NCBI GenBank assembly: GCA_046328905.1
Contig: JAXLVP010000002.1
Coordinates: 197,499 to 261,498 of the forward strand
Reading direction: 5' to 3'
Length of the DNA stretch: 64,000 nt
Source of the DNA: Bdellovibrionota bacterium
GTDB taxonomy: Bacteria; Bdellovibrionota_C; UBA2361; SZUA-149; CAZDWZ01
Shown: positions 1 to 64,000 of the stretch, piece by piece
Layout: each line of letters starts with the position of its first letter
How positions within the stretch are numbered: the first letter of the stretch is position 1
Position numbers and translations under genes: made by a program
Notes under the pieces: generated by a model
Told to the model about the DNA's origin: nothing
Seen by the model: only the letters and a program-made list of their open reading frames with translations
Databases searched by the model: none

Positions 1-78
1 TTTCGTGAATTTCGCTCCGGCATAGCTGTTCTTTCCTATGATGAGGATATTTTCAGCCATACTCGTTGCCGACGAACC

Positions 79-912
79 CTATATCGGGTTCCCCCAATTA
101 ATCCATGTCGTCTCGTCGTTATGCTGCTCGCCTTTCTGAATTGGGAAGAACTGCAGAAGCCGAGGCTCGTGAATTTTCGGGTCGTACCCGTTTTTTGCAA
201 GCTCTTCCGGGAAATATCCCACGGCACAGGTCGAACGTGTGATGTTGTTTGGCACTTTCTTAACAACGACAGAAAGCTGACCATTGTAGGTCGCAATCGA
301 TGCGTTTCTGCAATCGAAGCCGGCACAGACGAGCTGATTGAGAAGCGTCCACTGATTGTAAAGATTGTGATGTCCGGACACGAATGAGTGAAGAGAAAGC
401 GCCGAGTTCATAAAAGGCACCGTCAAAGCCAGAACCCCGCCCTCACGCAGATCGTCATACACTTTGTCGAGAAACGCCCCCGGATTGCGAATATGCTCCA
501 GCACATGGCTGCACCAGATCGCATCGAACTTCCGGATGAATCTTACGTCCAGGAAGTCCACCTCGATATCCACTTCACGACATGGGAAATCAGGATGATT
601 TTGCCACGGCTTTGCTGGCTCGAGCGCCGCGACATCCTTCCCGAGTGCATCGAAGATGTAGCTCGCCATACCGTCGTTTGTCCCAAGGTCGAGCACAGTC
701 CTGAAATCGTAGTGCTTGATAAGCTTCAGCATCGCGAGATGCGCGTACCAGAGCGGTCGTCGGTATGTTTTTCCGCCGCGCGAGATCGCGAATTCCACGG
801 CGCAAGGCGTCCAGCGGAACGGTGGCAGCGGCCGCACTTCGATTCTCGGTTCGGCTCCCGGTGGATCGGAATATTCCCGCCCGACCTCTCGCGTCATAAA
901 GTCGCCGTTCAT
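79..912 (-). CDS. class I SAM-dependent methyltransferase
   Basis: 277-aa ORF with glycine-rich SAM-binding motif I (VLDLGTNDG) followed by an acidic residue; start overlaps the upstream gene stop by 4 nt (operon coupling). Confidence 0.7.
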   Translation of the reverse strand: MNGDFMTREVGREYSDPPGAEPRIEVRPLPPFRWTPCAVEFAISRGGKTYRRPLWYAHLAMLKLIKHYDFRTVLDLGTNDGMASYIFDALGKDVAALEPAKPWQNHPDFPCREVDIEVDFLDVRFIRKFDAIWCSHVLEHIRNPGAFLDKVYDDLREGGVLALTVPFMNSALSLHSFVSGHHNLYNQWTLLNQLVCAGFDCRNASIATYNGQLSVVVKKVPNNITRSTCAVGYFPEELAKNGYDPKIHEPRLLQFFPIQKGEQHNDETTWINWGNPI

Positions 913-1823
913 TTTCCGATCTCCTCGATAATCAACTTTCTGCTCAAACCATGCGCCTGCCGAAGCTCGGCGTGGCTACCATAAACGTGAACAAATTCAT
1001 CTTTCAGACTGAAGGTCTTTAAAGCACACGTGGCTTTCGTATCCCACGCAATCTGCTTCACTTGCGCGGCCAGCCCACCTACGCAGGAATGTTCTTCGAT
1101 TGTAACGACGAGTGAATGCGTCTTGAGAGCTTTTGCAATTCCCTCTCGGTCGATAGGCTTCATAGTATGGCAGGAGACGAGCGAAACGGATCGTCCCTGC
1201 CCCGCAAGCTCCTTGGCCACATCACCGGCAAGGTCCATGACATGTCCAAAAGCGAGCACGCACACGTCAGTCCCTTTGGTGATGTATCGAATCTTTCCGA
1301 ACTCGAACGGGTCCACCGCTTTGTCCGTAAAGTTCGGCTCTCCCGCCTTTCCAATTCGGAGATACACGGGTCCTGGTGACACCGCACAGTAGCGAATTGC
1401 CTCCGCGAGCTCGAGGGGGTCACACGGAGCAAGAATTGAGATATTCGGGATCGGACTCAGGATACCCACATCCTCTTGCGTAAGGTGCGTACCTCCGAGC
1501 GTCGAATAAATAATTCCCGCGCCCATTCCGACCACCGTGACTGGCAGATTCTGATAGCAGAGGTCGTCGCGAATCATCTCGAACGGACGATAAGCGCTAA
1601 ATGTGGCGATGGTGTAAGCGAATGGTCGAAATCCGCGAAGAGCCATGCCGGCGCACAAACCGATCATACCCTGCTCGGACACCCCAACATCGATGAACTT
1701 CTCCGGGAATTGTTTGCGAAACAGCTCCATGCTTCCGACGGGAGAGATATCAGCGACGACGCAGCAGATATTCGGATCTGCCATCCCCACTTCATAAAGG
1801 GTCTGGGCAAATAGATTTCTCAT
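909..1823 (-). CDS. transketolase, C-terminal (pyrimidine-binding) subunit
   Basis: 304-aa ORF resembling the pyrimidine-binding/C-terminal half of transketolase (IDVGVSEQGMIG, AGMALRGFRPFAYTIATF, VTVVGMGAGI); coupled to the N-terminal subunit gene immediately upstream. Confidence 0.8.
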   Translation of the reverse strand: MRNLFAQTLYEVGMADPNICCVVADISPVGSMELFRKQFPEKFIDVGVSEQGMIGLCAGMALRGFRPFAYTIATFSAYRPFEMIRDDLCYQNLPVTVVGMGAGIIYSTLGGTHLTQEDVGILSPIPNISILAPCDPLELAEAIRYCAVSPGPVYLRIGKAGEPNFTDKAVDPFEFGKIRYITKGTDVCVLAFGHVMDLAGDVAKELAGQGRSVSLVSCHTMKPIDREGIAKALKTHSLVVTIEEHSCVGGLAAQVKQIAWDTKATCALKTFSLKDEFVHVYGSHAELRQAHGLSRKLIIEEIGK

Positions 1824-2641
1824 CGCAGACCTCCTTCGAGCTCGGACAGCGCTTGCTTATATTCTTCGGCGTTCGGGGAACGATAGTGCCAGATCGGCAC
1901 GTTCTCCATGTAGCTTACACCTTTTCCCTTCGTCGTACGGCAAATAACGAACAGGGGCTTCTGACCTTTCCGCGACATAACCGCATCAAACATCGCCGCC
2001 GAATCGTGGCCGTTTTCGATCTCCTTCACTTCCCAACCGAATGCAGCCACTTTGTCGCCAACCGGATAAAATGTCGGATGCAGCTCGCTCGTGCGTCCAA
2101 GCGATTGAAAGTCGTTGAGGTCAAGGAACGCGACGAGATTTGTGATACCAAGCGAAGACGCAATCATCATGCCTTCCCAGGTCGAGCCTTCTTGCAGCTC
2201 GCCGTCGCTCAACACCGCATACACGTTTGCATCTTCATTTCGGATCTTATGTGCGTAGGCAATTCCGGCAGACATCGTCATGCCATGCCCGAGTGATCCG
2301 GTTGACGCCTCAATACCCGGATTCCCGTAGTCAGGGTGAGTCCCGAGAATCCCGTCCGGCTTGCAGTACCGGTCAAGATGCTTCGACTCCAAAACTCCGA
2401 GCTTTTCGAGCGCCATATACTGGGCCAAACATCCATGCCCTTTGGACATGACGAACGTGTCCGGGCTCGTTCCGTCCGGGTTCCGACGCATGAGCGAGAA
2501 GTAGCAAAGCTCGGTAATCTCCATACAGGAGTAGGCCGACGCGATATGGAGGGCCGAGACCGTTTGCGAGATATGGAGAATCCGCTTGCGGAACTCAAGG
2601 CAGCGAGCCTGCGATGCTGCGAGATCGAATTTTTTCGTCAT
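1820..2641 (-). CDS. transketolase, N-terminal (TPP-binding) subunit
   Basis: TPP-binding half of a split transketolase (SKGHGC, SLGHGMTMSAGIAYA, LSDGELQEGSTWE). Start set at ATG 2641, which has a GAGG RBS 7 nt upstream; the track ORF extends to 2680 (TTG). Confidence 0.8.
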   Translation of the reverse strand: MTKKFDLAASQARCLEFRKRILHISQTVSALHIASAYSCMEITELCYFSLMRRNPDGTSPDTFVMSKGHGCLAQYMALEKLGVLESKHLDRYCKPDGILGTHPDYGNPGIEASTGSLGHGMTMSAGIAYAHKIRNEDANVYAVLSDGELQEGSTWEGMMIASSLGITNLVAFLDLNDFQSLGRTSELHPTFYPVGDKVAAFGWEVKEIENGHDSAAMFDAVMSRKGQKPLFVICRTTKGKGVSYMENVPIWHYRSPNAEEYKQALSELEGGLR

Positions 2642-2661
2642 ATGAGCCTCGTCGCGGACCA

Positions 2662-3315
2662 TCAGTTGATGATCGTCCAATAATAATCGCCGGTGTAGCC
2701 GGCTTCATCGAAAATCTTCTTCCAGAAATCCGGATATCCGTGAGTCTTCGCGGTGAGCACCCACTTCGCAAAGATCTCCTCCTCTTCCTTTGTCCGATAG
2801 GAGTCGACCTGAATGAAGCCTTTGCCTGGTGCGATCCGCTGCATCTCCTTGATCGCCTGAATGCAAAGTGGCCGCTCGAGGTTGTGTAGCGTGTTCAGAG
2901 AGATCGCCGCCGTGAAGCTTTTGTCCGGAAAAGGAAGCTTGAGCGCGTTCCCGAGATGGAGGCGGCCGACGACTTCCGGCTCGCAGTGCATGAGCGCGTA
3001 CTCTGATATCTCAATCCCGTAAACTTCCAAGCCTGGACATACCTTCATGAGGTCCTTGACGAGAAAGCCCTTTGCGCAACCGATGTCGAGAACGCGATCG
3101 CCCGGCTTTAGCCCCCAATGCTCGACGAAAGTCTCGGCGACGGGGATCCAACGACCGTCGTAGCGGTAGCCGCCGTAGCCGTGGTTGCGACTCCCATCGA
3201 AGTAATCCTTCCCGTACTGCAATGCGATGCGTTTGTCCTCCTCGGACGCAGCGGCACGCTCGGTGAGGTTCCGTTTCGGCTTCGGAAGTTTGTGCAGGAG
3301 CTCGATCTCAGCCAT
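2662..3315 (-). CDS. class I SAM-dependent methyltransferase
   Basis: Motif I VLDIGCAKGFL; start placed at ATG 3315 (GAGGA RBS), 1 nt after the upstream stop; track ORF extends to 3348. Confidence 0.7.
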   Translation of the reverse strand: MAEIELLHKLPKPKRNLTERAAASEEDKRIALQYGKDYFDGSRNHGYGGYRYDGRWIPVAETFVEHWGLKPGDRVLDIGCAKGFLVKDLMKVCPGLEVYGIEISEYALMHCEPEVVGRLHLGNALKLPFPDKSFTAAISLNTLHNLERPLCIQAIKEMQRIAPGKGFIQVDSYRTKEEEEIFAKWVLTAKTHGYPDFWKKIFDEAGYTGDYYWTIIN

Positions 3316-3316
3316 T

Positions 3317-4189
3317 CTATCCTCGCGCCTTCTTGATACCTTCGCCAAACGGCGTCATGCGAAAAGCCGGAAAATTGCGTAGGAGCTCAGTGATATCAAA
3401 GTGACGGTGCGTTACCGGGCTTTGTCGCGGTTGATTGACAATTTTCACCTCGGTCATCAATCCCTTGATCGAAGCTGCGACTTCACCAAACGAGAGAGCA
3501 CTGCCCGAAGCGGCGTTGACAACTCCAGTCGCCTTACGAGAAACCAGCTCAGTAATGAGAGAGATGAGATCGTCGATGAACAGATGGTCTCGCTGTTCTT
3601 CGCCCTGACCGGTCAATGAGATCTCATTTTTCTCGAGAGCCGTCTTGAGAAAACGATTCGGGCCATAGCTGTTGTGAGTGTCTCCGGCTCCGTATATCGC
3701 GCAGGGACGAACAATGAGCAGGGGCGTTCCCGCCTTTTTGCAGGACTCCGCCAGCATTCTCTCCCGCGCGAGATGCATCACTCCGTGGAAGCTGCTCGGA
3801 TTACAGGCAGAGGTCTCACGCACCGGATGGGCAGCGTCATCGTAGACTGCATCCGAACTAATATAAACGACATGTGCACACGGATGAGCTTCAATAGCTT
3901 CACACACCGCGTCTGCCATCGCCAGATTCTTCAAGAGAGTCTTCCGGTCCCGCCCTTTGTCAGGCGTAAGGGCCGAAATGAAGACCAGGGTGTCTTCTGA
4001 ATTCAGCGCTTCGCCGAGCTTGGTTCCCGCGTCTTCGGAAAGGAGATCAAGGTCCCGAGATGAGAGCGCCTTCGTTGCCCAACCCAGCTCGCGAGTTTTC
4101 GCTTCTAGATTCTTCCCCACGAAACCACGTGAACCGAGTATTACCATTCGCGAAGGTGTCTTTCTTTCTGACGAACTGAGACTCAGCAT
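3317..4189 (-). CDS. NAD(P)-dependent epimerase/dehydratase family (SDR) sugar reductase/epimerase
   Basis: N-terminal Rossmann motif ILGSRGFVGKNL and SDR-like fold; start at ATG 4189 (GGAG RBS) 1 nt after upstream stop. Confidence 0.65.
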   Translation of the reverse strand: MLSLSSSERKTPSRMVILGSRGFVGKNLEAKTRELGWATKALSSRDLDLLSEDAGTKLGEALNSEDTLVFISALTPDKGRDRKTLLKNLAMADAVCEAIEAHPCAHVVYISSDAVYDDAAHPVRETSACNPSSFHGVMHLARERMLAESCKKAGTPLLIVRPCAIYGAGDTHNSYGPNRFLKTALEKNEISLTGQGEEQRDHLFIDDLISLITELVSRKATGVVNAASGSALSFGEVAASIKGLMTEVKIVNQPRQSPVTHRHFDITELLRNFPAFRMTPFGEGIKKARG

Positions 4190-4190
4190 T

Positions 4191-5483
4191 TCATTTCTCC
4201 GTCTTTTTCCCCAAAGTGTGCACGGTAAAGCCTGCCTGATCAAAATCGCGTGAGCTCAACGCGCCGAACGGATCAAGAACCACCCGCCCCTTCATCGCGT
4301 TGGCGACCTCGCCCGCAGGAATCTTCTTGAACTCTGACCACGGGGTTATGAGCACGAGCACGTCCGCTCCTTCACACGCATGGAGAGCGGATTCGGCTTG
4401 CACGACTCGATTCGCCGCGCGTTCACCGAGCTTCACCATCGGGTCATACGCTCGAACACGTTGAGCCTTCAGCGAATCGATCAGCGCAACGGACGGCGAA
4501 TTCTTGATTGAGTGAGTGTCCGGCTTGTAGGCGATTCCCCAGATTCCGATGAGTGGGTCATCTTGCTTTGAAAACACAACTGACGAAAGCTTCCTGAGTA
4601 CCCAGTCTCGTCGATAGACGGCATTGGAAAACCAAGCTTCGATTACCGAGCTATCTGTTCCATGCTCCCGCGCGAGCGACTGCACGGTCACCAGATCTCG
4701 TTCCAAGTTACCGCCCGCGATCCCAAGACCGGGCTGCAGATACGCATGCGGGCCGATTCTTTTATCAAGCCGAAGTGATGGGGCGATCTCGCCCCACTCT
4801 GCCCCTATCTCTTCGCAAAGCTCTGCGAGCGTGCTCGTCGTAATCACTGAGGAAACCAGAAACATGTTGATAGAGATCTTTGCAAGCTCCGCGCTCTCAT
4901 AGCGCATCGGCAGAACAGGACAATCAAAGAGCGAGAGCACCTTCTGATACGCATCCGGGAGCGGAGCCTTCGGGTCCTTGCAACCAACGATGTATCGCTC
5001 CGGGTTGAGCATGCGGCTCATTGCGATACCGAAGACCAGTGTCTCCACCTGGTAATACAGTTGAATGTTCCGATTCTCGCGTTCGACGAGGGCTCCGAGC
5101 GCTCGGGTGAATCCAGGCGACACCTGGCTGTGGATAACCAGCGTCGCGCCGGTTTTGAGCGACGGGAGAATTTTTTCGAAAAGCTCCAATATCGGCGTTG
5201 GGTCGCTGATATTCTTGTCCGAGGTCGGCACGTCGCGAGCAATGTAGAGCACTTCACATCCGCCGAGGTCAGCTTGGTTCGCGGTGAATCGCACTCGGCT
5301 CCCCGCTTCGTGCAAGAGCTCAGACAGATTCTCCTCGAACACAGGCAGCTCGAACCTCGCCAACTTCGCCACGAGCGACGCGTCCGTTTCGAAGCCGAGA
5401 ATGTTCGCACCGCGAGATGCCAGCCCCACGCCGGTTATGAGACCGAGGTGCGAAAGTCCGACAATACCAACGTTCAGGCTCAC
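4191..5483 (-). CDS. nucleotide-sugar 6-dehydrogenase (UDP-glucose/GDP-mannose dehydrogenase family)
   Basis: 430 aa; N-terminal NAD-binding VGIVGLSHLGL and C-terminal GIAYKPDTHSIKNSPS...YDP motif typical of this family. Confidence 0.8.
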   Translation of the reverse strand: MSLNVGIVGLSHLGLITGVGLASRGANILGFETDASLVAKLARFELPVFEENLSELLHEAGSRVRFTANQADLGGCEVLYIARDVPTSDKNISDPTPILELFEKILPSLKTGATLVIHSQVSPGFTRALGALVERENRNIQLYYQVETLVFGIAMSRMLNPERYIVGCKDPKAPLPDAYQKVLSLFDCPVLPMRYESAELAKISINMFLVSSVITTSTLAELCEEIGAEWGEIAPSLRLDKRIGPHAYLQPGLGIAGGNLERDLVTVQSLAREHGTDSSVIEAWFSNAVYRRDWVLRKLSSVVFSKQDDPLIGIWGIAYKPDTHSIKNSPSVALIDSLKAQRVRAYDPMVKLGERAANRVVQAESALHACEGADVLVLITPWSEFKKIPAGEVANAMKGRVVLDPFGALSSRDFDQAGFTVHTLGKKTEK

Positions 5484-6394
5484 TTCCCCTCCTCATACAG
5501 CTTGCGCAGCGTCCTGTTGATCCAAAGGTCGTTGTCGAGATTCGTACCGCCGCGTTTCGCATGCTCAACAAAATATTCGTATTCGAGCTTCCACGTGGGG
5601 TCGGCACACTCGAGCGTATCGGATGCTTCAGTCGGACGTCCGGATGGCAGAACCCGCTTGCGAACAGTGATCGTGCTCGGCCCCCATTTACACAGGCAGT
5701 TGACATGAAGCGATCCGGCATCTCCGATCACATCCAGCCGAAATGTGTTTCTCCACGACAGCAACGTCGCCTCGAGCTGGATGCGCGGCATCTCAGCTTG
5801 CGAGCCGAAAACAACGTGGTCATACGAATTATTTTCCAGCCGGTAGTAACTGAACGGCTTGAGGTCCGTTCGGTGCTCACCAAGCAAGAAATCGGTTGTA
5901 TCAAGCAGGTGAGAACCGAGGTCCGCCAGCACACCCATTCCTTTGTCTCGCCAGACAGAGTTACGAACTTCACGCGCCGTCCCGTTTCCGTAGAACATCT
6001 CGAGGGAAAGAACCTTCCCAATCTCCCCCGCCGTTATAATTTCGCGGGCGCGGACGAGAAACGGCTCGAAGCGATGGTTGTATGCGGTGTAACAAAACAC
6101 CCGCCGCTTCGCGGCCAGATCGCGAAGGCGCTCGATATCCCGGTCGTCCTCGCTCACGAGCGGTTTTTCGACTAGGACGTGCTTCCCGTTATCGAGGAGG
6201 TAGGAAAGAATCTCGATCTTTGCTTCGTCCGGAGTGCACACCAATGCCGCGTCATACGATTCGAGTGGAACGTCTTGCACTCGCGTAAACTGGGCGTCCG
6301 GCTTTACAGGATCAACCGTCGCAACAAGATCGCTGCCGGCGAACTTGCTGCGTTTCGCACCTTGAATCCCGAGCCCGGCGACGATGACTCTCAT
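5480..6394 (-). CDS. Gfo/Idh/MocA family NAD(P)-dependent oxidoreductase
   Basis: N-terminal Rossmann fold with the VLVEKPL (EKP) signature; translationally coupled on both sides. Confidence 0.75.
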   Translation of the reverse strand: MRVIVAGLGIQGAKRSKFAGSDLVATVDPVKPDAQFTRVQDVPLESYDAALVCTPDEAKIEILSYLLDNGKHVLVEKPLVSEDDRDIERLRDLAAKRRVFCYTAYNHRFEPFLVRAREIITAGEIGKVLSLEMFYGNGTAREVRNSVWRDKGMGVLADLGSHLLDTTDFLLGEHRTDLKPFSYYRLENNSYDHVVFGSQAEMPRIQLEATLLSWRNTFRLDVIGDAGSLHVNCLCKWGPSTITVRKRVLPSGRPTEASDTLECADPTWKLEYEYFVEHAKRGGTNLDNDLWINRTLRKLYEEGK

Positions 6395-7977
6395 CGGAGC
6401 AGGACTTTGCTGATCAGGTTCTTCGACATCTCGGTCATCTGCTCAACCGACTGGAGCTTCGCGATAACGTCATCCGGTGTTACGGGGTGATTTCCGTCTC
6501 TTTCACACGCGACCGCGGCTGCGGCCGAGCCGATGATTGTCGCGATAACCGCCGACTTGCTAGTGTAAAGAGAAAGAGAAGAATAGGAGAGCATCGCATC
6601 GCCCGCGCCGACAGCATCGACGACGTGGTCAACGAAGCTATCGACAATAAAAAACGCTGAGACCTCTTCCGGACTTCGATACGTGAGCACGCCTCGTTCG
6701 CCCATCGTCATCATCAGACATTTGCACTTCGCGCGCGTGAACAGCTCGCGGGCGAGCGGGCGTACGACTGAGTCCTGATCTCCGAGAGCGAAACGAACCT
6801 CGCGCTCGTTCGGCGTGATCAGATCACATCCTTGAAACTCGACGATGTTCCCCCATCGGCTGGCAACTTGGCTATCCGCAACCTTGAAGGTCCCCTCCGG
6901 CACCGCTTCGAGGAATGCCGGGATGGTGTTCCGATTGAAAATTCCGTGACGAAAATCTGAGAACACGACGATGTCGGCCGGAGTATTGACAATCGAGTCG
7001 AGCAGCTGAGCGCGAATACGTTCGGAGATGATCCGATTGTCGACCTTTCCAACTCGAAGGAGATGGTAGCCGCTTGCAAGAAAAGAGTTCTTCTGGGTGG
7101 TCGGGCGTGTTTTGTCGATGACAGCGTGATTGTGAATGCCCGATTCTTTCAGTTCCGACGCGACAAAGTCTTTCAGCGCATCATCGCCCATGACCGTCGA
7201 AAAGGTGACATCCGCGCCCGCTTTTTTGATGTGACGCGACACGACCGCTGCACCGCCTGCAAAGTCCACTTGACGGTCGAACTGCACCGTCATTGTCGGC
7301 GTTTTCACGGCGCCACCCTGCATGCGGCAATACGTGTAGGAATCTACAATCGTGTCGCCGATCACATGCACTTTCACGTCTTTGAATTTGTCGAGTGTTG
7401 AATAGAGGTCTTGGAACGTAATATTCTCGGACTCCATCAGGAGCACGAGCTTCGCCGCTCCCAAGCGAGGGGAGAATGCTTCCGAGTCCGAGCTCGTCGT
7501 ATACTCGGCATCCCCTGGGGTGAAGAGAACTTCGCCGCCGTAAGCCTCTACCGCTGTGACGTCTTCGCGCGCCTTCGCAGGACTGCCGCTCTCGAAATAA
7601 TCAAATCCTTTCGCGAAATAGTCCGGCTGAAGAATGCGGATATTGTCGAGCGGCTGCTCATTTCGATCGATGATGACGTAGTCTACAAACTCTAGCGCAG
7701 CGAGGTTTACCGCGCGAACATCTTCCGGAACCGAAGGTCGCAAGCTCGATCGTTCGATGTACTTGTCTGAGACGAGCGTCGCCACGAGAATATTGGCGCG
7801 CTCCTTCGCGTACATCAGATGGCGAAGATGGCCGGGATGCACGATATCGAACGAGCCGTGACACATCACGACGGACTTCGTCCGCGGATGCGGACCGACG
7901 AGGTCTCGCACCTCCTCCACCGTACGTATCTTGCGGCGGAAATCCTCCGCTTTGTGCTGCTTCTTCGCCTTCATCAT
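6391..7977 (-). CDS. bifunctional cytidylyltransferase-like nucleotidyltransferase / PfkB-family sugar kinase (HldE-like, reversed domain order)
   Basis: N-terminal CHGSFDIVHPGHL (HxGH nucleotidyltransferase motif); C-terminal PfkB kinase (VHVIGDTIVD ... DAVGAGDAM). Confidence 0.7.
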   Translation of the reverse strand: MMKAKKQHKAEDFRRKIRTVEEVRDLVGPHPRTKSVVMCHGSFDIVHPGHLRHLMYAKERANILVATLVSDKYIERSSLRPSVPEDVRAVNLAALEFVDYVIIDRNEQPLDNIRILQPDYFAKGFDYFESGSPAKAREDVTAVEAYGGEVLFTPGDAEYTTSSDSEAFSPRLGAAKLVLLMESENITFQDLYSTLDKFKDVKVHVIGDTIVDSYTYCRMQGGAVKTPTMTVQFDRQVDFAGGAAVVSRHIKKAGADVTFSTVMGDDALKDFVASELKESGIHNHAVIDKTRPTTQKNSFLASGYHLLRVGKVDNRIISERIRAQLLDSIVNTPADIVVFSDFRHGIFNRNTIPAFLEAVPEGTFKVADSQVASRWGNIVEFQGCDLITPNEREVRFALGDQDSVVRPLARELFTRAKCKCLMMTMGERGVLTYRSPEEVSAFFIVDSFVDHVVDAVGAGDAMLSYSSLSLYTSKSAVIATIIGSAAAAVACERDGNHPVTPDDVIAKLQSVEQMTEMSKNLISKVLLR

Positions 7978-8020
7978 CTCCTTGACCGAGGTCTGTGCGC
8001 ACTCCGACGCACTCCTCCGA

Positions 8021-9022
8021 TTAGGTCAATCCGATCTTCTTGATCATCTTCACGTTGAAGTAATGCGGGTCATCGAAGCTGTTCGGGAGCTTCCCGGCTT
8101 TGAACGCTTTACACAGTCCGCGAACGGCATCTTCGATACTGTATTTGGGCTCGAAGCCAAGCACTCGGGCTATTTTCGCCGACGAAACGTGGTATGACCG
8201 AAGGTCGTCGGACTCGGTGGTCACGATTTCAATCGGAGCGAGCTCCGGCATCTCTTCTTCCACGACGTTCTTCACGATAACGGCAAGATCGGCGAGCGTT
8301 CGGTTCTGGAATCCGGCATTGAATGTCTCACCCTGAATCTGTGCCGCCGGTGTCTCGAGCAAGCTCACGTAGAGATCGGTAATATCTTCGATATGAATAT
8401 TCGGCCGCTTCTGAGGTCCGCCGAACACGGTGATCTTGCGTTTATTCACGGCGTGATTCGTAAGAATATTCACCGAAAGGTCGAGACGAGTCCGGGGAGA
8501 GTAACCGCAAATAGTCGCAGGACGGATTACGACACAAACAAAGTCATCAGACTTGTGCTTCAGAAGAAGCGGCTCAGTCAGTCCTTTGTACTTATTGTAA
8601 TCAGTGATCGGCACCAAGGGATGCTCTTCGGTGACTTCCGGCGCATCGCTCACGCCGTAAACGGAGCTCGTCGAGGCGTAGATGAAGCGTTCTACACCCG
8701 CTTCCTTCGTAGCAACGACCATCGGCTCGAAGCAGTCGTAGTTGATAGCCTTGCTCAATCCGTCGTTCAGCTCGAAGCTGGGATCGTTCGAGATACAGGC
8801 GAGGTGGATGATCGAGTCGCAACCGGCAATCGATTTCGCGAAATACGGAGTATCGCGGATGTCGCCTTTGATAACTTTCAGATTTTGATGTTTCGGAATG
8901 CCCTGTTCGCCGTAGAGCATGAGGTCGTAAATCCGAACCTTATGTCCCAATGCGAGGAGCTTCGGAACAAGAACAGAGCCCACATAGCCCGCGCCGCCAG
9001 TTACAAATATTTCACGTTGCAT
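8021..9022 (-). CDS. NAD-dependent epimerase/dehydratase (extended SDR, UDP-sugar 4-epimerase-like)
   Basis: GGAGYVGS Rossmann motif and YNKYK (YxxxK) catalytic motif. Confidence 0.8.
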   Translation of the reverse strand: MQREIFVTGGAGYVGSVLVPKLLALGHKVRIYDLMLYGEQGIPKHQNLKVIKGDIRDTPYFAKSIAGCDSIIHLACISNDPSFELNDGLSKAINYDCFEPMVVATKEAGVERFIYASTSSVYGVSDAPEVTEEHPLVPITDYNKYKGLTEPLLLKHKSDDFVCVVIRPATICGYSPRTRLDLSVNILTNHAVNKRKITVFGGPQKRPNIHIEDITDLYVSLLETPAAQIQGETFNAGFQNRTLADLAVIVKNVVEEEMPELAPIEIVTTESDDLRSYHVSSAKIARVLGFEPKYSIEDAVRGLCKAFKAGKLPNSFDDPHYFNVKMIKKIGLT

Positions 9023-9192
9023 AACCCACCCTCTAAAGCCGTTCCGAACCCATAAAATACCGTAATTACATAATCTTTATGTCATATACGATGCGTGGTC
9101 CAGCCGAAAAGTAGCGGAATACCAAACCTGAAAACCCGCATCTTAAAGCTATGAAGGTAAAACGCCTTCTATCTTTTTGATGAGGTTTTCGC
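9023..9192. promoter_or_regulatory. divergent intergenic region (putative promoters for the 9022-to-79 minus-strand operon and for the SIS-transaldolase gene)
   Basis: 170-bp AT-richer gap between divergently oriented genes; no specific -35/-10 assignment made. Confidence 0.3.
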
Positions 9193-10569
9193 ATGTCATT
9201 TTCAGCCTCCTTCCTCCGTGAAGCGATGCAAATCGCCGACCAACTCGACGAGAGCGCTATCGAACGAGCTGTGCAGGTTCTCCGCCGGACACGAGACAAT
9301 CAGGGAAGGCTGTTTCTGATCGGATCTGGAGGCGGAGCCGGTCATGCATCGCATGCTACCTGCGATTTCCGGAAGCTCTGCAGCATGGAGGCCTACTGCC
9401 CCACCGATAACGTCTCAGAGCTGACCGCCCGAATCAACGACGAAGGATGGGATTCCTCCCTGGCAAACTGGCTCAAAACTTCTCGGTTAAATGGAAAAGA
9501 TTGCCTTTTTGTCTTTTCCGTTGGTGGCGGAAGCGAAGACAAGAACATCTCCGTGAATCTCGTCAACGCTATGAAGGCGGCGAAAGAGGTCGGCGCATCA
9601 ATCGTCGGCGTTGTCGGCCGAGATGGTGGATTTACAGCCAAAGTAGCGGATGCTGCGATAGTGGTGCCAACGGTCGATGCTTCCCGGGTCACTCCTCACA
9701 CAGAAGCCTTCCAAGCGCTCGTTTGGCATTTGATTGTCTCTCATCCGGCTCTCCAAACCGGCACGGCAAAATGGGAAGGAACACAGTCATTTGCCTCAAA
9801 GTCCGGACAAAAGGCGACTTCGATTCACCAGCTGCACGTGAAGGTGTTCGCCGACGGCGCGGAGCTCGCGGGAATGCTTGAAATGTATCGCAACCCCCTC
9901 ATCGCCGGCTTCACGACGAACCCGACGTTGATGAAGAAGGCCGGCATTGTGGACTACGCTGCCTTCGGCAAAGATGTTCTAACGCTCATAAAAGACAAGC
10001 CGATCTCATTCGAGGTGTTCTCCGACGACTTTGCGGAGATGGAAGCACAGGCGCTTACCATCGCTTCTTGGGGCGAGAACGTATATGTGAAGATCCCTAT
10101 CACCAACACCCGTGGTGAATCAGCAGTGCCGCTCGTGAAGCGACTCACCGCTGCTGGAGTCAAAGTAAACGTCACAGCGATTATGACCTTGGAGCAGATC
10201 GAAGAGGTCCTGCCGGCCTTAAAAAATACCGCGGGCGCATACGTCTCCGTGTTCGCGGGTCGAATAGCCGACACCGGCCGCGACCCACTACCGATGATGA
10301 AAGCCACGATGAAAATGCTCGCGGAGCATCCAGCCGTCGAGCTCATCTGGGCGAGCCCCCGTGAGCTGCTAAACATTTTCCAGGCGAACGAGATTGGCTG
10401 CCACGTCATCACGGTAACGAATGACGTCCTGAAGAAGCTCACGCTCGTCGGTAAGGATCTTTCCGAGTATTCGCTCGAGACTGTCCAGATGTTTCGGAAT
10501 GATGCTGTTTCGGCGGGATTTTCGCTTGAAGTGGATTCTGATGGAAAGGAGAGTCAGATAGCGGCGTGA
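9193..10569 (+). CDS. fusion protein: SIS-domain sugar-phosphate isomerase (GmhA-like) + transaldolase/fructose-6-phosphate aldolase-like domain
   Basis: N-terminal SIS motifs (LFLIGSGGGAGHASH; FVFSVGGGSEDKN ... VVGRDGG); C-terminal TalC/FSA-like motifs (GFTTNPTL, Schiff-base-type YVKIP, SVFAGRIAD). Confidence 0.75.
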   Translation: MSFSASFLREAMQIADQLDESAIERAVQVLRRTRDNQGRLFLIGSGGGAGHASHATCDFRKLCSMEAYCPTDNVSELTARINDEGWDSSLANWLKTSRLNGKDCLFVFSVGGGSEDKNISVNLVNAMKAAKEVGASIVGVVGRDGGFTAKVADAAIVVPTVDASRVTPHTEAFQALVWHLIVSHPALQTGTAKWEGTQSFASKSGQKATSIHQLHVKVFADGAELAGMLEMYRNPLIAGFTTNPTLMKKAGIVDYAAFGKDVLTLIKDKPISFEVFSDDFAEMEAQALTIASWGENVYVKIPITNTRGESAVPLVKRLTAAGVKVNVTAIMTLEQIEEVLPALKNTAGAYVSVFAGRIADTGRDPLPMMKATMKMLAEHPAVELIWASPRELLNIFQANEIGCHVITVTNDVLKKLTLVGKDLSEYSLETVQMFRNDAVSAGFSLEVDSDGKESQIAA

Positions 10570-10570
10570 G

Positions 10571-10604
10571 CTGCAGCGCAGCGCCGATAAGCGGCGCGCT
10601 GCAG
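10571..10604. terminator. GC-rich hairpin between convergent genes (possible bidirectional terminator)
   Basis: Perfect 9-bp stem CTGCAGCGC / GCGCTGCAG around a 16-nt loop; no U-tract on either side. Confidence 0.3.
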
Positions 10605-10609
10605 ACGTA

Positions 10610-11143
10610 CTAATGCACGCACCGGTCGTTGAACCCGGTATTCTCCTGACTGCTAGAATTCGCGAGCTCTCCGTTCGTTGCGACAGTGCAGCCTCCGTTA
10701 CCAACGAGCGGTGTCTCCATGGGGTTACCATTCGTGTGACCGTCAAAATGAGGATACGCGAAGTTGCTGCCCCACTCCCCGTCGTCTGTCATTTGAATGA
10801 GTCCTGCTCGGCTAAGCTGACACGCAATCTTAAACTCGGCTGGCTCGGGAAGCCGTTTGCCTGCTTCGGCACAACTCTGGTGACAATCTTCCCACGCTAT
10901 TCCTGCGCCTGAAAATTGGTCTTTATCCGCATAAATCCCGGTGGGACCAGCAGTTCCTTCCGATCCTATGGGAACGAAGACCTCACTTGCGCTGCGGATT
11001 TTCGCATGAGGATGAAATAAAACGTTCTTCGTCATTTCCTGATTCACGATCTCGGACCCGAGCGATTGCGCGATGGCGCTCGATGAGAACAAAACCGAAC
11101 CTGCGATGAGACATACGAGTGACGTGAGTGATTTTCTGGGCAC
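10610..11143 (-). CDS. small secreted Cys-containing protein, paralog A (possible DUF1566/Lcl-like lectin-fold domain)
   Basis: N-terminal signal peptide (LVCLIAGSVLFSSSAIAQ); W-E-D-C...KRLPEP.EF motif; clear paralog of the 30332-30880 gene; GTG start. Confidence 0.55.
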   Translation of the reverse strand: MPRKSLTSLVCLIAGSVLFSSSAIAQSLGSEIVNQEMTKNVLFHPHAKIRSASEVFVPIGSEGTAGPTGIYADKDQFSGAGIAWEDCHQSCAEAGKRLPEPAEFKIACQLSRAGLIQMTDDGEWGSNFAYPHFDGHTNGNPMETPLVGNGGCTVATNGELANSSSQENTGFNDRCVH

Positions 11144-11239
11144 CCCTCGTGTTTGCAGTGCGGTATTGACCGGGACCTCGGAACGATATCCGTCCGCCGA
11201 GCGTTAATCGAGTAGTTGAGCAAATTTTTTCTTGGATGC

Positions 11240-12487
11240 TTACTCAGGCGAATACCCAAGCCGCTCCATCAATTCTGGCGTCGCAATTGACCGTATCCGA
11301 GCCTTTTGAGATTCGCTGAAGGCGGAGCGCCACTCATCGTTCACGCCCTTGCGGAACGCATAATCGCCTGGCTTGCACTCGTATGGTTCGCCCCGAAATT
11401 CGCTCCGTGGAATTCCGTGGAAATCGACTATCGAACGAAAAAAATCTTCCGGCCGGCTTTTGAAATCTTCAAACTTGGTCCATTGGATCTCGAAGCTCCG
11501 AGACGGATCGGCTTCCGCATCCAACCATCCCTGGATCCATTCGATCTCCACACCGAGGTAGAACTCTATCGCCGCGTCGAGCTTTTCTGCCAACGTCTTC
11601 CGAAAATAGCCTTCTGGAAAATTACACTCGAGCATTGCCATCTCGTATCGCTGCATTTCTGGCGTACGTTGAGCCATCGTTCGCAACGCTTCTTCAACGT
11701 AGAGTATGGACGAATAGAACGCCTGGCGTGGATCGCGGAGGTGGACGTTCACCTTCCTTATACCGCTTAGGTTCAGGGCGAGGATGCTCCGTTTGCACGG
11801 GAACATGTGCGCGTGCAGTATTCCGCCATAGTGGAGAAAGCGTTCGAGCAGCTTCGGGATGATTGGTGCTCTATTTCCACCGTATTGGTCCGTGATCGGG
11901 TCGCGGTGGTCAAGCATACCGAGGCGCCTCGAAAGCTCGGCACAGATGAAGGTTCCGGCTGAATGCCCGATAGCTGCAAAAAGGATGGACTGATGGTTTC
12001 GGAAAGGCTCTCGTTGGGCTTCGAGGTCTAACTGTCTGATCGTATCGCGAAGAACATTGAAAACCTCCATGTTTCCGGGGTGAAATTGGAGGAGGGCGCG
12101 GAGCACCTTGACCGCATCCTCGTGCTGCTTGGACTCCACGAGCAGTCGAGCGAGCGGAAGACCATACTCTACAGCGTCCGGCCGGAAGCGCAGCGCACTC
12201 GTGTAGCTCTGGATAGCTTCTGCTCGGTACTGAAGTAGAGAGCAGAGCTCTGCATGGTGATGAAAGAAAACCGGATGCTTGTGCGGCTGAGAAATCGCCT
12301 TTCTGAGGACTTCGAGAGACTCGAGCGCCTTCCCGGAGCGAAGGAGAGCCACGCCCAACAGATCCAGAACGGACGCATTGTTCGGATCAGCGGCAAGCTC
12401 TGTCTCGAGAACCGAGCATGCCTCATCAATGCGACCCGCTTCCAGGTTCGCTAGCGCGTTCGGCGGATAATGGATCTCAGTCAGCAA
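11240..12487 (-). CDS. TPR-repeat protein with C-terminal sulfotransferase-fold domain
   Basis: N-terminal TPR-like repeats; C-terminal sulfotransferase-like motifs (LRDPRQAFYSS resembling the 3'-phosphate-binding region; FRKGVNDEWRSAFSE resembling the C-terminal RKG..GDWKN.F motif). Confidence 0.55.
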   Translation of the reverse strand: MLTEIHYPPNALANLEAGRIDEACSVLETELAADPNNASVLDLLGVALLRSGKALESLEVLRKAISQPHKHPVFFHHHAELCSLLQYRAEAIQSYTSALRFRPDAVEYGLPLARLLVESKQHEDAVKVLRALLQFHPGNMEVFNVLRDTIRQLDLEAQREPFRNHQSILFAAIGHSAGTFICAELSRRLGMLDHRDPITDQYGGNRAPIIPKLLERFLHYGGILHAHMFPCKRSILALNLSGIRKVNVHLRDPRQAFYSSILYVEEALRTMAQRTPEMQRYEMAMLECNFPEGYFRKTLAEKLDAAIEFYLGVEIEWIQGWLDAEADPSRSFEIQWTKFEDFKSRPEDFFRSIVDFHGIPRSEFRGEPYECKPGDYAFRKGVNDEWRSAFSESQKARIRSIATPELMERLGYSPE

Positions 12488-12624
12488 TTCCGTTCCCCTG
12501 TATTCGCACCTATTTTTGATGACATGTTGGTCGGCAAAGGCTCTTCGAATCGTCGATTGGCCGGTGATATTTCTTTACTGAATCCCCCAATTGATAGTAA
12601 TAATCCGACAAATCTGGAGACCTT

Positions 12625-13377
12625 ATGAAGACGGAATGGGATTACACCGACCTCGCGGACGCCTACCTCAAGCGCGCGCCCTATTCGGACCAAGCGCTCG
12701 ACGAGATGGTGCGGCTCGCAAGTTTAGATGCAGACTCTGTAATCTGCGATGTTGGAGCCGGCACCGCGCATCTCACACTGCCGATCGCGAAGCGGGGCTA
12801 TCGAGTCACTTCCGTGGAACCGAACGATGCAATGCGCGCAAACGGTATGCGTCTGACCTCCAATCTGCCCAACGTGAGCTGGATTGAGGGCACGGGCGAA
12901 GATACCAAGCAGCCCGTCTCTTCATTTGACATGGTCACTTTCGGCTCATCGTTCAACGTGACAGACCGACCGCGGGCACTCGTTGAAACTGCGCGAATTT
13001 TGAAAAACCGAGGATGGTTTGCATGCATGTGGAACCACCGCTCACTCGAAGATCCGATTCAACAAGGAATTGAATCTGTCATTCGAAAGCACATTCCGGA
13101 ATACGACTACGGTAGCCGCCGAGAGGACCAGACGGAAGTAATCAACGCCTCAGGTCTGTTTGGGAAAGTTCACAAGCTCGAAGGCCCGGTCAGCCATCGC
13201 CAATCAATTGATGATTGCGTCGAAGCTTGGCGCTCCCATGCCACTCTGCATAGGCAAGCTGGAAACAGCTTTCAAACGATCGTTGACGAGATCGAGAACT
13301 TTCTCCGAGCGAAGAACGTCGATTCAATCGACGTTCCTTACCAAACTCGAATCTGGTGTGCGCAGAAGAAGAGCTAG
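12625..13377 (+). CDS. class I SAM-dependent methyltransferase
   Basis: Motif I ICDVGAGTAHL with acidic residue at the end of beta2 (VEPND). Confidence 0.7.
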   Translation: MKTEWDYTDLADAYLKRAPYSDQALDEMVRLASLDADSVICDVGAGTAHLTLPIAKRGYRVTSVEPNDAMRANGMRLTSNLPNVSWIEGTGEDTKQPVSSFDMVTFGSSFNVTDRPRALVETARILKNRGWFACMWNHRSLEDPIQQGIESVIRKHIPEYDYGSRREDQTEVINASGLFGKVHKLEGPVSHRQSIDDCVEAWRSHATLHRQAGNSFQTIVDEIENFLRAKNVDSIDVPYQTRIWCAQKKS

Positions 13378-13378
13378 C

Positions 13379-15790
13379 TTAACTGCGCTCGGGTCCATTC
13401 GACGCGAGTACGCGAACTTTCCGATTTGCACAGTCGATCTGAAGATGACGAGCGCGAGACCACTCTGCGTAGTTCTGTTCCCCACAACCAATGACAGCCG
13501 GGATCCCAAGCTCAGCGCAGCGAATCGCCATGTGCGAGTTCACGCCTCCGTACATCGTCACAAGTGCACCGATTTTGCGAGAGAAGATCCAGTCGTGGCC
13601 CGGATCGGCGCTCCGAATGAAAACAATCTTCTGTGAAAGATCGATCTCGAATAAGTCTTCCTCGATGACGACGGTTTCGGCTATCGCACGTCGGGTGATG
13701 AAGTTCGGCTCAACCTCGCTGAGAAAAAAGTGTAGCGCGTCTGCATCGCGCTGGATCAGTTGCGGCAAACGGATTGCGCAGGCCACATCGTATCGCTGCT
13801 TATTCCGCTGGATGTCCGTCCGGAGAATCTCCGGAAGAGATTCATGGGTCAGGTTCGTATAGAGATGCCGCACTGTTTCGATATCGACGAACGCAAGGTC
13901 CTCACGAGCCATGCCGTGTTTCTCGCCGAGCTCCACCAGATACGAAAGTATCTGGCTGACATTCCGGCTAAACAAGAACTTCCCATATTCCCGTCCTTCG
14001 ACAGCTTCCCGGATGAACTGAAAAAACTCGTCGACGCTCGCGAGGAGTCCGTTTTCCTTCAGCGCGTCTGCAACACGCCCGTATTGTTCGGAAGTTAGGT
14101 GGAACTCACATTCTGCCGACTCGGTTACGCCGCACGACAGCCCTTGGAAGTATAATTCTGGAGCCTCATCGTAACGAAGCGACAGTATGTCGTACGTTCC
14201 AGGACGCAGATGACCATATCGTTGAAGGAACTCTTCCTTGCTGAGCGTTCCCACTTGCACTCGCTCCGTATCGTTCGCCAATCGCTTCGCAACCGTATTC
14301 AGCGATCCGAGAAAGCTCTGATAGTCCTCGTCGGAAAAAATTTTTAGGTCCACAAGAGATCGGAGCATCTGCACGGCGATAAAACCCGCGCGCGCGAGGC
14401 CAGCGAAAGGCAAAGTGCCGTATCGTTTTCCATCTTCGATGAGCCAATAGATTTTATCGATCGGGGACAACTCGCTCGCCACGATGCCGTCAAATCGGCT
14501 CGTCAGCTCATCGAGCTTTTTCAAATCTTCCTGATACAGACCCTTTGTTGTCGAAACCACTGTGTTTGTTAGATCCAGGAGAGCGTATTTCAGCCGGTCT
14601 AGCTCCAACTCAGTGAAGCCGTGACGCAGCAGCTTCTTGATGCGCGTGGCAAGATTCAAATCGTAGCATGAGTGGACGATTTCGAACTCTACCTTGTCAT
14701 GGTCGCTCGGGCGCTCTGTAAGCTGATCCATGTAGTAATTGACAAGCTTGTGAGCGAGCGCATTGTCGACTTTTTGCGGGACAAATGAGCTGAAGCTCGC
14801 TCGAATGTCGATATATGGAAGGCCCAAAAAATCGACCAAAAGCGGGCAACTGCGCACGTTCTTGTAGCCGTAATTGTTCCTTTGATATGCCCAGATATCG
14901 TCGGTGATAAGCTGTTGGTAGAGTGATCGCGCGAGCGCCTTCGGACGGAGGCCAATCATCTCAGCCGGATTCCAATCCGTCATGACGCTGTACATTCCGC
15001 GGTCACCGAAGAGATACGGGTGGGGCCGACTCAGCTTTTCCAGTTTTGAGCGGATGCGCACCAGATATTGAGCAAAGTCGTTTTCCGAGATTGACGAAGC
15101 TGTCGGGCGGGCGGCGATAGGCCGCACTTGAAATAAGATAAGCTCGTCAGAAGCGGTGAATGCAAACTCGATGTCGAGCCGATCGCATTCAAAAAGTGCT
15201 TCGAGCTCCTCGAGGCACCCGACAATGCGATCTAATCGCTTTTGCGGTGCCGGTTCTTTGGTTCCCCGAAACCGAATGTAAGTCTTTGTTTGATGGGTCC
15301 CTGCGGTTACGCTCGACGTTGAAGTTGTGGTGTCGTCGTAGTTGATGACATAGTACGGAGCGAGAGAATCGCCGTCTCGCGAGAATGCAACACCACTCAG
15401 GACTGCGTCGGAAAGATGCGGTTGCACAAAAAATTCGTCGGAAGATTCTTCTCGCCCGTATGATCGGATGACGCTATCAATAGCATCGACGACGGACTTT
15501 GTGTCCCCAGTAACCACGTTTCCGATCGAGCAGAACTCTCCCGCGTGAGACGCGCTCGCAGAGTCTTCAGCGGCGCAGGAGCTTCGCACAATGATCTGCG
15601 GTGAGGAAGAAAACTCGTCCTGAATAGTTCGAATGACATTCTCAGATTCCGTTCGCCACGTTTCGACTGTAAAACATCTTAGGGGAAGTACCGTCGATCG
15701 GCTCAGACGACCTTTCAATGCGAGTAACGTTTGGGCCTTCGTGCTGAAGTGGATTCGAGCCATTTTGAACCTTGCGGGTGAAACTGCCAC
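13379..15790 (-). CDS. PEP-utilising-enzyme family dikinase-like phosphotransferase (rifampin-phosphotransferase / glucan-water-dikinase-type architecture)
   Basis: N-terminal PPDK-type nucleotide-binding motif (RSSCAAEDSASASHAGEF); C-terminal swivel His domain (GGVNSHMAIRCAELGIPAVIGCG); no C-terminal TIM barrel, so not a canonical PEP synthase. Confidence 0.7.
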   Translation of the reverse strand: MAVSPARFKMARIHFSTKAQTLLALKGRLSRSTVLPLRCFTVETWRTESENVIRTIQDEFSSSPQIIVRSSCAAEDSASASHAGEFCSIGNVVTGDTKSVVDAIDSVIRSYGREESSDEFFVQPHLSDAVLSGVAFSRDGDSLAPYYVINYDDTTTSTSSVTAGTHQTKTYIRFRGTKEPAPQKRLDRIVGCLEELEALFECDRLDIEFAFTASDELILFQVRPIAARPTASSISENDFAQYLVRIRSKLEKLSRPHPYLFGDRGMYSVMTDWNPAEMIGLRPKALARSLYQQLITDDIWAYQRNNYGYKNVRSCPLLVDFLGLPYIDIRASFSSFVPQKVDNALAHKLVNYYMDQLTERPSDHDKVEFEIVHSCYDLNLATRIKKLLRHGFTELELDRLKYALLDLTNTVVSTTKGLYQEDLKKLDELTSRFDGIVASELSPIDKIYWLIEDGKRYGTLPFAGLARAGFIAVQMLRSLVDLKIFSDEDYQSFLGSLNTVAKRLANDTERVQVGTLSKEEFLQRYGHLRPGTYDILSLRYDEAPELYFQGLSCGVTESAECEFHLTSEQYGRVADALKENGLLASVDEFFQFIREAVEGREYGKFLFSRNVSQILSYLVELGEKHGMAREDLAFVDIETVRHLYTNLTHESLPEILRTDIQRNKQRYDVACAIRLPQLIQRDADALHFFLSEVEPNFITRRAIAETVVIEEDLFEIDLSQKIVFIRSADPGHDWIFSRKIGALVTMYGGVNSHMAIRCAELGIPAVIGCGEQNYAEWSRARHLQIDCANRKVRVLASNGPERS

Positions 15791-15882
15791 CAGACCTCAT
15801 AACCTCCCAATTTGATGTTTTTTCCTACTCCAAGATTCGAAAACTTGCGGGCCTTTTACCGGGCCTGTAGCTTCTAAACTGA

Positions 15883-16392
15883 ATGGACGATCAGTCGAAT
15901 AGCGCGCGAATTTTTTGGATTACTGGTTACCCCGGTGCCGGAAAAACCACACTCGCGAAAGAGGTAATGCTCGCCTTGGAGTCGCGGGGCACACCAGCGA
16001 TACTCGTCGACGGCGACGCTGTCAGGGCTATCTTCGGAAATGACTTAAGCTACGACGACGCAGGCAGAATTCAGAACGCTTGGCGCATCGCACGACTTTG
16101 CAAATTTGTCGCCGGCCAGAATATCGTGGTCGTTGCTGCTACTGTGTCTCTCTACGCGGAGGTGCGCGATTGGCTTCGCGGCGAATGTAGTGGATATCGG
16201 GAGGTCTTTGTTTCCGTAACGAAAGAAACGCTCCAGCAGAGAGACCAAAAAGGGCTCTATTCTTCCGGCGCCCCGGTTCCAGGCCTCACTCAGAGATCAG
16301 AAGAACCGCTGAATCCGCACTTGAGGATACAGAATGACGAACATCGAGAATCTTTCGCATCGCTCGCCGAGACGATTCTCGCTCTCCGGTGA
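15883..16392 (+). CDS. adenylylsulfate (APS) kinase family protein (CysC-like nucleotide 3'-kinase)
   Basis: P-loop GYPGAGKTT and LVDGDAVR motif typical of APS kinase; 169 aa. Confidence 0.75.
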   Translation: MDDQSNSARIFWITGYPGAGKTTLAKEVMLALESRGTPAILVDGDAVRAIFGNDLSYDDAGRIQNAWRIARLCKFVAGQNIVVVAATVSLYAEVRDWLRGECSGYREVFVSVTKETLQQRDQKGLYSSGAPVPGLTQRSEEPLNPHLRIQNDEHRESFASLAETILALR

Positions 16393-16399
16393 CTTGCCG

Positions 16400-17665
16400 T
16401 CAGAGTCGAGCTTGCGAGTGGTGCACGTGCTCGTCCTTCTTGGGCACTCCGATTCCCATCCCCCGCAAGATTCTTTGAATTCGCAGTGCTAAAACTTCCT
16501 GCCCTCGAGCGTTGTAGTGGTTCCAGTCGTGATAGACGGTCTCGTCGACGTCATCCAGCCACTCGCTCGCATCTTCTACATGCACCATACACCCGTCATG
16601 AAGGTCTTTTCGCAGCTCGAGGAACCGCGACCGAACCATGGCGAACCATTCTGGGACTAGCGTCGGCACAGGTGGCATGCGCGCAGCAATTTTTGCGAAG
16701 AGTGCGGACTCCTCGTCCGTTCGTTTTCGGCTACCCCACGCAAGTTGCGGCTGTAAGAGGTAGATTATCTTCGCGCCGTTGGCTCTGCTGAGCCCGATGG
16801 CACTGCGGACGTTTCGGATGTACCAGTCGACGGATTCGGGCTTGACCGACCAAGTCGAATAATCCATCTCTCCCCAAATCTTATTCGGCATCTCTACCTT
16901 CGTGGATGCCGTGTGTTGAAGTTCGTCAAAGAAAGTTTTTATTTTTGCTGCAAGCTTCGAGCTGAGGATTCTACGGCGGAGCTGATGGCTGAGCGAAGAA
17001 TAGCCCGATGCCTGAAGCACCATCTGCACAACGTCGTCCAGTGAGCGATGGGTATTTGGAATCCACCCACCCCGGAGCCCCTTATTACCCCATGTCGAGC
17101 TCAAGCAGTCATTGATTCCGTCCAGCACGACGATTACGTCGGGTTGATACCCAATCAACTCGAGCGACAAATAGCTCAGCTGTTGCCATGACATGTACGA
17201 TCCGACACCACAATTGAGCACTCTGATTTTCGGTGAGTCGGCTCGAAGGAATCTTTCTAATTGCGCGCTCAGCGTTTCAGAATTGCTGTTTACACCCATT
17301 CCCATCGCCGTAGATCCGCCCATGACGAAAACGCGTGTAAGCGACTTGTCGTCCGCATGGTAGTCGCGCGGCGTCGTGCCATTGTGAACGAAGCCATCTT
17401 GGTCGGTACCGAACCAGACGTTGTTCCATTCCCAGTGCGCGATTTCTCCCCCAGCGTAATTGCGGCCAAGTCGATGTCCGAGGCGCGGGTCCTTAATATA
17501 TCGACCAGGAACCGTTCGCCAATCGACAGTCAGTTTCCGCTCCTCTGCCATGCGCACCTGTTCTCTAGAAGAGCGGATAGATGTACTCTGCGGTTGGATC
17601 CTTCTGTTCCACCGCAGGTTGCCGAGCGAAGACGCCATAAACTGCGATGACCGGTAGCAAAACAA
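16400..17665 (-). CDS. SGNH/GDSL-family hydrolase (esterase or acyl-group-modifying enzyme); 5' end uncertain, possible frameshift
   Basis: GDS-type block VFVMGGSTAMG and C-terminal DxxH (YHDWNHY); an overlapping ORF in another frame (17565-17816) encodes a signal-anchor-like segment. Confidence 0.6.
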   Translation of the reverse strand: MFCYRSSQFMASSLGNLRWNRRIQPQSTSIRSSREQVRMAEERKLTVDWRTVPGRYIKDPRLGHRLGRNYAGGEIAHWEWNNVWFGTDQDGFVHNGTTPRDYHADDKSLTRVFVMGGSTAMGMGVNSNSETLSAQLERFLRADSPKIRVLNCGVGSYMSWQQLSYLSLELIGYQPDVIVVLDGINDCLSSTWGNKGLRGGWIPNTHRSLDDVVQMVLQASGYSSLSHQLRRRILSSKLAAKIKTFFDELQHTASTKVEMPNKIWGEMDYSTWSVKPESVDWYIRNVRSAIGLSRANGAKIIYLLQPQLAWGSRKRTDEESALFAKIAARMPPVPTLVPEWFAMVRSRFLELRKDLHDGCMVHVEDASEWLDDVDETVYHDWNHYNARGQEVLALRIQRILRGMGIGVPKKDEHVHHSQARL

Positions 17666-17941
17666 GAAACAATGGAAATGCGGCTGCTCGAGAAAGGAAA
17701 GACTTACGCTTTTGCACGATGAGAGTGTATGCGGCGCCGAGCAGGGCCGAGCAACGCGTACTCGTGCGCTGACCTGCAGGGCCTGACTTCGCGTGCGAGA
17801 TCTGTGGTTCCATCACTTACCTTCGGTTGCAATGATATGATTATGATGCAGGTTTGAAGGCTTCGGATCCCCGAAAAGATTCTCGAAATGATCAGACTCT
17901 TCAGCGAGTTACTCCCCCACGTCATGCAGCGAATGGAAACG

Positions 17942-19474
17942 TTACGCCGGAAGCAGCTCGCTATGCGCCCTCAGGAAATCTCGCGCTACGCGGCAGTTCA
18001 TCACACCAGACACTGATCGCAGGAGCGCTTCACGCCTGAAACGGGCCTGCAAGATCTCATCCCGCTCAGAATACAAGGATTTCCCATCCATCCGATCCAT
18101 CATCTCGATCGCCGCACCTTGAATTTCTTCAGGAGTATTCTCCAAGACACGCACCTTTTCCCGGGCATAGACGTGCATATTGACGCAGGAAGTGAATGGC
18201 GGTGACAGAGCTTCAGCAAAGGTTTGCAATCGACCGTCACGTTCAGAGTATTGAAGCTTCGGCAAGAAGAGATCCTCGCCGCCATACGGATAGAAGTCAG
18301 TGCCCACAATATTTGTCCAAATATTCGGTCTGCCCCAGGGCGAGGCGGCTCCGTTCGGACCCGACGCACTCGAAATAAAAAAACGACATTCGGCGGAACA
18401 ATAGATGTCGAGCCAATCCGTGGACGGTATCCGATGGGGAAGGTCGATGACAAACGGCATCGAAGGAAGCGGTGTCATATGCGGCGCTCCTATTCGTACA
18501 ACTGCTCCGCCTCTTTGGACGATCGATTCTATAGCTGGAATGTAGTTCTGAGCCGACGAGTTCATATAGGTCCAGAATGCTTCCTCCGTCGGATTTCCGG
18601 AACCGGCCAATTGCTCGCGGACATGGAGGGTAACAAACCACCGGTCTTTTGGAAGTCCGAGCGACTCGAGCAAGGCCCGACCCTGCTCCCGATGTTGTTC
18701 GTCGATCGAGAGGAGCGGGCGGCCCACCTCTCGATCCCACCGATCTTGCAGCTTCACCATCGCATGATGAAGGTGGAGCGGCTTGCCTTCTTTCACACGC
18801 AGCCAACACGAGTCGTACTCGAGATCTCGAGCGAGAGGTTGAAGCAATTGGCACAGCCCGGGATCAGTTACGACGCAGAGGTAACGCTTCCAGTACTCGA
18901 GTAGCGCCGGATTTGCTACCTTTCCGTTTGGTGCAAGAAGCACAGGCTGAAACCATTCTGGAAGCAGCCCGAGAACTTTCATTTTCAAAAAGAATTCCGG
19001 CTCGCTGACGAGATGGCCAAAATGCGTGAGCGTACCCGTGCGAGTTTGAAAAAAACGAAGTCCGCTCTTTCCAAGCGGGTGGGCGTTGATAAGGATGGCG
19101 CGTCTTTCGTGCGCTGACTCAATCCATCGATAACAGCTGTCTTGGTCCCCGGCGAAATGGTACAGAAATGCGGCGGAATAGCATGCTTCGATCGCGTCAG
19201 CAGAGATGTTGTCGGAGGCCAATTCGAGACCGTAAGCAAAATATCTTGCGACTTGGAAGAGAGCCTCGACCTGCATTTGACCCGTTGCCACGGGCATGAG
19301 CGTGCGCGCCAGCGAGACATACGCGTCCCCTAGCGCGCGACGATGGTCGTCATCCCACAGATCCTTCGGCGCGTCCTCGAGCCGGAAGATACCCTCCACG
19401 AAAGGTAGCGCCGGCGCAGTGCTCAGCGGGTCAATAGGTAGATTTTCATTCAGCGCGGCAGCAAGATTCGTCAC
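17942..19474 (-). CDS. conserved hypothetical protein, possible GT-B-fold glycosyltransferase (heptosyltransferase-like C-terminal motif)
   Basis: ISSASGPNGAASPWGRP resembles the GT9-type DSGP..H.A.A.G.P motif; start placed at GTG 19474 immediately after the upstream stop because the longer track ORF (to 19744) would overlap the upstream gene by about 270 nt. Confidence 0.4.
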   Translation of the reverse strand: MTNLAAALNENLPIDPLSTAPALPFVEGIFRLEDAPKDLWDDDHRRALGDAYVSLARTLMPVATGQMQVEALFQVARYFAYGLELASDNISADAIEACYSAAFLYHFAGDQDSCYRWIESAHERRAILINAHPLGKSGLRFFQTRTGTLTHFGHLVSEPEFFLKMKVLGLLPEWFQPVLLAPNGKVANPALLEYWKRYLCVVTDPGLCQLLQPLARDLEYDSCWLRVKEGKPLHLHHAMVKLQDRWDREVGRPLLSIDEQHREQGRALLESLGLPKDRWFVTLHVREQLAGSGNPTEEAFWTYMNSSAQNYIPAIESIVQRGGAVVRIGAPHMTPLPSMPFVIDLPHRIPSTDWLDIYCSAECRFFISSASGPNGAASPWGRPNIWTNIVGTDFYPYGGEDLFLPKLQYSERDGRLQTFAEALSPPFTSCVNMHVYAREKVRVLENTPEEIQGAAIEMMDRMDGKSLYSERDEILQARFRREALLRSVSGVMNCRVARDFLRAHSELLPA

Positions 19475-19476
19475 GT

Positions 19477-20265
19477 TCAATGTCCTTCCGTCTCGCGACC
19501 AGTCACTGTTCGAAACCGGCCGGAGGCGATATCCTGCTCGGCCCGTGCGATTCGATCGGGAGTGTCGATTCCAAGCTGATAAAATTTCGCCCCATCTACT
19601 GGAAACGCAAATATTTTTTTTGAAGAAGCGAGCACCTTCGGGAAAACATCCCGTGGAAGGTCGACGACAGGCGACCCTTCGTCCTTGGGGGAAACGAAGC
19701 TCAGTATCTCGGGAGAAAAAGCGTATACGCTTGAACTCACCCATTGCGAGACTATTTCGGAGTCAGTTTGAGGTCGTTCGACGAACCGGAGTATCTTTTT
19801 CGTCGACTCATCGAACAGAATCACTCCTGATTTTTTCAGCTGGTCGCGAGGGCGGAAGTAGCAGCACAAAGTAGCGATGCCTTCGCTCACCCTGTGCGCT
19901 TCAGCGACAGCTCGCAGATCGAAGTTCACCAGCATATCGGCGGACAACACAAAAAAAGGCTCGGAGAGAGCCATCGCCGCAGCAACCTTGCGCATCCCTC
20001 CTGCCGTACCGGTCAGCTCGTGCTCATCAACATACTCAAGCTTTAGACCAAAGCGAGATCCACCCCCAAAGTACGTTTTGATCTTCTCGGCGTGGTAGCT
20101 TACGTTCACGCCGATATGGTCGACGCCATGCGAGGCAAGAAGCTCGATACCATATTGCATCAGCGGCTTCCCGCTTATCGGAATGAGGGGCTTCGGCTGA
20201 TGATCGGTCAATGACCCCATCCGTTCACCCCGGCCGGCTGCAAGCAATATTGCTTTTCGGATCAT
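19477..20265 (-). CDS. sugar-phosphate nucleotidyltransferase (RmlA/HddC/mannose-1-P guanylyltransferase-like)
   Basis: N-terminal LLAAGRGERMGSLTDHQPKPL signature of NTP-transferase family; about 260 aa. Confidence 0.75.
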   Translation of the reverse strand: MIRKAILLAAGRGERMGSLTDHQPKPLIPISGKPLMQYGIELLASHGVDHIGVNVSYHAEKIKTYFGGGSRFGLKLEYVDEHELTGTAGGMRKVAAAMALSEPFFVLSADMLVNFDLRAVAEAHRVSEGIATLCCYFRPRDQLKKSGVILFDESTKKILRFVERPQTDSEIVSQWVSSSVYAFSPEILSFVSPKDEGSPVVDLPRDVFPKVLASSKKIFAFPVDGAKFYQLGIDTPDRIARAEQDIASGRFRTVTGRETEGH

Positions 20266-20840
20266 AAGACTGGCGCCGCGAGCAGTGGAATAAGCTCGGA
20301 AAAGCTTGTGATAGTGTTATCCGGTGTTATTCGGTGGAGAGAAAGGTACAAGTCCTGCGCCTGTCGCGGGTCGTAGAGCACGGTTCTTACACCGGCTGAC
20401 TCTCCAGCCTTAATATCCGAAGCACGATCTCCGACAATCAACGAAGAAGCAAGGTCAATATTCAGCTCATCGGCCGCATCAATCAACATTCCGGGTTTTG
20501 GCTTCCGGCACTCACATGAACCACTCAAGCCGCGGACAGTCCCTCTCTCGTGATGATAGCAGTAGCGAACGGCATCGAAAGATATTCCTTGGGTCTCGAG
20601 AAGGCGAACGAACGCCTGCTCTATCTCCATCCGAGTTTCAACTGTCACTTTGCCAAGTGCGACATCAGGCTGATTCGATACGACAACAAGAAGGTAGCCT
20701 GCACGACGTGCAGATTGTAGGACTTCAACGATGCCGGAGACGATCCGGAGTGAATCTGGCGAGCGAACAGCCTCACCGTCGATGTCGTGAACGATCACCC
20801 CATCCCGATCCAAAAAAAGTGCCGGGCGTGCGGTCTTCAT
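20262..20840 (-). CDS. HAD-IIIA family phosphatase (GmhB / histidinol-phosphatase-like)
   Basis: LFLDRDGVI motif I, VVSNQ motif II, CxCRKPKPGM and GDRASD motifs typical of heptose-bisphosphate phosphatase-like enzymes. Confidence 0.7.
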   Translation of the reverse strand: MKTARPALFLDRDGVIVHDIDGEAVRSPDSLRIVSGIVEVLQSARRAGYLLVVVSNQPDVALGKVTVETRMEIEQAFVRLLETQGISFDAVRYCYHHERGTVRGLSGSCECRKPKPGMLIDAADELNIDLASSLIVGDRASDIKAGESAGVRTVLYDPRQAQDLYLSLHRITPDNTITSFSELIPLLAAPVL

Positions 20841-20846
20841 GACGAA

Positions 20847-21962
20847 TCACGAAGCAAGCTTTTCGACAACACCCATCGCCTGCTCGATGGTGTCGTCGAT
20901 ATCAATACCGTACCGGTAGGCACCGGCACGACCTATCGAGAAGACGTTGTCAGGCATCATCGCGAAATACTTATCCGCTTTCGCCTGCTCGAACTTCGTC
21001 GGGAAAGGATAGTGCTTTCCGTTGTCTGACGGAATCTCCATACCGATCAATGTGGTCGGCGACTTGTGATGAGTGAATTTTTTGTACTCGACGAGCCGAG
21101 TGAATTTCTCGTTGTTCGCATAGTAGAGAAAGTAAACGTTCTCCGGGAAGCTGTGCTCCACTGGAAGCACGAACGTGTGCAGGTCACGACCAAGGTAGAA
21201 GAGCTCACCGTGACAATGTTCGAAAAGGATGTCGGGTGAAATCGTGTTGATAATGACATCGAACGTTTTTTTCTCGCCCTTGATTACGACAGTCTTATTC
21301 GGAATGTCGTAATGTTCAATCTTCGTTGAGAGCAGTACTTTCGCCTGAGCAGTGCTGATGTCGAAGTATTTATTGTAGCCGTCTTCCGCGTAGGGATACG
21401 CAGAAATCGCTGTATCCCACGCAGCCCGAGGACCCTCTTTGAGCGCTACCCCTTTCGGCGACCAACTGAACGTGTCGAGGATCTTGTTATCATCGATCTG
21501 CCACATCTTCTTGCTGTACTGATTGATGTACTTGTCATACAGCGTCTGACCAACAGATCCGACCCAATAATCTTCGATGTTTTGGGCGTTCGCAACACCC
21601 TTCACGGTTCTGAGCTCTTCCTTGATCTTATCACAGTCCGGCATCCGCTCGATGTCGTCAACGTGGATCGGGAAGTTGTAAAATGCGTTGTCACGTTCGA
21701 CGTAGGTCAGAAATTGGTGGTCGGCACAAAGACGAAGCGGGCAGAAATGGTTGAGAAAGTCGTAGACGCGTCTGTTCTGCGTCAAAAAGTGTCGCGGCCC
21801 GAACGTGTAGGGGTGCCCGCCGAACCAAAAGGTCCGGACGCCCGCACCGAGGAACGGCCCTGCCTCGACGATAGTTACGTCCCAATTTTTCCCTTGAAGC
21901 GCCAACTGATGTGCGCTCGTGCAGCCGGCAAATCCGCCACCAATAATCAGAACTTTTTTCAT
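20847..21962 (-). CDS. UDP-galactopyranose mutase-like FAD-dependent enzyme (pyranose-furanose mutase family)
   Basis: Start at ATG 21962 (MKKVLIIGGGFAG, GGAGG RBS); GPRHF...VYDF and C-terminal GRAGAYRY motifs resemble UGM; the first 46 codons of the track ORF were discarded. Confidence 0.65.
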   Translation of the reverse strand: MKKVLIIGGGFAGCTSAHQLALQGKNWDVTIVEAGPFLGAGVRTFWFGGHPYTFGPRHFLTQNRRVYDFLNHFCPLRLCADHQFLTYVERDNAFYNFPIHVDDIERMPDCDKIKEELRTVKGVANAQNIEDYWVGSVGQTLYDKYINQYSKKMWQIDDNKILDTFSWSPKGVALKEGPRAAWDTAISAYPYAEDGYNKYFDISTAQAKVLLSTKIEHYDIPNKTVVIKGEKKTFDVIINTISPDILFEHCHGELFYLGRDLHTFVLPVEHSFPENVYFLYYANNEKFTRLVEYKKFTHHKSPTTLIGMEIPSDNGKHYPFPTKFEQAKADKYFAMMPDNVFSIGRAGAYRYGIDIDDTIEQAMGVVEKLAS

Positions 21963-21987
21963 GCCACCTCCCAAAATCCGCTGCGCG

Positions 21988-22758
21988 CTAAACCTTGCAC
22001 GTAATGAATGACATACCGAAGCCGCCGATGGGCAGAAACTGAGCAAACGTGAATTCGCTCCGCTCTTGCAGCTCTTTGAAAGCCTTTCCCACCCCGGCAA
22101 ACGGCGAGCCTTTGTATCCGACGTGATAGTCGTCGATATAAATCAATGTTCCCGGCTGCAAAAACGGCTCAATGAATTTGAACACCGGAACAGCGCTTTC
22201 GTAGAGGTCGCAATCAACACAAATCATGCTGGCTCGAACACCCCGTTCGAAGAGCTCGGACTGCAACTGCGAGGTAAGGCTCTTTTGATAAAAACCTTTG
22301 TACGTGTGAATTTTGTCGGTGTAAACACCCAGGCTCGTCACCAGACGACGGAATTCTTCTTCGCTGGTAGCGAGCGCGCCGGGCGTGTAGTCCGACACTG
22401 ACACTTCGTCTTCGTTTTCGATGACCGGCAAACCCTCGAAGCTATCGAAGGCGTGGAACTTCATGAAATGCATGTTCTGCCGCCGCGCTTCGCTCACCGC
22501 CATCCGAAAGGTTCTCGCGCGGTGACACCCGAACTCCATGTAGTCCCCAACAATTTCGTTCGCGTAGAGCGAATCAAACGCCTGGATGTAAAAATTGCGT
22601 TTCGTTGTTTGGCGACGCAGCTGGTTGTAAGCAATCTGCTCTTTCTCACCCCAGTTCTCGAGCTCGGCTGCAGTTCCGAGCTCAACCCACGGTTCGCCCT
22701 GGATTCCTCTTGCGGCAAACTCTTCGACCGGAACGCGTTTGTCGGATCTCATCGTCAT
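21988..22758 (-). CDS. TylF/MycF-type SAM-dependent O-methyltransferase
   Basis: IVGDYMEFGCHRARTF and ICVDCDLYES motifs typical of macrocin-O-methyltransferase-like sugar O-methyltransferases. Confidence 0.65.
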   Translation of the reverse strand: MTMRSDKRVPVEEFAARGIQGEPWVELGTAAELENWGEKEQIAYNQLRRQTTKRNFYIQAFDSLYANEIVGDYMEFGCHRARTFRMAVSEARRQNMHFMKFHAFDSFEGLPVIENEDEVSVSDYTPGALATSEEEFRRLVTSLGVYTDKIHTYKGFYQKSLTSQLQSELFERGVRASMICVDCDLYESAVPVFKFIEPFLQPGTLIYIDDYHVGYKGSPFAGVGKAFKELQERSEFTFAQFLPIGGFGMSFITCKV

Positions 22759-22760
22759 AG

Positions 22761-23903
22761 TTAATCGTTCCTGATAAAACTCACGTATTGCTGGCCCCTT
22801 CCGAAGAAGGTTTTAAAATTGTCGAAGTCGTCGGCTCCGATTCGTTCTTCGAGAAAATCGGCGGCTTCAGTAAAGGCCAATTTGGTCTGCGGCATAAACT
22901 CGTTGATGTGGGAAAGCTCCCGAATCTTCGCTGCTGCTTCGCAGTTCAGCTGGGACGGTTCCGAACTGTCCTCAATCTGTTGCATAAGCTCAAAACAGTC
23001 CTGAGCAAGACGCAAAATTCGCGTTCCGGTTTCAGGAGAGTGTGCCGGCAACTCAAACCGGTAGTCTGTCAGGTTTGCGATGTTGCTCAAGTACTGCACT
23101 TTGAGACTCGCATTGGACGTGCGTTCATCTCCGTGGAGGTCCTTATACCACCTCCAATCTTGCATAAATCGCGGGGAGCTGCCGTAGAATGTCCATCCGT
23201 CACAAACCGAATCAATCGCGTCCGTGATAGAGAAGAAACCTGCAAAATACTTGATGATGATATTGTCCTGAACCCAGTCACGGGCAGGTCGATTCATTCC
23301 CTTGAGCGTTTTCAAATGCGAGGCAAAGAACGGTTCGAGTACCTTCACCCGGTCCTCCATCGGATCCGAGAACGGGCTGAGCTTCATGGCAATCAAGCGG
23401 CGGAGCGATTCTCCAAGAAACGACGCCGAGTCTATCGATGTGCCGACGACAATGCCGCCGGGTTTCGTGAATTGCGCCACATGTCGGAAAAATGCTTTTG
23501 AATCGAGTTGAAAGGGAACCACGCCTTCACACAACACGAGATCGAAGCGGTCGGCGGTGTCGAATCGCTCGATGAGAGAGCTCACGATCTCGATGCTTTC
23601 AAACGGAACGTTATATTCGTGAAAGTTCTTCGTGAGGGTCTGAATCGCCGTCGGATTTCCGTCCACGAGAACGTAACGTGCGAGATTGAGTGAAGCCGTG
23701 AAAAGCGCGTTGTAACCCGAGCCAGGGCCGAATTCGATCACCTCGCATCCACGAAGCAACCGTGATGGAATGCCGAGATGGCGATACAAGCTCTCGCGCC
23801 GTTCAAAGTGTTTCCTCAGCGCAGAGATATCTTGTCCGACGGGAGAGATCTTGTGCGTCGTGTAGAAGTCGAGATACGGCCGTTTTTCGTTATCGTTTTG
23901 CAT
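22761..23903 (-). CDS. class I SAM-dependent methyltransferase
   Basis: Motif I VIEFGPGSGYN; 380 aa with long C-terminal extension of unknown function. Confidence 0.6.
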   Translation of the reverse strand: MQNDNEKRPYLDFYTTHKISPVGQDISALRKHFERRESLYRHLGIPSRLLRGCEVIEFGPGSGYNALFTASLNLARYVLVDGNPTAIQTLTKNFHEYNVPFESIEIVSSLIERFDTADRFDLVLCEGVVPFQLDSKAFFRHVAQFTKPGGIVVGTSIDSASFLGESLRRLIAMKLSPFSDPMEDRVKVLEPFFASHLKTLKGMNRPARDWVQDNIIIKYFAGFFSITDAIDSVCDGWTFYGSSPRFMQDWRWYKDLHGDERTSNASLKVQYLSNIANLTDYRFELPAHSPETGTRILRLAQDCFELMQQIEDSSEPSQLNCEAAAKIRELSHINEFMPQTKLAFTEAADFLEERIGADDFDNFKTFFGRGQQYVSFIRND

Positions 23904-24286
23904 CGCGAAGCGGCATCGATTCTAGGGCAAACGTAATTCCATTTGCAGCACGCAGGTGTGCCGCCCTATTCGGATGTAGGAAATCAGCAGAGTGGTTCGA
24001 CAACCCATCAAGTGTCAATTCGATGACAGTACCGCAGATCGTCGATCTCAGGCTCGATCTTCTTTGAGCGAGACCGTAGGTCGTCCGTCTCGTCACACCG
24101 AGCGCGGAAATTGACCGTTGGTGTGCGGAATCGCCTCACTGGGTCGGTAATCGATCTTATCGTTCGATTCAGACGCTCCGGATACTCAACGCGAGGCCGA
24201 ACAAGCAAAGGTACGCCGAACCCAAGCCGCGCTTTCGCTCATCTTTTAAAGAGGATTAGTCCCGCAAAACTGGTGAGTTTTTTCGT
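23904..24286. promoter_or_regulatory. divergent intergenic region (putative promoters for the methyltransferase operon and the radical-SAM operon)
   Basis: 383-bp gap between divergently transcribed operons; no convincing small precursor-peptide ORF inside. Confidence 0.3.
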
Positions 24287-25450
24287 ATGGACGCAGTCGG
24301 CAACAGCAGCGTCACGCAGATGGATCAAGATATTTCCCCAGACAGACTGCGAGCGCTTCCGTCTCCACTCCCCGCGGACGGACGCGAAGCTTACACGCGT
24401 GAACGAGAGCTCGCGTTGGCGTATTCCTCGCGCCGTCGAGAGAACTACGAGCGCTATCTCGCCTCAAATCGTCGCAGCGCGACCGTCGACTACCTGCCCA
24501 TCGTGCTCGACATCGAAAACGTTTCGCGGTGCAATTTTCGCTGCATCATGTGCATCACGAACGATTTCAAGAAGGGCAAACGCGCCAGAGACATGTCCGT
24601 TGACGAGTTCAAGCGGCTGATCGACGAGCAGTATGGTTTGGTCGAAATCAAGCTGCACGGCATCGGAGAGCCGCTCTTACAAGGCGATGATTTCTTCGAA
24701 ATGGTTCGCTACGCACGTGCTCAGCATATCTGGGTGCGAACGGTAACGAATGCATCTCTTCTTCACCGCCGGGACAATTACAAAAAGCTTGTCGACAGCG
24801 ACATCAACGAGATTCAGATCTCAATCGACGGAGCGGACAAGGAAGTTTATGAGCGCATCCGCCGCCTGGCAGATTTTGAGCAGGTCACGGCCAACTGCAA
24901 ACTCATCAACCAATACAGCCGGAGCGCGGGCAAGCTTCGGACAAAGATGTGGACCGTAGTGCAGCGAGAGAACGTACACCAGCTCGAAGCTCTTGTTGAT
25001 CTCGCGCACGAGCTTGGATTCTCCAATCAAGTTTTTTCACTGCAGGTGCATGCGTGGGGATCGGAAGAGCTCGCGCAAAGGAACCACGACGCGCAGACAG
25101 ATGACATACTCAGCGAGCGTCGCTTGTTGGCCCTCGTGGATCGGGGACAGCGGCTCGGAGTCGACGTTCGATTTTGGAATATCACCAAGAAGTACAGCTC
25201 GGACGCTCCAGAGACACTTTGCCCTTGGCCCTTCGAACGCGCTTTTATCGGCTCTGATGGAAGAACAGTTCCCTGTTCGATGATTGCCAACCCGGATGTT
25301 TCAGAGATTGGTCGGGGGAAGAGCTTCCTCGAAAATTGGACCGGGGAGGAGTATCGCACGTTCCGCGAGGCTCATATCAAGGGAGATATCCCGTCCATCT
25401 GCAAAGAATGCTACCTCCACAATGAACGCACCAAGGAATCTGCGCAATGA
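24287..25450 (+). CDS. radical SAM enzyme with C-terminal SPASM-like Cys-rich domain
   Basis: CNFRCIMC (CxxxCxxC) radical-SAM cluster motif; C-terminal additional cysteines (CPWPF...GRTVPC...CKEC) consistent with auxiliary Fe-S clusters; an in-frame Met 11 codons downstream is an alternative start. Confidence 0.75.
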   Translation: MDAVGNSSVTQMDQDISPDRLRALPSPLPADGREAYTRERELALAYSSRRRENYERYLASNRRSATVDYLPIVLDIENVSRCNFRCIMCITNDFKKGKRARDMSVDEFKRLIDEQYGLVEIKLHGIGEPLLQGDDFFEMVRYARAQHIWVRTVTNASLLHRRDNYKKLVDSDINEIQISIDGADKEVYERIRRLADFEQVTANCKLINQYSRSAGKLRTKMWTVVQRENVHQLEALVDLAHELGFSNQVFSLQVHAWGSEELAQRNHDAQTDDILSERRLLALVDRGQRLGVDVRFWNITKKYSSDAPETLCPWPFERAFIGSDGRTVPCSMIANPDVSEIGRGKSFLENWTGEEYRTFREAHIKGDIPSICKECYLHNERTKESAQ

Positions 25451-26598
25451 CCCTCATCCCGATCGACGAATACAATCGCAGCGAGCAGGCCGCCCTGACG
25501 AGCGCGAGCAATCGATATCGTGAAGCTTTCGCTCCCTCTCACTTCAGCTCATTCGGATATCCGTCGCGCGTCGTAGACGAAAACGAGCTCTACAATTTTG
25601 TCGATGTAATGCAAGAGCGCCGCTTCGACTACTACTTCGATTCAGTCCTCGGTGCCCTCACGGAAGAGGAGTTTGAAAAGTACCGCTTTCTTTCCTCTGC
25701 GGTAGCCGAGCTCTGCAAGAAGCGTTTCGGGAAGCCGGGCTGCGGTAAGAGCGCCATCGCCCACAGCATCAACGTCTTACGACATATTCAGTTCGTGACG
25801 AACAATCAGTCCGCTCGCGTATTTGAGATAGGCCCCGGATGCGGATACCTCGGCGCGCTACTCACCGGCTCCAATTACCGATACATGAGCTACGATGTTA
25901 CTCAGGCATTCTATCTTTATCAGAACCGCCTGCTGTCTCATCTGTATGGTTCGCGGCTGGTCGAAGTCGCGACTGGGGGGCTTTCAGGAAAACATATTGA
26001 ACATCTCTTGAGTGGCGAGGCCGGCTTCTTACCAGCGATCCACCTTCCGTGGTGGGAGGCGATGCGCCTGCCGCAGGGCCATATTCCAACGGTGGATATC
26101 GTCACATGCAATCACGTCTTGTGCGAGATGCACTATATGAGCTTATCATTCATGGCGAAGCTCTGCCGCTTGATGCTCGAAGGGTCTTCGGGTCCTCGGC
26201 TCGTTGTCTTCGAAGGTTGGGGATGGCATGCAACGAATCGCCTCTCGACAGTAGTTGGGGAGCTTTACAGGCACGGATTCGTGCTCGCGCACCAGGACCC
26301 TCACATATCGGTTCTTGCCCTTCGCGCAGACGTAAATGCCGGGCAATTTCCGGAAGTCGGTGCCGCAGTTGATACGCACGGGATTAACTGGAGTGCCGGC
26401 AAGTGCTTCGTCGAAGAAGGCGTGAAGCCGTTTGACGGCCCCGCGATAGGTCGTAAGCTCGCCGAGTCTCGAGAGCGGCTGAGGAGTCGACAAACCGTTT
26501 CGAAAGAGATCGTCAGAAATCACCTGGTGTCGCTCGTCGGCGAAAATGGTCTCACGACCGAAGATGAGCATTTCTTAAACTTCATTGAGCACCCGTAA
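25447..26598 (+). CDS. putative SAM-dependent methyltransferase (class I-like)
   Basis: VFEIGPGCGYLG motif I, acidic post-I residue (YMSYD), DIVTCNHVL motif II; start overlaps upstream stop. Confidence 0.5.
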   Translation: MTLIPIDEYNRSEQAALTSASNRYREAFAPSHFSSFGYPSRVVDENELYNFVDVMQERRFDYYFDSVLGALTEEEFEKYRFLSSAVAELCKKRFGKPGCGKSAIAHSINVLRHIQFVTNNQSARVFEIGPGCGYLGALLTGSNYRYMSYDVTQAFYLYQNRLLSHLYGSRLVEVATGGLSGKHIEHLLSGEAGFLPAIHLPWWEAMRLPQGHIPTVDIVTCNHVLCEMHYMSLSFMAKLCRLMLEGSSGPRLVVFEGWGWHATNRLSTVVGELYRHGFVLAHQDPHISVLALRADVNAGQFPEVGAAVDTHGINWSAGKCFVEEGVKPFDGPAIGRKLAESRERLRSRQTVSKEIVRNHLVSLVGENGLTTEDEHFLNFIEHP

Positions 26599-26600
26599 GC

Positions 26601-27830
26601 ATGGCCACCGCTGCAAAGATCAAATCAGACGAGAAGCTTGCGATTCACGGCGGTACACCGGTTCGTTCGACCAAGATGCCCGCGCGCTTCGCTTTCGGGC
26701 CGGATGAAGAAGCGATGCTGATGGAATGCATCCGTTTCTATCGTGAGCGCGGCGAAGATCCCGGTTATCAATCGTTTTACGAAGATAAATACTGCGACGA
26801 GTTCGCTCGCTACCAGGGCGGCGGATATGCCGACGGCGTAAGCTGCGGCACTGCGGGTGTGTTCGTTGGGCTGAGAGCGCTCGATCTGCCACCGGGCAGC
26901 GAGGTCATCATATCTCCGGTGACCGACAGCGGTCCACTTGGCGCGATTATTCTTCAGGGATTCGTGCCAGTCGTCGCTGATGCGGCGGTGAACAGCTTCA
27001 ACATGGGCGTCGAACAGTTCCTTGCGCGAATCACTCCACGCACCTCTGCGCTCGTAGCAATTCATGCGGGAGGTGAGCCACTCGAGATCGATCGCATTGT
27101 CGAGGAAGCTCACAAACGCGGGATCAAAGTTCTCGAAGATTGCAGCCAGGCAACGGGCGGCTCTTGGAAAGGAAAGAAGGTCGGGACGTTTGGCGACATC
27201 GCGGCATTCTCGACCATGTATCGCAAGAACTTGGCCGCGGGCGGGAGCAGCGGAATTCTTTACACCACGGATCACGATCTTTACCAAAAGGCGCAGGGCC
27301 ATGCCGATCGCGGAAAGCCGGTATGGAAACGGCACGAGCTTGATCTGCGGAATCCGGGATATGCAGCATTTCCCGCTCTGAATTTCAACACGGACGAGTT
27401 CCGCTGCGCAGTCGGTCTCGCTTCGCTTCGCCGTCTCGACGAGTGCAACGAGAAACGGAAGGCGTTCCTCCGACGACTGCTTCCACGCATGAAAGAGGAA
27501 TGCAGCTCGCTCACCCCATTCAACTTCCACGAGGGCTTCTCGCCATTTTATTTCCCGATACTCGTTGACGAATCCCAACTGACCTGCACCAAGCTCGACT
27601 TTGCGAGAGCTGTGGCAGCGGAAGGGATCGGACTTGGAGACCACTACGGATGCCTGGTGAGCACCTGGCCCTGGGCGCAGGAGTATCTTTCCGACGACTT
27701 CGTCACGGTGAACGCTATCAGTGCACGCGATCGATCGTTCAATCTGTACGTGAACGAATGCTACGGCGAACAAGAGGTCGAGGATTGCATCGCCGCATTC
27801 TCGAAAGTAGAACGACATTATTCTAGGTAA
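26601..27830 (+). CDS. DegT/DnrJ/EryC1/StrS-family PLP-dependent sugar aminotransferase
   Basis: VLEDCSQATGG ... FGDIAAFSTMYRKNLAAGG block with the PLP lysine context typical of this family. Confidence 0.8.
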   Translation: MATAAKIKSDEKLAIHGGTPVRSTKMPARFAFGPDEEAMLMECIRFYRERGEDPGYQSFYEDKYCDEFARYQGGGYADGVSCGTAGVFVGLRALDLPPGSEVIISPVTDSGPLGAIILQGFVPVVADAAVNSFNMGVEQFLARITPRTSALVAIHAGGEPLEIDRIVEEAHKRGIKVLEDCSQATGGSWKGKKVGTFGDIAAFSTMYRKNLAAGGSSGILYTTDHDLYQKAQGHADRGKPVWKRHELDLRNPGYAAFPALNFNTDEFRCAVGLASLRRLDECNEKRKAFLRRLLPRMKEECSSLTPFNFHEGFSPFYFPILVDESQLTCTKLDFARAVAAEGIGLGDHYGCLVSTWPWAQEYLSDDFVTVNAISARDRSFNLYVNECYGEQEVEDCIAAFSKVERHYSR

Positions 27831-27849
27831 TTGCTGACAGGAGCGGGCT

Positions 27850-28674
27850 ATGTCGGTCTTCGAAACGTTCATTGATCCGAACGAAGAAGCGCTCGGAAAC
27901 AAATTTCTCACGCAGGGCTATCTCAATCACCCGGTAGACAATCGTTCGGCACTCGATGCGCTGCGACACGCAATTGTGGAGATTGTCGCTGAACATATCG
28001 GAGCGCCTCTTCCGAAGGACGAAGCGCATTTCTTGAACTTCGTTCATGAGCAGGTGCCGGTTGAAAAGCTGAACGATATGCGACTCAAGGTGTTCAGTAA
28101 GATGAACGCCATTCCGTGGTTCAAACCGACGTATTACGGCCTCGCCAAATCAGCGCTCGACGCCGTCGTGGGAAATGAGCTCGCGATGCAGAGCAGCGTC
28201 AACCTTTCGGTCCAATATCCGAATGACAGAAGCTCGCTCCTCAGCGTACATGCTGATACCTGGTCAGAAGAGTCTCCCTTCCAAGTCGTCGCTTGGCTCC
28301 CTCTCGTTGACGTCTACGACACCAAGGCGATGTATCTGCTCAGTCCGGAGAAGAATCGCACGGTGAACAAGCGACTTCGGGACATTTCAAAAACGGGCGG
28401 ATCGGACAAGCTCTTCGAAGCATATGAGAAGGATTTCGAATGGGTAAAGGTCCCGTACGGAAACGTGCTCGTGTTCTCACCGAACTTGCTTCACGGAAAC
28501 GTTGTGAACGTGACTCCTGAGACGCGCTGGTCGATGAACGTCCGCTTCAAAGGCCTTTTCACTCCGTACATGAGCGAAGAAAAGAAGCTGGGGGATTTCT
28601 ATCTCCCGATTACGACTAAGGTCGTCACTCGCGTCGGCATCAACTACAAAGTGCCGGAGGGATTCGATGAGTAG
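27850..28674 (+). CDS. PhyH-like Fe(II)/2-oxoglutarate-dependent oxygenase (putative)
   Basis: HxD (LSVHADTW) ... distal His (LLHGNVV) ... Arg (RWSMNVRF) arrangement compatible with the 2OG-oxygenase facial triad. Confidence 0.5.
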   Translation: MSVFETFIDPNEEALGNKFLTQGYLNHPVDNRSALDALRHAIVEIVAEHIGAPLPKDEAHFLNFVHEQVPVEKLNDMRLKVFSKMNAIPWFKPTYYGLAKSALDAVVGNELAMQSSVNLSVQYPNDRSSLLSVHADTWSEESPFQVVAWLPLVDVYDTKAMYLLSPEKNRTVNKRLRDISKTGGSDKLFEAYEKDFEWVKVPYGNVLVFSPNLLHGNVVNVTPETRWSMNVRFKGLFTPYMSEEKKLGDFYLPITTKVVTRVGINYKVPEGFDE

Positions 28675-29128
28675 TACAGCTTCAGCTCGAAACGTCCTTC
28701 AGGGCTATGTCGTGAACGTCGCGTTCGGCAATTTGCGCGTCCCGGCGCCGATGCAAAACCTCATGTTGCGTGACTACGCGGCGAAGAATAACCTGATGTT
28801 CAAGCTCTCTGTCGGCGAATACTCGTTCCCGGGGTGTTACCTCCAGCTTGAAGGGTTGTATCCCCTCCTTCGGACCATTGAAGGGATTGGGATGTGCAGC
28901 ATGTTCATGCTTCCCAAGCATGAAGAGCGACGACGTCTTGTCTACCAGAAATGTATCGAGGCTGGTGCTGCGATCCACCTACTCCTCGAGAAGGTCGTCA
29001 TCCGTGATTGGACGACCGTAGAGCGCGTCGAGGATGTGCTGCGGTTTCATCGGGCGATTGCACAGAGCCCGACGACGATTCCGACGGAGCTGTTGCCGAA
29101 ACTGCCAGTCCCTGATTGTTTCACCTGA
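28667..29128 (+). CDS. hypothetical protein (operon member, unknown function)
   Basis: 153-aa ORF whose start overlaps the upstream stop; no recognisable motif. Confidence 0.4.
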   Translation: MSSTASARNVLQGYVVNVAFGNLRVPAPMQNLMLRDYAAKNNLMFKLSVGEYSFPGCYLQLEGLYPLLRTIEGIGMCSMFMLPKHEERRRLVYQKCIEAGAAIHLLLEKVVIRDWTTVERVEDVLRFHRAIAQSPTTIPTELLPKLPVPDCFT

Positions 29129-29134
29129 GGAAGT

Positions 29135-29608
29135 ATGGTCACGGACGTTGTCACCCGCCTTGCAACCGCAGACGACCGCACCGCGTTGTGGGAATGGTAC
29201 CGCGACCCTGTTCGCTATTCTTTCTTCAAGACACAACCGGCCGTCACGAAAGATCAAAGCCGAACGTGGTTTAATCAGTTCCTAACGTCTAACCAGCGCA
29301 CTCGACTTTACGTTGTCCTTGTCGACATTATCCGCATTGGTTTTGTTCGACTGGAGCTGGTCCGTCCGGACGAATTTGAAGCAACAATCTTCATCCGCCC
29401 TCCCTATCTTGGGAAGGGTTTCGTCCCGAGAGCGTTAATCTCAGCGACATCGGAGTTAAGAAAGCATCGGCCCGGTGCACGCGTGTTTGCAAACGTTCGA
29501 CGATCGACTCCACAAGCCGAGCAGCTTTTCGCGAGCGATGAATTCTTCACTGAGCCGCACGGTGACAGCGCTTTTCGCGTAAATGTAATCCAAGGAGCCC
29601 TTCGATGA
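29135..29608 (+). CDS. GNAT-family N-acetyltransferase (putative)
   Basis: IFIRPPYLGKGFVPRAL resembles GNAT motif A (acetyl-CoA binding loop). Confidence 0.45.
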   Translation: MVTDVVTRLATADDRTALWEWYRDPVRYSFFKTQPAVTKDQSRTWFNQFLTSNQRTRLYVVLVDIIRIGFVRLELVRPDEFEATIFIRPPYLGKGFVPRALISATSELRKHRPGARVFANVRRSTPQAEQLFASDEFFTEPHGDSAFRVNVIQGALR

Positions 29609-30300
29609 AGATCCTTCTTTTGGGACCACTTTGGCGGAACGCTCCGATCCGCGACTTCTTGCAATCGAAGGGGAACGAAGTTGAGTGCACGGGCGAGCCG
29701 ATCACGCTAGACTTTGCTCAAAGCAAACACATTGAATTCATCATTAGCAGCGGTTACGGGCCGATCATTCGACCGGAAGTGGTTCACGCATTCCCGAGAA
29801 GAGTGATCAACCTGCATGCGACATATCTGCCCTACGGTAAGGGCATCGGCACTACGTTCTTTTCCGTTTTTGAAGGTACGCCGACGGGGGTGTCGATCCA
29901 CTACATCGACGAGAAGATTGATACCGGTGACGTGATTGTGCGGCGACTGGTTCCTTATTCATCTGGCGATACTCTGCGCACGTTCTACGGGAAGCTGCTT
30001 GCCGCAACTGAACAGCTCTTTCGAGACACCTGGGATCAAATTGCTGCGTCGACTAATCCGACGATTCCTCAACGGACGTTTGAGCTGTCGGTCCCCTATC
30101 GTAGCCGTGTCGACTCTGAGCGGTTCATGGACCTGCTTCCCCTTAAATGGGATACACCGCTCACAACCGTAGAGGCGATGGGGGCCGAGTTTTTCTGCTC
30201 TGAGAATTTTTGGTTGAGGTTCGAAGCGGATATTGTCCCTGCCGGAGCATCCGAAGCAACAGTATCCGCAAGCACCGACCGGCTCAAACCAGGGAGCTAA
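29605..30300 (+). CDS. formyltransferase-family protein (sugar N-formyltransferase-like)
   Basis: INLHATYLPYGKG (N-x-H ... LP) and IDTGDVI motifs match the Fmt/PurN-type formyltransferase catalytic core. Confidence 0.65.
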   Translation: MKILLLGPLWRNAPIRDFLQSKGNEVECTGEPITLDFAQSKHIEFIISSGYGPIIRPEVVHAFPRRVINLHATYLPYGKGIGTTFFSVFEGTPTGVSIHYIDEKIDTGDVIVRRLVPYSSGDTLRTFYGKLLAATEQLFRDTWDQIAASTNPTIPQRTFELSVPYRSRVDSERFMDLLPLKWDTPLTTVEAMGAEFFCSENFWLRFEADIVPAGASEATVSASTDRLKPGS

Positions 30301-30331
30301 CCCTGCCCCAACTGACGAAATCGGGGCAAGG

Positions 30332-30880
30332 TCAAACGAAAATATACTCGTGCACGCATCTGTACGCGATATTTGTGTTTTCGGCTGAGCTCGCATTGGC
30401 AAATTCACCGACACCCGCGTATAAACACGAACCGTTACCTACCACCGGCACTTGCATGTGCTGTGTGCCGGAGGCGCTGTCATATTCAAGTATTGAGAAA
30501 TTGCTAGCCCATTCAAAACCATTGGTCATATTAATGAGCCCGGTCGGAGATAGCTGACAGGCAATCTTAAATTCGACTGGCTCTGGAAGTCGCTTTCCCA
30601 GCGAAGCACAATTTTGACGGCAATCCTCCCAAGCAATACCCGATCCGGAACTTTCGTCCTTATCGATACAAAATCCCGTCGGACCACCCGTTCCTCCAGC
30701 GCCGACTGGAACAAACACTTCGGACGAAGCACAATTATTAATGTGCGGATGGAAAAGCCCGTTGTCCTTCATTTCTTGATTGATCATGTCCGAGCCAGCC
30801 GCTTGCGCCCAACTGCACGCAGGAACAACCAAACAAACCGCACCTATTAGAACTAAAGCTGCAAATGTCGTCCGTTTCAT
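30332..30880 (-). CDS. small secreted Cys-containing protein, paralog B (possible DUF1566/Lcl-like lectin-fold domain)
   Basis: Signal peptide (AALVLIGAVCLVVPACSWA), GGAGG RBS; conserved blocks shared with paralog A (GIAWEDC..C...GKRLPEP.EFKIACQLS). Confidence 0.65.
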   Translation of the reverse strand: MKRTTFAALVLIGAVCLVVPACSWAQAAGSDMINQEMKDNGLFHPHINNCASSEVFVPVGAGGTGGPTGFCIDKDESSGSGIAWEDCRQNCASLGKRLPEPVEFKIACQLSPTGLINMTNGFEWASNFSILEYDSASGTQHMQVPVVGNGSCLYAGVGEFANASSAENTNIAYRCVHEYIFV

Positions 30881-31017
30881 AGGTCCTCCATTGAATCGTA
30901 AAAAACTGCCCGCCGGGCCGAATTTAAATCACATATGCGGCTCGCCGCATGGCAAAAGTTTGCGACATTACCGATAATTACGACATCTAATGAGCTTATA
31001 ACCGACATTACCGACTT

Positions 31018-32982
31018 ATGCTCAGCTCCATCTACGACTACAAAACCCAGCTAACGAAACTCGCAGATGAGTTGCTTGCTCGCGGCGAGGTGACGGAAGC
31101 CGAGTTCATTTTGCGTCGAATGGTGGAACACTATCCTTCCCTTGGTGAAGGCTGGCGGCGCCTCGCGAACGTCTTGGTGAAGCTCGAGCGGTTCGACGAG
31201 GCAGAGGAGACTATCGCGCGCGCCTGTGCAATCGATCCTCATGATGCAGAATCGTACCTTGTAAAATGCTCTCTCGTGGAAAAGCTCCGCGGTGAACAGG
31301 AAGCTGAGAAGCTGCTCAGGGCTGGAGTTGCTGGTCGTGAGCAGTGGTGGAAAGTCCGAGTCGCCCTCGCACAGCTACTCGTTCGAACGGGGCGTGAGGC
31401 AGAGAGCGAATCGATTCTCCAGTCCCTGCTCGATGAGCAGTGGGACGCGGATATTGCTGCAGACCTTGCAGGCGTCAAGCTTCGCCTTGGCAAGCTTGCG
31501 GAAGCGCAAGCTCTCATCGTTCGATTCTCGAGTGAGGGCGCCGCGCCACAGAAACTATTCGATACCGCACGCGCGCTCGTCGAAGCAAAAGCTCACGATG
31601 CAGCATGGCAGTTCATTCAAGCCCTGCTTGGTGCAGGGATTATCGACGAACAGGTTTTCCAGTCGCTCGGTGAGCTGCTGACGCAGATTCACGGTCCCGA
31701 ATCAGGACTTCAGTTTTTTGAGAGCGTGCTCAAGCAAAGCAACAGCAAGAACTTGCGCGAGTCAGCGGTAAACGCCGCCGTTGAAACTCGCGCACCGGCG
31801 TTGATTTCGCTGAGCTCGAAGCGCCGCGCCGTCTTCGTGGCTGAGATTCCTAAGGTCCGAGAGACCAAGCTCGCGGCCGGACTACGCGCGTTCGGATGGG
31901 AGGTAATTCTCCTCTGCAAGAAGGCGCCCGACTACGATATCTCGCTTTATTTCGACGCGATGATTCCCTTCGGGACTGCGGAAGAAGCGCAGTATCTCGC
32001 TCGTCGTCTCCATGCGAGCATCTTTCATGTGTTCGCCTCCGCGGTTGATGAAACTGCTCTTTCGTTCATCAAAGACAAACCGGGGGTCACTTTGTTCGAC
32101 GTCACCGATGTGTTCGACGGCATGATCTACGAGCACCCGGCGCTCATGGAAGCGCAGCGCTATTGTTTCCTGAACGCAGACGGGCTTGTTTGCCGCGACC
32201 TCCAAACAAACTTGCCGCTCAAGCGCGCAGGTCTTTCGCGGCCGAAGCACACCCTGTTCTTTCCAGAATTCTGCTGGAACACGACTCCGAAAATCGTCGA
32301 CCGCCCGGGACCAGAGCTCCATATTGTCCAAGCGGGATGGATCGATCTTCAGGGAAAAACCGAACGTAAAGAAAGCAGCGCCTTTGACCTCTTCCAGGCG
32401 TTTGCTCAAGCCGGAATCCACGTACATCTCTACAAGCACATGCTCTTCGGCGATGCAGATCCTAGAACGCTGTACGGAGATTTGTACGAGCTACAGATGC
32501 AGTACGGCTGCGTCCACATCCACCAGACCGTACCGGTGAACCGTATCTGCAGCGAGCTGACGCAGTACCATATCGGGATGAACATCGCAGCACACACCGT
32601 CTTCATGAGCCGTGAGACGAAGCACTCCAAGAATGCGTATCACTTCTCGCTTTGCGGCTCCTCGCGAAATGTCGACTATTTGGAGGCCGGCCTTCCTGTC
32701 CTGCAAAGCGCAGACCTTACGTTCCAAAAGTTTATGCTCAAACGGATGGGAGTTGGATTCCCACTCAAGAAGCAACACCTGAACGATCTGAAAAACTATC
32801 TATCGCAGTATAATTCGCGTGAGGCTCGGGAGAAGATCTATTCTCGCAGGGAGAAATACTCGGTCGCATCACAGTCACATCGGCTGGCTTCGTTTTACGA
32901 CGCATGCTTGGGATATACCGAGCCGGTCAAGGAAAGGGCTTTCGACGTGAACGTTATCCCTTCATTCCCACCCTTCGCTTGA
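31018..32982 (+). CDS. TPR-repeat protein with C-terminal GT-B-like (glycosyltransferase-like) domain
   Basis: N-terminal about 250 aa with TPR-like helical repeats; C-terminal region with GT-B-like features (VDYLEAGLPVL); architecture reminiscent of TPR-glycosyltransferases. Confidence 0.45.
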   Translation: MLSSIYDYKTQLTKLADELLARGEVTEAEFILRRMVEHYPSLGEGWRRLANVLVKLERFDEAEETIARACAIDPHDAESYLVKCSLVEKLRGEQEAEKLLRAGVAGREQWWKVRVALAQLLVRTGREAESESILQSLLDEQWDADIAADLAGVKLRLGKLAEAQALIVRFSSEGAAPQKLFDTARALVEAKAHDAAWQFIQALLGAGIIDEQVFQSLGELLTQIHGPESGLQFFESVLKQSNSKNLRESAVNAAVETRAPALISLSSKRRAVFVAEIPKVRETKLAAGLRAFGWEVILLCKKAPDYDISLYFDAMIPFGTAEEAQYLARRLHASIFHVFASAVDETALSFIKDKPGVTLFDVTDVFDGMIYEHPALMEAQRYCFLNADGLVCRDLQTNLPLKRAGLSRPKHTLFFPEFCWNTTPKIVDRPGPELHIVQAGWIDLQGKTERKESSAFDLFQAFAQAGIHVHLYKHMLFGDADPRTLYGDLYELQMQYGCVHIHQTVPVNRICSELTQYHIGMNIAAHTVFMSRETKHSKNAYHFSLCGSSRNVDYLEAGLPVLQSADLTFQKFMLKRMGVGFPLKKQHLNDLKNYLSQYNSREAREKIYSRREKYSVASQSHRLASFYDACLGYTEPVKERAFDVNVIPSFPPFA

Positions 32983-33031
32983 AATCAGCGATTTCCCGCT
33001 CGGAGAAGCTAGAATAGGGCTAAAACCTTCG

Positions 33032-33907
33032 CTACACCCGCTCCAGGAGATACCCGGATACAATATGTCCAAGCATGCGGACGGTCACCTCGAAGTAGCC
33101 CCCGCGGCCGGCGCCTGAGGGAACGTATATGTGTTTCTGTGCCCGGACGTTTCCGGCGTCGGCACCTACGATGGCCACCGTTCTTGCGCCCTGCTTGTTC
33201 GCTTGATCGAGCGCTCTTCGAACGCTGTTCGATTTGCCTCGGGCAGATATTCCGATCACGAGGTCGTTCTGCTCGAGCTCCGCTTTGAGCTGCTTCACGA
33301 ACGCAAACTCGTACCCCGGATCTTCCACGCTTGGAGCTTGCTCTTCAACTTCGTCGTTGAGGCACGTTACGGTGAACGGGGCGGTGACCGCAGTGATGAG
33401 GTCATTCGTGAGAAGAGACGCGAGATGCGCACCCGAGGCGTCGCCGCAAATGAAGATGCGATTGCCGTTCTCCTTCGCGGTGGCGATTACTTGCGCGAGA
33501 GCGCCGATTTCAGACGCGCGAAGCCCGTGCAGTGCTTTGCCGATGCTGGAGAGGTAGCCGGTGAGATAGTCTTGGAACTTTCCTTCCGAGGCCGGCTTCT
33601 CTTTCGGTAGCTCTCGCTCGATGAGGGTAAGCGCAGCTCGGCGCTTCGAAATGCTTTTCACGTCTGCGTTGGACCGAACGAGCAGCACCTGCGCACCCGC
33701 CCTCTTCAGCTCGCGGAATGACGTTTCGAGCTCGCGCCGATCGGCGGAGCGTCGAACCAGGAGTGGCCCGTTATCGAAGATTCCGTCGAGCTCGAAGATG
33801 CGAGAGATGGCATGGCCACGAAGGGCTTTCGCAACCCTCTCCTTCGAATCCTCGGCATCATCGCGAACACCTTCCAATATCAGCTCAAAGCAATCGGAAC
33901 TCTTCAT
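33032..33907 (-). CDS. SIS-domain sugar-phosphate isomerase (GmhA-like) with about 100-aa N-terminal extension
   Basis: C-terminal SIS motifs (IFICGDASGAHLASL; LVIGISARGKSNSV; VAIVGADAGN); N-terminal domain unassigned. Confidence 0.6.
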   Translation of the reverse strand: MKSSDCFELILEGVRDDAEDSKERVAKALRGHAISRIFELDGIFDNGPLLVRRSADRRELETSFRELKRAGAQVLLVRSNADVKSISKRRAALTLIERELPKEKPASEGKFQDYLTGYLSSIGKALHGLRASEIGALAQVIATAKENGNRIFICGDASGAHLASLLTNDLITAVTAPFTVTCLNDEVEEQAPSVEDPGYEFAFVKQLKAELEQNDLVIGISARGKSNSVRRALDQANKQGARTVAIVGADAGNVRAQKHIYVPSGAGRGGYFEVTVRMLGHIVSGYLLERV

Positions 33908-34137
33908 GAGGCAACCTTGGGAAAACGTTTCTGAAACCAGCCAAGCTAAGAGGCTGAATGGTTTAGATGCACTGAAACCGTGCTCGAATTCCGATTATTT
34001 GCAGTGGCCGATTGAGGCTGAATCAAACTCGCCGGACATGCGAAAAAGCATACATACAGGGCCTGGATTTTAGCATCAGTATCAGACCTACGATAAAGTG
34101 GCGTCTGGAGGCGTTCTCCGCTAGGTAATCGGACACT
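33908..34137. promoter_or_regulatory. divergent intergenic region (putative promoters)
   Basis: 230-bp gap between the SIS gene (-) and wecB-like gene (+). Confidence 0.25.
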
Positions 34138-35241
34138 ATGCTGAAAGTAATCAATATCGTCGGCGCACGGCCGAACTTCATGAAAATTGCCCCGCTTGTC
34201 AGGGCATTTGGCGAAAGCCCCGTTTTTGAGCAGCGGCTGGTTCATACTGGGCAGCATTACGATCCAGGGCTGTCGGACATATTTTTTCAGGAGCTTGGCA
34301 TCCCGGCGCCGGACGTGGCGCTCGGCGTCGGCTCTTTTCCTCGAGAAGAGCAGATCGCAAAGATTGAAGAGCTCTTCGAACCGGTGCTCGTGAAAGAGCA
34401 GCCGGACCTCGTTCTCGTCGTCGGCGACGTGAATTCAACTGTCGCGTGCGCTCGTGTGGCCCGCAAACACGATGTGAAGGTCGCGCACGTCGAAGCAGGG
34501 TTGCGAAGCTTCGATCTCAGAATGCCGGAAGAGCACAATCGTATCGCAACCGACAAGATCTCGGATTTCCTCTACGTGACTGAGCAGGCCGGACTCGAGA
34601 ACTTGGCGCGAGAGCAAGTTCCCGGACGAGCGGAGCTCGTCGGCAACGTCATGATCGATACGCTCGTGTATCAACTCGAACGGGCACGAAAGACGACAAA
34701 GCTGTCCGAGCTTGGGCTTACGCCTGGCAGCTACATTGTTTCCACTTTCCATCGACCGAGCAATGTCGACTCGCGGGAGACTCTCGAGAAGCTACTCGAG
34801 ATTCTCGAGCTCGTGACTTCATTCGGCTCTCTCGTACTGCCTCTCCACCCGCGAACTCAGCACTCGATGGAGTCTTTCGGGCTGGCCGATCGGCTTCGCG
34901 GAATCGAGAATCTTCACCTGACACCTCCACTCGGCTACCTGGATTTCATCGGGTTGGTCGCGAGCGCGAAGGCCGTCGTGACTGACTCCGGCGGCATCCA
35001 AGAAGAGACGACGTATCTCGGTATTCCATGCCTAACGATGCGTGAGAATACCGAGCGCCCAGTCACTATCGACCTCGGCTCGAACATGCTCATCGGCTCG
35101 GACCTCAACAAGCTTCGCACCGAGCTCGAAAGGATTAAGTTGGGACGCTACAAGAAAGGTGCGATCCCTCCGCTCTGGGATGGCCACGCAGCAGAGCGGA
35201 TCGTCCGCGACCTCGCCGCACAGCTGAAGAAAAGGAACTAG
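34138..35241 (+). CDS. wecB: UDP-N-acetylglucosamine 2-epimerase (non-hydrolysing, WecB/MnaA family)
   Basis: Hallmark motifs GARPNFMKIAPL, HVEAGLRS, TDSGGIQEE; 367 aa. Confidence 0.85.
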   Translation: MLKVINIVGARPNFMKIAPLVRAFGESPVFEQRLVHTGQHYDPGLSDIFFQELGIPAPDVALGVGSFPREEQIAKIEELFEPVLVKEQPDLVLVVGDVNSTVACARVARKHDVKVAHVEAGLRSFDLRMPEEHNRIATDKISDFLYVTEQAGLENLAREQVPGRAELVGNVMIDTLVYQLERARKTTKLSELGLTPGSYIVSTFHRPSNVDSRETLEKLLEILELVTSFGSLVLPLHPRTQHSMESFGLADRLRGIENLHLTPPLGYLDFIGLVASAKAVVTDSGGIQEETTYLGIPCLTMRENTERPVTIDLGSNMLIGSDLNKLRTELERIKLGRYKKGAIPPLWDGHAAERIVRDLAAQLKKRN

Positions 35242-35242
35242 C

Positions 35243-36526
35243 ATGCCCCGCGTGCTGATGCTTTGCTACTACTACCCGCCGATTATTGCTTCCGGCGTGA
35301 CGAGAAGTCTCGCGTTCTCGGAGCATCTTCCCGAATTCGGCTGGGAACCGCTGATCCTGTCCGTGAACCGTTCGAAAGATCCCTGGGTGAAATCGGGAAG
35401 TGAAGTCCCCGATTGGGTCACTATCGAGCGCACCAACGAATGGAATTTTGCCGGCCTTTGCGACTTGCTTCACGCGGGCGCATGCGCCGCGTTTCGCCTC
35501 TTCAAGAAGGATCTGAAGACCAACTACTTTCGTGAATGGTTGGCGCTGCCGGACACTCAGATCGCATGGCTTTCGTCTGCGGCGGGAGTCAAGCTTGCCT
35601 CAACCTGCGACATCATTTACGCGAGCTGCTCTCCGTTCAGCTCAGCCCTGAGCGGTTGTATGATCGCCGGGCGGACCAGGAAACCGCTCGTCGTCGACTT
35701 TCGGGATGCTTGGAGCCTGAACCCTCACTCCCCGCACGGATGGCTGCACCAGACAGCAATCCGCATGATGGAGCAGAAAGTCGTGCGACAGGCCGATCGC
35801 GTGATCCTCAATACCAACGGAGCAGGCGAGCTATATAAAAAGACCTACCCGCAATATGCTCAGAAGTTCGTCGTCATCCCGAACGGCTACGACGAGCTTA
35901 CTCCGGTGAAGCCCAACACAGCGCCCGATGCTCCGTTTCGAATATTGCACCTCGGCAGCTTCTACGGTGAACGCTCTCCACGTGTGCTTCTGGAAGCATT
36001 AGCCGAGCTGCCGGAGCTGCCGATTGAATTCGTTCAGATCGGAGGGTCGTTTGACTGCGCTGACGAGTTCAAGAACCGGGTGAAGATGAGCATCTCGCCT
36101 GCGGTTCCCCGAGAGGAGGCGCTTCGGCGAATGACTCAGGCTTCGCTCCTCTACCTGAAACAGGGGTTCGAAAAAGGGGTGAGCCGAGATATTGCGGTGG
36201 CCGCGAAGACCTACGAGTATTTGGGGACCGGATTGCCGATCCTGGCCGAGCTCCCGCCTGGCGATAATTCCGACATCATCCAGAAGTACGCCGGCAAGGC
36301 ATTTATCATCAATTCACCCGACAAAGAGGCCCTGAAGCGGGCCGTTCGAGAGGCGTTCGAAGCTCGAAACTCGACTGAGCCGGCTGTAAGCCACGACTTC
36401 GTCCGCGATTTCAATCGTCGAGGCCTGACCAAGCGGCTTGCTGACATTTTCAACGAGCTCCGCGCAGTCAGCCCATCCCATCAGAGGACCGCTTTCACCG
36501 TTCCCAAGCCGAGACCTGAGTATTAG
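35243..36526 (+). CDS. GT4-family (GT-B) glycosyltransferase
   Basis: C-terminal E-x7-E-type region (KTYEYLGTGLPILA) typical of retaining GT4 enzymes; coupled to wecB. Confidence 0.8.
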   Translation: MPRVLMLCYYYPPIIASGVTRSLAFSEHLPEFGWEPLILSVNRSKDPWVKSGSEVPDWVTIERTNEWNFAGLCDLLHAGACAAFRLFKKDLKTNYFREWLALPDTQIAWLSSAAGVKLASTCDIIYASCSPFSSALSGCMIAGRTRKPLVVDFRDAWSLNPHSPHGWLHQTAIRMMEQKVVRQADRVILNTNGAGELYKKTYPQYAQKFVVIPNGYDELTPVKPNTAPDAPFRILHLGSFYGERSPRVLLEALAELPELPIEFVQIGGSFDCADEFKNRVKMSISPAVPREEALRRMTQASLLYLKQGFEKGVSRDIAVAAKTYEYLGTGLPILAELPPGDNSDIIQKYAGKAFIINSPDKEALKRAVREAFEARNSTEPAVSHDFVRDFNRRGLTKRLADIFNELRAVSPSHQRTAFTVPKPRPEY

Positions 36527-36634
36527 GGCCCGCCTGCCCTATGATCCAACTCATACCGCATGGGAGCTGAGCATCTATATTCGGGGCTTTACTTGCGTTA
36601 GTGCGTTTCGCACCCCCGGCACGGGTCTCCCCTC

Positions 36635-37225
36635 ATGGGCACTGGTTCACTCCGCTCGCTCCTCGAAGCTCAACTGAAGGATCTGTACAACATCGAGATC
36701 CAGATGCTCATCCAACTGCCTCGGTTGAAAAGTCGTTGCGCGTCTGACCAGCTCTATCGTGCGCTCGATGAGCATGAAGATGTCACCAACCTTCAGCTCA
36801 AACGGCTCGAAGAGATCGGCTTCACGTTGGCCGTGGAGCTCACGGGAAAAACGAGCACAGTGATGCAGTCCCTCATCGAGGAGGCAGAGGAGCTTCTCGA
36901 AGAAAACGCTCCAGCAACCGTTTATGACATTGCGACTGCAAGCTTCGCGCAGCGCATCATTCATCTGGAGATCGCCGCTTACAAGTCGGCTTCATCTCTG
37001 GCGGATCACCTTGGTTTGAGCCGCGTGTATAATATGCTGCTCGAGAGTCTCACGGAGGAGAACTCGATGAACGATCTCTTGGCTGAGATCCGAAAGAGCG
37101 AGCTATTCCCGAAAAACGATTGGGAGTGGAGCTCGACTCAGGAAGCATACAACGACCTACCGGGCGACCCAGCCTTCCTCACCGACTCCGACGTCGAAGA
37201 CGACTACCCGAGCGATATCTACTAG
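36635..37225 (+). CDS. ferritin-like domain protein (YciE/DUF892-like)
   Basis: N-terminal LKDLYNIEIQML pattern typical of the YciE/YciF ferritin-like family; acidic C-terminus. Confidence 0.45.
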   Translation: MGTGSLRSLLEAQLKDLYNIEIQMLIQLPRLKSRCASDQLYRALDEHEDVTNLQLKRLEEIGFTLAVELTGKTSTVMQSLIEEAEELLEENAPATVYDIATASFAQRIIHLEIAAYKSASSLADHLGLSRVYNMLLESLTEENSMNDLLAEIRKSELFPKNDWEWSSTQEAYNDLPGDPAFLTDSDVEDDYPSDIY

Positions 37226-37342
37226 CTCCACGACAGCACCTCGCTAAGCCCCGTATCTTCCTAGTCGTTGCAGTTGTACCTTGCCGCGCTCCACGACGTT
37301 CATGGTATGGGAGGGCGTTGCCACAACGCGAAAGGACCTCCG

Positions 37343-38353
37343 ATGCTTCCTAAAGAACCCTCTCCTGCCTTATTTTTCGAAACAATCAACGCTTACCATC
37401 GCACGGCGGCGCTGAAGGGCGCAGTTGAGCTTGGGATTTTCAGTGTGCTCGGCCAAGGAAGCACCGCGGCCGATATCGCGAAGTCGTGTAACGCGACCGA
37501 GCGAGGTATCAGAATTCTGTGCGATTATCTTACCATCGCCGGCTTCCTGAAGAAAAAAGGCGAGCGCTACAGCAACACGCCGGATAGCGAAGCGTTCCTC
37601 CGGAAGGATTCGCGCACGTACGTCGGAGGCACTCTCCAGTTTCTTCTGTCCGACCAACTCCAAGAGTCGTTTCGTGATGTCGCAGGTTGCGTCAAGCGCG
37701 GCGGTACTTTGCTGGAAGGAGCCGGCACAGTTGATCCAGACGACCCGGTGTGGGTGGACTTCGCGCAAGGGATGGCGCCCATGATGATGCCGGCGGCGCT
37801 CGATCTTGCGAGCCTCGTACCTCAAGCAGTCGATCAGCCGATTCGTGTGCTTGATATAGCTGCCGGCCACGGAATATTCGGCATCACCATCGCAAAGCGT
37901 TTCCCGAAGGCTGAGATCACGGCTGTCGACTGGCGCGCCGTTCTTGAAGTAGCCAAGGAAAATGCAAGGCGATTCGAGGTAGCGGATCGATACAAGACCA
38001 TCGCCGGCAGCGCTTTTGAGGCCGACTTCAGCGAAGGCTATGACGTTGTCCTACTCACCAACTTCCTTCATCACTTCAATCCCGCTCAGAACGAAGCGCT
38101 TCTCGGACGCGTGAAAAAAGCGCTCAAACCCGGCGGACGCGCACTTACGCTCGAGTTTGTTCCGAATGAAGACAGGGTCTCGCCGCCGTCTTCCGCAGCG
38201 TTCAGCATGGTAATGTTGTGCTCTACGCCTGAGGGTGACGCATACACATTTGCGGAGTTGGAGAAAATGTTCGAGCATGCCGGCTTCGCGAAATCGACGC
38301 TCGTCGAGCTTCCTTCGGGAATGCAGCGGGCTGTTGTAAGCGAGGTTGCCTAG
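37343..38353 (+). CDS. O-methyltransferase family 2 (dimerisation domain + SAM-MT domain)
   Basis: VLDIAAGHGIFG motif I and overall family-2 OMT layout; start set at ATG 37343 (AAGGA RBS). Confidence 0.7.
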   Translation: MLPKEPSPALFFETINAYHRTAALKGAVELGIFSVLGQGSTAADIAKSCNATERGIRILCDYLTIAGFLKKKGERYSNTPDSEAFLRKDSRTYVGGTLQFLLSDQLQESFRDVAGCVKRGGTLLEGAGTVDPDDPVWVDFAQGMAPMMMPAALDLASLVPQAVDQPIRVLDIAAGHGIFGITIAKRFPKAEITAVDWRAVLEVAKENARRFEVADRYKTIAGSAFEADFSEGYDVVLLTNFLHHFNPAQNEALLGRVKKALKPGGRALTLEFVPNEDRVSPPSSAAFSMVMLCSTPEGDAYTFAELEKMFEHAGFAKSTLVELPSGMQRAVVSEVA

Positions 38354-38470
38354 CAAGATTTCCGCTCCCTCCGACCGATAGCTGGCCTGACGGGGTATGT
38401 GGTCAGAGGAGAGAATGAGCGGAGCTCCGCCGCGCACGCCGGAAAAAGACGTGCGCGGCTTTTGGTCTGA

Positions 38471-39658
38471 CTACTGTTCGGCCACTGCTTGAAGTGCTTC
38501 GAGATCTAAGATCTTCATCACACCGGCTTTGGTCAGATCGAGCACGTTGTCACGTTCGAGAGCTTTCGTGAGACGGATCGCTGTTTCCGTCGTCGCTCCC
38601 GTGAGCTCTGCCAGCTCTTGCCGTGTCATGTCGATCTGCACGGGCTCCGACTCATTCGCGGTCCCGCAGAACTTCGGCACAAGCGAGCAAAGCGCGGACG
38701 CGATTCGGACTTCCGTCCGGTCGTGCGCCAGAGCACGCGACACGTCGTGCGCATTTCGCAGACGATCGAAGATCTCCTGCACAAACTTCCTGCTGAGATC
38801 CGGATATTTGTCGAGGATCGAAAGGACGACGTTTCTCGGGATCCACATGAGGCGCGTCTTGACCTGCGTGCGAACGTTCACTGGGTACGGTGCGCGGTCG
38901 ACCGTTGCCAGCAACCCGAACGGGTCACCCGGCGGAAGGAGCTCGACGATCAGGTCCTTGCCTGTCGCTGAGCTCTTGACCATGGCGATACGCCCTGTGA
39001 TGACCACGAAGCCGGAAACGTTCGCGTCACCTTCCGTCACAATGAATTCTCCGGAGCCGTGCGAGGAGAAACGAGTTGCCTTGGCCATTGCAACCAGGTT
39101 CGAACGGTCGATCTCGGAAAAATACTTCATGCGCTTGAGGTACGAGAGTGCTTCTTCCTCGGTCTCCGAGAGCGTGCCCTCCGGCGCGGTATCCTCAACC
39201 GGAGCTTCAGCGCCTTTACCCGTCTTTTCTACCGGCTTGCCCGGCGAAGCGGCCGTAGGTTGAGCGGCGCCTGAAGCTCCGCGAACCGAATGATTGTAAA
39301 GAGCGAGCTCAATGGCGGTGCGCAGCTCAATTTCCTTGAACGGCTTGAGCACGTATCCATACGGAGCCGTAATCTTCGCGCGTTCCAGAGTTGCCGCATC
39401 GGCATGAGCCGTGAGGTACACTACCGGAATTTGGAGCTTCTCGTTGATCTGTCCGGCCGCAGCGATACCGTCGATCTCACCCTTGAGAATGATGTCCATA
39501 AGTACCAAATTCGGGCGCAGCTCAGTAGCAAGCTCGATCGCGACAGCGCCGGAGCTTGCCGTCCCTACCACCGAGTAACCCAACTCAATGAGGCACTCCT
39601 TGATATCAGTAGCGACGATGCCCTGATCTTCTACAATGAGAATTTTTTCTCTAGCCAT
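38471..39658 (-). CDS. response regulator: CheY-like receiver + cNMP-binding + Crp/Fnr-type HTH
   Basis: Receiver (ILIVEDQ ... LVLMDI ... KP); C-terminal Crp-like HTH (RQELAELTGATTETAIRLTKAL). Confidence 0.8.
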   Translation of the reverse strand: MAREKILIVEDQGIVATDIKECLIELGYSVVGTASSGAVAIELATELRPNLVLMDIILKGEIDGIAAAGQINEKLQIPVVYLTAHADAATLERAKITAPYGYVLKPFKEIELRTAIELALYNHSVRGASGAAQPTAASPGKPVEKTGKGAEAPVEDTAPEGTLSETEEEALSYLKRMKYFSEIDRSNLVAMAKATRFSSHGSGEFIVTEGDANVSGFVVITGRIAMVKSSATGKDLIVELLPPGDPFGLLATVDRAPYPVNVRTQVKTRLMWIPRNVVLSILDKYPDLSRKFVQEIFDRLRNAHDVSRALAHDRTEVRIASALCSLVPKFCGTANESEPVQIDMTRQELAELTGATTETAIRLTKALERDNVLDLTKAGVMKILDLEALQAVAEQ

Positions 39659-39669
39659 GATGTATCCTG

Positions 39670-42348
39670 CTACGCCGAGAGTCCGGCAGTATTGTTACTA
39701 AAAGAAACCACAAACTCTGAGCCCTGGCGGTTGTGAACGTCCAAAGCTCCGTCGATCTGCGAACAAAGGATCTGGATAAGGCGCATCCCCAACGAGCGCG
39801 CAGAAGCGAAATCGAAACCTTCCGGCAGTCCCACTCCGTTATCTTTCACGGTGAGCGTCACAACATCGCCACTCTCGTCGAGCTCGATAGCAATGTGCGG
39901 TTGTTCTGCTGAACGGTAGTTCTCCGGAGTGAACGCATGTCTGATGGCATTGGTAGCCAACTCATTTACCATCAATCCACAAGGGATGGCAAAGTCGAGC
40001 GCGAGCACGACGTCATTCGCTTCTACCGACATCTCCACCTGATTTGCACCGGAAAGCGAGCGCTTGAGATTATTGACGATTTCTCGCAGGTAAGTCCCCA
40101 TATCGATCTGCGAAAAGTCGTCGCTCCGGTAAAGCGTCTCGTGCACGAGCGCAATCGATTGGATGCGGTTCTGGCTCTCCTCGAGCAGGGTGCAGATCTT
40201 CTGGTCCATGACCCTTCTGCTTTGCAGCCGGAAAAGGCTGGAGATAATCTGAAGATTATTTTTTACGCGATGGTGAACCTCACGGAGGAGGACCTCCTTT
40301 TCCTTCGCGGAATGACGAATCTTTTCCTCGGTTCGCTTGCGTTCGCTGATATCGTGTAACAACCCGAAACAGATCTCTTGGTCGTCGATGGTCGCAGCCT
40401 CAAACGACAGATCGACCGGGAACCGCGTGCCATCCTTACGCTGCCCCTCCCGTTCTCCAGCAGGAAGGAGTCGAAGCCCGGTCGAGCCACCGTTTGACGC
40501 GCTGTTTCCGTTGCTCCACAGGTTCAGCCCGGGAAGCAGCCGGTCGATCTTTTCGCCCGCCAGCTCATGCTCGGAATACCCAAAGATCTCTTCTGCCGCC
40601 GGACTGAAGCTGCAGATGCTTCCGTTCGCACAATAGAATGAGACAATTGCATCGTTCGTTTTCTGTGAGATCAGTCGCGCCTCCTTCTCTTTGCGCCGGG
40701 CCAGCCGCTCCGCACGCTCTCGCCGTCCCGACTCGCGCTGAAGGCTCCGGTCCGCCATAACGAGCTGACGTTTGAGCTGAAGGGTTTGGGCGATCAACTT
40801 TCTCGAGAAGAAGAGAAGCAGAGCGGTCGAAAGTGCAGCGAGAAGTGCCGCTGCAAGCAGCGAGTGGATGATCACTTTTCGGGAACGAGCAAGCAGCTCG
40901 CTCTGGGGCACAGAAAGATTGATCTGCCAGGGCGCCTGGACGAGCGGCGCGCGCAGAACATATGGCGCGTTCTCGGGATCGAGGCCCTCTGCAACATGCC
41001 GGCCCTGCCCGCCTGATTGAAACGACTCATCGGAGGAGCCTGCGTCGCGCGTGGCGATGTCCCCGTTCGAGACATAGAACTCATTACGAGCTTTCCCGGC
41101 GAGAGCAATCAGAGAGAGACGCGCTGCGCGACCAAACTCGCGGCTTCCCTGAATGGTCTCGCGAAGCGGTTTTGCATCGAGCACGAACACGTCGGTTCCG
41201 CTGCGGACACGCTCGTTGTCAACGACTGGATTCAACGCAAACAAATAGAACTGCCCATTCCGGGTGAACGGCCCGATGATTCGGAACGCGTCGACGTTAG
41301 TATAATTTGCTGCCTCTATGGCGAGGTCAGACTGCCGACCGGCGCCGGCAATAAGCTTTCCTTGCGCGTCGAACCGCGCCACCCCGAGAATCTCATCGTT
41401 CAGCGACGTTGTGTATTCCAGCGTAGGATTCATCGCGGCCCGATATTCTTCGGCAGGAACGGTTTGCTGACTGAGCTTTGCAAGAAGCTCTAGTGAGGCC
41501 GGATTATTCGATACCTCAGCCGCAAGCAGCCGATATTTGGCGAGAAAGTGATCCAGCTCCGATGCTTTCGCCAGCAAGCGCTCCTGAACCTGCGACCTGG
41601 ACGCTTGAAGCACGGTTTCGCTCAACCCCAATACTCCGAAGCCTGCACTCAGCAACGCCAAGGTAAACACTCCCACTGCAGTAAAAATGTAGGTCGCTCG
41701 TCCGAGGCTGGCGAGGCTTGCATGTTCGAGCTGCGCACGCGTCCAGCAGAGCCCGATGAGCGTTAGGCCGATCGCCGTAAAGCTGACTGATTCAACACGC
41801 GAGATTTTCGCAAAGAGCTGCCAGCTCTCTACGTCGCCGACGTTCATCGAGTAGCCAAGCATGGAGAGCGCACCGACCGAGAAGATAATCAGACCCAAGA
41901 TCGACGTCAGAATGATCCGTCCAAAGACGCTCTCCACGCTTTCAATTGCGAGGAGCGCAACGCCAATCATCGCGTACACCATCGCTTTATTGGCTTGCAT
42001 GGCCGGCGAATACGAAACGTCTCCACCGATCAAACGCAAGAGAGCATGACTCGAGTGGGGACCACGGGTCGAGAGAAGCGTATCGATGAGAATCACGAGA
42101 GCGACGAGACAGATAAACGCGCCGCACCCACGAGCCAGCCGCATGCGGTCCAACCCCGAACCGAGGATGCCGGTCGCAGCAGCGATGAGAAGAAAGCGAA
42201 ATGGGAGCTCCGCATCGGGAGCGTGGATTGGTTGGAACTGAAGCGCGGCAAGGACAAGTATCGACACCCCGACAATCGCACCGGTAAGGCGGCGGCACAG
42301 CAGAAGCTTATCCGCTGCGAAGAATGTGCGAAGCGAGAACGAATCCAC
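39670..42348 (-). CDS. membrane sensor histidine kinase (multi-TM sensor, PAS, HisKA_2-type, HATPase)
   Basis: N-terminal hydrophobic helices, PAS-like region, H-box HHRVKNNLQIISS, C-terminal ATPase motifs (NAIRHAF, DNGVGLP). Confidence 0.8.
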   Translation of the reverse strand: MDSFSLRTFFAADKLLLCRRLTGAIVGVSILVLAALQFQPIHAPDAELPFRFLLIAAATGILGSGLDRMRLARGCGAFICLVALVILIDTLLSTRGPHSSHALLRLIGGDVSYSPAMQANKAMVYAMIGVALLAIESVESVFGRIILTSILGLIIFSVGALSMLGYSMNVGDVESWQLFAKISRVESVSFTAIGLTLIGLCWTRAQLEHASLASLGRATYIFTAVGVFTLALLSAGFGVLGLSETVLQASRSQVQERLLAKASELDHFLAKYRLLAAEVSNNPASLELLAKLSQQTVPAEEYRAAMNPTLEYTTSLNDEILGVARFDAQGKLIAGAGRQSDLAIEAANYTNVDAFRIIGPFTRNGQFYLFALNPVVDNERVRSGTDVFVLDAKPLRETIQGSREFGRAARLSLIALAGKARNEFYVSNGDIATRDAGSSDESFQSGGQGRHVAEGLDPENAPYVLRAPLVQAPWQINLSVPQSELLARSRKVIIHSLLAAALLAALSTALLLFFSRKLIAQTLQLKRQLVMADRSLQRESGRRERAERLARRKEKEARLISQKTNDAIVSFYCANGSICSFSPAAEEIFGYSEHELAGEKIDRLLPGLNLWSNGNSASNGGSTGLRLLPAGEREGQRKDGTRFPVDLSFEAATIDDQEICFGLLHDISERKRTEEKIRHSAKEKEVLLREVHHRVKNNLQIISSLFRLQSRRVMDQKICTLLEESQNRIQSIALVHETLYRSDDFSQIDMGTYLREIVNNLKRSLSGANQVEMSVEANDVVLALDFAIPCGLMVNELATNAIRHAFTPENYRSAEQPHIAIELDESGDVVTLTVKDNGVGLPEGFDFASARSLGMRLIQILCSQIDGALDVHNRQGSEFVVSFSNNTAGLSA

Positions 42349-42486
42349 AAATAATTTCCGAGCGATTCAAGATCATGTGGTGGCCGATAGCGAACACGAA
42401 GCGGTCCCATAGGGATACCGCTGACCGGTCATGATAGAATTCACGGGGCGGACACGATATGCGCTGGATCAGATTGGCGGGGTAGG

Positions 42487-43170
42487 TCAGACGCGAATTA
42501 TAGCTTCGAATTCAGCGGGTTGGGGCAGTTTTTCCAGGATTACATCCGGCTCTGAGCTCAAGAGTTGCTCCATGCTGTATATCCCGGTCGATACAGCGAT
42601 AGTTCTTGCGCCGTTCGCTTTCCCGGCTTCGATGTCGTGCGGCGTGTCCCCGATGACGAATATTTCCGACCCAGACGGCCGGCTCCCAATCTTCTCCGCG
42701 GCACGGCCAATCGCTGCGCGAACGATTTCCTTCCGTTCTCGGTGGTCGCAGCCGAACCCACCGAACCGGAATAGATGATGAATACCACCGTGTTTTAGCT
42801 TGCAACCTGCGAAACGTTCCAGGTTGCCGGTCTGCAAACCAACGAGCAGGGAGTCGTCTGCTCCGAGAGCCTCACACAAATCCTTCGCACCCGGAAGCAA
42901 ACGGAACGATTGAGAGAGAACGAGCTCCTCGGCGAGATATTGATGTGCAAGAGCGCTGAGACCTTCCATCTCTTCCGGAAGCAGCTCGCGACCGAGCGCC
43001 AGTCCAGCAGCCTCCTGCATGATGGCTTGGTCACTTCTCCCGGCCTTCGGCACATCCTTCGAAGCATCCATCACTCCGAACCGTTCACCAAACGCGCGGT
43101 CGCACGCACGCCCTCCAGCGCCGCCGTCGAGGAGAAGCGTTCCATCAATATCAAAGAGAATAACCTTCAT
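42487..43170 (-). CDS. HAD-superfamily hydrolase (phosphoglycolate phosphatase-like)
   Basis: Motif I LFDIDGTL; C-terminal GDTPHD motif. Confidence 0.7.
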   Translation of the reverse strand: MKVILFDIDGTLLLDGGAGGRACDRAFGERFGVMDASKDVPKAGRSDQAIMQEAAGLALGRELLPEEMEGLSALAHQYLAEELVLSQSFRLLPGAKDLCEALGADDSLLVGLQTGNLERFAGCKLKHGGIHHLFRFGGFGCDHRERKEIVRAAIGRAAEKIGSRPSGSEIFVIGDTPHDIEAGKANGARTIAVSTGIYSMEQLLSSEPDVILEKLPQPAEFEAIIRV

Positions 43171-43173
43171 TGG

Positions 43174-43968
43174 TCAGCCTGTCGGGTCATCCGGCCCACT
43201 GTTGTAGAGCGTGCCCCCGGAGGCTACATACGGGATATAGAGCTCATCAATTACCTTCTGACTCTCCACCCCACACCTCACTTCAACTCCTCGGGCCCTG
43301 AGGTTTCCGGCCCAAGGCTCATCATCTGCGGGTCGAGCGTTCGGATCTCGGATGAGAGCTTCGATCTGGGCGGGCGTAAGTGCTTCATGCAGTCCAGCAA
43401 CGACGGCGCCGGACAACGGAGCGCCTCCGACAACATAGCGCGGAGCCGCCCACGTGAAGAATGATTCGCACATACCGCACGGCGCGCCCGTCGTCACTGC
43501 AAGAACAAACCGCTTCCACCAGTTTCGTCCCGTGCACGCACTGACCTGCATACCCAGAACCATCTCCGCGTGCAAAGCAGCGTTGTCGAAAACTTCGACG
43601 AGGTTGACTCCAATTGCGATCAACTTCCACGACTTTACGCTTGAGAGAGGGAGGCTCTGCTTGAGAGTCGCTTCGGGGGTGAGCGACGCGTACCAGGATG
43701 CAAAATCCAGCTCGTTCCCCTCTACGCAAATTCTTTGAGGGATGGCTCCCACCGCGCCGAATGGTCCTCCGCGCTTACCATCAATTCCCTCGAGACAGCT
43801 CTTCCGCGCCGCCGCAATCGCGATGCTCATCAGCTCTTCGACAGAACCGACGACCGTCGCCGCCGGGTTTTCGACTATTTCCCAAAGCTCACGGGGCAGT
43901 GAGAGCGACCGTACAGTCTGCGCTGTTGGATCAAAGTTAGGCTCGAGCGCTAGGAAAGTGGCAGCCAT
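43174..43968 (-). CDS. cytidine/deoxycytidylate-deaminase-fold zinc-dependent deaminase (putative)
   Basis: HAE ... (27 aa) ... PCGMC zinc-binding signature; unusually long insert before HAE. Confidence 0.5.
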   Translation of the reverse strand: MAATFLALEPNFDPTAQTVRSLSLPRELWEIVENPAATVVGSVEELMSIAIAAARKSCLEGIDGKRGGPFGAVGAIPQRICVEGNELDFASWYASLTPEATLKQSLPLSSVKSWKLIAIGVNLVEVFDNAALHAEMVLGMQVSACTGRNWWKRFVLAVTTGAPCGMCESFFTWAAPRYVVGGAPLSGAVVAGLHEALTPAQIEALIRDPNARPADDEPWAGNLRARGVEVRCGVESQKVIDELYIPYVASGGTLYNSGPDDPTG

Positions 43969-43972
43969 AGAT

Positions 43973-44698
43973 TTACCTGATCACCGGTTGATAGAGGTTC
44001 GGCTGTTCCATATGGAGCATATGCCCCGCCTCTCGGATAATCTCGAAGCGTGCGCCCGGAACCATGCGACGCAGCTCGTCCTGATAACTTGCGCCGAAAA
44101 TGTCATCTTCTGCTCCGGCGTGAAAATTGGCCTCGTCCGGGTCGAGCCGCGGGTAGTAGCTCGCTCCGTGAAAGGCGCGTAGCGCAGCAGTTTGGCGGCG
44201 GAGGGCTTTCTCGCTTTGTCGATTGCGTCCTGAGCTTCGATAGCGGACATAGTCGCTGAAACGTTCGGGATGCTGTTCTCGGAACTGCGGTGAGAAAAAC
44301 CTCCGCAGTGCGCGCTCGAACGACTGCTCATCACCGGGGTGAACGCTCCGCCACTCTTCGATGAATGCGTCGGGCACGGCGGGATTCTCATACGTATTCG
44401 CGGCCGCAGACAACAATCGAACTTCAAGCTTCGATGGCAGTTTTTCCCTTCGCTCGGTCGCAAGGATAGCCACTATCATCGCGCCCATACTGATACCGAT
44501 GAGGGTGAGCGACTCTGCATTTCGGGCGGAACGCCGAATCGTCTGCAGGTGCATGTCGGCAATGTCTTCAAGAGTATAGGTCGATCCGATCACGACTCCA
44601 TCGCCGATTTCCGGATTTTCGAGCGGGAACAGGCCTTCGACCGGAGGCAGCTCAGAAGCGGCCATCGCCAAACCTGGTATCGCGAATCCCCATGTCAC
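43973..44698 (-). CDS. alpha/beta-hydrolase-fold protein (putative esterase)
   Basis: GxSxG-like IGISMGA and C-terminal His (EAGHMLHMEQP); start placed at GTG 44698 with AGGAG RBS 9 nt upstream; longer track ORF would overlap the rodA 3' end. Confidence 0.5.
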   Translation of the reverse strand: MTWGFAIPGLAMAASELPPVEGLFPLENPEIGDGVVIGSTYTLEDIADMHLQTIRRSARNAESLTLIGISMGAMIVAILATERREKLPSKLEVRLLSAAANTYENPAVPDAFIEEWRSVHPGDEQSFERALRRFFSPQFREQHPERFSDYVRYRSSGRNRQSEKALRRQTAALRAFHGASYYPRLDPDEANFHAGAEDDIFGASYQDELRRMVPGARFEIIREAGHMLHMEQPNLYQPVIR

Positions 44699-44732
44699 TC
44701 GAATTCTCTCCTGTGGCGAATCCGATGCTGCG

Positions 44733-45848
44733 TCATGCGAATAGAAATCGCCGAATCGAGAAGCCCGCGACAATACCGAGCGCGGCCATCGCTGCGATGA
44801 CGGACGAGCCGCCATAACTCAGCAGCTTCAAGGTCACCCCGACGACCGGGACGACCCCGATCACCATTCCGATGTTGATGACGACGTGCCAGAACATCAT
44901 CGAAGCCACACCAAACGACACATAAGCGGAAAAGCTATCCTGACATTTTGAGCAGATGCTTAAAATCCGAAAGATGAGCAGAGTGTACAGCGCGAGCACC
45001 GTGATCGAGCCGAGAAATCCCCACTCCTCTGCGAGAACCGAAAAGATGAAGTCTGTTGTCTGCTCCGGAAGGAAACGGAGCTGAGTTTGGGTTCCCTTCA
45101 GGAACCCCTTGCCGGTCAATGCTCCGGATCCCACTGCAATCTTCGATTGGATTGCGTGATATCCGCTTCCGAGCGGATCCATCTCCGGAGAGAGGAAGTT
45201 GAGAACGCGCTTTCTCTGGTAGTCTTTCAGCATGCTCCAAGCCGGGACTGACATCAAAGCGCCCGCAAGCGCAATCCGCATCAGTGTTCCCCGCTGAATC
45301 CCCGCCATGAGCAACATCGAGCCTCCGATGACGAGGTGACATAGCGCCGTGCCAAGGTCGGGCTCTTTGGCGATGAGGATCGTCGGAATGATGAGGAGCA
45401 CGGTTGGAAAGATCAGTGTCGGAATTGTGTACCCCTCGCTTGGTGCGCTCTCGCTACTGAAGAGCCGTGCAAAAAGCATAATTAACCCGATCTTCATAAA
45501 CTCAGCGGGCTGCATCCGGAAGCCGCCGAACTCCAGCCACCGCCGCGCGCCGCCTGCGACGACCCCCTTGAGGAGGACAGCGAGGAGGAGCACGCAACCG
45601 GCGATATAGAGCGGCCAAGCGATCCGCCGCCAGAACGTCGGGTTGATAAAAATACAGACCGTAAAAAAGACCAGGCCAATCCCCATCGAGACAGCCTGTT
45701 TGATCATAGGCTTACTGGTTTCGAGCTGAGGGTCGTATCCTGCGCTGTAGATGACGACGAGCCCGATGCCGCACAGCAGCAGCATCGCGATCAGGAGTAA
45801 CCAGTCGAAGCTTGAAATCTGACGTTTGTCGACTCTGCGAAATACCAT
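44733..45848 (-). CDS. rodA: SEDS-family peptidoglycan polymerase RodA
   Basis: Multi-TM FtsW/RodA family immediately downstream of PBP2 (mrdA); start at ATG 45848, 1 nt after mrdA stop. Confidence 0.85.
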   Translation of the reverse strand: MVFRRVDKRQISSFDWLLLIAMLLLCGIGLVVIYSAGYDPQLETSKPMIKQAVSMGIGLVFFTVCIFINPTFWRRIAWPLYIAGCVLLLAVLLKGVVAGGARRWLEFGGFRMQPAEFMKIGLIMLFARLFSSESAPSEGYTIPTLIFPTVLLIIPTILIAKEPDLGTALCHLVIGGSMLLMAGIQRGTLMRIALAGALMSVPAWSMLKDYQRKRVLNFLSPEMDPLGSGYHAIQSKIAVGSGALTGKGFLKGTQTQLRFLPEQTTDFIFSVLAEEWGFLGSITVLALYTLLIFRILSICSKCQDSFSAYVSFGVASMMFWHVVINIGMVIGVVPVVGVTLKLLSYGGSSVIAAMAALGIVAGFSIRRFLFA

Positions 45849-45849
45849 A

Positions 45850-47811
45850 TTACTGCGCTCGCCCCCCTGCGTCTGCCGGGTGCTGCTGTTCGATCTCGGC
45901 CTCCTGGGCCTGGCTTGCAAAATCAATCGCGTCGTCGCCTTCGTCAGGCTCCGGCTCGACATCTTCAGGTGCAATCTTCTCAGGCGGTCCGATGGGCAGG
46001 TCCTGCGGAAGCATACCGATCTTCTTGAAGTACGTTTCCATCACCGCCTTCGAGATCGGAGCCGCGAACTCACCGCCATGCCCTGAGTTTTCCACGATGA
46101 TGGCCATCGCGATCTTGGGGTTTTCCGCCGGCGCAAAAGAGATAAACCACGCATGGTCTTTGAAGCGCTCGCCAAGACTTTCTTTGCCGAGCGCTCCCGT
46201 TTGCGCGGTACCAGTTTTTCCTCCGACAGTAATTCCCGGAATCGCTGCCCGTTTTCCGGTTCCATGAGGGTCATTCACAACGTCAATCGCGAACTTTCGG
46301 ATCGTATCGAAAACGCTCTTGTCGAAGTTGATTGTGTTTTGAACTTGAGGTGCGAACTCTCTTACCTCTCCGCTTACGTGGTCGACGACCTTCTTCACCA
46401 AGAAGGGTTTGTACACTGTTCCACCGTTCGCGAGCGCCGATATTGCAACAGCCATCTGAATTGGAGTGACGTTCAGGTATCCTTGCCCAATCGAAACGGG
46501 CAATGTATCGCCCGGGTACCATCGCTCCCCACGGACCTCTCGCTTCCAGGTGTCCGACGGAAGAATTCCAGGATCTTCTCCAGGCAACCCGATACCGGTC
46601 TGTCCGCCGAAGCCGAACGGCCGAGTGAATTTCTCGATGCCTTCAATGCCAAGTAGTTGACCAAGCTGATAGAAGTACACGTTGCACGAAACGGTGATCG
46701 CCTTTTCCATGGCCGTTGCACCGTGACCTTCGTGCTTGTGGCACTTATAGGGCCGGCCGCCGAACATGTAGTATCCGGGGCAGTTCAGCTCAGTGCTCGG
46801 GGAAATTTTCTTTGCAGCAAGGCCGGCCATTGCCATGAAGAGCTTGAACGTGGAACCGGCGGGATATTTGCTGGAGATGGCGCGGTTCGAGAGCGGCTTA
46901 TTCTTATCATTTGCCAGCTGCTCCCAATCTTGGGCGACCATCTTCCCGGAGAAGATGTTTAAGTCGAACGTGGGAGCAGATGCGAGGGCGAGGACTTCAC
47001 CATTGTTCGGATCCAGCGCAACGACGGCCCCTCGGTGACCGGCGAGACCCTCTTCCGCAACACGCTGCATGTCCGAGTCGATCGTAAGGAAGAGGTCATC
47101 GCCCATCTGGTCGTCGACAATGCCGAGCTCGCCTCTTCGATGACCCATGGCGTCAACTTCTACCTGGATGTAACCGCTCTTTCCGCGCAGTGATTCCTCC
47201 CACTGCTTCTCGATTCCGGACTGACCGATGAGGTCCCCGGTATGGTAGTCGCCGTTGCCCTGGAGCGCATCGAGCTGAGTCTTGTTAATCTCTCGCGCAT
47301 AGCCCAGAACCTGAGAGGAGAGCGTGTTCCCCGGATAGGCTCGCGCCGGAACGGTATTCACGATCACGCCCGGAAGTCGGTATGTGTTTACCTTGATCTT
47401 GGCAAGCTCTTCACGTGACACATCTGCCATGACAATTCGCGGTTCGAAGTGTCTTCCTTTGCCGGGAGACTGGAGCTGCTTCTGCAGCTGCGCGTATTCG
47501 CGGCCTGTAATCTCCGATAAGGTATGCAGGGTTTCGTTCACGTTCGGCGTATCTTCAAGGATGAGCGCTACATCGAAGGCCGGACGGTTTCGCACGAGCA
47601 CATGCTCGTTACGATCATAAATTGTGCCTCGCGGTGGCACAGTCCTGACCGTCCGCACTCGGTTGTTCTCCGACTGATCGCGGAAGAAGGCACCGTAGAC
47701 GACCTGAAGATACCATAGGCGTACGATAAGCAAGCCGAACATCAGACAGAGGAACGTGGACGCCGCTACGATTCGGCGAGTGAAGACTGACTGTTCGATC
47801 TTCTCACCCAT
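45850..47811 (-). CDS. mrdA: penicillin-binding protein 2 (elongasome transpeptidase)
   Basis: N-terminal membrane anchor, PBP dimerisation and transpeptidase domains (STFK-like GSTFK, SxN, KTG-type KTGTAQ). Confidence 0.85.
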   Translation of the reverse strand: MGEKIEQSVFTRRIVAASTFLCLMFGLLIVRLWYLQVVYGAFFRDQSENNRVRTVRTVPPRGTIYDRNEHVLVRNRPAFDVALILEDTPNVNETLHTLSEITGREYAQLQKQLQSPGKGRHFEPRIVMADVSREELAKIKVNTYRLPGVIVNTVPARAYPGNTLSSQVLGYAREINKTQLDALQGNGDYHTGDLIGQSGIEKQWEESLRGKSGYIQVEVDAMGHRRGELGIVDDQMGDDLFLTIDSDMQRVAEEGLAGHRGAVVALDPNNGEVLALASAPTFDLNIFSGKMVAQDWEQLANDKNKPLSNRAISSKYPAGSTFKLFMAMAGLAAKKISPSTELNCPGYYMFGGRPYKCHKHEGHGATAMEKAITVSCNVYFYQLGQLLGIEGIEKFTRPFGFGGQTGIGLPGEDPGILPSDTWKREVRGERWYPGDTLPVSIGQGYLNVTPIQMAVAISALANGGTVYKPFLVKKVVDHVSGEVREFAPQVQNTINFDKSVFDTIRKFAIDVVNDPHGTGKRAAIPGITVGGKTGTAQTGALGKESLGERFKDHAWFISFAPAENPKIAMAIIVENSGHGGEFAAPISKAVMETYFKKIGMLPQDLPIGPPEKIAPEDVEPEPDEGDDAIDFASQAQEAEIEQQHPADAGGRAQ

Positions 47812-48342
47812 TTAATTCGACCAGCGAAAAATCGGTGCACCCTGCGTTTTTCCGGAAGAGGTGTGCGGAGCAGCGCGACGGCCCAAGGTCCGCAACACAA
47901 AGGGAGCGAGCAGCGCGCTCAAAAACGCTTCCCAAGAGGCTGATCCAAAGATTCCATCCGGCACGATGAAGCCATCGACATAGAGGTAATACAGCAGAAG
48001 CAAGGTCGCTGACTTCGCAATTGAGCAAACAAAAGTAATGATGGTAATCGCGATCCCTTTGTCTGCATAGACGCGGTTCGCAATCAAACCGACCAAACAA
48101 AAAGCGGCGACACAGCCGGCGGCATTCGGACCGAGGTAGTCGGCTGAGGCAAAGTCAGCAAAAAGACCGAGACAGAACGCACCGAGCGCTCCCCAAGCCG
48201 TGTGGTAATAGAGCGATACCGCGACTGTGAGAATGACAATGAAGTCTGGAGCGACCGCAGCAGGGAACGACGCATGGATCAGCGTCGCCTGAATCAGGAG
48301 GCCAATCAAACCGGCGACGAGGAATACAAAGAATACGCGCAT
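47812..48342 (-). CDS. mreD: rod shape-determining protein MreD
   Basis: Small polytopic membrane protein between mreC and mrdA. Confidence 0.7.
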   Translation of the reverse strand: MRVFFVFLVAGLIGLLIQATLIHASFPAAVAPDFIVILTVAVSLYYHTAWGALGAFCLGLFADFASADYLGPNAAGCVAAFCLVGLIANRVYADKGIAITIITFVCSIAKSATLLLLYYLYVDGFIVPDGIFGSASWEAFLSALLAPFVLRTLGRRAAPHTSSGKTQGAPIFRWSN

Positions 48343-48345
48343 AGG

Positions 48346-49323
48346 TTAATGAGTTTTGCTCTCCGACGTCGCTGCAGGCCGGCTCGCTTCTTCTGCAGTT
48401 TGCAGGCCTTCTGCTGCCGGGATTGACTTTCCTGAAGCTGCGGTTTGTTGACCTTGCGTCGGCGAGCTTCCGTCGTCGAGCTGTCCAGTGGCGTGGCTGA
48501 GCTCAGGAATCACTATCAGCACGTTTTCCAAGCGATAAACATCCACGCTCGGCTCAACGGTGATCTCTTGGAACAAGCCGCTGCTGTTGGGATTGACCTT
48601 CGACACGACTCCAATCAGCGAACCTTTCGGGAAGACTCCGTCCATACCGGAGGCAATGACGCGCTCCCCAATGTTCACCTGAAACTCCTTGATCTTGAGC
48701 ACGTAACGCAGACGCAATGATTCGCGACCGAACCCACCCTCGGCGGTGCCTGCCGCGCGACTCGTCTGCGCGAGAGCGTCGATTGCGCTGCTATTATCGG
48801 TCAGAAGCAGCACGCGGGCGGAGTGAGCGTTGACGGCGGTGGTCTGACCGACGATCGCATTTCCGTCGACGACTGCGAGTCCCGGCCGCAAGCCGTCTGC
48901 TGTGCCGCGATCAATCGTCACGCTTTTCACCCAGTTTGACGGATCGCGCCCCACGACGGAGGCGACAACTCCGTTGTACCCGGAGTATTCCGCGAAGTTC
49001 AGAATGCTGCGCAGCCGTTTGTTCTCGCTGTCATATTCGAGCAGCCGTGAGTTGAGCGCTTCCAGCTCGCGCACCCGTTTGTCGAGCTCATTGCGCTGCG
49101 CTTCGACGTTCAAGAGATAAAAATAGTGGTTCCACACGTATTTCCCCGATTGGAGAACCTCGTGATAGCCCTTCTCGAGAGGTACGAGAACCGAGTCGAT
49201 GAATTTGATCCCTGAGTGAGAGAGGGAGCGGTTGGAGACGCTCAAGCTCATGAGCTGCATCGAGCACAGGAACAGCGCGATTGCCGTAAGCATCAAACTG
49301 TGCCGGCGCAGAAACTCAGCCAT
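48346..49323 (-). CDS. mreC: rod shape-determining protein MreC
   Basis: N-terminal TM helix, coiled-coil, beta-rich periplasmic domain; Ser/Thr/Pro-rich C-terminal tail. Confidence 0.8.
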   Translation of the reverse strand: MAEFLRRHSLMLTAIALFLCSMQLMSLSVSNRSLSHSGIKFIDSVLVPLEKGYHEVLQSGKYVWNHYFYLLNVEAQRNELDKRVRELEALNSRLLEYDSENKRLRSILNFAEYSGYNGVVASVVGRDPSNWVKSVTIDRGTADGLRPGLAVVDGNAIVGQTTAVNAHSARVLLLTDNSSAIDALAQTSRAAGTAEGGFGRESLRLRYVLKIKEFQVNIGERVIASGMDGVFPKGSLIGVVSKVNPNSSGLFQEITVEPSVDVYRLENVLIVIPELSHATGQLDDGSSPTQGQQTAASGKSIPAAEGLQTAEEASRPAATSESKTH

Positions 49324-49488
49324 GGAAATTAGTCACCTCGTAGAATCAGTCCGCCCTATGTGCTCTCGTATTCGACGGGCCACCGTGAAGCTCTTCGCGG
49401 GAGTAAGGGAGCTCCTCGCGATTGAACGGACGCTGCAAACTTCGAACGCAGAGACAGGATGCGTTAGGGAATCGATTCGTTTTACCGT

Positions 49489-49503
49489 GGTCACATTGTG
49501 ACC
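49489..49503. promoter_or_regulatory. perfect inverted repeat GGTCACA-T-TGTGACC in the mreB-mreC intergenic region (candidate operator)
   Basis: 7-bp arms with 1-nt spacer, located in the unusually long (about 410 bp) mreB-mreC gap. Confidence 0.2.
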
Positions 49504-49733
49504 GCAACCGCAAAGGACCGCAGTTGGGCGATTGAATTTGAAAATTTTTTGCGAGTGAAAATGAAACGCTGAGACACTGACGTCAGAAGCCGAACATCGC
49601 GTCGCTCTTCAGAAAGAGATCTCGCCCGATGCAGGGAAAGCCCGATTGAAGCAGGACGACCGAAACACGCGCCGGAGGCCGTTGTGAGCAGCAAGCCGGG
49701 CAGCTCCAAGTGCGAGCGTCCCGGCTTTCCGCG

Positions 49734-50798
<1,065 letters not shown>

Positions 50799-50880
50799 CT
50801 AACGTAAAGAACCGCCTCGATGGATCGATAGGTGTAGCAATTTTCAGAACTAAAGTCACACCTGCGGGACGATAAAAATC

Positions 50881-51246
50881 ATGCTCACGCAAAATTTTCG
50901 GATCGCACTCTGGTTGACATTTTCAATTGTTTCCGCGGCTGACGTTCGTGCCGATTCACGCGTAGAGGTGAGCACAATTAACGGCCAAGTTTTGTACGGG
51001 AAGCTTTGTGCGAAGTGCCATGGAGTGAACGGTCGTCCTGACGATACGGCGCTCAAATTGCTCGATCCTTCGCCGAGCGATCTTACGGCAAAATCGTACC
51101 GCTTCGGAGATCGCCGTGAAGATCTCATCCGAGTGATCCGCTACGGCTCCGGCCGCAACATGATTCACTACCAGGACCGGCTCTCCGACGAGCAGGCAGG
51201 TGCGCTCGCCGATTATGTGCTCAAGCTGAAAGCCGGCTCTGAGTAA
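50881..51246 (+). CDS. c-type cytochrome (class I, mono-haem)
   Basis: Signal peptide followed by CAKCHG (CxxCH haem-binding motif). Confidence 0.7.
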   Translation: MLTQNFRIALWLTFSIVSAADVRADSRVEVSTINGQVLYGKLCAKCHGVNGRPDDTALKLLDPSPSDLTAKSYRFGDRREDLIRVIRYGSGRNMIHYQDRLSDEQAGALADYVLKLKAGSE

Positions 51247-51395
51247 TAGCTCGCACCAAAGACACGGTAGGCGAGCTGAATAGCCGATTTGTGTTTTCGC
51301 TGACTATCTCGTCTGTATTAGGTGCGCAGCTCAACGACCAACATGCGAGGGACGTCCGAGCGTTGTGGGGCGAACCGCAGGTTGGAGTGTGTTGG

Positions 51396-51740
51396 TTAAG
51401 CAGCGTGCTGCGTCGGTGCCGGAGCGGGCGACTTCCGAAGACGCACAAGCTCTCGATTCGTTGCCGAAAGAGCGCTGAGCTCTTCATCGGCAACGTCGAA
51501 AGGCGCATCAATTAAGTGCTCCATCAACACAGTCAACTGCTGCTCTGCTGACAACCGCCGGTCAACGAAGATGAGCTTTGAACCGGAGAGCAGGCACTCG
51601 CCACTTTTCACTTTGAAAGCAGGACCCGCACAGAGCTTCTCACGCCGGACCGAGATCCCCCTCGCACGAAATACGTGCTCGAGCGAGCGGACTTGACGTT
51701 CGGATTCGAGATCTCGGGATTGTCCTTTTTTCTGAGCCAT
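51396..51740 (-). CDS. hypothetical protein
   Basis: 114-aa ORF from ATG 51740 (AAGGA-like RBS); no recognisable motif. Confidence 0.3.
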   Translation of the reverse strand: MAQKKGQSRDLESERQVRSLEHVFRARGISVRREKLCAGPAFKVKSGECLLSGSKLIFVDRRLSAEQQLTVLMEHLIDAPFDVADEELSALSATNRELVRLRKSPAPAPTQHAA

Positions 51741-52006
51741 AGTCCTTCGGTTGCCGGGTTGGAAGCCAGAGAGTCCTTTAAATACTGAAAATGTCAGCTG
51801 TCGGCAATCGCCCAATTGACCGCTCATCGGACGATCCTGCACCGCGGCCCATTCTTCTCGCTATAAAAAAGTCTGGTATCGCGACGGGTTAGCAGGTCAG
51901 CGTGCGCCCCCCGCAGAAGCATCAGTTCTGCTCGGTTCGTGAATAACATCCTTTGAGGATCCGCCTTCGTGTAGAGCGGGTATTTCCAACCTCTAGAGGC
52001 TACGGA

Positions 52007-53137
52007 ATGCGACAGTTTCAGGCACGGCTACAGCAGAATCGAGGGGTGGTGTTCACCGCGGGCGCCATGGTCGTGCTGAGCGCGGTTTTCTCCATGTTCT
52101 CGTGCAACAAAGGTGCGGCGACTAGGGTCGCAAGCAACGCGGCGCCGCGGCCGATTGAACAGAAGGCACCCGGCGTTCAGTCCCCGGCGCTGCCTGAAAT
52201 CACAGTGTCTGCGGATCCGCTGGAGCGCGTTGCGCAGAAGCTCGCGCGAGAGAAGGCGGCCGCCGCTAGCCGGGAGCCGGTGACTGGTCAGACCGATGTG
52301 GCTCCGCCTCCACCGTCGGCGACAGACACGAACCCCACTGAGGAAGCAAATCAGGCCGGAATCGATCCGTCGGTGCCGCGTTGCCCCGAAGGCTCAGTAC
52401 CCGTGGGCGCCCCTCCGCCGAAAGGCAATCTATTCTGGTGCTCTGCGAAGACTACTCTCGGGACTGGAGAAAAGAACGGTCCGTACCTGAAATGGGACAA
52501 CGATGGAAACAAACGCTTCGAAGCTTACTATGTGAACGGGCAGCCGCATGGACGAATGATCTCGTATTTTGCAGACGAGCGGGAAGAGGAGCTCAAAGAA
52601 TTTTCAAATGGGGTCCTGAACGGGAAGTGGATCCAGTGGAATCGCGAAGGCGATAAGGTCGCTGAAGGTGTCTTCGTGAACGGTAAAAAGAACGGGAAGT
52701 TCAGCTACTGGGATCGACACGGTGCGCTGACATCGGAGGGCACCTATAAGAACAACCTCGAGTTCGGTGTGTGGACGACCTTTTACCCGGACGGCGAGAT
52801 ACAAACGAGAATCACGTATCGAGACGGAAAGAAAAACGGAAAGGCCGAGACCTTCTTCACAAGCGGACGTCTGTCTTCGACCGGCGCGTATCGCGACAAC
52901 AAGCTCGAAGGTGAATGGGTGTACTACAACGAGGACGGGCGCCTGAAGGTTCGGGGCGCATACGCAGACGGCAGAAAGAACGGTCCGTGGTCGACATACA
53001 AGCCCGACGGCCAGCTTGCCGATACAACTATGTACGACAACGGCCACGCTATCCGGGAGAGAAATCGACAGCAGCTCGGCAGCCGCACCCAATCGGCTCG
53101 CTCCCCCGATAATAGCCAACGCTGGGTCGAGATGTAG
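52007..53137 (+). CDS. lipoprotein with MORN-variant (YwqK-like) repeats
   Basis: Lipobox-like signal (SAVFSMFSC), then repeated G.W..Y...G...EG.Y.NGKK.G.W units; start at ATG 52007 with GAGG RBS. Confidence 0.6.
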   Translation: MRQFQARLQQNRGVVFTAGAMVVLSAVFSMFSCNKGAATRVASNAAPRPIEQKAPGVQSPALPEITVSADPLERVAQKLAREKAAAASREPVTGQTDVAPPPPSATDTNPTEEANQAGIDPSVPRCPEGSVPVGAPPPKGNLFWCSAKTTLGTGEKNGPYLKWDNDGNKRFEAYYVNGQPHGRMISYFADEREEELKEFSNGVLNGKWIQWNREGDKVAEGVFVNGKKNGKFSYWDRHGALTSEGTYKNNLEFGVWTTFYPDGEIQTRITYRDGKKNGKAETFFTSGRLSSTGAYRDNKLEGEWVYYNEDGRLKVRGAYADGRKNGPWSTYKPDGQLADTTMYDNGHAIRERNRQQLGSRTQSARSPDNSQRWVEM

Positions 53138-53499
53138 TTTCCGCAAAAACATCTCAAGAATCCACTTTCCCTCGACGATACAACATCTGAATCAGGAAGT
53201 TCGCCGTACCACGGAGGTAACCCCGCGTGACTATTAGTGACACCGCGCCCGTCGCAAGTGTTCCCACCGAGTTCAACGTCAAAGTCGCAAAAGGTCAGGA
53301 CCAGCAGCACGAGACTGTTGTGAACGAGCTGCTGCAGAGCGTCCGGCAAAACGTGAACGCCGAGAATGGCGTAGGGCAACAAGTAAACGTCGCCGCATAA
53401 CGAAAGCGAACTGTTCCGTCGTCGACCAGATTGACGCGCTCGCGGCAACCGTCGGGAGCGTCGCTTGCTTCGCAAAGAGCGCGTACATACAATGGCGCC

Positions 53500-54813
53500 A
53501 TGAATGAACGTGTCGCCGCGCTCGACGCCAGCTTTTTCACTCTCGACTCTGACACCACGCAGCAGGTCATCGCGTCGTACTCTCCGCTCGATCGAATTCC
53601 CGATCTCGAGCGTGCCCGGCAAAGTGTATTGCGGCAGATTGAAGCGTTTCCAAAGATGCGCAAAAGGATCGTCGAACACGGCGGTCTACGTTGGTCGGAG
53701 GACACGTCCTTCGATATCAAGCGCCATGTGCGTTTCGAATGTGTACCGCTCGCGCGCACCGAGCGCGATCTCATGCGGCGAGCGGAGCAGATCTTCAGCT
53801 CGCATCTCGACCTCGAACACCCGCCTTGGGAGTATGTTGTTCTCAGCAGCCGCGAGCAGCCGGAGCCCGACGCCCTCGTCGGATTGCTTTTCAGGATCCA
53901 TCATGGCCTCGCCGACGGGCTCGGTGCGCTGGAGTTTTTCCATCGTGCATGCGATCTACACCCGAGCGGGGCTGAGCTGGAAGCGGTCTCAGCACGCTCT
54001 CACCGTCACGCCGGACAAACCGGCGCCGGCCCGAAAGCGGGCAAATGGCGTTTGCGTCAGAGTATTGCAAAGCTTCTCACCGAAGCACGCGAACGGGTCG
54101 TGAAGAACCCGCTCAACGGCGAAAATTCCGCGGAGCGCAGATTTGCCCATATCGAGTTCCCGCTCCACGACTTGAAGTCGCTCCGGAGAAAATATCGGAC
54201 GTCACTCAATGACCTGCTCCTCGCGCTGGTCACCGGCGCCGTTCGCAGATATCAGCTTTCCGTGAGCTTCTCACCGATTAATGTCAAAGCGCTCGTGCCG
54301 TTCAATTTGCGACCGAAGACCAACCTCACAACGCTTGGGAATCAGCTCACCGGCGTCGGCGTTCCACTTCCCGCAGCGATCGCCGACCCTGTCGAACGGC
54401 TAAAGACCATTCAGACCTGTTTCAACAGAATCAAGTCGGACGGCTCTTTCGGTGCCTATCGCATCGTAGGCATTTTAAATAGCTACCTCCCTCGACGTCT
54501 TCAGCGCCGTTTGAGCGAAGCCGCGGCGAGACGCTCGAATTTTATCTGCACAAACATGCCCGGCCCGGACAAACCGCTCTACTTCGGCGGCGCAAAGCTG
54601 CTGGGACAGTACGGCTTCGCCGCGTTGATGCACGAGCAGGGCATCGCGTTTGCGTTCATGACCTACGCCGGTAAAGCATGCGTCTCGGTAGTGAGCGACC
54701 CTGCGGTCGTCCCCGACCCCTGGCAGATCGTGAGCTACGTAAAAGAGGCGTTCGAGGAACTGGCCTGCACAGACGCGGGCACTCCCCTCCCCCGGGCGGC
54801 AGGATCGGCGTAG
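53500..54813 (+). CDS. wax ester synthase / diacylglycerol acyltransferase (WS/DGAT) family acyltransferase
   Basis: Catalytic HHGLADG (HHxxxDG) motif and N-terminal LDASFF block. Confidence 0.75.
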   Translation: MNERVAALDASFFTLDSDTTQQVIASYSPLDRIPDLERARQSVLRQIEAFPKMRKRIVEHGGLRWSEDTSFDIKRHVRFECVPLARTERDLMRRAEQIFSSHLDLEHPPWEYVVLSSREQPEPDALVGLLFRIHHGLADGLGALEFFHRACDLHPSGAELEAVSARSHRHAGQTGAGPKAGKWRLRQSIAKLLTEARERVVKNPLNGENSAERRFAHIEFPLHDLKSLRRKYRTSLNDLLLALVTGAVRRYQLSVSFSPINVKALVPFNLRPKTNLTTLGNQLTGVGVPLPAAIADPVERLKTIQTCFNRIKSDGSFGAYRIVGILNSYLPRRLQRRLSEAAARRSNFICTNMPGPDKPLYFGGAKLLGQYGFAALMHEQGIAFAFMTYAGKACVSVVSDPAVVPDPWQIVSYVKEAFEELACTDAGTPLPRAAGSA

Positions 54814-54825
54814 CCCACCGAGCGG

Positions 54826-54908
54826 TCGTTGGCGAAGTATCCCCCTTCGTTGGCGAAGTATCCCCCTTACTTTTCTCCCTAGCGCAGAGTATCCCCCTTA
54901 CTTCGTAG
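54826..54908. repeat. short tandem direct repeat (two perfect 21-bp units TCGTTGGCGAAGTATCCCCCT plus a degenerate third copy)
   Basis: Units at 54826-54846 and 54847-54867 are identical; AGTATCCCCCTTAC recurs at 54888. Confidence 0.7.
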
Positions 54909-55077
54909 TGATGCGGACAAGTTTGCCGGCAACGAGACGGTCAACAATTGGTTTCACCGCGACAACCAGCCACTAGTCGCGACGGGTGTCACCGCATCGA
55001 ACGACAAGCTGTATGTCTTCACGGGCTACTCGGGTCTCGACTACGTCCTTCCTGCGAACGTAACGCACAATGATCGA

Positions 55078-55563
55078 TTGGAGATCAAATGGGCTGACTA
55101 CACGTTCGGCGGCAAAGGCGGAAGCGACAAACCTGGGCTGCTTGGGACCGGACATTCGGGCTCAATTCGCGAGGAAGGTGGCCAGACGTTTGTCGACGTC
55201 GCCGACCGCGCGCACTTCCAACGCGAGCGTTTCACGCTCGATGGGAAGCACGTAGCAACGCTGCAGCTCCCTGAGGGCAGCCTGGTGTGTAACATCTTCT
55301 ATGACGGCGACTGGGCCGTCGCATCGTGTCTGGACGGTCCAGATCGATCGAAGGGCGCTCCTATCTACATCATGTATAAGGACAAGATCGTCCACACTCT
55401 CATCGCTCGCGAAGAATTTGGGCTTTCGAACTTTACTCACATCCATGGCGCAGCAATCCGTATCGTTGAACAGACGCCGGGGAAGATTGTCCTCGCACTA
55501 CGTGCGCAGGCGTGGAATCCCGGCGGAGTGGCGGGTTGGAAGCTCACAGCAACTGTGAAGTAG
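55078..55563 (+). CDS. hypothetical protein (possibly a 5'-truncated or start-less gene remnant)
   Basis: 161-aa ORF using TTG; the frame is open upstream to 54883 without any ATG/GTG. Confidence 0.3.
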   Translation: MEIKWADYTFGGKGGSDKPGLLGTGHSGSIREEGGQTFVDVADRAHFQRERFTLDGKHVATLQLPEGSLVCNIFYDGDWAVASCLDGPDRSKGAPIYIMYKDKIVHTLIAREEFGLSNFTHIHGAAIRIVEQTPGKIVLALRAQAWNPGGVAGWKLTATVK

Positions 55564-55925
55564 GTCTAGAAGCAACCGAATGAGCATGACCGGCAGGGTG
55601 GACCTTTCCTCCCTGCCGGCGGCTCGCGGTTCAGCAATGTTACGGCTCGTGAGGCTTCGCCATCGCACTCCTCTCCTTTCAGCTCGGAGAAAACGGCTTG
55701 GGGCAGCGCAGCTCCGGGCGTCACAATCCCCGCGCATGCATGTGGTTGATACCCTCGTGTCACCGCGCATCTCCGCTCGAACGAAAGGACGAGCTTCGAA
55801 CCCGCGAGGTTGGGCTGTTCACTATTCGTTCATTCGCCAGCCGAGGCTTTAATAGCCACAGCGGCGATAGGTCCAAGCATAATTTGAGTACATAACCTTA
55901 CGATAATGCTCCCAATCGTAACCCA

Positions 55926-55969
55926 GGGGGGTGTTGAGACCGGCCAGTCTCGACATCCCCCATTTTTTT
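55926..55969 (+). terminator. Rho-independent terminator
   Basis: GGGGGTGTTGAGAC-loop-GTCTCGACATCCCCC hairpin followed by a T7 tract. Confidence 0.6.
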
Positions 55970-56219
55970 CGCTGCTACGCACATTTTTCGTTCCCTCCAG
56001 GCGTCCGCGCAGCGCTCGCCTAGACCAACCTCAACCGTTAAGCCCCTAATTTCTCTAGCCTTTCAAGAAATGCGCAATTTTGTACAACAGGGTGAACAAA
56101 AAGCTTAAGTTTTGGCCGTATGTGGCCGTTTGAACATTTGGGACGCGGTGGACGTTCAATTTTGAACATCAGGGAGCCGCGCTATTAGAAACTGTATTCG
56201 GTCGGATGTGGTATCAGCT

Positions 56220-56465
56220 ATGAACAATGCAGAGTTAGATAAATTCAGTCGGTTAGTGAACCTCACGGAACACAAAGCAGAGGAACAAGCCAAAAGACGT
56301 CCTCGCGCGATGACCACGCTGAAGCTGCAGTGGCTCGCTGAGCGTCTGCGCAAGACCGAGCAGATCAAAAAGGCGGTCGCCGCCGGAACATACCGAGTCG
56401 AGTCGAAGCTCGTCGCTCAGGCGCTCCTCGGTATCAATGTCGATCTCACAAAAGACAACATCTGA
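56220..56465 (+). CDS. flgM: anti-sigma-28 factor FlgM-like protein
   Basis: C-terminal KKAVAAGTYRVESKLVAQALL matches the FlgM sigma-28-binding helix pattern; small size (81 aa). Confidence 0.55.
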   Translation: MNNAELDKFSRLVNLTEHKAEEQAKRRPRAMTTLKLQWLAERLRKTEQIKKAVAAGTYRVESKLVAQALLGINVDLTKDNI

Positions 56466-56530
56466 TCTCTCTCACAGAGTGCGGGGGCAGGCCCGCGTTC
56501 TGATCTCTCGGCGCAACTACTCACTGTCTA

Positions 56531-56556
56531 GCGGGGTTCCCACCCCGCTTTTTTTT
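56531..56556 (+). terminator. Rho-independent terminator downstream of flgM
   Basis: GCGGGGT-TCCC-ACCCCGC hairpin followed by T8. Confidence 0.65.
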
Positions 56557-56887
56557 GGCTGAGCGGATGACTGTCTCCGCGGCTGCAACACTTCTGTCCG
56601 GAGCGCTTCGATACATCCCGCGTCAGCAAACTTCCGCGCATTCGACTCAGCGTAAGACCGTAGCCCCCGCGCTACCCGCTTCGGTAACAGTGGCAACAAC
56701 TGCCGAGGCGAAGGTCCGCAAACACTTCAGAGCCCGTTGCTGCGCAGAATCGCGCAGCTGGAGCCTCGTAAACACGCTTCCGCCACAGAACTCTGCTGTT
56801 TCTTCTCGCAGAAGATTATAGTAGCGTTTCGCTGCCGGTCATCGGGCCGGGCGGTAATTATTGGCAAAACTCATTTCGGATAGTTTT

Positions 56888-57328
56888 ATGAAAGTATCGT
56901 CTCGCCACTGTCTTCTCGCCCTCGGCGCATCGCTTCTTTTCGTATCGTCGGCCACCAGCGCATTCGCCGGAAAACCGGAGCGCGATCGCGCGGATGACAT
57001 CAAGCCGAAGCAGGAAGAAGTGCAAAAGAAATTCAAAGAAACCTGCGGATGCGATGTGCATGTAAACGTCAAGTTTGAATCGTACGCTACGGTCGACGAC
57101 ATGGCTTACATCGACCAAAGTCTCGATTCGCTTTCGTCCGCAGCTTCCGCGTACTGCGAAAAGGAAGCCGACAAAAAAGCTCTGTGCGAATCTCTGACTG
57201 AAGTGGAGTTCTCGTTTGCCAAGGACGAGTCGACGGCAAAGCTCGAAGGAAAGAAGATCAGCGTTACGACTGGGCCGCATAGCTATGCGAGCGATACGGC
57301 CTTCTCAACGATCTTGAACAAATTCTAA
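56888..57328 (+). CDS. secreted hypothetical protein
   Basis: Signal peptide MKVSSRHCLLALGASLLFVSSATSAFA; Lys/Glu-rich mature part with 4 Cys. Confidence 0.5.
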   Translation: MKVSSRHCLLALGASLLFVSSATSAFAGKPERDRADDIKPKQEEVQKKFKETCGCDVHVNVKFESYATVDDMAYIDQSLDSLSSAASAYCEKEADKKALCESLTEVEFSFAKDESTAKLEGKKISVTTGPHSYASDTAFSTILNKF

Positions 57329-57348
57329 CCAGCGTTTGTCCGCTCGGA

Positions 57349-57383
57349 GGCGGCGGGATTACTTTTCCTCGCCGCCTTTTTTT
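57349..57383 (+). terminator. putative Rho-independent terminator (overlaps the 3' end of the convergent ClC gene)
   Basis: GGCGGCG ... CGCCGCC stem followed by T7. Confidence 0.45.
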
Positions 57384-58888
57384 CCATCCACCCGCTTTCT
57401 CAATCGCTTACGAACCGAAGAAACTCGCTTCGTCAGACTTCCCTCTCTTACACGCATCGAACCGATCGTAACCTCTCCGATAGGCACGTCGAGATCGAAC
57501 TCGAGTCCGGCGGACTTCGCAAATCCGATTCGTTGACTCGGATACACACTCCGGTGGCCGACGATGAGATACGCCGCGCACACGGAAAGCGCAGCGTACA
57601 CTCCGACCGGTCCGGGAAGAATTTCCATTCCCATCACCGCGGCGGCGATTGGTGTGTTGGTGCTCGCACCAAGTAGCGAGATGAATCCGAAGGCCGAAAC
57701 GAGGCTGATTGGAAGGCCGCAGAGCTGCGCTATCGCGGCTCCGACCGTCGTTCCAATGAAGAACAGCGGAGTCAGAATCCCCCCGCTGCCTCCGACCTCC
57801 AACGTGACGGCGGTAGCGAGCATCTTCAGCAATCCGGCAGCAATAGGGGCATTACCGCCGTGAAGCACCGCCTCGATTGTCTCGACTCCGAGACCCGAAT
57901 AGAGCGCGCCGAAGATGAAAAAGAAAATAACCAGCAATGCGCCACCGAAGCAGGCGACTTGGTAGGGGTGACTTCGGTAGTGATGCAATCGCGCTTCAAT
58001 GAGCTCGGTAAGCTCGATGAAAAGGAGAGCAACCAACCCGAAAATGACTCCAAGTCCCAGCGTCAATAAGACAAAGACGAACTGTCCAGAGACGATCGTG
58101 CTCGGCGGCACATTTACGACAGGCGGCGACACGTCGCAAACCAGGTGCGCCATAATCCCGGCGAGAAGACTTGGAAACAGTACCGAGTATTCGATCCGAC
58201 CAAGATAGAGCACTTCGATCCCGAAGAGCGCCCCCGAGACGGGAGTTCCAAACACAGCCGCGAATCCGGCGCTGATTCCACAGATCACCAATCGCCTTCG
58301 GTCTGCGTCTGCGAGCCGAAGCACGTCAGCGAACAGGCTGGACACCGCAGCGCCGATCTGTGCGCACGGTCCCTCTTTTCCGACAGATCCGCCCGTGGCA
58401 AGCGTGAGAATCGTAGCAAGCAACTTGACCGGCGCGACCTTCCAAGAAATTCGGCCTGAGCGCTGATGCACCGCCTCGATCACTGCTTCCGTTCCGTGCC
58501 CCTGGGCTTCTGGTGCGAAGGTTCGAATGAGAAATACACAAAGTGGAAGAGAAAGAGGCAGCCACAGATAGGGAGGCACGCGATTTCCTGTTTCCGTCGC
58601 AAGCCATGCGGACGCTTCGGCAAGAGACCAGAGGAAGAACTTGGTCCCGATCCCGACGCACAGGCCGGAGATCGTCCCTAAGATAGCCCATTTCGTGGTA
58701 GTGACGAAGAGGGCGGTATGTTCGATATACCATTTCGATCGCGGCTCGCTGGCGACCTTTTGAGATTCCTGCTGAACACGTTCTTCGACGGGTGCGAGGG
58801 ACGGCCCGACTTCCGAGGCTTCCGTTGGAGAAGCACCTTCATCATCCATAGCTCCGACTCTAACCTTTGTGTGCGTAGACGCGACCAT
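57359..58888 (-). CDS. ClC-family chloride channel / H+-Cl- antiporter
   Basis: Selectivity-filter motifs GSVGKEGP and GTPVSGALFGIE; multi-TM; alternative start ATG 58849. Confidence 0.8.
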   Translation of the reverse strand: MVASTHTKVRVGAMDDEGASPTEASEVGPSLAPVEERVQQESQKVASEPRSKWYIEHTALFVTTTKWAILGTISGLCVGIGTKFFLWSLAEASAWLATETGNRVPPYLWLPLSLPLCVFLIRTFAPEAQGHGTEAVIEAVHQRSGRISWKVAPVKLLATILTLATGGSVGKEGPCAQIGAAVSSLFADVLRLADADRRRLVICGISAGFAAVFGTPVSGALFGIEVLYLGRIEYSVLFPSLLAGIMAHLVCDVSPPVVNVPPSTIVSGQFVFVLLTLGLGVIFGLVALLFIELTELIEARLHHYRSHPYQVACFGGALLVIFFFIFGALYSGLGVETIEAVLHGGNAPIAAGLLKMLATAVTLEVGGSGGILTPLFFIGTTVGAAIAQLCGLPISLVSAFGFISLLGASTNTPIAAAVMGMEILPGPVGVYAALSVCAAYLIVGHRSVYPSQRIGFAKSAGLEFDLDVPIGEVTIGSMRVREGSLTKRVSSVRKRLRKRVDGKKGGEEK

Positions 58889-59122
58889 CGATCAGCGGCG
58901 CCACTGCGCTGCGGTCGATTCGATGCTCGGTTTGTGGATCTCATTTCAACGGATGTCAACAAACGTAAAGTGCGTTCTAGGCGATGAACATCCGAAGTGT
59001 ATAGAATTATTCACGATACCGTCGGACGAGAAACGGCAACCGCAACAGCGCTTCGCCGTTCCAATTCATTGAGCGAGAGAACAGCAAACCGCTCGCAAGT
59101 GATAGGACGAGCGTCAACGACG

Positions 59123-59464
59123 TTATTTGGAGGGAACGATATAGTACGGGTAAGGTTGCCCGTCCTTGAAGTCATAGTACGGTTTCGCGTTTGAACCGAC
59201 AATCGGATTTGAGCCGTTTGCCGGACCGTTTTTTGTCAGCGCACCCCAAGTGAAGTCGTTCGCCGTCAACTGGCGGTCCGGCATGTTCACGTTGACCGGT
59301 GGATTGCCGAGCATGAAGCGCGCCTCGTCAGCATTCGCGATACGCCCTTCGCCCTGCTCCGCAGGAGTATTCTCGGTGTTCGGCAAAGAATCAGCAGATG
59401 CTGCCGACACAGCAAAACAGACGGCAAGAAAAGGCAGCGCTACCGCAACTTTCACACGTCTCAT
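59123..59464 (-). CDS. small secreted hypothetical protein
   Basis: Signal peptide MRRVKVAVALPFLAVCFAVSAASA; about 114 aa. Confidence 0.45.
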   Translation of the reverse strand: MRRVKVAVALPFLAVCFAVSAASADSLPNTENTPAEQGEGRIANADEARFMLGNPPVNVNMPDRQLTANDFTWGALTKNGPANGSNPIVGSNAKPYYDFKDGQPYPYYIVPSK

Positions 59465-59631
59465 GACAACGCACTCCATCACAATCGTTCACCCCTTGTT
59501 ATGCGGCTCAACACTCATGGTGTCGCGCTTAGCCCGCCAATTCACTACTGAAATTACTTGCCGATAAGCTCAGGATTAAACCATAATACACCGACACCGA
59601 CACATACGTATAACATCCTTCTAGCCGTGCC

Positions 59632-61251
59632 ATGAGCGTCATCTCCTCCCAGCTCAAAACCTCTCTTCCTGAGTTCAAACAACGGGCGAGTGAATACACG
59701 AAGCTTACCGAGGAGCTTCAAGCACTGCTCGGACGCGCTGCCCAACCTGCGGACGAGTCTGCAAGGGCTCTCGCACGAGAGCGCGGAAAGCTCCTCACCG
59801 AAGAGCGTGTCGAAGCACTGATCGACGTCGGCTCGCCGGTTCTCGATATCGCACCGCTTGCAGGCCTAGGTGTCGATGGGAGCACCGAGCCGGGCGCGGG
59901 AATCACGACCTGCATTGCCCAGGTCTCCGGTCGAAGCTGCATGATTGTCGCCAACAATCCTGCGGTGAAGGGGGGAACCTATTTCCCAACTACGGTAAAA
60001 AAGCATCTCCGTGCGCAAGACATCGCGCTGGAGAATGGGCTCCCGTGCATCTACCTCGTAGATAGCGGGGGGGCATTTCTTCCTCTCCAAGATCAGGTGT
60101 TTCCCGATCGTTTTCACTTCGGTCGCATCTTCTACAACCAAGCAATCATGAGCGCTCATGGGATACCCCAGATCTCCCTCGTTCTCGGCTCGTCTACCGC
60201 GGGCGGAGCGTACGTGCCGGCCATGAGCGACGAAACGATCATGGTTCGCGGAAACGCAACGATCTTCCTGGGCGGACCGCCGCTCGTCAAAGCGGCAACA
60301 GGCGAAGAGGTCACTCCCGAAGAGCTCGGCGGTGCGGAAGTCCACACCAAAGTCAGCGGCGTTGCTGACCATCTTGCCGAAAACGAGCTGCACGGCATCC
60401 AGCTTGCTCGCGATGCCGTCCGCGCACTTGGGCCGGAACGTACACAACTGGTACATCGTCTCACGAGAACACAAGCGCCTGAGCCACCTCTGTATCCTGT
60501 CGAAGAAATTTACGGAATTGTCGGTGGCGACCTGAAGAAAAGCTTCGCAATGCGTGAGGTCTTGGCTCGACTCCTGGACGGCTCACGGCTGCATGAGTTC
60601 AAAGCGGAATACGGCAAGACGATTATCTGCGGATTCGCTCACATCGATGGCTATTCTGTGGGGGTCATCGCCAATGATGGAATTCTGTTCAGTGAGTCTG
60701 CACTGAAAGCTACTCATTTCATTGAGCTCTGCAACCAGAGAGGGATACCCCTTCTCTTCGTTCAGAACATCGTAGGCTTCATGGTCGGTAAGTCTTACGA
60801 GAACGAAGGCATCGCGAAGCACGGAGCGAAAATGGTCTCCGCGGTGGCCACTTCTCGCGTCCCTAAATTCACCCTCGTCGTCGGCGGCTCGTTCGGCGCG
60901 GGAAACTACGGGATGTGTGGAAGAGCCTACGAGCCTCGCTTTCTCTTTACTTGGCCCAGCTCTCGAATTTCAGTCATGGGAGGCACTCAAGCAGCGCGAG
61001 TGCTGACTGATATCAAGCTGGCCGCGGGAAAACGGAAAGGCGCTGCGGTCGACAAAGAAGAGCTCGAACGATACCACAGCTCCATCCTGGAAAAGTACGA
61101 AACCGAGGGAAGCCCGTATTACGCCACGGCTCGGCTGTGGGACGACGGCGTCGTCGATCCGATTGATACTCGGCAGATTCTCTCCCTCGCTTTCGCTGCG
61201 ACCAAATTCGATCCGTCGACCTCATATCATCCCGGCGTGTTTCGGATGTAA
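59632..61251 (+). CDS. acyl-CoA carboxylase carboxyltransferase (beta) subunit, methylcrotonyl-CoA carboxylase-like
   Basis: 539 aa with the two carboxyltransferase half-domains. Confidence 0.8.
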   Translation: MSVISSQLKTSLPEFKQRASEYTKLTEELQALLGRAAQPADESARALARERGKLLTEERVEALIDVGSPVLDIAPLAGLGVDGSTEPGAGITTCIAQVSGRSCMIVANNPAVKGGTYFPTTVKKHLRAQDIALENGLPCIYLVDSGGAFLPLQDQVFPDRFHFGRIFYNQAIMSAHGIPQISLVLGSSTAGGAYVPAMSDETIMVRGNATIFLGGPPLVKAATGEEVTPEELGGAEVHTKVSGVADHLAENELHGIQLARDAVRALGPERTQLVHRLTRTQAPEPPLYPVEEIYGIVGGDLKKSFAMREVLARLLDGSRLHEFKAEYGKTIICGFAHIDGYSVGVIANDGILFSESALKATHFIELCNQRGIPLLFVQNIVGFMVGKSYENEGIAKHGAKMVSAVATSRVPKFTLVVGGSFGAGNYGMCGRAYEPRFLFTWPSSRISVMGGTQAARVLTDIKLAAGKRKGAAVDKEELERYHSSILEKYETEGSPYYATARLWDDGVVDPIDTRQILSLAFAATKFDPSTSYHPGVFRM

Positions 61252-61281
61252 TCCGGTATCCACGGCCCATGTAAGGTCCCT

Positions 61282-63354
61282 GTGGCAAAGAAACAAACAG
61301 CTCCTTCCATGAAACGAGTTTTGATCGCGAATCGCGGTGAGATCGCCGCACGCGTGCTTCGCGCCTGCAAGAAGCTGGGCCTTGAGACCGTTGCGGTGTA
61401 TTCCGACGCCGACAGCGCCGCACCATATCTGGCACTAGCTGACGCGAAAGCTCATCTCGGGCCGGCCGCTGCCTCAGAGTCGTATCTCAGAATCGACAAA
61501 TTGATTGCGGCGGCGAAAGCGAATAGCGCTGATGCTGTCCACCCCGGTTACGGATTTCTCGCAGAGAGCCCAGAATTCGCAGACGCTGTGGAAAACGCAG
61601 GGCTAATTTTTGTCGGGCCGAGCGCAACCGTGATGAAGCGGGCCGGCCACAAGGACTCTGCCCGAAAAGCAGCCGCCGCTGTTGGACTGCCGATTCCACC
61701 CGGATACGATGCCCTAGACCAATCCGAGAACACCCTTGTCGAAGCGGCTCGCGGAATCGGAGTTCCGCTGCTGGTCAAAGCCGCAGCGGGTGGCGGCGGG
61801 AGGGGGATGCGTCTCGTTCGAGATCTGAGCACGCTCGACGATTCAATCGTGAGCGCGGCTCGGGAGGCCAAAGCGTTCTTCGGCGACGGCCGTTTGATTC
61901 TCGAACGGTACATCGCGCCTGCGCGTCACATCGAAGTACAGCTCATTGCCGACCGTTTCGGGTCCATCTGCCACCTCTTTGAGCGTGATTGCTCGCTCCA
62001 GCGCCGATACCAGAAAGTGATCGAAATCGGTCCCGCGCCCGCTCTGCCGAATGCTATTCGGAGCGCTCTGTTCGAAGCTTCGCTGAAGCTCGGTCAATCG
62101 CTGCAGCTCGTAGGAGCAGCCACGGTAGAATTCTTGGTCCCGTCGGCCCCGCAGGCCGGCGAACCGCCATTTTACTTTCTTGAGATCAATCCTCGGGTGC
62201 AGGTCGAGCATCCCGTCACAGAGCTCATCACCGGCATGGACATCGTGGAGCTTCAGCTTCGGGTGGCCCGTGGAGAAAGGCTGGCGTTCGCTCAGTCGGA
62301 TGTCGGCTGCAGCGGTGCCGCAATCGAGGCTCGTATTTGCGCCGAAGTACCGAGCGAACAGTTCCGCCCAAGCGGAGGAACAATCGGAACGCTCACGCTC
62401 CCGCAAGCATCTTCCAACCTCCGCCTGGACCACGCTCTCGCTGAAGGGCTCGAGATTGCGTCGCACTATGATTCGCTTCTGCTCAAGCTCATTGCGTACG
62501 GGGGCGACCATGCGTCAGCCCGCCAAACTCTGATTGAAGCGCTCGCTCGCGTCAGCATCGGAGGGCTGGAGACGAACCAACGGTTCCTGATCAGGCTTCT
62601 CGAGTCATCTCCCGAGCTCCACTACCACACGACGTTCATCGATTCTCAGATTAGCGAGCTCAGCTCAGCTTCTCGCGAGGAATCGGAATTCTTTGCCTCG
62701 GCCGCGGTTGCCGCAAGCTTAGGTTTCGCGTATCGGAGCGCAGCCACCTCCGACGCGCTTCGTTTTTTTCGGATGAATCGTGCTGCAGACGGAACAAGGT
62801 GCATTTTCGCTCCTTCCCGTCTGTATCGAGTCGAATCATCGCTCGTCGACAGCTCTGTCAGCGTGGAAGCGCGTGTGATTGGTTGGCGAGATGGGGCACT
62901 CTCGCTTGTCACCAATGGGCAAATTTTGAACGTTACTGCGGAGTCAGATTTTTCAGTCGCCGTCGAAAGCGGCTCCAAGAAGATTCGAGCGACGCTCGTT
63001 GAGCGAAAAGGCGCCGATGGCGACGAAGTGCTGAAGCTTCAGATGCTTGGTTCGGTCGCGCGCGTCCAGATGGCACCACTCGTTCAGTTGGCGGTTGGTC
63101 AGGAGGAGTCTACCGGTAAGATTTTATCTCCGCTCCCCGGGCGAGTGCTCAGCCTCCCATTCGCTGCCGGTTCAGAGGTTCTGAGCGGAGACTGCGTCGC
63201 TGTCATCGAGTCTATGAAGATGGAGCACTCATTGAACGCGAAGTCTTCCGGCACGGTGAAAGAGGTTCTCACGAAAGTCGGCGACTCCGTGAAAGCCGGG
63301 GACATTATCGTTCTCCTAGAACCAACGGAATTAGTGCAATCGTCCGGCTCATAA
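61282..63354 (+). CDS. acyl-CoA carboxylase biotin-carboxylase/biotin-carrier (alpha) subunit, methylcrotonyl-CoA carboxylase-like
   Basis: Biotin carboxylase ATP-grasp N-terminus (KRVLIANRGEIA) and C-terminal biotinyl domain with IESMKMEH (biotinylation lysine); GTG start with AAGG RBS. Confidence 0.85.
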   Translation: MAKKQTAPSMKRVLIANRGEIAARVLRACKKLGLETVAVYSDADSAAPYLALADAKAHLGPAAASESYLRIDKLIAAAKANSADAVHPGYGFLAESPEFADAVENAGLIFVGPSATVMKRAGHKDSARKAAAAVGLPIPPGYDALDQSENTLVEAARGIGVPLLVKAAAGGGGRGMRLVRDLSTLDDSIVSAAREAKAFFGDGRLILERYIAPARHIEVQLIADRFGSICHLFERDCSLQRRYQKVIEIGPAPALPNAIRSALFEASLKLGQSLQLVGAATVEFLVPSAPQAGEPPFYFLEINPRVQVEHPVTELITGMDIVELQLRVARGERLAFAQSDVGCSGAAIEARICAEVPSEQFRPSGGTIGTLTLPQASSNLRLDHALAEGLEIASHYDSLLLKLIAYGGDHASARQTLIEALARVSIGGLETNQRFLIRLLESSPELHYHTTFIDSQISELSSASREESEFFASAAVAASLGFAYRSAATSDALRFFRMNRAADGTRCIFAPSRLYRVESSLVDSSVSVEARVIGWRDGALSLVTNGQILNVTAESDFSVAVESGSKKIRATLVERKGADGDEVLKLQMLGSVARVQMAPLVQLAVGQEESTGKILSPLPGRVLSLPFAAGSEVLSGDCVAVIESMKMEHSLNAKSSGTVKEVLTKVGDSVKAGDIIVLLEPTELVQSSGS

Positions 63355-63433
63355 ACGCCGTCGGTACCCAAGCCGAACGGCTCGAGACGAAGCTCAGCGA
63401 CTGATTGTTCCAGCGACGCGCAAAAAGAAAAGT

Positions 63434-63991
63434 CTAGAACGGAGACACCGGCCGATTGAACGGATTCGTTTCCGGGGTCGGTGAAGCCTCCGGCGCAGCT
63501 CCCCCCTGGTCAGCCTTGGGACGGCGCGGCCTCGGCTTCTTAATCGGAGCCGGTTTTCCGACAACGATCTTCGGCGTCGGCGCAGCCTCTGCGGCACCGG
63601 TATCCGCGCTTGGCGCGGCGTCAGGCGTGTCTTCGATCGTTTCCTCCTCGAGCTCGGGAAGCGCACCCTGCTCGACGTGTATCTTCGGTTCGTCAGGAAT
63701 GATGGCCTCGGAGGGCACGTAAAGCCAGCATTTCATTTCGGAGATCTGCGTTGAGAGACACTTCCCGATCCTTTGATTGCAATCCTTTCGCACCGAGTTC
63801 ATGACGAGCTGACGACTGGTAAAGTCCATGGTGGGAAAGCTTCCCGATACGTTCGAGAGCTTCTTGAGTACGCATCCCGATTTGCTTTGGTGATCTCCAC
63901 GGCAAGCATCGATCGCCTGCGCCTGAACGGAGGCCAAGCGTGCATTCAACTTCGCTTTGATGTCTTCAACCAGACTTCCCTGCTCGCTCAC
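63434..63991 (-). CDS. hypothetical protein with Pro/Ala-rich C-terminal tail (may extend beyond the window edge)
   Basis: ORF reaches within 9 nt of the window end; first in-frame start is GTG. Confidence 0.3.
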   Translation of the reverse strand: MSEQGSLVEDIKAKLNARLASVQAQAIDACRGDHQSKSGCVLKKLSNVSGSFPTMDFTSRQLVMNSVRKDCNQRIGKCLSTQISEMKCWLYVPSEAIIPDEPKIHVEQGALPELEEETIEDTPDAAPSADTGAAEAAPTPKIVVGKPAPIKKPRPRRPKADQGGAAPEASPTPETNPFNRPVSPF

Positions 63992-64000
63992 GGTCGCGTA

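Follow-up and report, generated by a model that had tools for sequence, protein, structure and literature searches.

The locus raises the question of why a region so rich in genes for the synthesis and decoration of sugars carries no recognisable genes for assembling and exporting a glycan. The initial annotation of the window (the whole analysed stretch of DNA, 64,000 nucleotides long, from an uncultured Bdellovibrionota bacterium) had described a tailoring-rich locus without recognisable flippase, polymerase, chain-length or ABC transporter genes, and this description was borne out. The ORF list contains 36 ORFs between positions 79 and 38353; none of the 36 encodes an integral membrane protein, and a hydrophobicity scan revealed none with more than one hydrophobic 19-mer. 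The intergenic gaps are at most 384 bp, and thus there is no room for hidden genes.

Wzx/Wzy/Wzz or ABC transporter genes directly adjacent to the window had been named as evidence for a conventional locus. Therefore, both flanks are of importance, and together with the left flank the window covers about 68 kb of the 1.87-Mb contig. The left flank was recovered from a Logan contig (L001), which is 100% identical to window positions 1915 to 1; the gene order is SDR, GT2, and then TauE and LysR, which mark the left boundary of the island. The right flank (38.4-64 kb) encodes a response regulator, a histidine kinase, RodA/PBP2/MreDCB and metabolic enzymes. Wzx/Wzy/Wzz/ABC genes were found in neither flank (on the right up to 64 kb, on the left in the Logan contig), both consist of ordinary genes, and thus the test set beforehand leaves the description standing. 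A membrane protein was not found across about 42 kb, and with membrane export machinery lacking, the glycan is probably assembled intracellularly. No flagellin, pilin or adhesin gene that could encode an acceptor was found in the window or in L001, and no flagellar gene in the window.

The sugar-biosynthesis island comprises about 36 genes and roughly 40 kb, i.e., 1-36.5 kb of the window and about 2.9 kb leftward. Its GC content is 54.3%, compared with 56.8% in the remainder of the window. Genes at and beyond its right end and several single genes within it are:

34138-35241, + strand: non-hydrolysing UDP-GlcNAc 2-epimerase (Pfam; wecB 294 bits)
35243-36526, + strand: GT4 glycosyltransferase (Pfam)
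36635-38353, + strand: DUF892 stress protein and Methyltransf_2 O-methyltransferase with dimerisation domain (Pfam)
10610-11143, - strand: secreted small protein, 177 aa, signal peptide, paralogue of the next
30332-30880, - strand: secreted small protein, 182 aa, paralogue of the former
16400-17665, - strand: GDSL/SGNH hydrolase (Pfam), true start probably near 17551

The 2-epimerase and GT4 pair may be a separate unit, because its GC content (57.4%) matches that of the flanks. The DUF892 gene (36635-37225) is not part of the island, and the small-molecule-type O-methyltransferase gene (37268-38353) probably lies outside as well. The second secreted-protein gene is transcribed divergently from the TPR-glycosyltransferase gene described below.

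Nearly all of the enzyme classes listed initially were found again with Pfam and NCBIfam: two SDRs (besides the first 60 nt of a third SDR gene at the left window edge), NDP-sugar dehydrogenase, Gfo/Idh/MocA oxidoreductase, UDP-galactopyranose mutase (UGM), DegT aminotransferase, GNAT, formyltransferase, GDSL/SGNH hydrolase, 2OG-Fe(II) oxygenase, a radical SAM/SPASM protein, and kinases of the PfkB, APS-kinase-like and PPDK-like types. About eight methyltransferases had been counted; six exceeded the Pfam cut-offs (79-912, 2662-3348, 12625-13377, 21988-22758, 22761-23903, 37268-38353), and one further protein is weakly methyltransferase-like (25447-26598). Two or three candidate glycosyltransferases had been noted. 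GT4 and a TIGR04372 protein account for two, the third is a hidden GT-B domain, and a fourth (GT2) lies left of the window. The TPR-fused transferases, a phosphoramidate module and a transketolase/transaldolase feeder had been overlooked. The proposal of one or a few heavily decorated monosaccharides is strengthened in two ways: the left 10 kb form a single operon, apparently for one nucleotide sugar, and about 30 enzymes of synthesis and tailoring stand against no more than four glycosyltransferases. It offered no reason, however, for the missing export genes.

Two soluble transferases in the window are fused to TPR domains, and a further glycosyltransferase gene lies between them:

31018-32982, + strand: TPR_654, N-terminal TPR and C-terminal GT-B glycosyltransferase, 654 aa (TPR by Pfam; AlphaFold2, Foldseek)
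11240-12487, - strand: TPR_415, N-terminal TPR and C-terminal sulfotransferase-like domain, 415 aa (TPR by Pfam)
17942-19744, - strand: TIGR04372-family glycosyltransferase (166 bits, cut-off 45)

TPR_654 has neither a signal peptide nor a TM segment. A Foldseek search with its AlphaFold2 model (pLDDT 87) revealed that the C-terminal domain has the GT-B fold (E about 1e-10, TM about 0.6). The domain belongs to an undescribed family with 632 representatives and no Pfam model. L093 encodes a homologue of the TIGR04372 protein with 33% identity. As listed, the TIGR04372 ORF runs into the gene before it, and its true start therefore probably lies downstream of 19480. The GT2 encoded immediately to the left of the window is soluble (340 aa) and has a weak, below-threshold C-terminal TPR match. 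A comparison of architectures showed that FlmG and OGT/SPY are also soluble proteins with N-terminal TPR and C-terminal GT-B domains, FlmG being of similar size (596 aa). In FlmG the TPR domain binds flagellin (PMC7591256). Flagellin glycosylation islands likewise encode soluble enzymes only, but the present island differs from them in that it has no pseudaminic- or legionaminic-acid (nonulosonic-acid) genes and that the window contains no flagellin or flagellar gene.

At least seven metagenomic sources contain related loci in which the pattern of TPR-transferases without export genes is repeated. The TPR_654-type glycosyltransferase recurs with split transketolase, a 220-aa methyltransferase, SDR, UGM, DegT, formyltransferase and radical SAM genes, and in about 16 of about 20 such loci no ORF with several TM segments was found within about 10 kb. 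Synteny is closest in L082, which is about 6 kb away from fliOPQR; flagellar neighbours were seen in only one of about seven related loci.

The left 10 kb form one operon, which is kept gene-for-gene on another contig (GCA_041443045.1). The genes of this part, and a further isomerase gene, are:

1-60, - strand: SDR epimerase/reductase, 282 aa, 5' end only, gene continues leftward (Logan contig)
79-912, - strand: SAM methyltransferase, 277 aa (Methyltransf_23, 50 bits)
909-1823, - strand: split transketolase, C-terminal subunit (Pfam)
1820-2680, - strand: split transketolase, N-terminal (ThDP-binding) subunit (Pfam)
2662-3348, - strand: SAM methyltransferase, 228 aa (Pfam)
3317-4243, - strand: SDR, RmlD-like reductase/epimerase, 308 aa (Pfam/NCBIfam)
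4191-5483, - strand: NDP-sugar 6-dehydrogenase, 430 aa (TIGR03026, 209 bits, above cut-off)
5480-6394, - strand: Gfo/Idh/MocA oxidoreductase, 304 aa (Pfam/NCBIfam)
6391-7977, - strand: bifunctional HldE-like protein, N-terminal nucleotidyltransferase and C-terminal PfkB sugar kinase (Pfam)
8021-9022, - strand: SDR epimerase/dehydratase, 333 aa (Pfam/NCBIfam)
9193-10569, + strand: GmhA-like SIS isomerase (N-terminal) fused to transaldolase (C-terminal) (Pfam/NCBIfam)
33032-33907, - strand, apart from the operon: GmhA-like SIS-domain isomerase with 120-aa N-terminal extension (Pfam/NCBIfam)

With its split transketolase, isomerase-transaldolase fusion, HldE-like protein, dehydrogenases, SDRs and methyltransferase, the 10-gene operon appears to make one higher-carbon nucleotide sugar of the heptose/octose type. 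Several of its genes recur in related loci. The split transketolase is found beside TPR_654-type genes in L084/L108, L085, L097, L098, L113 and L115, and it is accompanied across related loci by the 228-aa methyltransferase (35-50% identity in L085, L089, L097, L098 and L104). Homologues of the HldE-like protein occur beside the same glycosyltransferase family in L090, L095, L101 and L103, and those of the 333-aa SDR in L084, L085 and L090 (56-58% identity). The isomerase-transaldolase fusion (TIGR02134 351 bits, above cut-off; gmhA 49 bits, below) also recurs elsewhere, in some cases extended by a HAD phosphatase. These HAD-SIS-TAL triple fusions and the conservation of the operon tie the transaldolase to a GmhA/GmhB-type pathway.

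Five activities of the island, i.e., transaldolase, SIS isomerase, sugar kinase, HAD phosphatase and nucleotidyltransferase, are shared with the NDP-heptose (GmhA-HldE-GmhB-HldD) and lincomycin GDP-octose routes, in the latter represented by LmbR, LmbN, LmbP, LmbK and LmbO, respectively. In contrast to the NDP-heptose pathway, the homologues are all below equivalog cut-offs (RfaE domain I 157 bits, domain II 82 bits), and the domain order of the HldE-like protein is swapped. The split transketolase, the 6-dehydrogenase and the Gfo oxidoreductase have no counterpart in either pathway. The dedicated transaldolase, and perhaps also the split transketolase, would form a ketose phosphate, which would be isomerised by the GmhA-like SIS domains, phosphorylated by PfkB, dephosphorylated by the GmhB-like HAD phosphatase and activated by the nucleotidyltransferase. 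The resulting NDP-sugar would then be remodelled by the SDRs, the 6-dehydrogenase, the Gfo oxidoreductase and methyltransferases.

Genes for a putative second sugar follow further to the right:

19477-20265, - strand: sugar-1-phosphate nucleotidyltransferase (Pfam/NCBIfam)
20262-20840, - strand: GmhB-like HAD phosphatase (Pfam/NCBIfam)
20847-22100, - strand: UGM-like flavoenzyme (Pfam; 84% identical in L082)
21988-22758, - strand: TylF-type sugar O-methyltransferase (Pfam)
22761-23903, - strand: SAM methyltransferase, 380 aa (Pfam)
24287-30300, + strand: 'sporadic carbohydrate cluster' operon (Pfam/NCBIfam) with radical SAM/SPASM, 383-aa methyltransferase-like protein, DegT aminotransferase, TIGR04324 2OG oxygenase, TIGR04323 LIC12192-family protein, GNAT and formyltransferase

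The nucleotidyltransferase and phosphatase pair is syntenic in L082 (49% and 48% identity), and the operon is syntenic in L082 (37-74% identity) and on the P0003 contig. The TIGR04323, TIGR04324 and TIGR04372 members of the NCBIfam/TIGRFAMs 'sporadic carbohydrate cluster' are all present above cut-offs. These families are defined by co-occurrence alone, their product and acceptor not being known, and here they are only one part of an island of far greater extent, which also encodes TPR transferases and a phosphoramidate module. The operon, together with UGM, HAD phosphatase and nucleotidyltransferase, may produce an N-acylated amino sugar, probably in the furanose form.

The island also contains a partial Campylobacter-type O-methyl-phosphoramidate (MeOPN) module, with orthologues of three enzymes of the C. 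jejuni pathway (Cj1415-Cj1422):

12625-13377, + strand: Cj1419/Cj1420-type methyltransferase, 250 aa (40% identity to C. jejuni Cj1419; HMM 330 bits)
13379-15790, - strand: Cj1418-type, PPDK-like L-glutamine kinase homologue, 803 aa (NF004508, 970 bits; 42-43% full-length identity with the C. jejuni and C. coli proteins)
15883-16392, + strand: Cj1415-type, APS-kinase-like cytidine diphosphoramidate kinase homologue, 169 aa (NF004041 133 bits, cut-off 127; HMM 165 bits)

Homologues of Cj1416 (cytidylyltransferase) and Cj1417 (amidohydrolase), which are found with Cj1418 in 73-74 of 80 further loci, were not found in the window or the left flank, and thus the route is incomplete as encoded in the island. 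A heptose-like pathway, UGM, an NDP-sugar dehydrogenase and O-methyltransferases are also common to the island and the C. jejuni HS:2 capsule locus. In contrast to C. jejuni, the island has no kps ABC-export genes, which are adjacent there, and TPR_415 is present instead of a DUF2972-type Cj1421/22 transferase. TPR_415 matched Sulfotransfer_1 with E=0.0028, below the cut-off, and four sulfotransferase groups with P about 1e-3 (hhalign); no homologues were found. Its motifs GHSAGT (P-loop-like, residue 174), RDPxxxxxSS (251) and FRKGxxxEW (378) correspond to the 5'-phosphate, 3'-phosphate and FRKGxxxEW motifs of PAPS-dependent sulfotransferases in the same order and with similar spacing, although none of the matches reaches a family threshold and the domain is joined to TPR repeats. 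Of 80 loci, 33 encode sulfotransferase-family proteins next to the phosphoramidate-donor genes, and so does L110. As reportedly described by Taylor and Raushel in 2018, an APS-kinase homologue makes the Campylobacter donor, which is a nucleotide phosphorylated at the 3' position. TPR_415 is a candidate transferase for a PAPS-like phosphoramidate donor, which would be 3'-phospho-CDP-amidate and not PAPS. In four Firmicutes loci, flagellin genes are located no more than 10 kb away from the genes of the Cj1418-type pathway.

How the glycan is used can be read in several ways. The reading that we favour, if tentatively, is cytoplasmic, lipid-carrier-independent glycosylation of protein. TPR and glycosyltransferase fusions are also present in polysaccharide systems, and the best-known setting of UGM, heptose and MeOPN is the C. 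jejuni capsule, with ABC-export genes adjacent. It is conceivable, though rather unlikely, that the island supplies and tailors sugars for an O-antigen, capsule or EPS, with the genes for initiation (phosphoglycosyltransferase), translocation (flippase or ABC transporter), polymerisation and export located elsewhere in the genome. Polysaccharide loci are commonly dispersed in non-enteric bacteria, the analysed sequence is a small part of the contig, multi-TM ORFs are present in 12 of 63 long Cj1418 loci, and the enzyme set parallels the C. jejuni capsule locus, in which KpsC and KpsS directly follow Cj1415 (PMC12409886; the locus was also inspected here). On the other hand, the lack of membrane proteins in about 42 kb argues against it, and its repetition in the independent related loci would be unexpected if export genes were merely elsewhere in one genome; in addition, the TPR fusions would be left unexplained.

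Dedicated export genes would not be needed if peripheral, TM-less glycosyltransferases built an LPS-core or lipooligosaccharide on lipid A-Kdo at the inner leaflet, because housekeeping MsbA/Lpt, encoded elsewhere, would export the product. LOS loci are characteristically devoid of flippase and polymerase genes, the island has HldE-, GmhA-, GmhB- and HldD-like genes, its glycosyltransferases are all soluble, and two related loci, L108 and L115, encode GT9 (heptosyltransferase-family) domains. However, GT9, Kdo transferase, WaaL and lipid A genes are all missing from the window, TPR domains are not known from core transferases, and the sub-threshold, domain-swapped heptose-pathway homologues also make this doubtful. 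Improbable is an intracellular product, either a cytoplasmic polymethylated oligo- or polysaccharide resembling mycobacterial MMP/MGLP or a small-molecule glycoside. Seven methyltransferases (one weak) without any exporter would fit, TylF-type, Methyltransf_2, radical SAM and formyltransferase proteins are typical of natural-product sugar tailoring, and the transaldolase-to-nucleotidyltransferase logic resembles the lincomycin octose route (PMC12945683). The top Foldseek match of the TPR_654 transferase domain was a methylmannose-polysaccharide mannosyltransferase of M. hassiacum (7qsg), but the likeness is at fold level only, with 12% identity and among many GT4 enzymes. Furthermore, no aglycone-forming, resistance or efflux gene and no MMP-type hydrolase is present, and the TPR domains and the phosphoramidate module would remain unexplained.

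Under cytoplasmic protein glycosylation the island would be a self-contained system, in which a few unusual nucleotide sugars are made and heavily decorated. The TPR and GT-B protein, the GT2 with its possible TPR, the GT4 and the TIGR04372 protein would add the sugars, and the Cj1418-, Cj1415- and Cj1419-type enzymes would provide a methyl-phosphoramidate-type group, to be transferred by the TPR and sulfotransferase-like protein. Choice of the acceptor may fall to the TPR domains, as it does in FlmG and OGT. The soluble transferases would thus move the sugars one by one onto a soluble acceptor, most probably a protein, with no lipid carrier, flippase or polymerase involved.

The left border of the sugar-biosynthesis island was followed on the 5.8-kb Logan contig L001, which is identical to window positions 1-1915 (100% identity) and reaches 3.9 kb further left. 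The genes and elements at both borders are as follows.

Borders and flanks of the island (window positions)
L001, beyond the GT2 gene: TauE and a LysR regulator
L001, left of the SDR gene: GT2 glycosyltransferase, soluble, 340 aa, with a weak C-terminal TPR match
From 60 leftward into L001: SDR gene
Ending at 36526: GT4 glycosyltransferase, the last sugar gene on the right
Right flank, in order: DUF892, small-molecule-type O-methyltransferase, response-regulator/cNMP/Crp fusion, HWE histidine kinase
38471-39658 (-): the fusion, an unusual regulator with response-regulator receiver, cyclic-nucleotide-binding domain and Crp-type HTH
39670-42348 (-): the adjoining multi-TM PAS/HisKA_2 (HWE-type) histidine kinase, directly right of the island
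Right flank, further: HAD, deaminase, hydrolase, RodA, PBP2, MreD, MreC, MreB, metabolic genes
54826-54903: 21-nt tandem repeat TCGTTGGCGAAGTATCCCCCT, 2-3 copies, just past the WS/DGAT gene
55563-57359, after the repeat: about 1.8 kb with short or unsupported ORFs only and no Rfam match

Both flanks consist of ordinary genes and the sugar genes end at 36526, and, thus, the island spans about 40 kb. Its GC content is 54.3%, compared with 56.8% in the remaining window, and neither tRNA genes nor Rfam elements were found in the window. The receiver/cNMP/Crp-HTH regulator is a possible candidate for the regulation of the island.

Pfam and NCBIfam scans covered all 36 ORFs, and the enzyme classes listed in the initial annotation were borne out. 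Of the about eight methyltransferases that it had counted, six were recovered above threshold and one more weakly (25447-26598, with a GxGxG motif). Against its two or three candidate glycosyltransferases, the window has three, i.e., the GT4 protein, a TIGR04372 protein and the C-terminal domain of TPR_654 (654 aa, 31018-32982), and the GT2 gene lies just outside. Families of the sporadic carbohydrate cluster type were found clustered and above their curated cut-offs, namely TIGR04323 (319 bits, cut-off 150), TIGR04324 (116 bits, cut-off 55) and TIGR04372 (166 bits, cut-off 45). The listed ORF of the TIGR04372 glycosyltransferase (17942-19744) starts with about 90 Arg-rich, low-complexity-looking residues that overlap the upstream gene, and that of a GDSL hydrolase (16400-17665) with about 38 residues of similar composition; the true starts of both genes probably lie internal to the listed ORFs.

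The initial annotation had also stated that Wzx, Wzy, Wzz and ABC-transporter genes are lacking, and had named their presence next to the window as the counter-evidence to look for. Both flanks were inspected and contained none. Using Pfam, and for the island also a check for multi-TM proteins, no initiating phosphoglycosyltransferase, flippase, ABC transporter, polymerase or chain-length regulator was detected in the island or in either flank. Every island protein has at most one hydrophobic 19-mer, signal peptides are confined to two small paralogous proteins, and no intergenic gap exceeds 384 bp. The Pfam scans, the hydropathy scan and the small gaps together indicate that genes for export and polymerisation are genuinely absent from the island and its flanks. 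No defining gene of a Wzx/Wzy- or ABC-transporter-dependent O-antigen or capsule locus was found there.

The left part of the island contains the following genes.

Left arm, phosphoramidate module and adjoining genes (window positions)
1-10.6 kb: methyltransferase, split transketolase, methyltransferase, SDR, NDP-sugar dehydrogenase, Gfo oxidoreductase, nucleotidyltransferase + PfkB kinase fusion, SDR, and a divergently transcribed SIS + transaldolase fusion (9193-10569)
10610-11143 (-): small secreted protein, 177 aa, directly downstream of the TPR_415 gene
11240-12487: TPR_415, a 415-aa TPR + sulfotransferase-like protein
11.2-16.4 kb: phosphoramidate module
13379-15790: Cj1418-type L-glutamine kinase, 803 aa, PPDK-like

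The arrangement of the left arm is kept gene for gene on a 58.9-kb contig of GCA_041443045.1, which carries also a homologue of the TPR glycosyltransferase and DegT, GNAT, formyltransferase, 2OG and LIC12192 genes. The transaldolase domain belongs to the equivalog TIGR02134 (351 bits). All four activities of the NDP-heptose pathway have homologues in the island, each below its equivalog cut-off: the SIS domain is GmhA-like (gmhA 49 bits, cut-off 209), the kinase/nucleotidyltransferase fusion is HldE-like (rfaE domain I 157 bits, cut-off 345; domain II 82 bits, cut-off 182) with a domain order reversed relative to HldE, and the HAD protein at 20262-20840 is GmhB-like (133 bits, cut-off 178). 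SIS-transaldolase fusions are common in metagenomes, and in some relatives (P0170, P0194, P0201 and P0255) a HAD phosphatase is added on the same polypeptide; these fusions tie the transaldolase functionally to an isomerase/phosphatase pathway.

The logic of the left arm matches the NDP-heptose pathway and also the GDP-octose pathway of lincomycin, where the ketose phosphate is the product of a transaldolase. By analogy, the product would be a sugar with either seven or eight carbons. The transketolase may either supply precursors or add two carbons to a nucleotide sugar. The gene functions of the lincomycin GDP-octose pathway are listed in PMC12945683. A WbpA/B/E/I-type ManNAc3NAcA pathway, composed of UGDH, Gfo, DegT and 2-epimerase, was considered as well and rejected, because UGDH and Gfo are conserved within the transketolase/HldE-like operon. 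Transaldolase and isomerase (in some relatives also a phosphatase) on one polypeptide, together with a split transketolase conserved alongside, point to a new way of making higher-carbon or branched nucleotide sugars.

The phosphoramidate module resembles the O-methyl phosphoramidate (MeOPN) genes of Campylobacter jejuni. The glutamine kinase reached 970 bits with the equivalog NF004508 (cut-off 501) and aligns over residues 7-795, at 42-43% identity, with its counterparts in C. jejuni and C. coli, whose genes stand at the Cj1418 position, flanked by Cj1419 and Cj1417. The APS-kinase-like protein (169 aa) is of the Cj1415 (cytidine diphosphoramidate kinase) type, with 133 bits for NF004041 (cut-off 127) vs 99 bits for true apsK (TIGR00455, cut-off 139), and 165 bits on a local profile. 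The Cj1419/Cj1420-type methyltransferase (250 aa) is present in one copy, is 40% identical to Cj1419 and reached 330 bits. The methyltransferase and kinase profiles comprise 57 and 64 sequences, respectively, from genes that neighbour Cj1418 homologues.

Other genes of the pathway were not detected. Profiles of 73 homologues each found no Cj1416 (CTP:phosphoglutamine cytidylyltransferase) in the window or L001, and the one for Cj1417 (gamma-glutamyl-CDP-amidate hydrolase) had no match (E<=10) when both were translated in six frames. The Cj1416 profile matched, with 51 bits, only the nucleotide-binding motif in the N-terminal 60 residues of a generic 262-aa nucleotidyltransferase (19477-20265); it was rejected as Cj1416 because of this partial match and its synteny with UGM and HAD genes elsewhere. 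A jackhmmer search from the Campylobacter protein retrieved no DUF2972 (Cj1421/Cj1422-type) MeOPN transferase among the window proteins. For comparison, 80 Cj1418 loci (L002-L081) were collected by a scan of genome contigs with 13379-15790 as query. Cj1416 accompanies Cj1418 in 74 and Cj1417 in 73 of these 80 loci, and, thus, the incomplete module of the window is atypical. The steps that it lacks may have been replaced, or their genes may lie elsewhere.

The Cj1418 family was found in at least 559 species-representative genomes, usually with homologues of Cj1415, Cj1416, Cj1417 and Cj1419. The hosts include Lachnospiraceae, Bacteroidota, Bdellovibrionota, Patescibacteria, Elusimicrobiota, Acidobacteriota and a Methanosarcinales archaeon. 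The glutamine-kinase pathway is thus shown in hundreds of species outside Campylobacter; a review from 2022 still termed the kinase C. jejuni-specific (PMC9561416). In four Firmicutes loci (L048, L054, L055, L066) the Cj1418 homologue has flagellin genes no more than 10 kb away, and the encoded proteins are 35-60% identical to B. subtilis Hag (tblastn). This suggests that some Lachnospiraceae and Defluviitaleaceae decorate their flagellin glycans with phosphoramidate-type groups.

The gene for TPR_415 adjoins the phosphoramidate module. Its N-terminal TPRs are followed by the motifs GHSAGT (residue 174), RDPRQAFYSS (251) and FRKGVNDEW (378), the order and approximate spacing of which fit PAPS-binding sulfotransferases. 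The match to Pfam Sulfotransfer_1 was below threshold (17.5 bits, cut-off 22; E=0.0028). With hhalign, the same C-terminal region was always aligned with four independent sulfotransferase-like groups (P about 1e-3, probability 17-25%). A single-sequence AlphaFold2 model of the domain had a pLDDT of 48, too low to assign a fold, a homologue search with the domain returned TPR_415 alone, and jackhmmer searches from TPR_415 or the sulfotransferase of the metagenomic locus L110 gave no link to other loci.

Among the variable neighbours of the phosphoramidate-donor genes, sulfotransferase-family ORFs are the most frequent. They form three clusters and are present at 33 of the 80 Cj1418 loci (L006, L019, L034 and 30 more). 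Representatives of two clusters exceeded the Pfam cut-offs for sulfotransferases, with 43 and 42 bits, and the third is tied to these by hhalign (99.8% probability). In L110 a Sulfotransfer_1 protein (6478-7908) is encoded in one gene string with Cj1419-, Cj1415-, Cj1416- and Cj1418-type genes. For the Campylobacter DUF2972 family (Cj1421 position) the link was marginal (hhalign, 47% probability). Taylor and Raushel reportedly found in 2018 that an APS-kinase homologue of Campylobacter makes the donor, a nucleotide phosphorylated at its 3' position, and a transferase with a sulfotransferase fold would therefore be mechanistically sensible. TPR_415 may thus be an alternative transferase for the phosphoramidate group, a weak but consistent candidate, and the neighbours in the 33 loci and L110 strengthen the idea of a sulfotransferase-type transferase by independent context. 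Sulfotransferase-family proteins are a concrete candidate for the unresolved last MeOPN step; a literature search found no paper joining MeOPN and sulfotransferases. Two large ORFs of the C. coli locus L074 were dropped as MeOPN transferases, as their sequences, inspected by eye, have a helicase/UvrB-type housekeeping look.

Residues 245-654 of TPR_654 have no Pfam match and represent a family of 632 representatives (E<=1e-3). An AlphaFold2 model of this domain, based on an alignment of 39 sequences, had a pLDDT of 87, and Foldseek placed it among GT-B glycosyltransferases (E about 1e-10, TM about 0.6), including the protein O-glycosyltransferases Gtf3, GtfC, SdgB, bacterial OGT and SPY, and also BshA, WaaG-like proteins and MMP mannosyltransferases. 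The matches to OGT and SPY are at the fold level only; Pfam GT41 gave no match, and a profile of the family had none among PDB sequences. Searches of solved structures with the Cj1418-like protein, TPR_654, the TIGR04372 protein and the TPR_415 C-terminus returned only TPR or PEP-synthase fragments or nothing. The N-terminal TPR match and the Foldseek placement identify TPR_654 as a TPR + GT-B protein. It is thus predicted to combine the features of FlmG/OGT-type enzymes, i.e., N-terminal TPRs, a C-terminal GT-B fold and solubility. The likeness to Caulobacter FlmG is one of architecture, and TPR_654 may bind and glycosylate a protein acceptor. FlmG binds flagellins through its TPR half, and they are glycosylated in the cytoplasm by its GT-B half (PMC7591256).

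The related locus L082 shares a block with the window (34-84% identity) that encodes a 383-aa methyltransferase-like protein, the TPR glycosyltransferase, GNAT, formyltransferase, DegT, 2OG oxygenase, LIC12192, UGM, HAD and nucleotidyltransferase, and lies about 6 kb from fliO-P-Q-R. Further loci with the TPR_654 glycosyltransferase family were surveyed (L108/109, L110/107, L111/112, L113/114, L115 and the metagenome loci L084-L106). The family recurs with split transketolase, the 220-aa methyltransferase, SDRs, UGM, DegT, formyltransferase and radical SAM enzymes, and its loci hold also carbamoyltransferases and giant multi-glycosyltransferase proteins with TPRs or GT9 domains. About 16 of 20 such loci are free of ORFs with at least four hydrophobic segments within about 10 kb. 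No flagellin or flagellar genes were found in the window and no flagellin genes in the loci of the family; L082 alone among the related loci has flagellar genes beside it. A literature search found no paper linking transketolase with flagellin islands.

The two proteins with Sec signal peptides (10610-11143 (-), 177 aa, and 30332-30880 (-), 182 aa, divergent from the TPR_654 gene) are 54% identical paralogues. Their cysteines are conserved, and they have a weak motif of the FGE-sulfatase/C-type-lectin type, GIAWEDC...GKRLPEP.EFKIAC. A role as acceptors or in glycan binding is conceivable; homologues were not seen in the related loci.

We tentatively favour the view that a protein is glycosylated stepwise in the cytoplasm, as by flagellin glycosylation islands, because the island encodes no membrane proteins, has two clear TPR transferases and possibly a third, and has many tailoring enzymes per transferase, and because the export-less pattern recurs in independent loci. 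We go no further than this, since no acceptor gene was found in the window or L001 and the flagellar link comes from one locus. Supply of sugars for a polysaccharide would agree with the lack of export genes if these are located elsewhere; in view of the recurrent export-less loci and the TPR transferases we consider it rather unlikely. An LPS-core-type assembly on lipid A would use MsbA for export and would likewise need no transporter in the island, and with the same TPR transferases on the other side it appears improbable. An intracellular methylated glycan or small glycoside would suit the methyltransferases and the absence of membrane proteins, and is the least probable of these explanations.

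Taken together, the observations could be joined in one speculative and, as a whole, doubtful picture, namely an undescribed, widespread, lipid-carrier-free cytoplasmic system. TPR-fused transferases, among them the GT-B family that Pfam does not model, would attach to a protein a higher-carbon sugar made by the transaldolase-GmhA fusion and the split transketolase, and sulfotransferase-fold enzymes would move the phosphoramidate from a PAPS-like 3'-phospho-CDP-amidate. The component families are all known or at least named. Undescribed is their combination, with soluble transferases directed by TPRs, a higher-sugar operon fed by transaldolase and transketolase, and a truncated phosphoramidate module accompanied by a sulfotransferase-like protein. 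If the picture is true, phosphoramidate groups, so far regarded as a peculiarity of Campylobacter, would commonly decorate bacterial glycoproteins, and sulfotransferase-fold enzymes would be the long-sought phosphoramidate transferases. Large export-less glycan islands with TPR transferases would be a recurring genomic type and not truncated O-antigen loci, and in uncultured bacteria a good deal of protein glycosylation in the cytoplasm would so far have gone unrecognised.

Follow-up and report, generated by a model that had tools for sequence, protein, structure and literature searches.

A split transketolase in a conserved nucleotide-sugar cassette: a candidate enzyme for late two-carbon tailoring of an unusual sugar

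What is a transketolase doing at the end of an operon that otherwise encodes nucleotide-sugar enzymes? A preliminary description of this Bdellovibrionota DNA (a stretch of 64 kb, called the window below) had placed two adjacent, translationally coupled transketolase halves at 909-2641, inside a nucleotide-sugar operon, and had offered two functions for them: two-carbon transfer onto a sugar, or dedicated supply of sedoheptulose-7-phosphate. The coordinates prove exact and the split is confirmed by domain, structural and gene-overlap evidence alike. The tktN product matches PF00456 Transketolase_N (E 7e-29) and the tktC product PF02779 Transket_pyr (1e-28) and PF02780 Transketolase_C (2e-19), so that all three transketolase domains are present, spread over two genes (Table 1). 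The closest solved relatives of TktN and TktC are PDB 6yak (E 2e-43) and 6yaj (3e-49), the two chains of the split transketolase of Carboxydothermus hydrogenoformans. Translation of tktN starts at the ATG at 2641, with a GAGG 8-9 nt upstream, and its stop shares an ATGA at 1823-1820 with the tktC start. With the NCBIfam models the scores reach at best 192 and 151 bits where 488 are required (NF004559), but these models are full-length and their threshold is beyond the reach of a single subunit. The family is of the transketolase type, with only a faint precomputed match to E1_dh. An identity as DXS was also considered and rejected, given the two subunits, a TIGR00204 score of 158 bits where 466 are needed, and only 23-36 bits for the N-subunit (TIGR00204 and NF003933 cut-offs).

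Table 1. The split transketolase genes and the neighbouring genes of the operon in the window
Feature	Coordinates	Strand	Details
MT_A, second class I methyltransferase	79..912	-	277 aa; Pfam Methyltransf_23; start overlaps tktC stop (ATGA)
tktC, pyrimidine-binding and C-terminal subunit of split transketolase	909..1823	-	304 aa; PF02779 + PF02780; PDB 6yaj
tktN, TPP-binding subunit of split transketolase	1820..2641	-	273 aa; PF00456 Transketolase_N; PDB 6yak
MT_B, class I SAM methyltransferase	2662..3315	-	217 aa; 20 nt upstream of tktN; Pfam Methyltransf_11/25/31
SDR_3317, RmlD / GDP-fucose-synthase-like extended SDR	3317..4189	-	Pfam Epimerase, RmlD_sub_bind
Nucleotide-sugar dehydrogenase (UGDH) homologue without catalytic Cys	4191..5483	-	TIGR03026, 209 bits
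Gfo/Idh/MocA oxidoreductase	5480..6394	-	304 aa; Pfam GFO_IDH_MocA + C3 domains
HldE-like bifunctional enzyme, swapped domains	6391..7977	-	PF01467, PF00294
SDR_8021, extended SDR, first operon gene	8021..9022	-	Pfam Epimerase
SIS (GmhA-like sugar-phosphate isomerase)-transaldolase fusion, divergent	9193..10569	+	PF13580, PF00923

The location inside a nucleotide-sugar operon is equally well founded: from 9022 down to 79 the genes share one strand and are spaced by -4 to 43 nt, every one of them belongs to a sugar-nucleotide enzyme family, and tktN and tktC adjoin the 3' end of this tightly packed series. The divergent fusion beside it scores 351 bits with the TIGR02134 transaldolase model (cut-off 282) and 8e-13 with gmhA; in other lineages its counterpart is a set of three neighbouring genes for a SIS protein, a HAD phosphatase and a transaldolase that head the cassette, and no HAD phosphatase was found in the window. 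In the HldE-like enzyme the nucleotidyltransferase is N-terminal and the PfkB sugar-phosphate kinase C-terminal; it matches rfaE_dom_I (5e-46) and rfaE_dom_II (3e-23), both under the equivalog cut-offs, and its top PDB relative is the heptose-7-phosphate kinase 4e84. The presence of a GmhA-like isomerase and of a heptose-kinase-like domain hints at a substrate of the heptose type. The first operon gene encodes an SDR whose top PDB match is 6vo6/6vo8 (2e-40, with the runner-up at 2e-25); we take 6vo6 to be Cj1427, the GDP-heptose C4-dehydrogenase of Campylobacter jejuni. The UGDH homologue is more unusual. When it is aligned with PDB 3gg2, GGSCFPKD becomes GGNLERD, and Asn stands at the position of the catalytic Cys in every relative (58/58 and 72/72); K202, N206 and D263 are retained. 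The Gfo/Idh/MocA gene invariably adjoins it in the cassette. SDR_3317, with its likely start at ATG 4189, one base past the stop of the upstream gene, is conserved across the cassette and is probably a reductase or epimerase. The MT_B orthologues share 53-85% identity and MT_A is not conserved at other loci. Beyond the window edge, an identical Logan contig continues after MT_A with a 282-aa SDR and a GT2 glycosyltransferase.

Judged by its residues, the tktN/tktC product is no ordinary transketolase. We have aligned 83 TktN and 74 TktC relatives, checking the numbering against human H37, H77, H110, H258 and Q428. The catalytic and donor-binding histidines (E. coli H26, H66, H100, H261 and H473) are kept as TktN H32, H69, H102 and H252 and TktC H113; the ThDP/Mg motif is present as S145-D146-G147 ... 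N176; and the cofactor-activating glutamate (E. coli E411, human E366) is TktC E50. The four TktN histidines, D146 and N176 do not vary among the 83 relatives, nor E50 and H113 among the 74. Such strict conservation of the cofactor and catalytic positions makes an active enzyme probable. Two non-canonical motifs, SLG-H119-G and S145-DG (the latter with Ser for the first Gly of GDG), are also invariant in the 83 TktN relatives and are family traits. The canonical phosphate-binding set (E. coli R358, S385, H461 and R520) is not retained, only the R358 equivalent, TktC R2, staying in place: H461 has become G101 and R520 K159, both invariant in the 74 relatives, and S385 has become V29, a position that is Ala in most of them. 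D469 (human D424), which binds the acceptor 2-hydroxyl, is replaced by L109, with Leu in 73/74 relatives, and the GEDG motif thereby reads S-T-L109-G. According to PMC5073344, S385, D469 and R520 are the positions at which E. coli transketolase has been engineered away from phosphorylated acceptors. Nevertheless, with R2 kept and R520 replaced by Lys, the remodelled pocket could still bind a phosphate, and sugar-phosphate substrates would therefore still be conceivable.

Members of the subfamily share 55-83% identity among themselves and 34-39% with the split transketolases of C. hydrogenoformans, Azospirillum and Streptomyces. The C. hydrogenoformans enzyme resembles ours in being encoded by two genes with the same split point, in its three domains and in its cofactor and catalytic residues. 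However, the two are only 34-36% identical, the substrate channel of the C. hydrogenoformans enzyme has retained the canonical His, Asp, Arg and Ser (Gly, Leu, Lys and Val in the window enzyme), and the window enzyme is firmly embedded in a glycan cassette. It is thus very improbable that we are dealing with the housekeeping transketolase, lodged by chance in a glycan locus. No full-length tkt was found within the 64-kb window, and certain bacteria and archaea do rely on split transketolases in their central metabolism, C. hydrogenoformans being an example; but here the canonical substrate residues are gone, the identity to this bona fide split transketolase is low, the cassette linkage is strict across phyla (see below), and the enzyme is sporadic in Bradyrhizobium species, which presumably carry ordinary tkt genes.

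The surrounding genes form a cassette that is large, spread widely over the phylogeny and, it appears, not yet characterised. It consists of a SIS isomerase, transaldolase, Cj1427-like SDR, HldE-like enzyme, Gfo/Idh/MocA oxidoreductase, UGDH homologue, SDR and methyltransferase; it occurs in Bradyrhizobium, Nitrospira, Acidobacteria, Verrucomicrobia and Bdellovibrionota, and the majority of the 80 genome loci, which span at least 6 phyla, share its gene order. The Bradyrhizobium manausense version is an 11-gene operon. In a second sample of 20 loci, anchored on the UGDH homologue and each with at least 6 kb of downstream sequence, the core cassette persists while the thiamine enzyme varies: 4 loci have a split transketolase, 10 a non-homologous pair resembling the alpha and beta subunits of pyruvate dehydrogenase E1 (PDH-E1), and 6 neither. 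The E1-like pairs occupy the same region downstream of MT_B and were seen on 3 shorter contigs as well. MT_B itself adjoins the thiamine module in 14/14 loci that have one and occurs in 1/6 of those without, and the transaldolase recurs alongside the core wherever the upstream region is present. To the conserved core of the cassette the split transketolase is an optional addition, placed at its 3' end. The gene directly after tktC encodes an SDR, usually of the ketoreductase type, in 27 loci and in 20 others a DegT aminotransferase. The minimal locus of Thalassobaculum litoreum comprises SDRs and the transketolase only, with the SDR_8021 homologue retained and no transaldolase, isomerase or kinase within 10 kb of the transketolase; it points to an SDR-generated ketone as the acceptor.

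These observations bear directly on the two functions first offered. The pocket replacements, the optional nature of the module, its exchange for E1 pairs and the SDR or DegT that follows all favour two-carbon transfer onto a sugar, and for the same four reasons dedicated sedoheptulose-7-phosphate supply is disfavoured. We consider it quite unlikely that the split transketolase works with the cassette transaldolase on ordinary sugar phosphates as a private non-oxidative pentose-phosphate branch, yielding either sedoheptulose-7-phosphate or ribose-5-phosphate and erythrose-4-phosphate for a heptose or octose pathway. The idea retains some appeal because the transaldolase, like the GmhA-like isomerase, is a constant member of the cassette; transketolase and transaldolase turn fructose-6-phosphate into sedoheptulose-7-phosphate in any textbook, and the cofactor and catalytic residues as well as the R358-equivalent Arg are all kept. 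Yet three of the four phosphate/acceptor contacts, plus D469, are replaced across the family, and the transketolase accompanies the UGDH homologue in only 4 of the 20 loci even though the transaldolase recurs with the core. Moreover, in 10 of these loci the substitute is an E1 pair, and E1-type enzymes can neither make sedoheptulose-7-phosphate nor supply pentose-phosphate intermediates. The position of the transketolase also speaks against precursor supply, at the operon 3' end beside a methyltransferase and a reductase or aminotransferase and away from the transaldolase, as does the T. litoreum locus with its transketolase and none of the three sugar-phosphate enzymes sought nearby.

A role in early chain building, where two carbons would be added to an unusual aldose phosphate before activation to give, for example, an octulose or nonulose phosphate, is unlikely as well. 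Transketolases do form octulose-8-phosphate from hexose phosphates, as in plants (PMC5854111), an Arg and a Lys are still at the phosphate site, and the same cassette holds a sugar-phosphate isomerase and a kinase. Against this, the core does without a transketolase in most of the sampled loci, so the enzyme is not required for the backbone; with an E1 in its place the product would presumably be a 1-deoxy-ketose, of no use to the isomerase/kinase route; and in gene order the transketolase comes after the enzymes that modify the NDP-sugar.

The reading that we prefer, with a probability of roughly 0.6, is that the split transketolase acts late, as a tailoring enzyme that transfers a two-carbon ketol to a nucleotide sugar bearing a keto or aldehydo group. 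By family membership, the pathway would begin with the transaldolase and SIS isomerase building a heptose or octose phosphate (compare LmbR and LmbN of the lincosamide pathway), which the HldE-like enzyme would then phosphorylate at C1 and couple to a nucleotide, with an intermediate dephosphorylation by the HAD phosphatase in the sister loci. The Cj1427-like SDR, the Gfo/Idh/MocA oxidoreductase and the UGDH homologue would then install carbonyl groups, the last being limited to a two-electron oxidation because it is without the catalytic Cys. There are several NDP-sugar oxidoreductases capable of providing a keto acceptor, these three upstream of the transketolase and an SDR downstream. The transketolase would form dihydroxyethyl-TPP from a ketol donor, perhaps a ketose phosphate or hydroxypyruvate, and join the two-carbon unit to the carbonyl of the NDP-sugar. 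Judging from the context, the most likely acceptor is a ring C4 ketone, giving a C-glycolyl branch; alternatively, the unit would be added to an aldehyde or ketone at the end of the chain and so lengthen it. The new ketol would be reduced by the downstream SDR or, in other lineages, transaminated by the DegT enzyme, and MT_B may methylate the same sugar. Formation of a new ketone by the transketolase is supported by the SDR or DegT gene after tktC, since reduction and transamination are the usual fates of ketones. The operon product would be an unusual 7- or 8-carbon nucleotide sugar.

Precedents exist for thiamine-dependent two-carbon branching of NDP-keto sugars, namely YerE (yersiniose) and AviB1/AviB2 (the eurekanate of avilamycin). 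YerE is a flavoenzyme of the acetolactate-synthase type and AviB1/B2 is E1-type, and both use pyruvate to introduce acetyl or hydroxyethyl branches. The likeness we propose is that of an SDR-made NDP-4-keto sugar that receives a TPP-bound two-carbon unit and is then reduced; in enzyme type, AviB1/B2 also corresponds to the PDH-E1 alpha/beta pairs of the sister cassettes. A transketolase, by contrast, would transfer a hydroxyacetyl (glycolyl) group taken from a ketol donor. Some other thiamine chemistry is distinctly unlikely for the window enzyme, be it C-C cleavage beside a ketone, which would shorten the sugar, or DXS-like use of pyruvate to add a hydroxyethyl or acetyl group. There are weak matches to DXS models (PF13292 at 1.5e-5, besides TIGR00204), the sister cassettes have E1 enzymes of the pyruvate type, and the UGDH homologue would yield an alpha-hydroxy-ketone that could in principle be cleaved. 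But the four His that grip the hydroxymethyl of the dihydroxyethyl intermediate are all invariant, the DXS scores fall far under the cut-offs, and shortening would reverse what the cassette builds.

The late-tailoring reading finds another parallel in azinomycin biosynthesis, where AziC5/C6, a characterised split transketolase, lengthens an aldehyde by two carbons, with transamination afterwards (PMC9570651). The AziC5/AziC6 system and related LysW/AmCP pathways employ a split transketolase as a biosynthetic two-carbon extender on a carbonyl that is not a sugar phosphate; in one LysW-type cluster on a Streptomyces plasmid a DegT gene adjoins the split transketolase, which shares with ours the SLGHG motif and a replaced D469 position. 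The differences are also substantial. Enzymes of this type are only about 34-35% identical to the window enzyme, and their acceptor is an N-acyl or carrier-bound glutamate semialdehyde, whereas no ArgB, ArgC, LysW or LysX-type gene was found among the window ORFs examined. The Streptomyces enzyme retains the His equivalent to E. coli H461 that the window enzyme has lost. Finally, while DegT directly follows tktC in the sister loci mentioned above, the window has a methyltransferase and then an SDR, its own DegT (26601-27830) lying 24 kb away.

At the level of enzyme families, the cassette resembles the lincosamide octose pathway (LmbR, LmbN, LmbP, LmbK, LmbO, LmbM, LmbL, LmbZ and LmbS; functions in PMC12945683 and PMC4351081; see also PMC5854111). 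Both have a transaldolase, SIS isomerase, kinase, HAD phosphatase, nucleotidyltransferase, SDR epimerase, UGDH-like protein, Gfo/Idh/MocA oxidoreductase and DegT, the set being complete for the cassette taken over all loci rather than in this window alone. Unlike the lincosamide pathway, however, the window has its kinase as a PfkB domain fused to the nucleotidyltransferase, the cassette belongs to Gram-negative hosts and to a context of glycan assembly; the lmb cluster is without a transketolase. SDR_8021, for its part, recalls the GDP-heptose enzymes of C. jejuni, being far closer to 6vo6/6vo8 than to other solved SDRs. In the C. jejuni GDP-heptose modification clusters the C4-dehydrogenase Cj1427 acts with its partners, alongside a GHMP kinase and a guanylyltransferase; in contrast to the cassette, they are not known to include a transaldolase, a Cys-less dehydrogenase or any thiamine enzyme.

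Sugars that are C-branched or have a higher carbon number (yersiniose, erwiniose, caryophyllose, bradyrhizose and lincosamine are examples) contribute to the make-up of O-antigens, capsules and antibiotics, and to our knowledge there are few cases in which the enzymes that make their extra C-C bonds are known. This locus pairs a lincosamide-like backbone pathway with an interchangeable thiamine module, for which a split transketolase and an E1 alpha/beta pair are the two options. It is tempting, though quite speculative and improbable as a specific guess, to suppose that the cassette makes a ten-carbon sugar, with eight carbons from transaldolase chemistry and two thiamine-derived ones as a C4-linked branch, and that it could be the long-missing route to sugars of the bradyrhizose type or close to it. 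Bradyrhizose is a C10 bicyclic O-antigen sugar in which hemiacetal closure is possible on O4, O5 or O9 (PMC9912281), from which C9 would be bonded to the tertiary C4 carbinol; this C9-C4 connectivity is what one would expect of a two-carbon addition at a C4 ketone followed by cyclisation onto C8. In 2016 the genes for its biosynthesis were reported as unknown, except for an 11-gene 'sugar modification' operon (PMC4743980); the B. manausense version of the cassette, too, is an operon of 11 genes. Near the cassette there is also a conserved radical-SAM/SPASM gene in several lineages, this window included. Were this speculation right, the split transketolase or the E1 pair in its place would catalyse the C-C-forming step for a new family of branched or carbocycle-fused higher sugars, widespread in environmental bacteria.

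Should the inferred function hold, the enzyme would define a new functional transketolase subfamily with the signature G-x-G...Y-S-T-L-G-G-T-H, K replacing R520, and SLGHG. It would also be a natural template for transketolase engineering, nature having altered the same positions that engineers mutate, and the structure of the glycan sugar could be tested in cultured B. manausense, Thalassobaculum and Pseudolabrys taiwanensis. The locus also draws attention to a family of UDP-glucose-dehydrogenase homologues that has lost the catalytic cysteine.

The preliminary description had reported two adjacent, translationally coupled genes for the N- and C-terminal halves of a transketolase, set in a nucleotide-sugar operon, and each of these points is borne out. 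Pfam domain matches and open reading frames place both halves at 909-2641, the stop codon of tktN and the start codon of tktC overlap in ATGA, and the pair lies within a run of sugar-nucleotide enzyme genes, all co-oriented from 9022 to 79 on the minus strand with intergenic gaps of -4 to 43 nt (see table). The closest solved structures for both proteins are chains of the Carboxydothermus hydrogenoformans split transketolase (6yak, 2e-43, for TktN; 6yaj, 3e-49, for TktC). The only contig on which TktC was matched is a 5.8-kb Logan contig identical to the window, where an SDR and a GT2 glycosyltransferase gene continue past the window edge. Among the proteins of the cassette (the conserved nucleotide-sugar gene set around tktN/tktC), curated NCBIfam cut-offs were reached only by the transaldolase and by a generic nucleotide-sugar-dehydrogenase subfamily, and PDB searches with the methyltransferase, the second SDR and the Gfo enzyme found no informative characterised relative. 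Promoter and terminator scans of the window gave matches at chance level, and Rfam and tRNA scans gave none. The HldE-like protein has a domain order opposite to that of E. coli HldE, kept throughout the cassette, and scores well under the HldE equivalog cut-offs.

Table. Genes of the sugar operon and of the continuing glycan locus in the window
Feature	Coordinates	Strand	Remarks
Second methyltransferase (MT_A)	79-912	-	after tktC, last operon gene in window
tktC	1823..909	-	304 aa; Transket_pyr 1e-28, Transketolase_C 2e-19
tktN	2641..1820	-	273 aa; ATG 2641, GAGG ahead of start; Transketolase_N E 7e-29
Class I methyltransferase (MT_B)	2662-3315	-	just ahead of tktN
RmlD-like SDR	start probably ATG 4189	-	between dehydrogenase and MT_B genes
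Nucleotide-sugar dehydrogenase	4191-5483	-
Gfo/Idh/MocA oxidoreductase	5480-6394	-
HldE-like protein	6391-7977	-	nucleotidyltransferase, then PfkB kinase (swapped domains)
Extended SDR	8021-9022	-	operon gene 1
GmhA-like SIS isomerase + transaldolase fusion	9193-10569	+	divergent from operon; transaldolase part TIGR02134, 351 bits (cut-off 282)
TIGR04372 glycosyltransferase	17942-19744
GLF-type pyranose/furanose mutase	20847-22100
TylF-type O-methyltransferase	21988-22758
Methyltransferase	22761-23903		380 aa
DegT aminotransferase	26601-27830
PhyH-like protein	27850-28674		weak match
Formyltransferase	29605-30300

Both subunits were aligned to human transketolase (with the numbering verified by counting) and to 6yak/6yaj, and residue conservation was scored in the 74 TktC and 83 TktN relatives extracted from the fetched loci. 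The catalytic apparatus is retained: in TktN the four N-half histidines (H32, H69, H102 and H252) and the Mg ligands D146 and N176; in TktC the cofactor-activating E50, H113 (E. coli H473) and R2 (E. coli R358). The substrate pocket of TktC differs from that of the E. coli enzyme, with His461 replaced by Gly101, Arg520 by Lys159, Ser385 by Val29, and the GEDG motif that holds Asp469 by S-T-Leu109-G. Gly101 and Lys159 are invariant among the 74 relatives, position 109 is Leu in 73 of them and Ala or Val occupies position 29; in TktN, SLG-His119-G (canonically Gln) and Ser145-DG (canonically Gly) are invariant among the 83. One report (PMC5073344) describes mutation of S385, D469 and R520 in E. 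coli transketolase to shift it away from phosphorylated acceptors. Identity to the window proteins is 55-83% within the subfamily and 34-39% for the C. hydrogenoformans, Azospirillum and Streptomyces split transketolases. Judged from these residues, TktN/TktC is not a standard transketolase; no full-length tkt lies within the 64-kb window, and it is nonetheless unlikely that this pair is the housekeeping enzyme. A plasmid collection contained only distant split transketolases (at most 38% identity) and distant dehydrogenases (at most 33%). A distant split transketolase on Azospirillum argentinense Az39 plasmid p5 (L086, 8159-9921), shares several unusual motifs with the window enzyme (Gly at the H461 position, SLGHG, SDGE and WHYRS); it is flanked by two B12/radical-SAM genes, a kinase and a methyltransferase, and may represent another specialised transketolase system.

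A TktN scan of one genome per species gave 80 loci, most of them with the same gene order upstream of tktN/tktC. The carriers are labelled Bradyrhizobium (five species), Thalassobaculum, Xanthobacteraceae, Rhodospirillales, Nitrospira, Acidobacteria, Verrucomicrobia, Myxococcota, Gamma- and Betaproteobacteria and Bdellovibrionota. With looser coverage thresholds, a transaldolase and an SIS isomerase are constant members at the cassette head, mostly encoded apart, with the gene of a HAD phosphatase in between; the window operon showed no phosphatase of this kind. Their fusion is limited to Bdellovibrionota-type loci (the window, L084 at 1036-2718 and L026 at 1579-3552). In 27 loci the next gene after tktC encodes an SDR of about 284 aa; in 20 others this place is taken by a DegT aminotransferase gene, and in six by a methyltransferase gene. 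Thalassobaculum litoreum DSM 18839 has a reduced cassette consisting of a Cj1427-like SDR, a 4,6-dehydratase-like SDR, an RmlD-like SDR, tktN, tktC and an SDR, with no transaldolase, isomerase, kinase, Gfo enzyme, Cys-less dehydrogenase or MT_B within 10 kb. A single contig of an alphaproteobacterial MAG (CAWIRE010000001.1) carries two cassette-type split transketolases about 20 kb apart (L045 and L046), in different gene contexts.

To avoid the bias of a transketolase query, we have also scanned metagenome contigs with the dehydrogenase of the cassette, counting modules over the 20 loci whose downstream sequence spans 6 kb or more. The core is retained across these loci, and it is the thiamine module that differs: four have the split transketolase, ten have instead, downstream of the methyltransferase, an E1_dh plus Transket_pyr/Transketolase_C gene pair resembling pyruvate dehydrogenase E1 alpha/beta, and six have no thiamine module, most of these carrying a DegT gene in its place. 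An MT_B orthologue accompanies the module in all 14 loci that have one, as against one of the six that do not, and that single locus stops just past MT_B. Sister cassettes with E1-like pairs (L092, L094, L103, L105, L107, L108, L121, L141, L144, L149 and L165, the last with two pairs in tandem) come from lake, marine and soil metagenomes. There is a low probability that the split transketolase, together with the transaldolase, is a dedicated precursor supply, an idea that the constancy of the transaldolase and the one Arg and one Lys still present at the phosphate site would allow; this would, however, leave unexplained the E1 replacement, the optional occurrence of the module, the remodelled pocket and the T. 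litoreum variant.

The families of the core (transaldolase, SIS isomerase, kinase, phosphatase, nucleotidyltransferase, SDR, UGDH-like dehydrogenase and Gfo/Idh/MocA), with a DegT aminotransferase alongside in many loci, correspond to the LmbR, N, P, K, O, M, L, Z and S set of lincomycin, a likeness of family composition only. In that pathway LmbR joins the C3 unit of fructose-6-phosphate or sedoheptulose-7-phosphate to ribose-5-phosphate, and the Lmb enzymes build GDP-octose and convert it to GDP-lincosamide (PMC12945683, PMC4351081, PMC5854111). The cassette backbone would have seven or eight carbons; that the transketolase itself builds the chain early, at the sugar-phosphate stage, seems unlikely. 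No other solved SDR comes nearly as close to the first SDR as 6vo6/6vo8 (2e-40); we take these structures to be C. jejuni Cj1427, a GDP-heptose C4-dehydrogenase. In the dehydrogenase the catalytic-cysteine motif GGSCFPKD has become GGNLERD, with Asn at the Cys position in 58/58 relatives from genome loci and 72/72 from metagenome loci, while the active-site Lys, Asn and Asp are retained. Lacking the thiol, the enzyme should halt after a single two-electron oxidation, which would fit a heptose or octose substrate, where the alcohol at C6 is secondary, or else release of the aldehyde. These Cys-less homologues of UDP-glucose and GDP-mannose dehydrogenases appear to form a whole family, presumably of two-electron nucleotide-sugar dehydrogenases. 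The idea that the dehydrogenase oxidises C6 of a hexose to an aldehyde, at which the chain is then extended, is weakened, because T. litoreum has the transketolase without it and because a heptose or octose, with its secondary alcohol at C6, accounts equally well for the lost cysteine.

The split transketolase is most readily explained as a tailoring enzyme that forms a C-C bond to the sugar and thereby a new adduct bearing a ketone: its module is optional, occupies the 3' end of the operon, gives way in other loci to a non-homologous thiamine enzyme, travels with a methyltransferase, and is followed by a ketoreductase-type or aminotransferase gene. YerE and AviB1/AviB2 transfer pyruvate-derived two-carbon branches onto NDP-4-keto sugars. 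TktN/TktC would similarly attach a dihydroxyethyl (ketol) unit at an NDP-sugar carbonyl. The C4 ketone that the SDRs would produce is the most probable target and a terminal carbonyl from the Cys-less dehydrogenase a less probable one, with reduction and methylation to follow. The loss of Asp469 and His461 disfavours tight binding of xylulose-5-phosphate or fructose-6-phosphate, making hydroxypyruvate a candidate donor; some other thiamine chemistry, be it cleavage or the use of pyruvate, is a little less probable still than early chain building. The AziC5/C6 split transketolase catalyses a two-carbon extension of an aldehyde that is followed by transamination (PMC9570651), and in a Streptomyces LysW-type cluster a DegT gene adjoins the split transketolase. 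Enzymes that add two carbons to sugars with thiamine are already known, as are biosynthetic split transketolases; what appears to be new is a transketolase-type enzyme in such a role on a nucleotide sugar, in so widespread a cassette. Literature searches on split transketolase, O-antigen, heptose, branched-chain sugars and chain extension found the cassette described nowhere. A transketolase in the Coxiella O-antigen region was dropped as a parallel, no literature having been found that pairs virenose with transketolase.

There is a low probability that the product is a bradyrhizose-type sugar, with ten carbons and either a branch or a fused carbocycle. Counting heptose plus two carbons plus a methyl as ten is speculation. 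Hemiacetal closure of bradyrhizose is possible on O4, O5 or O9 (PMC9912281), which would imply a C4-C9 bond at its tertiary C4 carbinol. As of 2016 its genes were unknown except for an 11-gene operon (PMC4743980), a gene number matched by the B. manausense cassette. With B. manausense TktC as the query, every match was a close relative from Bradyrhizobium or Pseudolabrys (82% identity or more), and none of the named ones is a photosynthetic strain; literature on the Bradyrhizobium O-antigen and BRADO locus tags yielded nothing on the cassette.

The glycan locus of the window continues over 17942-30300, and its GLF, TylF and DegT genes are found again near the cassette in other phyla. A radical-SAM/SPASM protein (24287-25450, +) has orthologues (51-62% identity) adjoining the transketolase cassette in Bradyrhizobium (L041, L051 and L082), Pseudolabrys (L085) and several MAGs, and may contribute to this sugar pathway, perhaps by forming a C-C bond or by methylation. 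An 803-aa PEP-utilizer/PPDK-like protein (13379-15790, -; NCBIfam NF004508, PRK05849, 970 bits) is encoded close to an APS-kinase-like protein (PRK05541), a sugar-1-phosphate/NTP transferase and a methyltransferase (15883-16392, +; 19477-20265, -; 12625-13377, +), a group that presumably resembles the C. jejuni Cj1418/Cj1415/Cj1416 O-methyl-phosphoramidate genes. Between these genes and the sugar operon stand two minus-strand genes (10610-12487): the one at 10610-11143 encodes a small secreted protein that weakly matches FGE-sulfatase-like sequences, the one at 11240-12487 a TPR protein.

Follow-up and report, generated by a model that had tools for sequence, protein, structure and literature searches.

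HldE (RfaE), the bifunctional D-beta-D-heptose-7-phosphate kinase/D-beta-D-heptose-1-phosphate adenylyltransferase, serves the synthesis of the Gram-negative LPS core, and occurs in Burkholderia in a split form, HldA plus HldC. NDP-heptose synthesis is an antibiotic target, and it also yields ADP-heptose, an agonist of innate immunity. The stretch of 64,000 nucleotides analysed here (the window), from an uncultured Bdellovibrionota MAG, encodes a protein that contains both kinds of domain in the reverse order. The locus raises the question of whether this protein is real, how it is related to HldE, and which sugar it might activate.

Domain order and integrity of the fusion protein

The open reading frame at 6391-7977 on the minus strand begins with ATG, encodes 528 residues, and has no internal stop. 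Pfam assigned CTP_transf_like (PF01467) to residues 39-147 (E = 1.3e-12; 48.5 bits, cut-off 21) and PfkB (PF00294) to residues 202-496 (E = 9.5e-24; 84.7 bits, cut-off 25.8). The NCBIfam models rfaE_dom_II and rfaE_dom_I matched residues 32-162 (82.3 bits, E = 2.8e-23) and 195-508 (157.2 bits, E = 5.1e-46), respectively. The fusion is thus a heptose-type sugar kinase placed behind, not ahead of, its partner nucleotidyltransferase, which is the reverse of HldE. Canonical HldE gives an identical Pfam domain listing; the order was therefore compared using phmmer domain coordinates instead. The nucleotidyltransferase preceded the kinase in every one of the 128 proteins with both domains among the 150 best representatives of the family, whereas the kinase came first in 6/6 verified HldE proteins. 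These results confirm the reversed architecture proposed in the earlier note, and the reversed-order proteins were found in at least 569 species genomes of many phyla. The HxGH, STT-type, NxxE, and GAGD motifs are intact in the fusion, and invariant or nearly so across the family. Judged from these sequences, the nucleotidyltransferase-kinase fusion is a large and common family with its own lineage, not an isolated oddity.

That a sequencing or assembly error joined two neighbouring genes is extremely improbable, and nothing was found in favour of it. The reading frame is single and uninterrupted, and the linker between the domains is itself conserved. Homologues are collinear with the product over 92-100% of its length (58-72% identity), full-length collinear homologues number in the hundreds and stem from independent assemblies, and the same single protein is encoded at 80/80 genome loci. 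An identical fusion protein is also present on an independent contig. The artefact was rejected on these grounds. The features of the fusion and of its neighbours are listed in Table 1.

Table 1. Features of the fusion protein and of the surrounding cassette in the window.
Feature	Position	Strand	Basis
Whole gene, bifunctional nucleotidyltransferase-kinase fusion	6391..7977	-	528 aa; ORF, Pfam/NCBIfam, homologue alignment
HldC-like nucleotidyltransferase domain, aa ~13-165, including N-terminal helix common to BpHldC	7483..7941	-	rfaE_dom_II 82 bits; BpHldC 69 bits
HxGH motif H47-P-G-H50, nucleotide-binding signature	7828..7839	-	invariant in family alignment
STT-type motif E-Y-T-T-S-S, aa 158-163; family V-[YF]-S-S-S	7489..7506	-	alignment; motif defined in PMC11461863
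Linker helix, aa ~166-194, family-specific, conserved	7396..7482	-	invariant columns K176, L177, L180, S183, E184, F188, L191
HldA-like PfkB kinase domain, aa ~195-510	6448..7395	-	rfaE_dom_I 157 bits; HldA 4e84 best sequence and fold match
Kinase lid motif V-K-T-P-T, aa 224-228	7294..7308	-	Lys in place of Glu of the HldE/HldA S-P-E-A-P lid
PfkB NxxE motif T-P-N-E-R-E-V, aa 388-394	6796..6816	-	family alignment
PfkB catalytic/anion-hole motif D-A-V-G-A-G-D-A, aa 454-461	6595..6618	-	family alignment
GFO/IDH/MocA oxidoreductase	5480..6394	-	start overlaps fusion stop by 4 nt; 53/54 loci
NDP-sugar-dehydrogenase-like, Asn for catalytic Cys (GGNLERD)	4191..5483	-	52/54 loci
SDR, RmlD/epimerase-like, cassette member	3317..4243	-	47/54 loci
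SAM-dependent methyltransferase, cassette member	2662..3348	-	45/54 loci
Split transketolase: N-terminal subunit 1820-2680, C-terminal subunit 909-1823	909..2680	-	26-27/54 loci
SDR epimerase/dehydratase upstream of fusion, first gene of minus-strand operon	8021..9022	-	53/54 loci
GmhA-like SIS isomerase (aa ~10-170) and short transaldolase (aa ~212-445) fusion, divergent	9193..10569	+	SIS 40/54, transaldolase 42/54 loci
GmhB-like HAD phosphatase	20262..20840	-	HAD in 40/54 loci, usually between SIS and transaldolase

Relationship to HldE, HldA, and HldC

Both halves resemble the RfaE/HldE domains II and I, and the BpHldC and HldA structures, more than TagD or the ribokinases, in agreement with the earlier note. 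BpHldC (5x9q) aligned to positions 8-162 of the family-alignment profile. In the PDB sequence search, the nucleotidyltransferase domain matched HldC with 69 bits and the rival type with 35 bits; among the HMMs, rfaE_dom_II scored 82 bits and the TagD-type models 29. HldA (4e84) was the best fold match of the kinase domain, with E = 5e-25; the next kinases reached 1e-18, a gap of about six orders of magnitude. Foldseek gave TM-scores of about 0.8 to HldA, PfkB-2, and ribokinases, a PfkB fold with the NxxE and GAGD motifs. The structure model is of moderate quality (pLDDT 74, 13 sequences); it served for the fold search only, and the inter-domain geometry was not drawn from it.

The domains might instead use unrelated or non-heptose substrates, with the nucleotidyltransferase forming a CDP-polyol as TagD does and the kinase acting on another sugar or a nucleoside. 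All curated equivalog scores are sub-threshold, and the nucleotidyltransferase domain has weak matches to glycerol-3-phosphate cytidylyltransferase, ethanolamine-phosphate cytidylyltransferase, and the cytidylyltransferase domain of Fom1. However, the HldC and HldA matches given above are clearly the best, the conserved partners are of the GmhA-like and GmhB-like types, and the neighbourhood has no conserved gene for glycerol phosphate or ribitol phosphate. This explanation is very unlikely, and the idea in the earlier note of a polyol phosphate (glycerol-3-phosphate or ribitol-5-phosphate) is not supported, given the TagD scores and the partners.

The scores are far below the cut-offs for HldE itself, for which the equivalog models are NCBIfam NF008454, TIGR02198, and TIGR02199. 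The kinase domain reached 157 bits against the rfaE_dom_I cut-off of 345, and the nucleotidyltransferase domain 82 against the rfaE_dom_II cut-off of 181.5. The whole-protein model NF008454 gave 155.8 bits (cut-off 521), in two non-collinear stretches. In neighbour-joining trees of both domains, the reversed proteins were separate from, and opposite to, HldE/HldA/HldC. A fusion lineage of its own would give such a pattern, and the trees agree with the independent fusion event suggested in the earlier note. The linker is also distinctive. The HldC match stops at family profile position 162 and the HldA match begins at 193; no counterpart of the linker helix was found in HldA and HldC. In this region, the predicted model of the fusion has helices at 174-183 and 188-200.

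Several motif and sugar-contact residues are different. Of the reversed proteins, 15/15 of the tight set and 90/107 of the broad set keep HPGH. Position 5 of the STT-type motif is aromatic (Tyr/Phe), where the 'STTR5' enzymes carry Arg. Three of the five heptose-1-phosphate contacts of BpHldC, which are a proposal from docking, are replaced in the family (N30 to H, N59 to T, and K100 to A/P), by residues that are either family-invariant or variable. In the kinase lid of the cassette orthologues, the four residues after Val are conserved as K (64/64), T (63/64), P (64/64), and T (64/64). Glu stands at this lid position in 7/7 canonical proteins and in 81/102 of the broad reversed set; the change to Lys is specific to the cassette-linked subfamily. 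The lid change and the differences at N30, N59, and K100 hint at altered substrate recognition. Together with the sub-cut-off scores, they make a substrate other than that of HldE plausible, which was the other part of the substrate proposal in the earlier note.

The conserved operon and its carriers

Partner genes were counted at 54 genome loci with full flanks. Many ORF clusters at these loci looked conserved but were shadow ORFs antisense to high-GC genes, and they were left out. The close subfamily (about 55-70% identical) is found in a rigid operon of 11-12 genes: a GmhA-like SIS protein, a GmhB-like HAD protein, a transaldolase, two SDRs, the fusion, and GFO/IDH/MocA, followed by a Cys-less NDP-sugar-dehydrogenase-like protein, another SDR, a methyltransferase, and a split transketolase or an E1-like pair. 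The split transketolase and the E1-type pair never co-occurred at the examined loci. GFO is the near-invariable downstream partner, beginning at most 150 nt from the fusion end in 76/78 loci. The catalytic Cys of the dehydrogenase-like protein is missing from 59/59 orthologues; the protein is therefore no ordinary 6-dehydrogenase. In the window, which contains no tRNAs, the tailoring genes overlap one another.

Across the 54 loci, the SIS, HAD, and transaldolase genes share the strand of the fusion at fixed offsets, with all three present in 34/54 loci. The PDB matches of the SIS domain were exclusively phosphoheptose isomerases, and the best models of the HAD protein were GmhB. Neither protein reached its equivalog cut-off (49 against 209 bits for the GmhA-like, 133 against 178 for the GmhB-like). 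In the window, the HAD gene is 12 kb away from the cassette and is co-transcribed with an NTP_transferase gene (19477-20265). Both genes, noted earlier, are real, and the HAD is the conserved partner and likely the third pathway enzyme; the NTP_transferase accompanies the fusion in 2/54 loci only, and was rejected as a functional partner. A DegT gene occurs at 20/54 loci; that of the window lies at 26601-27830. Among the loci examined, no glycosyltransferase, which would name the acceptor, was conserved with the cassette; this suggests a precursor-supply module. The TPR-GT41, TPR-GT61, TIGR04372-GT, and TPR proteins near the cassettes are lineage-specific.

The close subfamily is scattered over phyla at 52-60% identity, a pattern suggestive of lateral spread. 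The carriers include MAGs labelled Bacillota and Bipolaricaulota, and these phyla are typically without LPS. The cassette is also present in the culturable Azospirillum, Bradyrhizobium, Tardiphaga, and Skermanella, so that the identity of its sugar is directly testable. A distant reversed-order subfamily (29% identity) adjoins a GT2 and MsbA-like ABC transporters, outside the cassette; an SIS-NTP_transferase-HAD set likewise adjoins a distant reversed-order subfamily. In Bradyrhizobium, a separate rfaE lies near rfaL (PMC4743980), and the bradyrhizose O-antigen depends on a sugar operon of 11 genes that includes 'gdh' (Busset et al. 2016). A link of that operon to the cassette was considered; the gene-specific parts of the Busset gdh primers, and the peptides that they encode, were absent from the loci examined, none of which is from photosynthetic Bradyrhizobium.

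Candidate pathways and comparison with known systems

Domain identities, domain order, intact motifs, family size, and operon conservation were observed directly. The substrates, the nucleotide used, the reaction order, and the final product of the pathway are what we infer from them. Four activities make up the NDP-heptose route, those of an isomerase, an anomeric kinase, a 7-phosphatase-type HAD, and a nucleotidyltransferase (PMC11461863). The co-occurrence of SIS, HAD, kinase, and nucleotidyltransferase matches exactly these four, and supports a heptose-type pathway. On balance, the fusion would catalyze steps 2 and 4 of a dedicated ADP-heptose-type nucleotide-sugar pathway, which feeds the tailoring cassette and not the LPS core. 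The transaldolase and transketolase of the operon would supply a ketose phosphate, most simply sedoheptulose-7-phosphate, which the GmhA-like SIS enzyme might convert to an aldose omega-phosphate. The C-terminal PfkB domain would phosphorylate the anomeric O1, and the GmhB-like HAD would remove the distal phosphate. The N-terminal HldC-like domain would then transfer NMP from NTP to the sugar-1-phosphate, yielding an NDP-heptose. This would not be the end product, but would pass to the co-transcribed SDRs, GFO/IDH/MocA, Cys-less dehydrogenase-like protein, methyltransferase, and ThDP enzyme. The tailored product would be a modified higher-carbon sugar, which the variable lineage-specific glycosyltransferases might place on a surface glycan. 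More generally, the operon probably supplies bacterial surface glycans with a modified sugar of 7 to 10 carbons.

The same fusion could be simply a domain-swapped, isofunctional ADP-heptose synthase that supplies the LPS inner-core heptose. Relatives bear the source annotation 'ADP-heptose synthase' or 'rfaE bifunctional protein', the fusion keeps all its catalytic motifs, and the distant subfamily next to GT2 and MsbA-like transporters could be housekeeping. However, the close subfamily is almost never without the tailoring genes, has no conserved heptosyltransferase-like neighbour, scores far under the HldE cut-offs, and shows the sporadic distribution described above. Its carriers in typically LPS-less phyla and the separate rfaE of Bradyrhizobium also argue against a housekeeping LPS-core role, which we consider unlikely. 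Several observations count against the heptose as substrate: the pathway proteins are all far under the equivalog cut-offs, the subfamily has the lid Lys and the three replaced contacts, sedoheptulose-7-phosphate can be obtained without a dedicated transaldolase, and the dehydrogenase-like/GFO pair is a signature of the octose-tailoring steps of the lincosamides.

By analogy with lincomycin biosynthesis, the two steps might act on an eight-carbon sugar, a possible but doubtful alternative. The transaldolase would make octulose-8-phosphate from ribose-5-phosphate and a C3 donor, SIS would convert it to octose-8-phosphate, and the fusion kinase and nucleotidyltransferase, with the HAD, would give NDP-octose. 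The PfkB kinase and HldC-type nucleotidyltransferase would stand in for the GHMP kinase LmbP and the NTP_transferase LmbO; SDR, the dehydrogenase-like/GFO pair, and sometimes DegT would act as LmbM, LmbL/LmbZ, and LmbS do on GDP-octose. LmbL and LmbZ are reportedly a joint 6,8-dehydratase (Wang et al. 2020, PNAS). The enzyme types match the transaldolase LmbR, isomerase LmbN, phosphatase LmbK, epimerase LmbM, nucleotide-sugar dehydrogenase family LmbL/CcbL, oxidoreductase LmbZ/CcbZ, and aminotransferase LmbS (PMC12945683, PMC4351081). The closest homologues outside the lincosamide clusters are acidobacterial for CcbZ, CcbK, and CcbO, and myxobacterial for CcbN and CcbP (PMC4351081), and both phyla carry the cassette. 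The dedicated transaldolase, joined to the SIS domain in the window, the missing Cys, the subfamily-specific lid Lys, and DegT are also consistent with an octose. The dehydrogenase-like and GFO genes are present in 52-53/54 loci and lie next to each other; CcbL is of the nucleotide-sugar dehydrogenase family. However, likeness to LmbZ, LmbL, LmbR, and LmbN was judged by enzyme family from descriptions, and such a match could be convergent recruitment of common enzyme types. The kinase and nucleotidyltransferase families are unlike LmbP and LmbO, and transaldolase plus transketolase would equally suit a raised supply of sedoheptulose-7-phosphate.

A broader proposal, which we regard as tentative, is that a widespread pathway, so far unrecognised, might begin with the fusion and lead to a nucleotide-activated C8 to C10 sugar. 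Species from the environment and from plants, hundreds of them at least, would have this pathway. The transaldolase-built octose (or heptose) would be activated by the fusion, and the Cys-less dehydrogenase-like protein would oxidise it to the carbonyl stage only. The transketolase/E1-type ThDP enzyme would lengthen or branch it by two carbons, and other enzymes would reduce and methylate it. If so, the cassette would be an environmental relative, and possibly an evolutionary source, of the lincosamine octose pathway.

The literature was searched for reversed HldE, for HldA substrate-contact residues, and for octose pathways outside the lincosamides; nothing relevant was found, nor was a characterised member of the nucleotidyltransferase-kinase family. 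With an octose as substrate, the pathway would be the first to an octose nucleotide from outside antibiotic clusters, within the reach of this search. With a heptose, the family would still add to the NDP-heptose producers a new class, of possible importance for ALPK1-type sensing. One subfamily of a common architecture is tied to a rigid operon, and this operon includes unusual enzymes: a Cys-less homologue of UDP-glucose dehydrogenase, a transaldolase of its own, and a transketolase or E1-like pair.

Among known systems, the lincosamide GDP-octose pathway is like the cassette in having a dedicated transaldolase, SIS isomerase, anomeric kinase, HAD phosphatase, and nucleotidyltransferase. The tailoring enzymes also come from the same families (SDR epimerase, nucleotide-sugar-dehydrogenase-like protein, GFO-type oxidoreductase, and optional DegT). 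The cassette differs in that PfkB replaces the GHMP-type kinase and a cytidylyltransferase-like, HldC-type enzyme replaces the NTP_transferase, both fused. It also has the methyltransferase and ThDP enzyme pair, and lies outside any antibiotic-cluster context.

The HENases were classified by Tang et al. 2024 (Science 385:678), according to two commentaries, as mono-domain nucleotidyltransferase, di-domain kinase/nucleotidyltransferase, and tri-domain isomerase/kinase/nucleotidyltransferase. As in the fusion, an HldC-type nucleotidyltransferase with an (F/L)xxGxSTT-type motif is joined to a heptose-type kinase; the nucleotidyltransferase/kinase order, common as it is, is absent from the classes as these commentaries describe them. 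Arg at position 5 of this motif is tied to CTP/UTP promiscuity (PMC11461863), whereas the fusion family has Tyr or Phe there.

HldE, and HldA plus HldC of Burkholderia, have two domain families in common with the fusion, and the same catalytic motifs; the partners of HldE, a GmhA-like isomerase and a GmhB-like phosphatase, are also similar. However, the identity to HldE/HldA is just about 21% for the kinase and about 32% for the nucleotidyltransferase, and the scores are less than half of the HldE equivalog cut-offs. The fusion also differs in its reversed order, the family-specific linker helix, the lid Lys, the aromatic position 5, and the changed heptose-1-phosphate contacts. HldE is found in the LPS-core locus, whereas the fusion is part of a tailoring operon.

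Domain order and conservation of the fusion

The fusion gene is a single unbroken ORF with an ATG start, which encodes 528 amino acids. In Pfam, aa 39-147 match a cytidylyltransferase-like domain (E = 1.3e-12) and aa 202-496 a PfkB kinase domain (E = 9.5e-24). In the domain-level HMM check with NCBIfam, rfaE_dom_II matched the N-terminal half (aa 32-162, 82 bits) and rfaE_dom_I matched the C-terminal half (aa 195-508, 157 bits); the ribokinase, 1-phosphofructokinase, and TagD-type models scored ≤50 bits, far below the rfaE models. The nearest solved structures are Burkholderia HldA (4e84) for the kinase half and 5x9q, which is the B. pseudomallei HldC (paper on the BpHldC enzyme), for the nucleotidyltransferase (NT) half. 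HldA was also the top fold match of the AlphaFold model (pLDDT 74) in Foldseek, with E = 5e-25 versus 1e-18 for other PfkB kinases. An earlier note had described an HldE-like enzyme in reversed domain order. The Pfam, NCBIfam, and structure matches bear this out, with an HldC-like domain first and an HldA-like domain second.

Homologues with 58-72% identity to the fusion cover 92-100% of its length in one collinear alignment. A 13-sequence alignment across several phyla has a mean column identity of 73% and retains the inter-domain helix at aa ~170-192. Given these collinear homologues and the conserved helix, the chance that a sequencing or assembly artefact produced the fusion is negligible. 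Run exhaustively against 1.84 billion cluster representatives, phmmer returned 15,775 matches, 907 of them at E ≤ 1e-30. The precomputed Pfam listing does not reflect N-to-C order (PF01467,PF00294 is given for canonical HldE too), so the domain order was taken from explicit domain coordinates. Among the best 150 representatives, 128 contain both domains, all in the NT-kinase order (128/128); the remaining 22 are single-domain fragments, and the kinase-NT order was found in none by this test. The verified enterobacterial HldE proteins all have the kinase first (6/6). With one genome per species scanned, relatives occur in at least 569 genomes. Among the carriers are Verrucomicrobiota, Acidobacteriota, Planctomycetes, Myxococcota, Nitrospirae, Elusimicrobia, Omnitrophota, Chlamydiia, and numerous Alphaproteobacteria; some are cultured, such as strains of Bradyrhizobium, Azospirillum, Skermanella, and Tardiphaga.

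The gene cassette and its surroundings

The fusion lies second in a densely packed operon with several 4-nt start/stop overlaps (Table). The same cassette was found in an acidobacterial MAG, an Oligoflexia MAG, the contig of a close relative, and Azospirillum sp. TSO22-1. Partners were counted at 54 genome loci with full 10-kb flanks: GFO/IDH/MocA oxidoreductase (53), upstream SDR of the 8021 type (53), NDP-sugar-dehydrogenase-like protein (52), second SDR of the 3317 type (47), methyltransferase (45), transaldolase (42), GmhA-like SIS isomerase (40), GmhB-like HAD phosphatase (40), transketolase pair (26-27), DegT aminotransferase (20), and NTP_transferase of the 19477 type (2). SIS, transaldolase, and HAD occur jointly in 34/54. 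Gene order and strand hardly vary: SIS, HAD, transaldolase, SDR, SDR, fusion, GFO, NDP-dehydrogenase-like, SDR, methyltransferase, transketolase. The GFO gene starts ≤150 nt from the end of the fusion in 76/78 loci. The cassette has no conserved glycosyltransferase; the transferases that flank it are specific to particular lineages.

The operon and other features noted in the window
Position	Strand	Feature	Remarks
79-9022	-	Operon: SDR, fusion, GFO/IDH/MocA, NDP-sugar-dehydrogenase-like, SDR, methyltransferase, split transketolase, methyltransferase	
909-2680	-	Split transketolase	
4191-5483	-	UDP-glucose/GDP-mannose-dehydrogenase family	GGNLERD versus GGsCfpKD
6391-7977	-	Fusion	
9193-10569	+	GmhA-like SIS + short transaldolase fusion	Divergent from operon; transaldolase part TIGR02134-type, 351 bits
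13379-16392		803-aa PEP-utilising/PPDK-like protein and adjoining APS kinase	NCBIfam PRK05849 'hypothetical protein', 970 bits
17942-19744	-	600-aa ORF	C-terminal TIGR04372-family glycosyltransferase domain
19477-22758	-	Sub-operon: NTP_transferase, GmhB-like HAD, UDP-galactopyranose-mutase-like flavoenzyme, TylF-type methyltransferase	
24287-30300	+	Second sugar-modification block: radical SAM/SPASM, unknown 383-aa protein, DegT aminotransferase, 2OG-Fe(II) oxygenase, two small unknown proteins, formyltransferase	Oxygenase: TIGR04324 'sporadic carbohydrate cluster', 319 bits
33032-33907	-	Second GmhA-like SIS protein, 291 aa	Beside UDP-GlcNAc 2-epimerase and GT4

The NDP-sugar-dehydrogenase-like protein is a non-canonical member of its family: where UDP-glucose dehydrogenases have the catalytic Cys (GGsCfpKD), it has Asn (GGNLERD), and this Asn is present in all orthologues (59/59). 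The usual mechanism of four-electron oxidation to a uronic acid is therefore not available to it. The split transketolase shares its cassette slot with a pyruvate-dehydrogenase-E1-type alpha/beta pair found at other loci. The transketolase-type pair (22 loci) and the E1-type ThDP pair (17 loci) never occur together, which suggests alternative ThDP-dependent two-carbon transfers on a pathway intermediate.

An SDR of ~330 aa (Polysacc_synt_2/GDP_Man_Dehyd-like) lies directly upstream of the fusion in about 78/85 loci, including the closest relative. The window has no such gene at 7978-8020, where the fusion and the following SDR (8021-9022) are only 43 nt apart, and no NUDIX gene, which 18 loci carry. 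In most loci SIS and transaldolase are separate genes with HAD in between; they form one gene in only 3/54 loci, and also in the window and in its closest relative.

In the contig of the closest relative, the four genes of the mutase sub-operon come immediately after the cassette. With a mutase adjoining a heptose-type phosphatase, the sugar might take a furanose form. The Oligoflexia MAG has the PPDK-like and APS kinase pair, a sulfotransferase, a CysQ-like phosphatase, and an NTP_transferase beside the cassette; this neighbourhood hints at glycan sulfation. The TIGR04372-family ORF has homologues in only 4/80 loci. The start as listed reaches 268 nt into the NTP_transferase gene, and the true start is therefore probably further downstream. 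The ~120-aa N-terminal extension of the second SIS protein has no family match.

Relation to HldE and residue-level features

Against the window protein, the tight family (the close subfamily linked to the cassette) scored 241-408 bits for the kinase half and 120-187 bits for the NT half. The corresponding scores were 87-176 and 41-104 bits for the other reversed-order proteins, and 35-51 and 44-50 bits for HldE; HldA scored 69 bits against the kinase half and HldC 48 bits against the NT half. NJ trees built per domain group the canonical sequences in one clan, with every reversed-order protein on the opposite side. On average, the tight family shares 21% (kinase) and 32% (NT) identity with the canonical set. 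The topology fits one old, separate fusion lineage, as judged with a narrow canonical set (Enterobacterales and Burkholderia only) and trees without outgroup. No curated NCBIfam model was found whose cut-off the family reaches, and source records give it unspecific names ('PfkB family carbohydrate kinase', 'ADP-heptose synthase', 'rfaE bifunctional'). By its sequence, the fusion appears clearly HldE-related in chemistry, yet outside HldE by curated criteria. Reversed-order proteins of ~30% identity occur in other contexts (L086, L088), with GT2, ABC exporters, and secretin, or in an SDR-fusion-SIS-NTP_transferase-HAD set. These distant contexts imply that the reversed architecture serves more than one pathway.

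HxGH (HPGH), NxxE, and GAGD are kept throughout the reversed-order family. Arg at position 5 of the (F/L)xxGxSTT motif in HldC-type enzymes has been associated with promiscuity toward CTP/UTP (PMC11461863). In the reversed proteins this position is Tyr or Phe, and S-S-[ST] comes next; this residue cannot predict the nucleotide used. The kinase lid is S-P-E-A-P in HldE/HldA (Glu 7/7), S-x-E-[DA]-P in most other reversed proteins (Glu 81/102), and K-T-P-T in the tight family (Lys in 64/64 cassette orthologues). Five heptose-1-P contacts were proposed in BpHldC by docking (BpHldC paper). The cassette orthologues retain K69 and K116, and replace N30 by His (64/64), N59 by Thr (63/64), and K100 by Ala/Pro. 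These lid and contact-residue differences are compatible with altered sugar recognition.

The window fusion is the sole exception among the 64 orthologues at two NT-domain sites that are invariant in all others, Val69 (others Thr) and Arg76 (others Lys), which align with the proposed substrate contacts Asn59 and Lys69 of BpHldC.

Proposed function and comparison with known pathways

The NDP-heptose route comprises exactly four activities: isomerase, kinase acting at the anomeric position, phosphatase removing the distal phosphate, and HldC-type NT (PMC11461863). For the SIS and HAD partners, the only matches are to proteins of the GmhA and GmhB types. On the basis of this set and these partners, the fusion is proposed for steps 2 and 4: the kinase half would phosphorylate the sugar at the anomeric position (step 2), and the HldC-like half would transfer the nucleotidyl group (step 4). 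A heptose substrate in such a route seems somewhat probable; unrelated substrates such as polyol phosphates seem very improbable. The tailoring genes are almost always present, so the product is most likely an intermediate toward a modified sugar rather than LPS-core heptose; a housekeeping enzyme isofunctional with HldE is unlikely.

The principal rival substrate is an octose, which we regard as possible though doubtful. The cassette types mirror the lincosamide GDP-octose pathway, with the LmbR transaldolase, LmbN isomerase, and LmbK phosphatase, and the tailoring types mirror the LmbM epimerase, LmbL nucleotide-sugar-dehydrogenase family, LmbZ/CcbZ oxidoreductase, and LmbS aminotransferase (PMC4351081, PMC12945683). 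The nearest non-lincosamide homologues of several Ccb enzymes are from Acidobacteria or Myxobacteria (PMC4351081), and a dedicated transaldolase would fit octulose-8-phosphate better than the abundant sedoheptulose-7-phosphate. This likeness is an analogy at the enzyme-family level.

Literature searches found no paper on an NT-kinase-order enzyme or on the cassette operon. Two commentaries on Tang et al. 2024 (one of them PMC11461863) give only the NT, kinase/NT, and isomerase/kinase/NT types. HldE has the kinase first and the adenylyltransferase second, whereas the fusion has the NT first and the kinase second.
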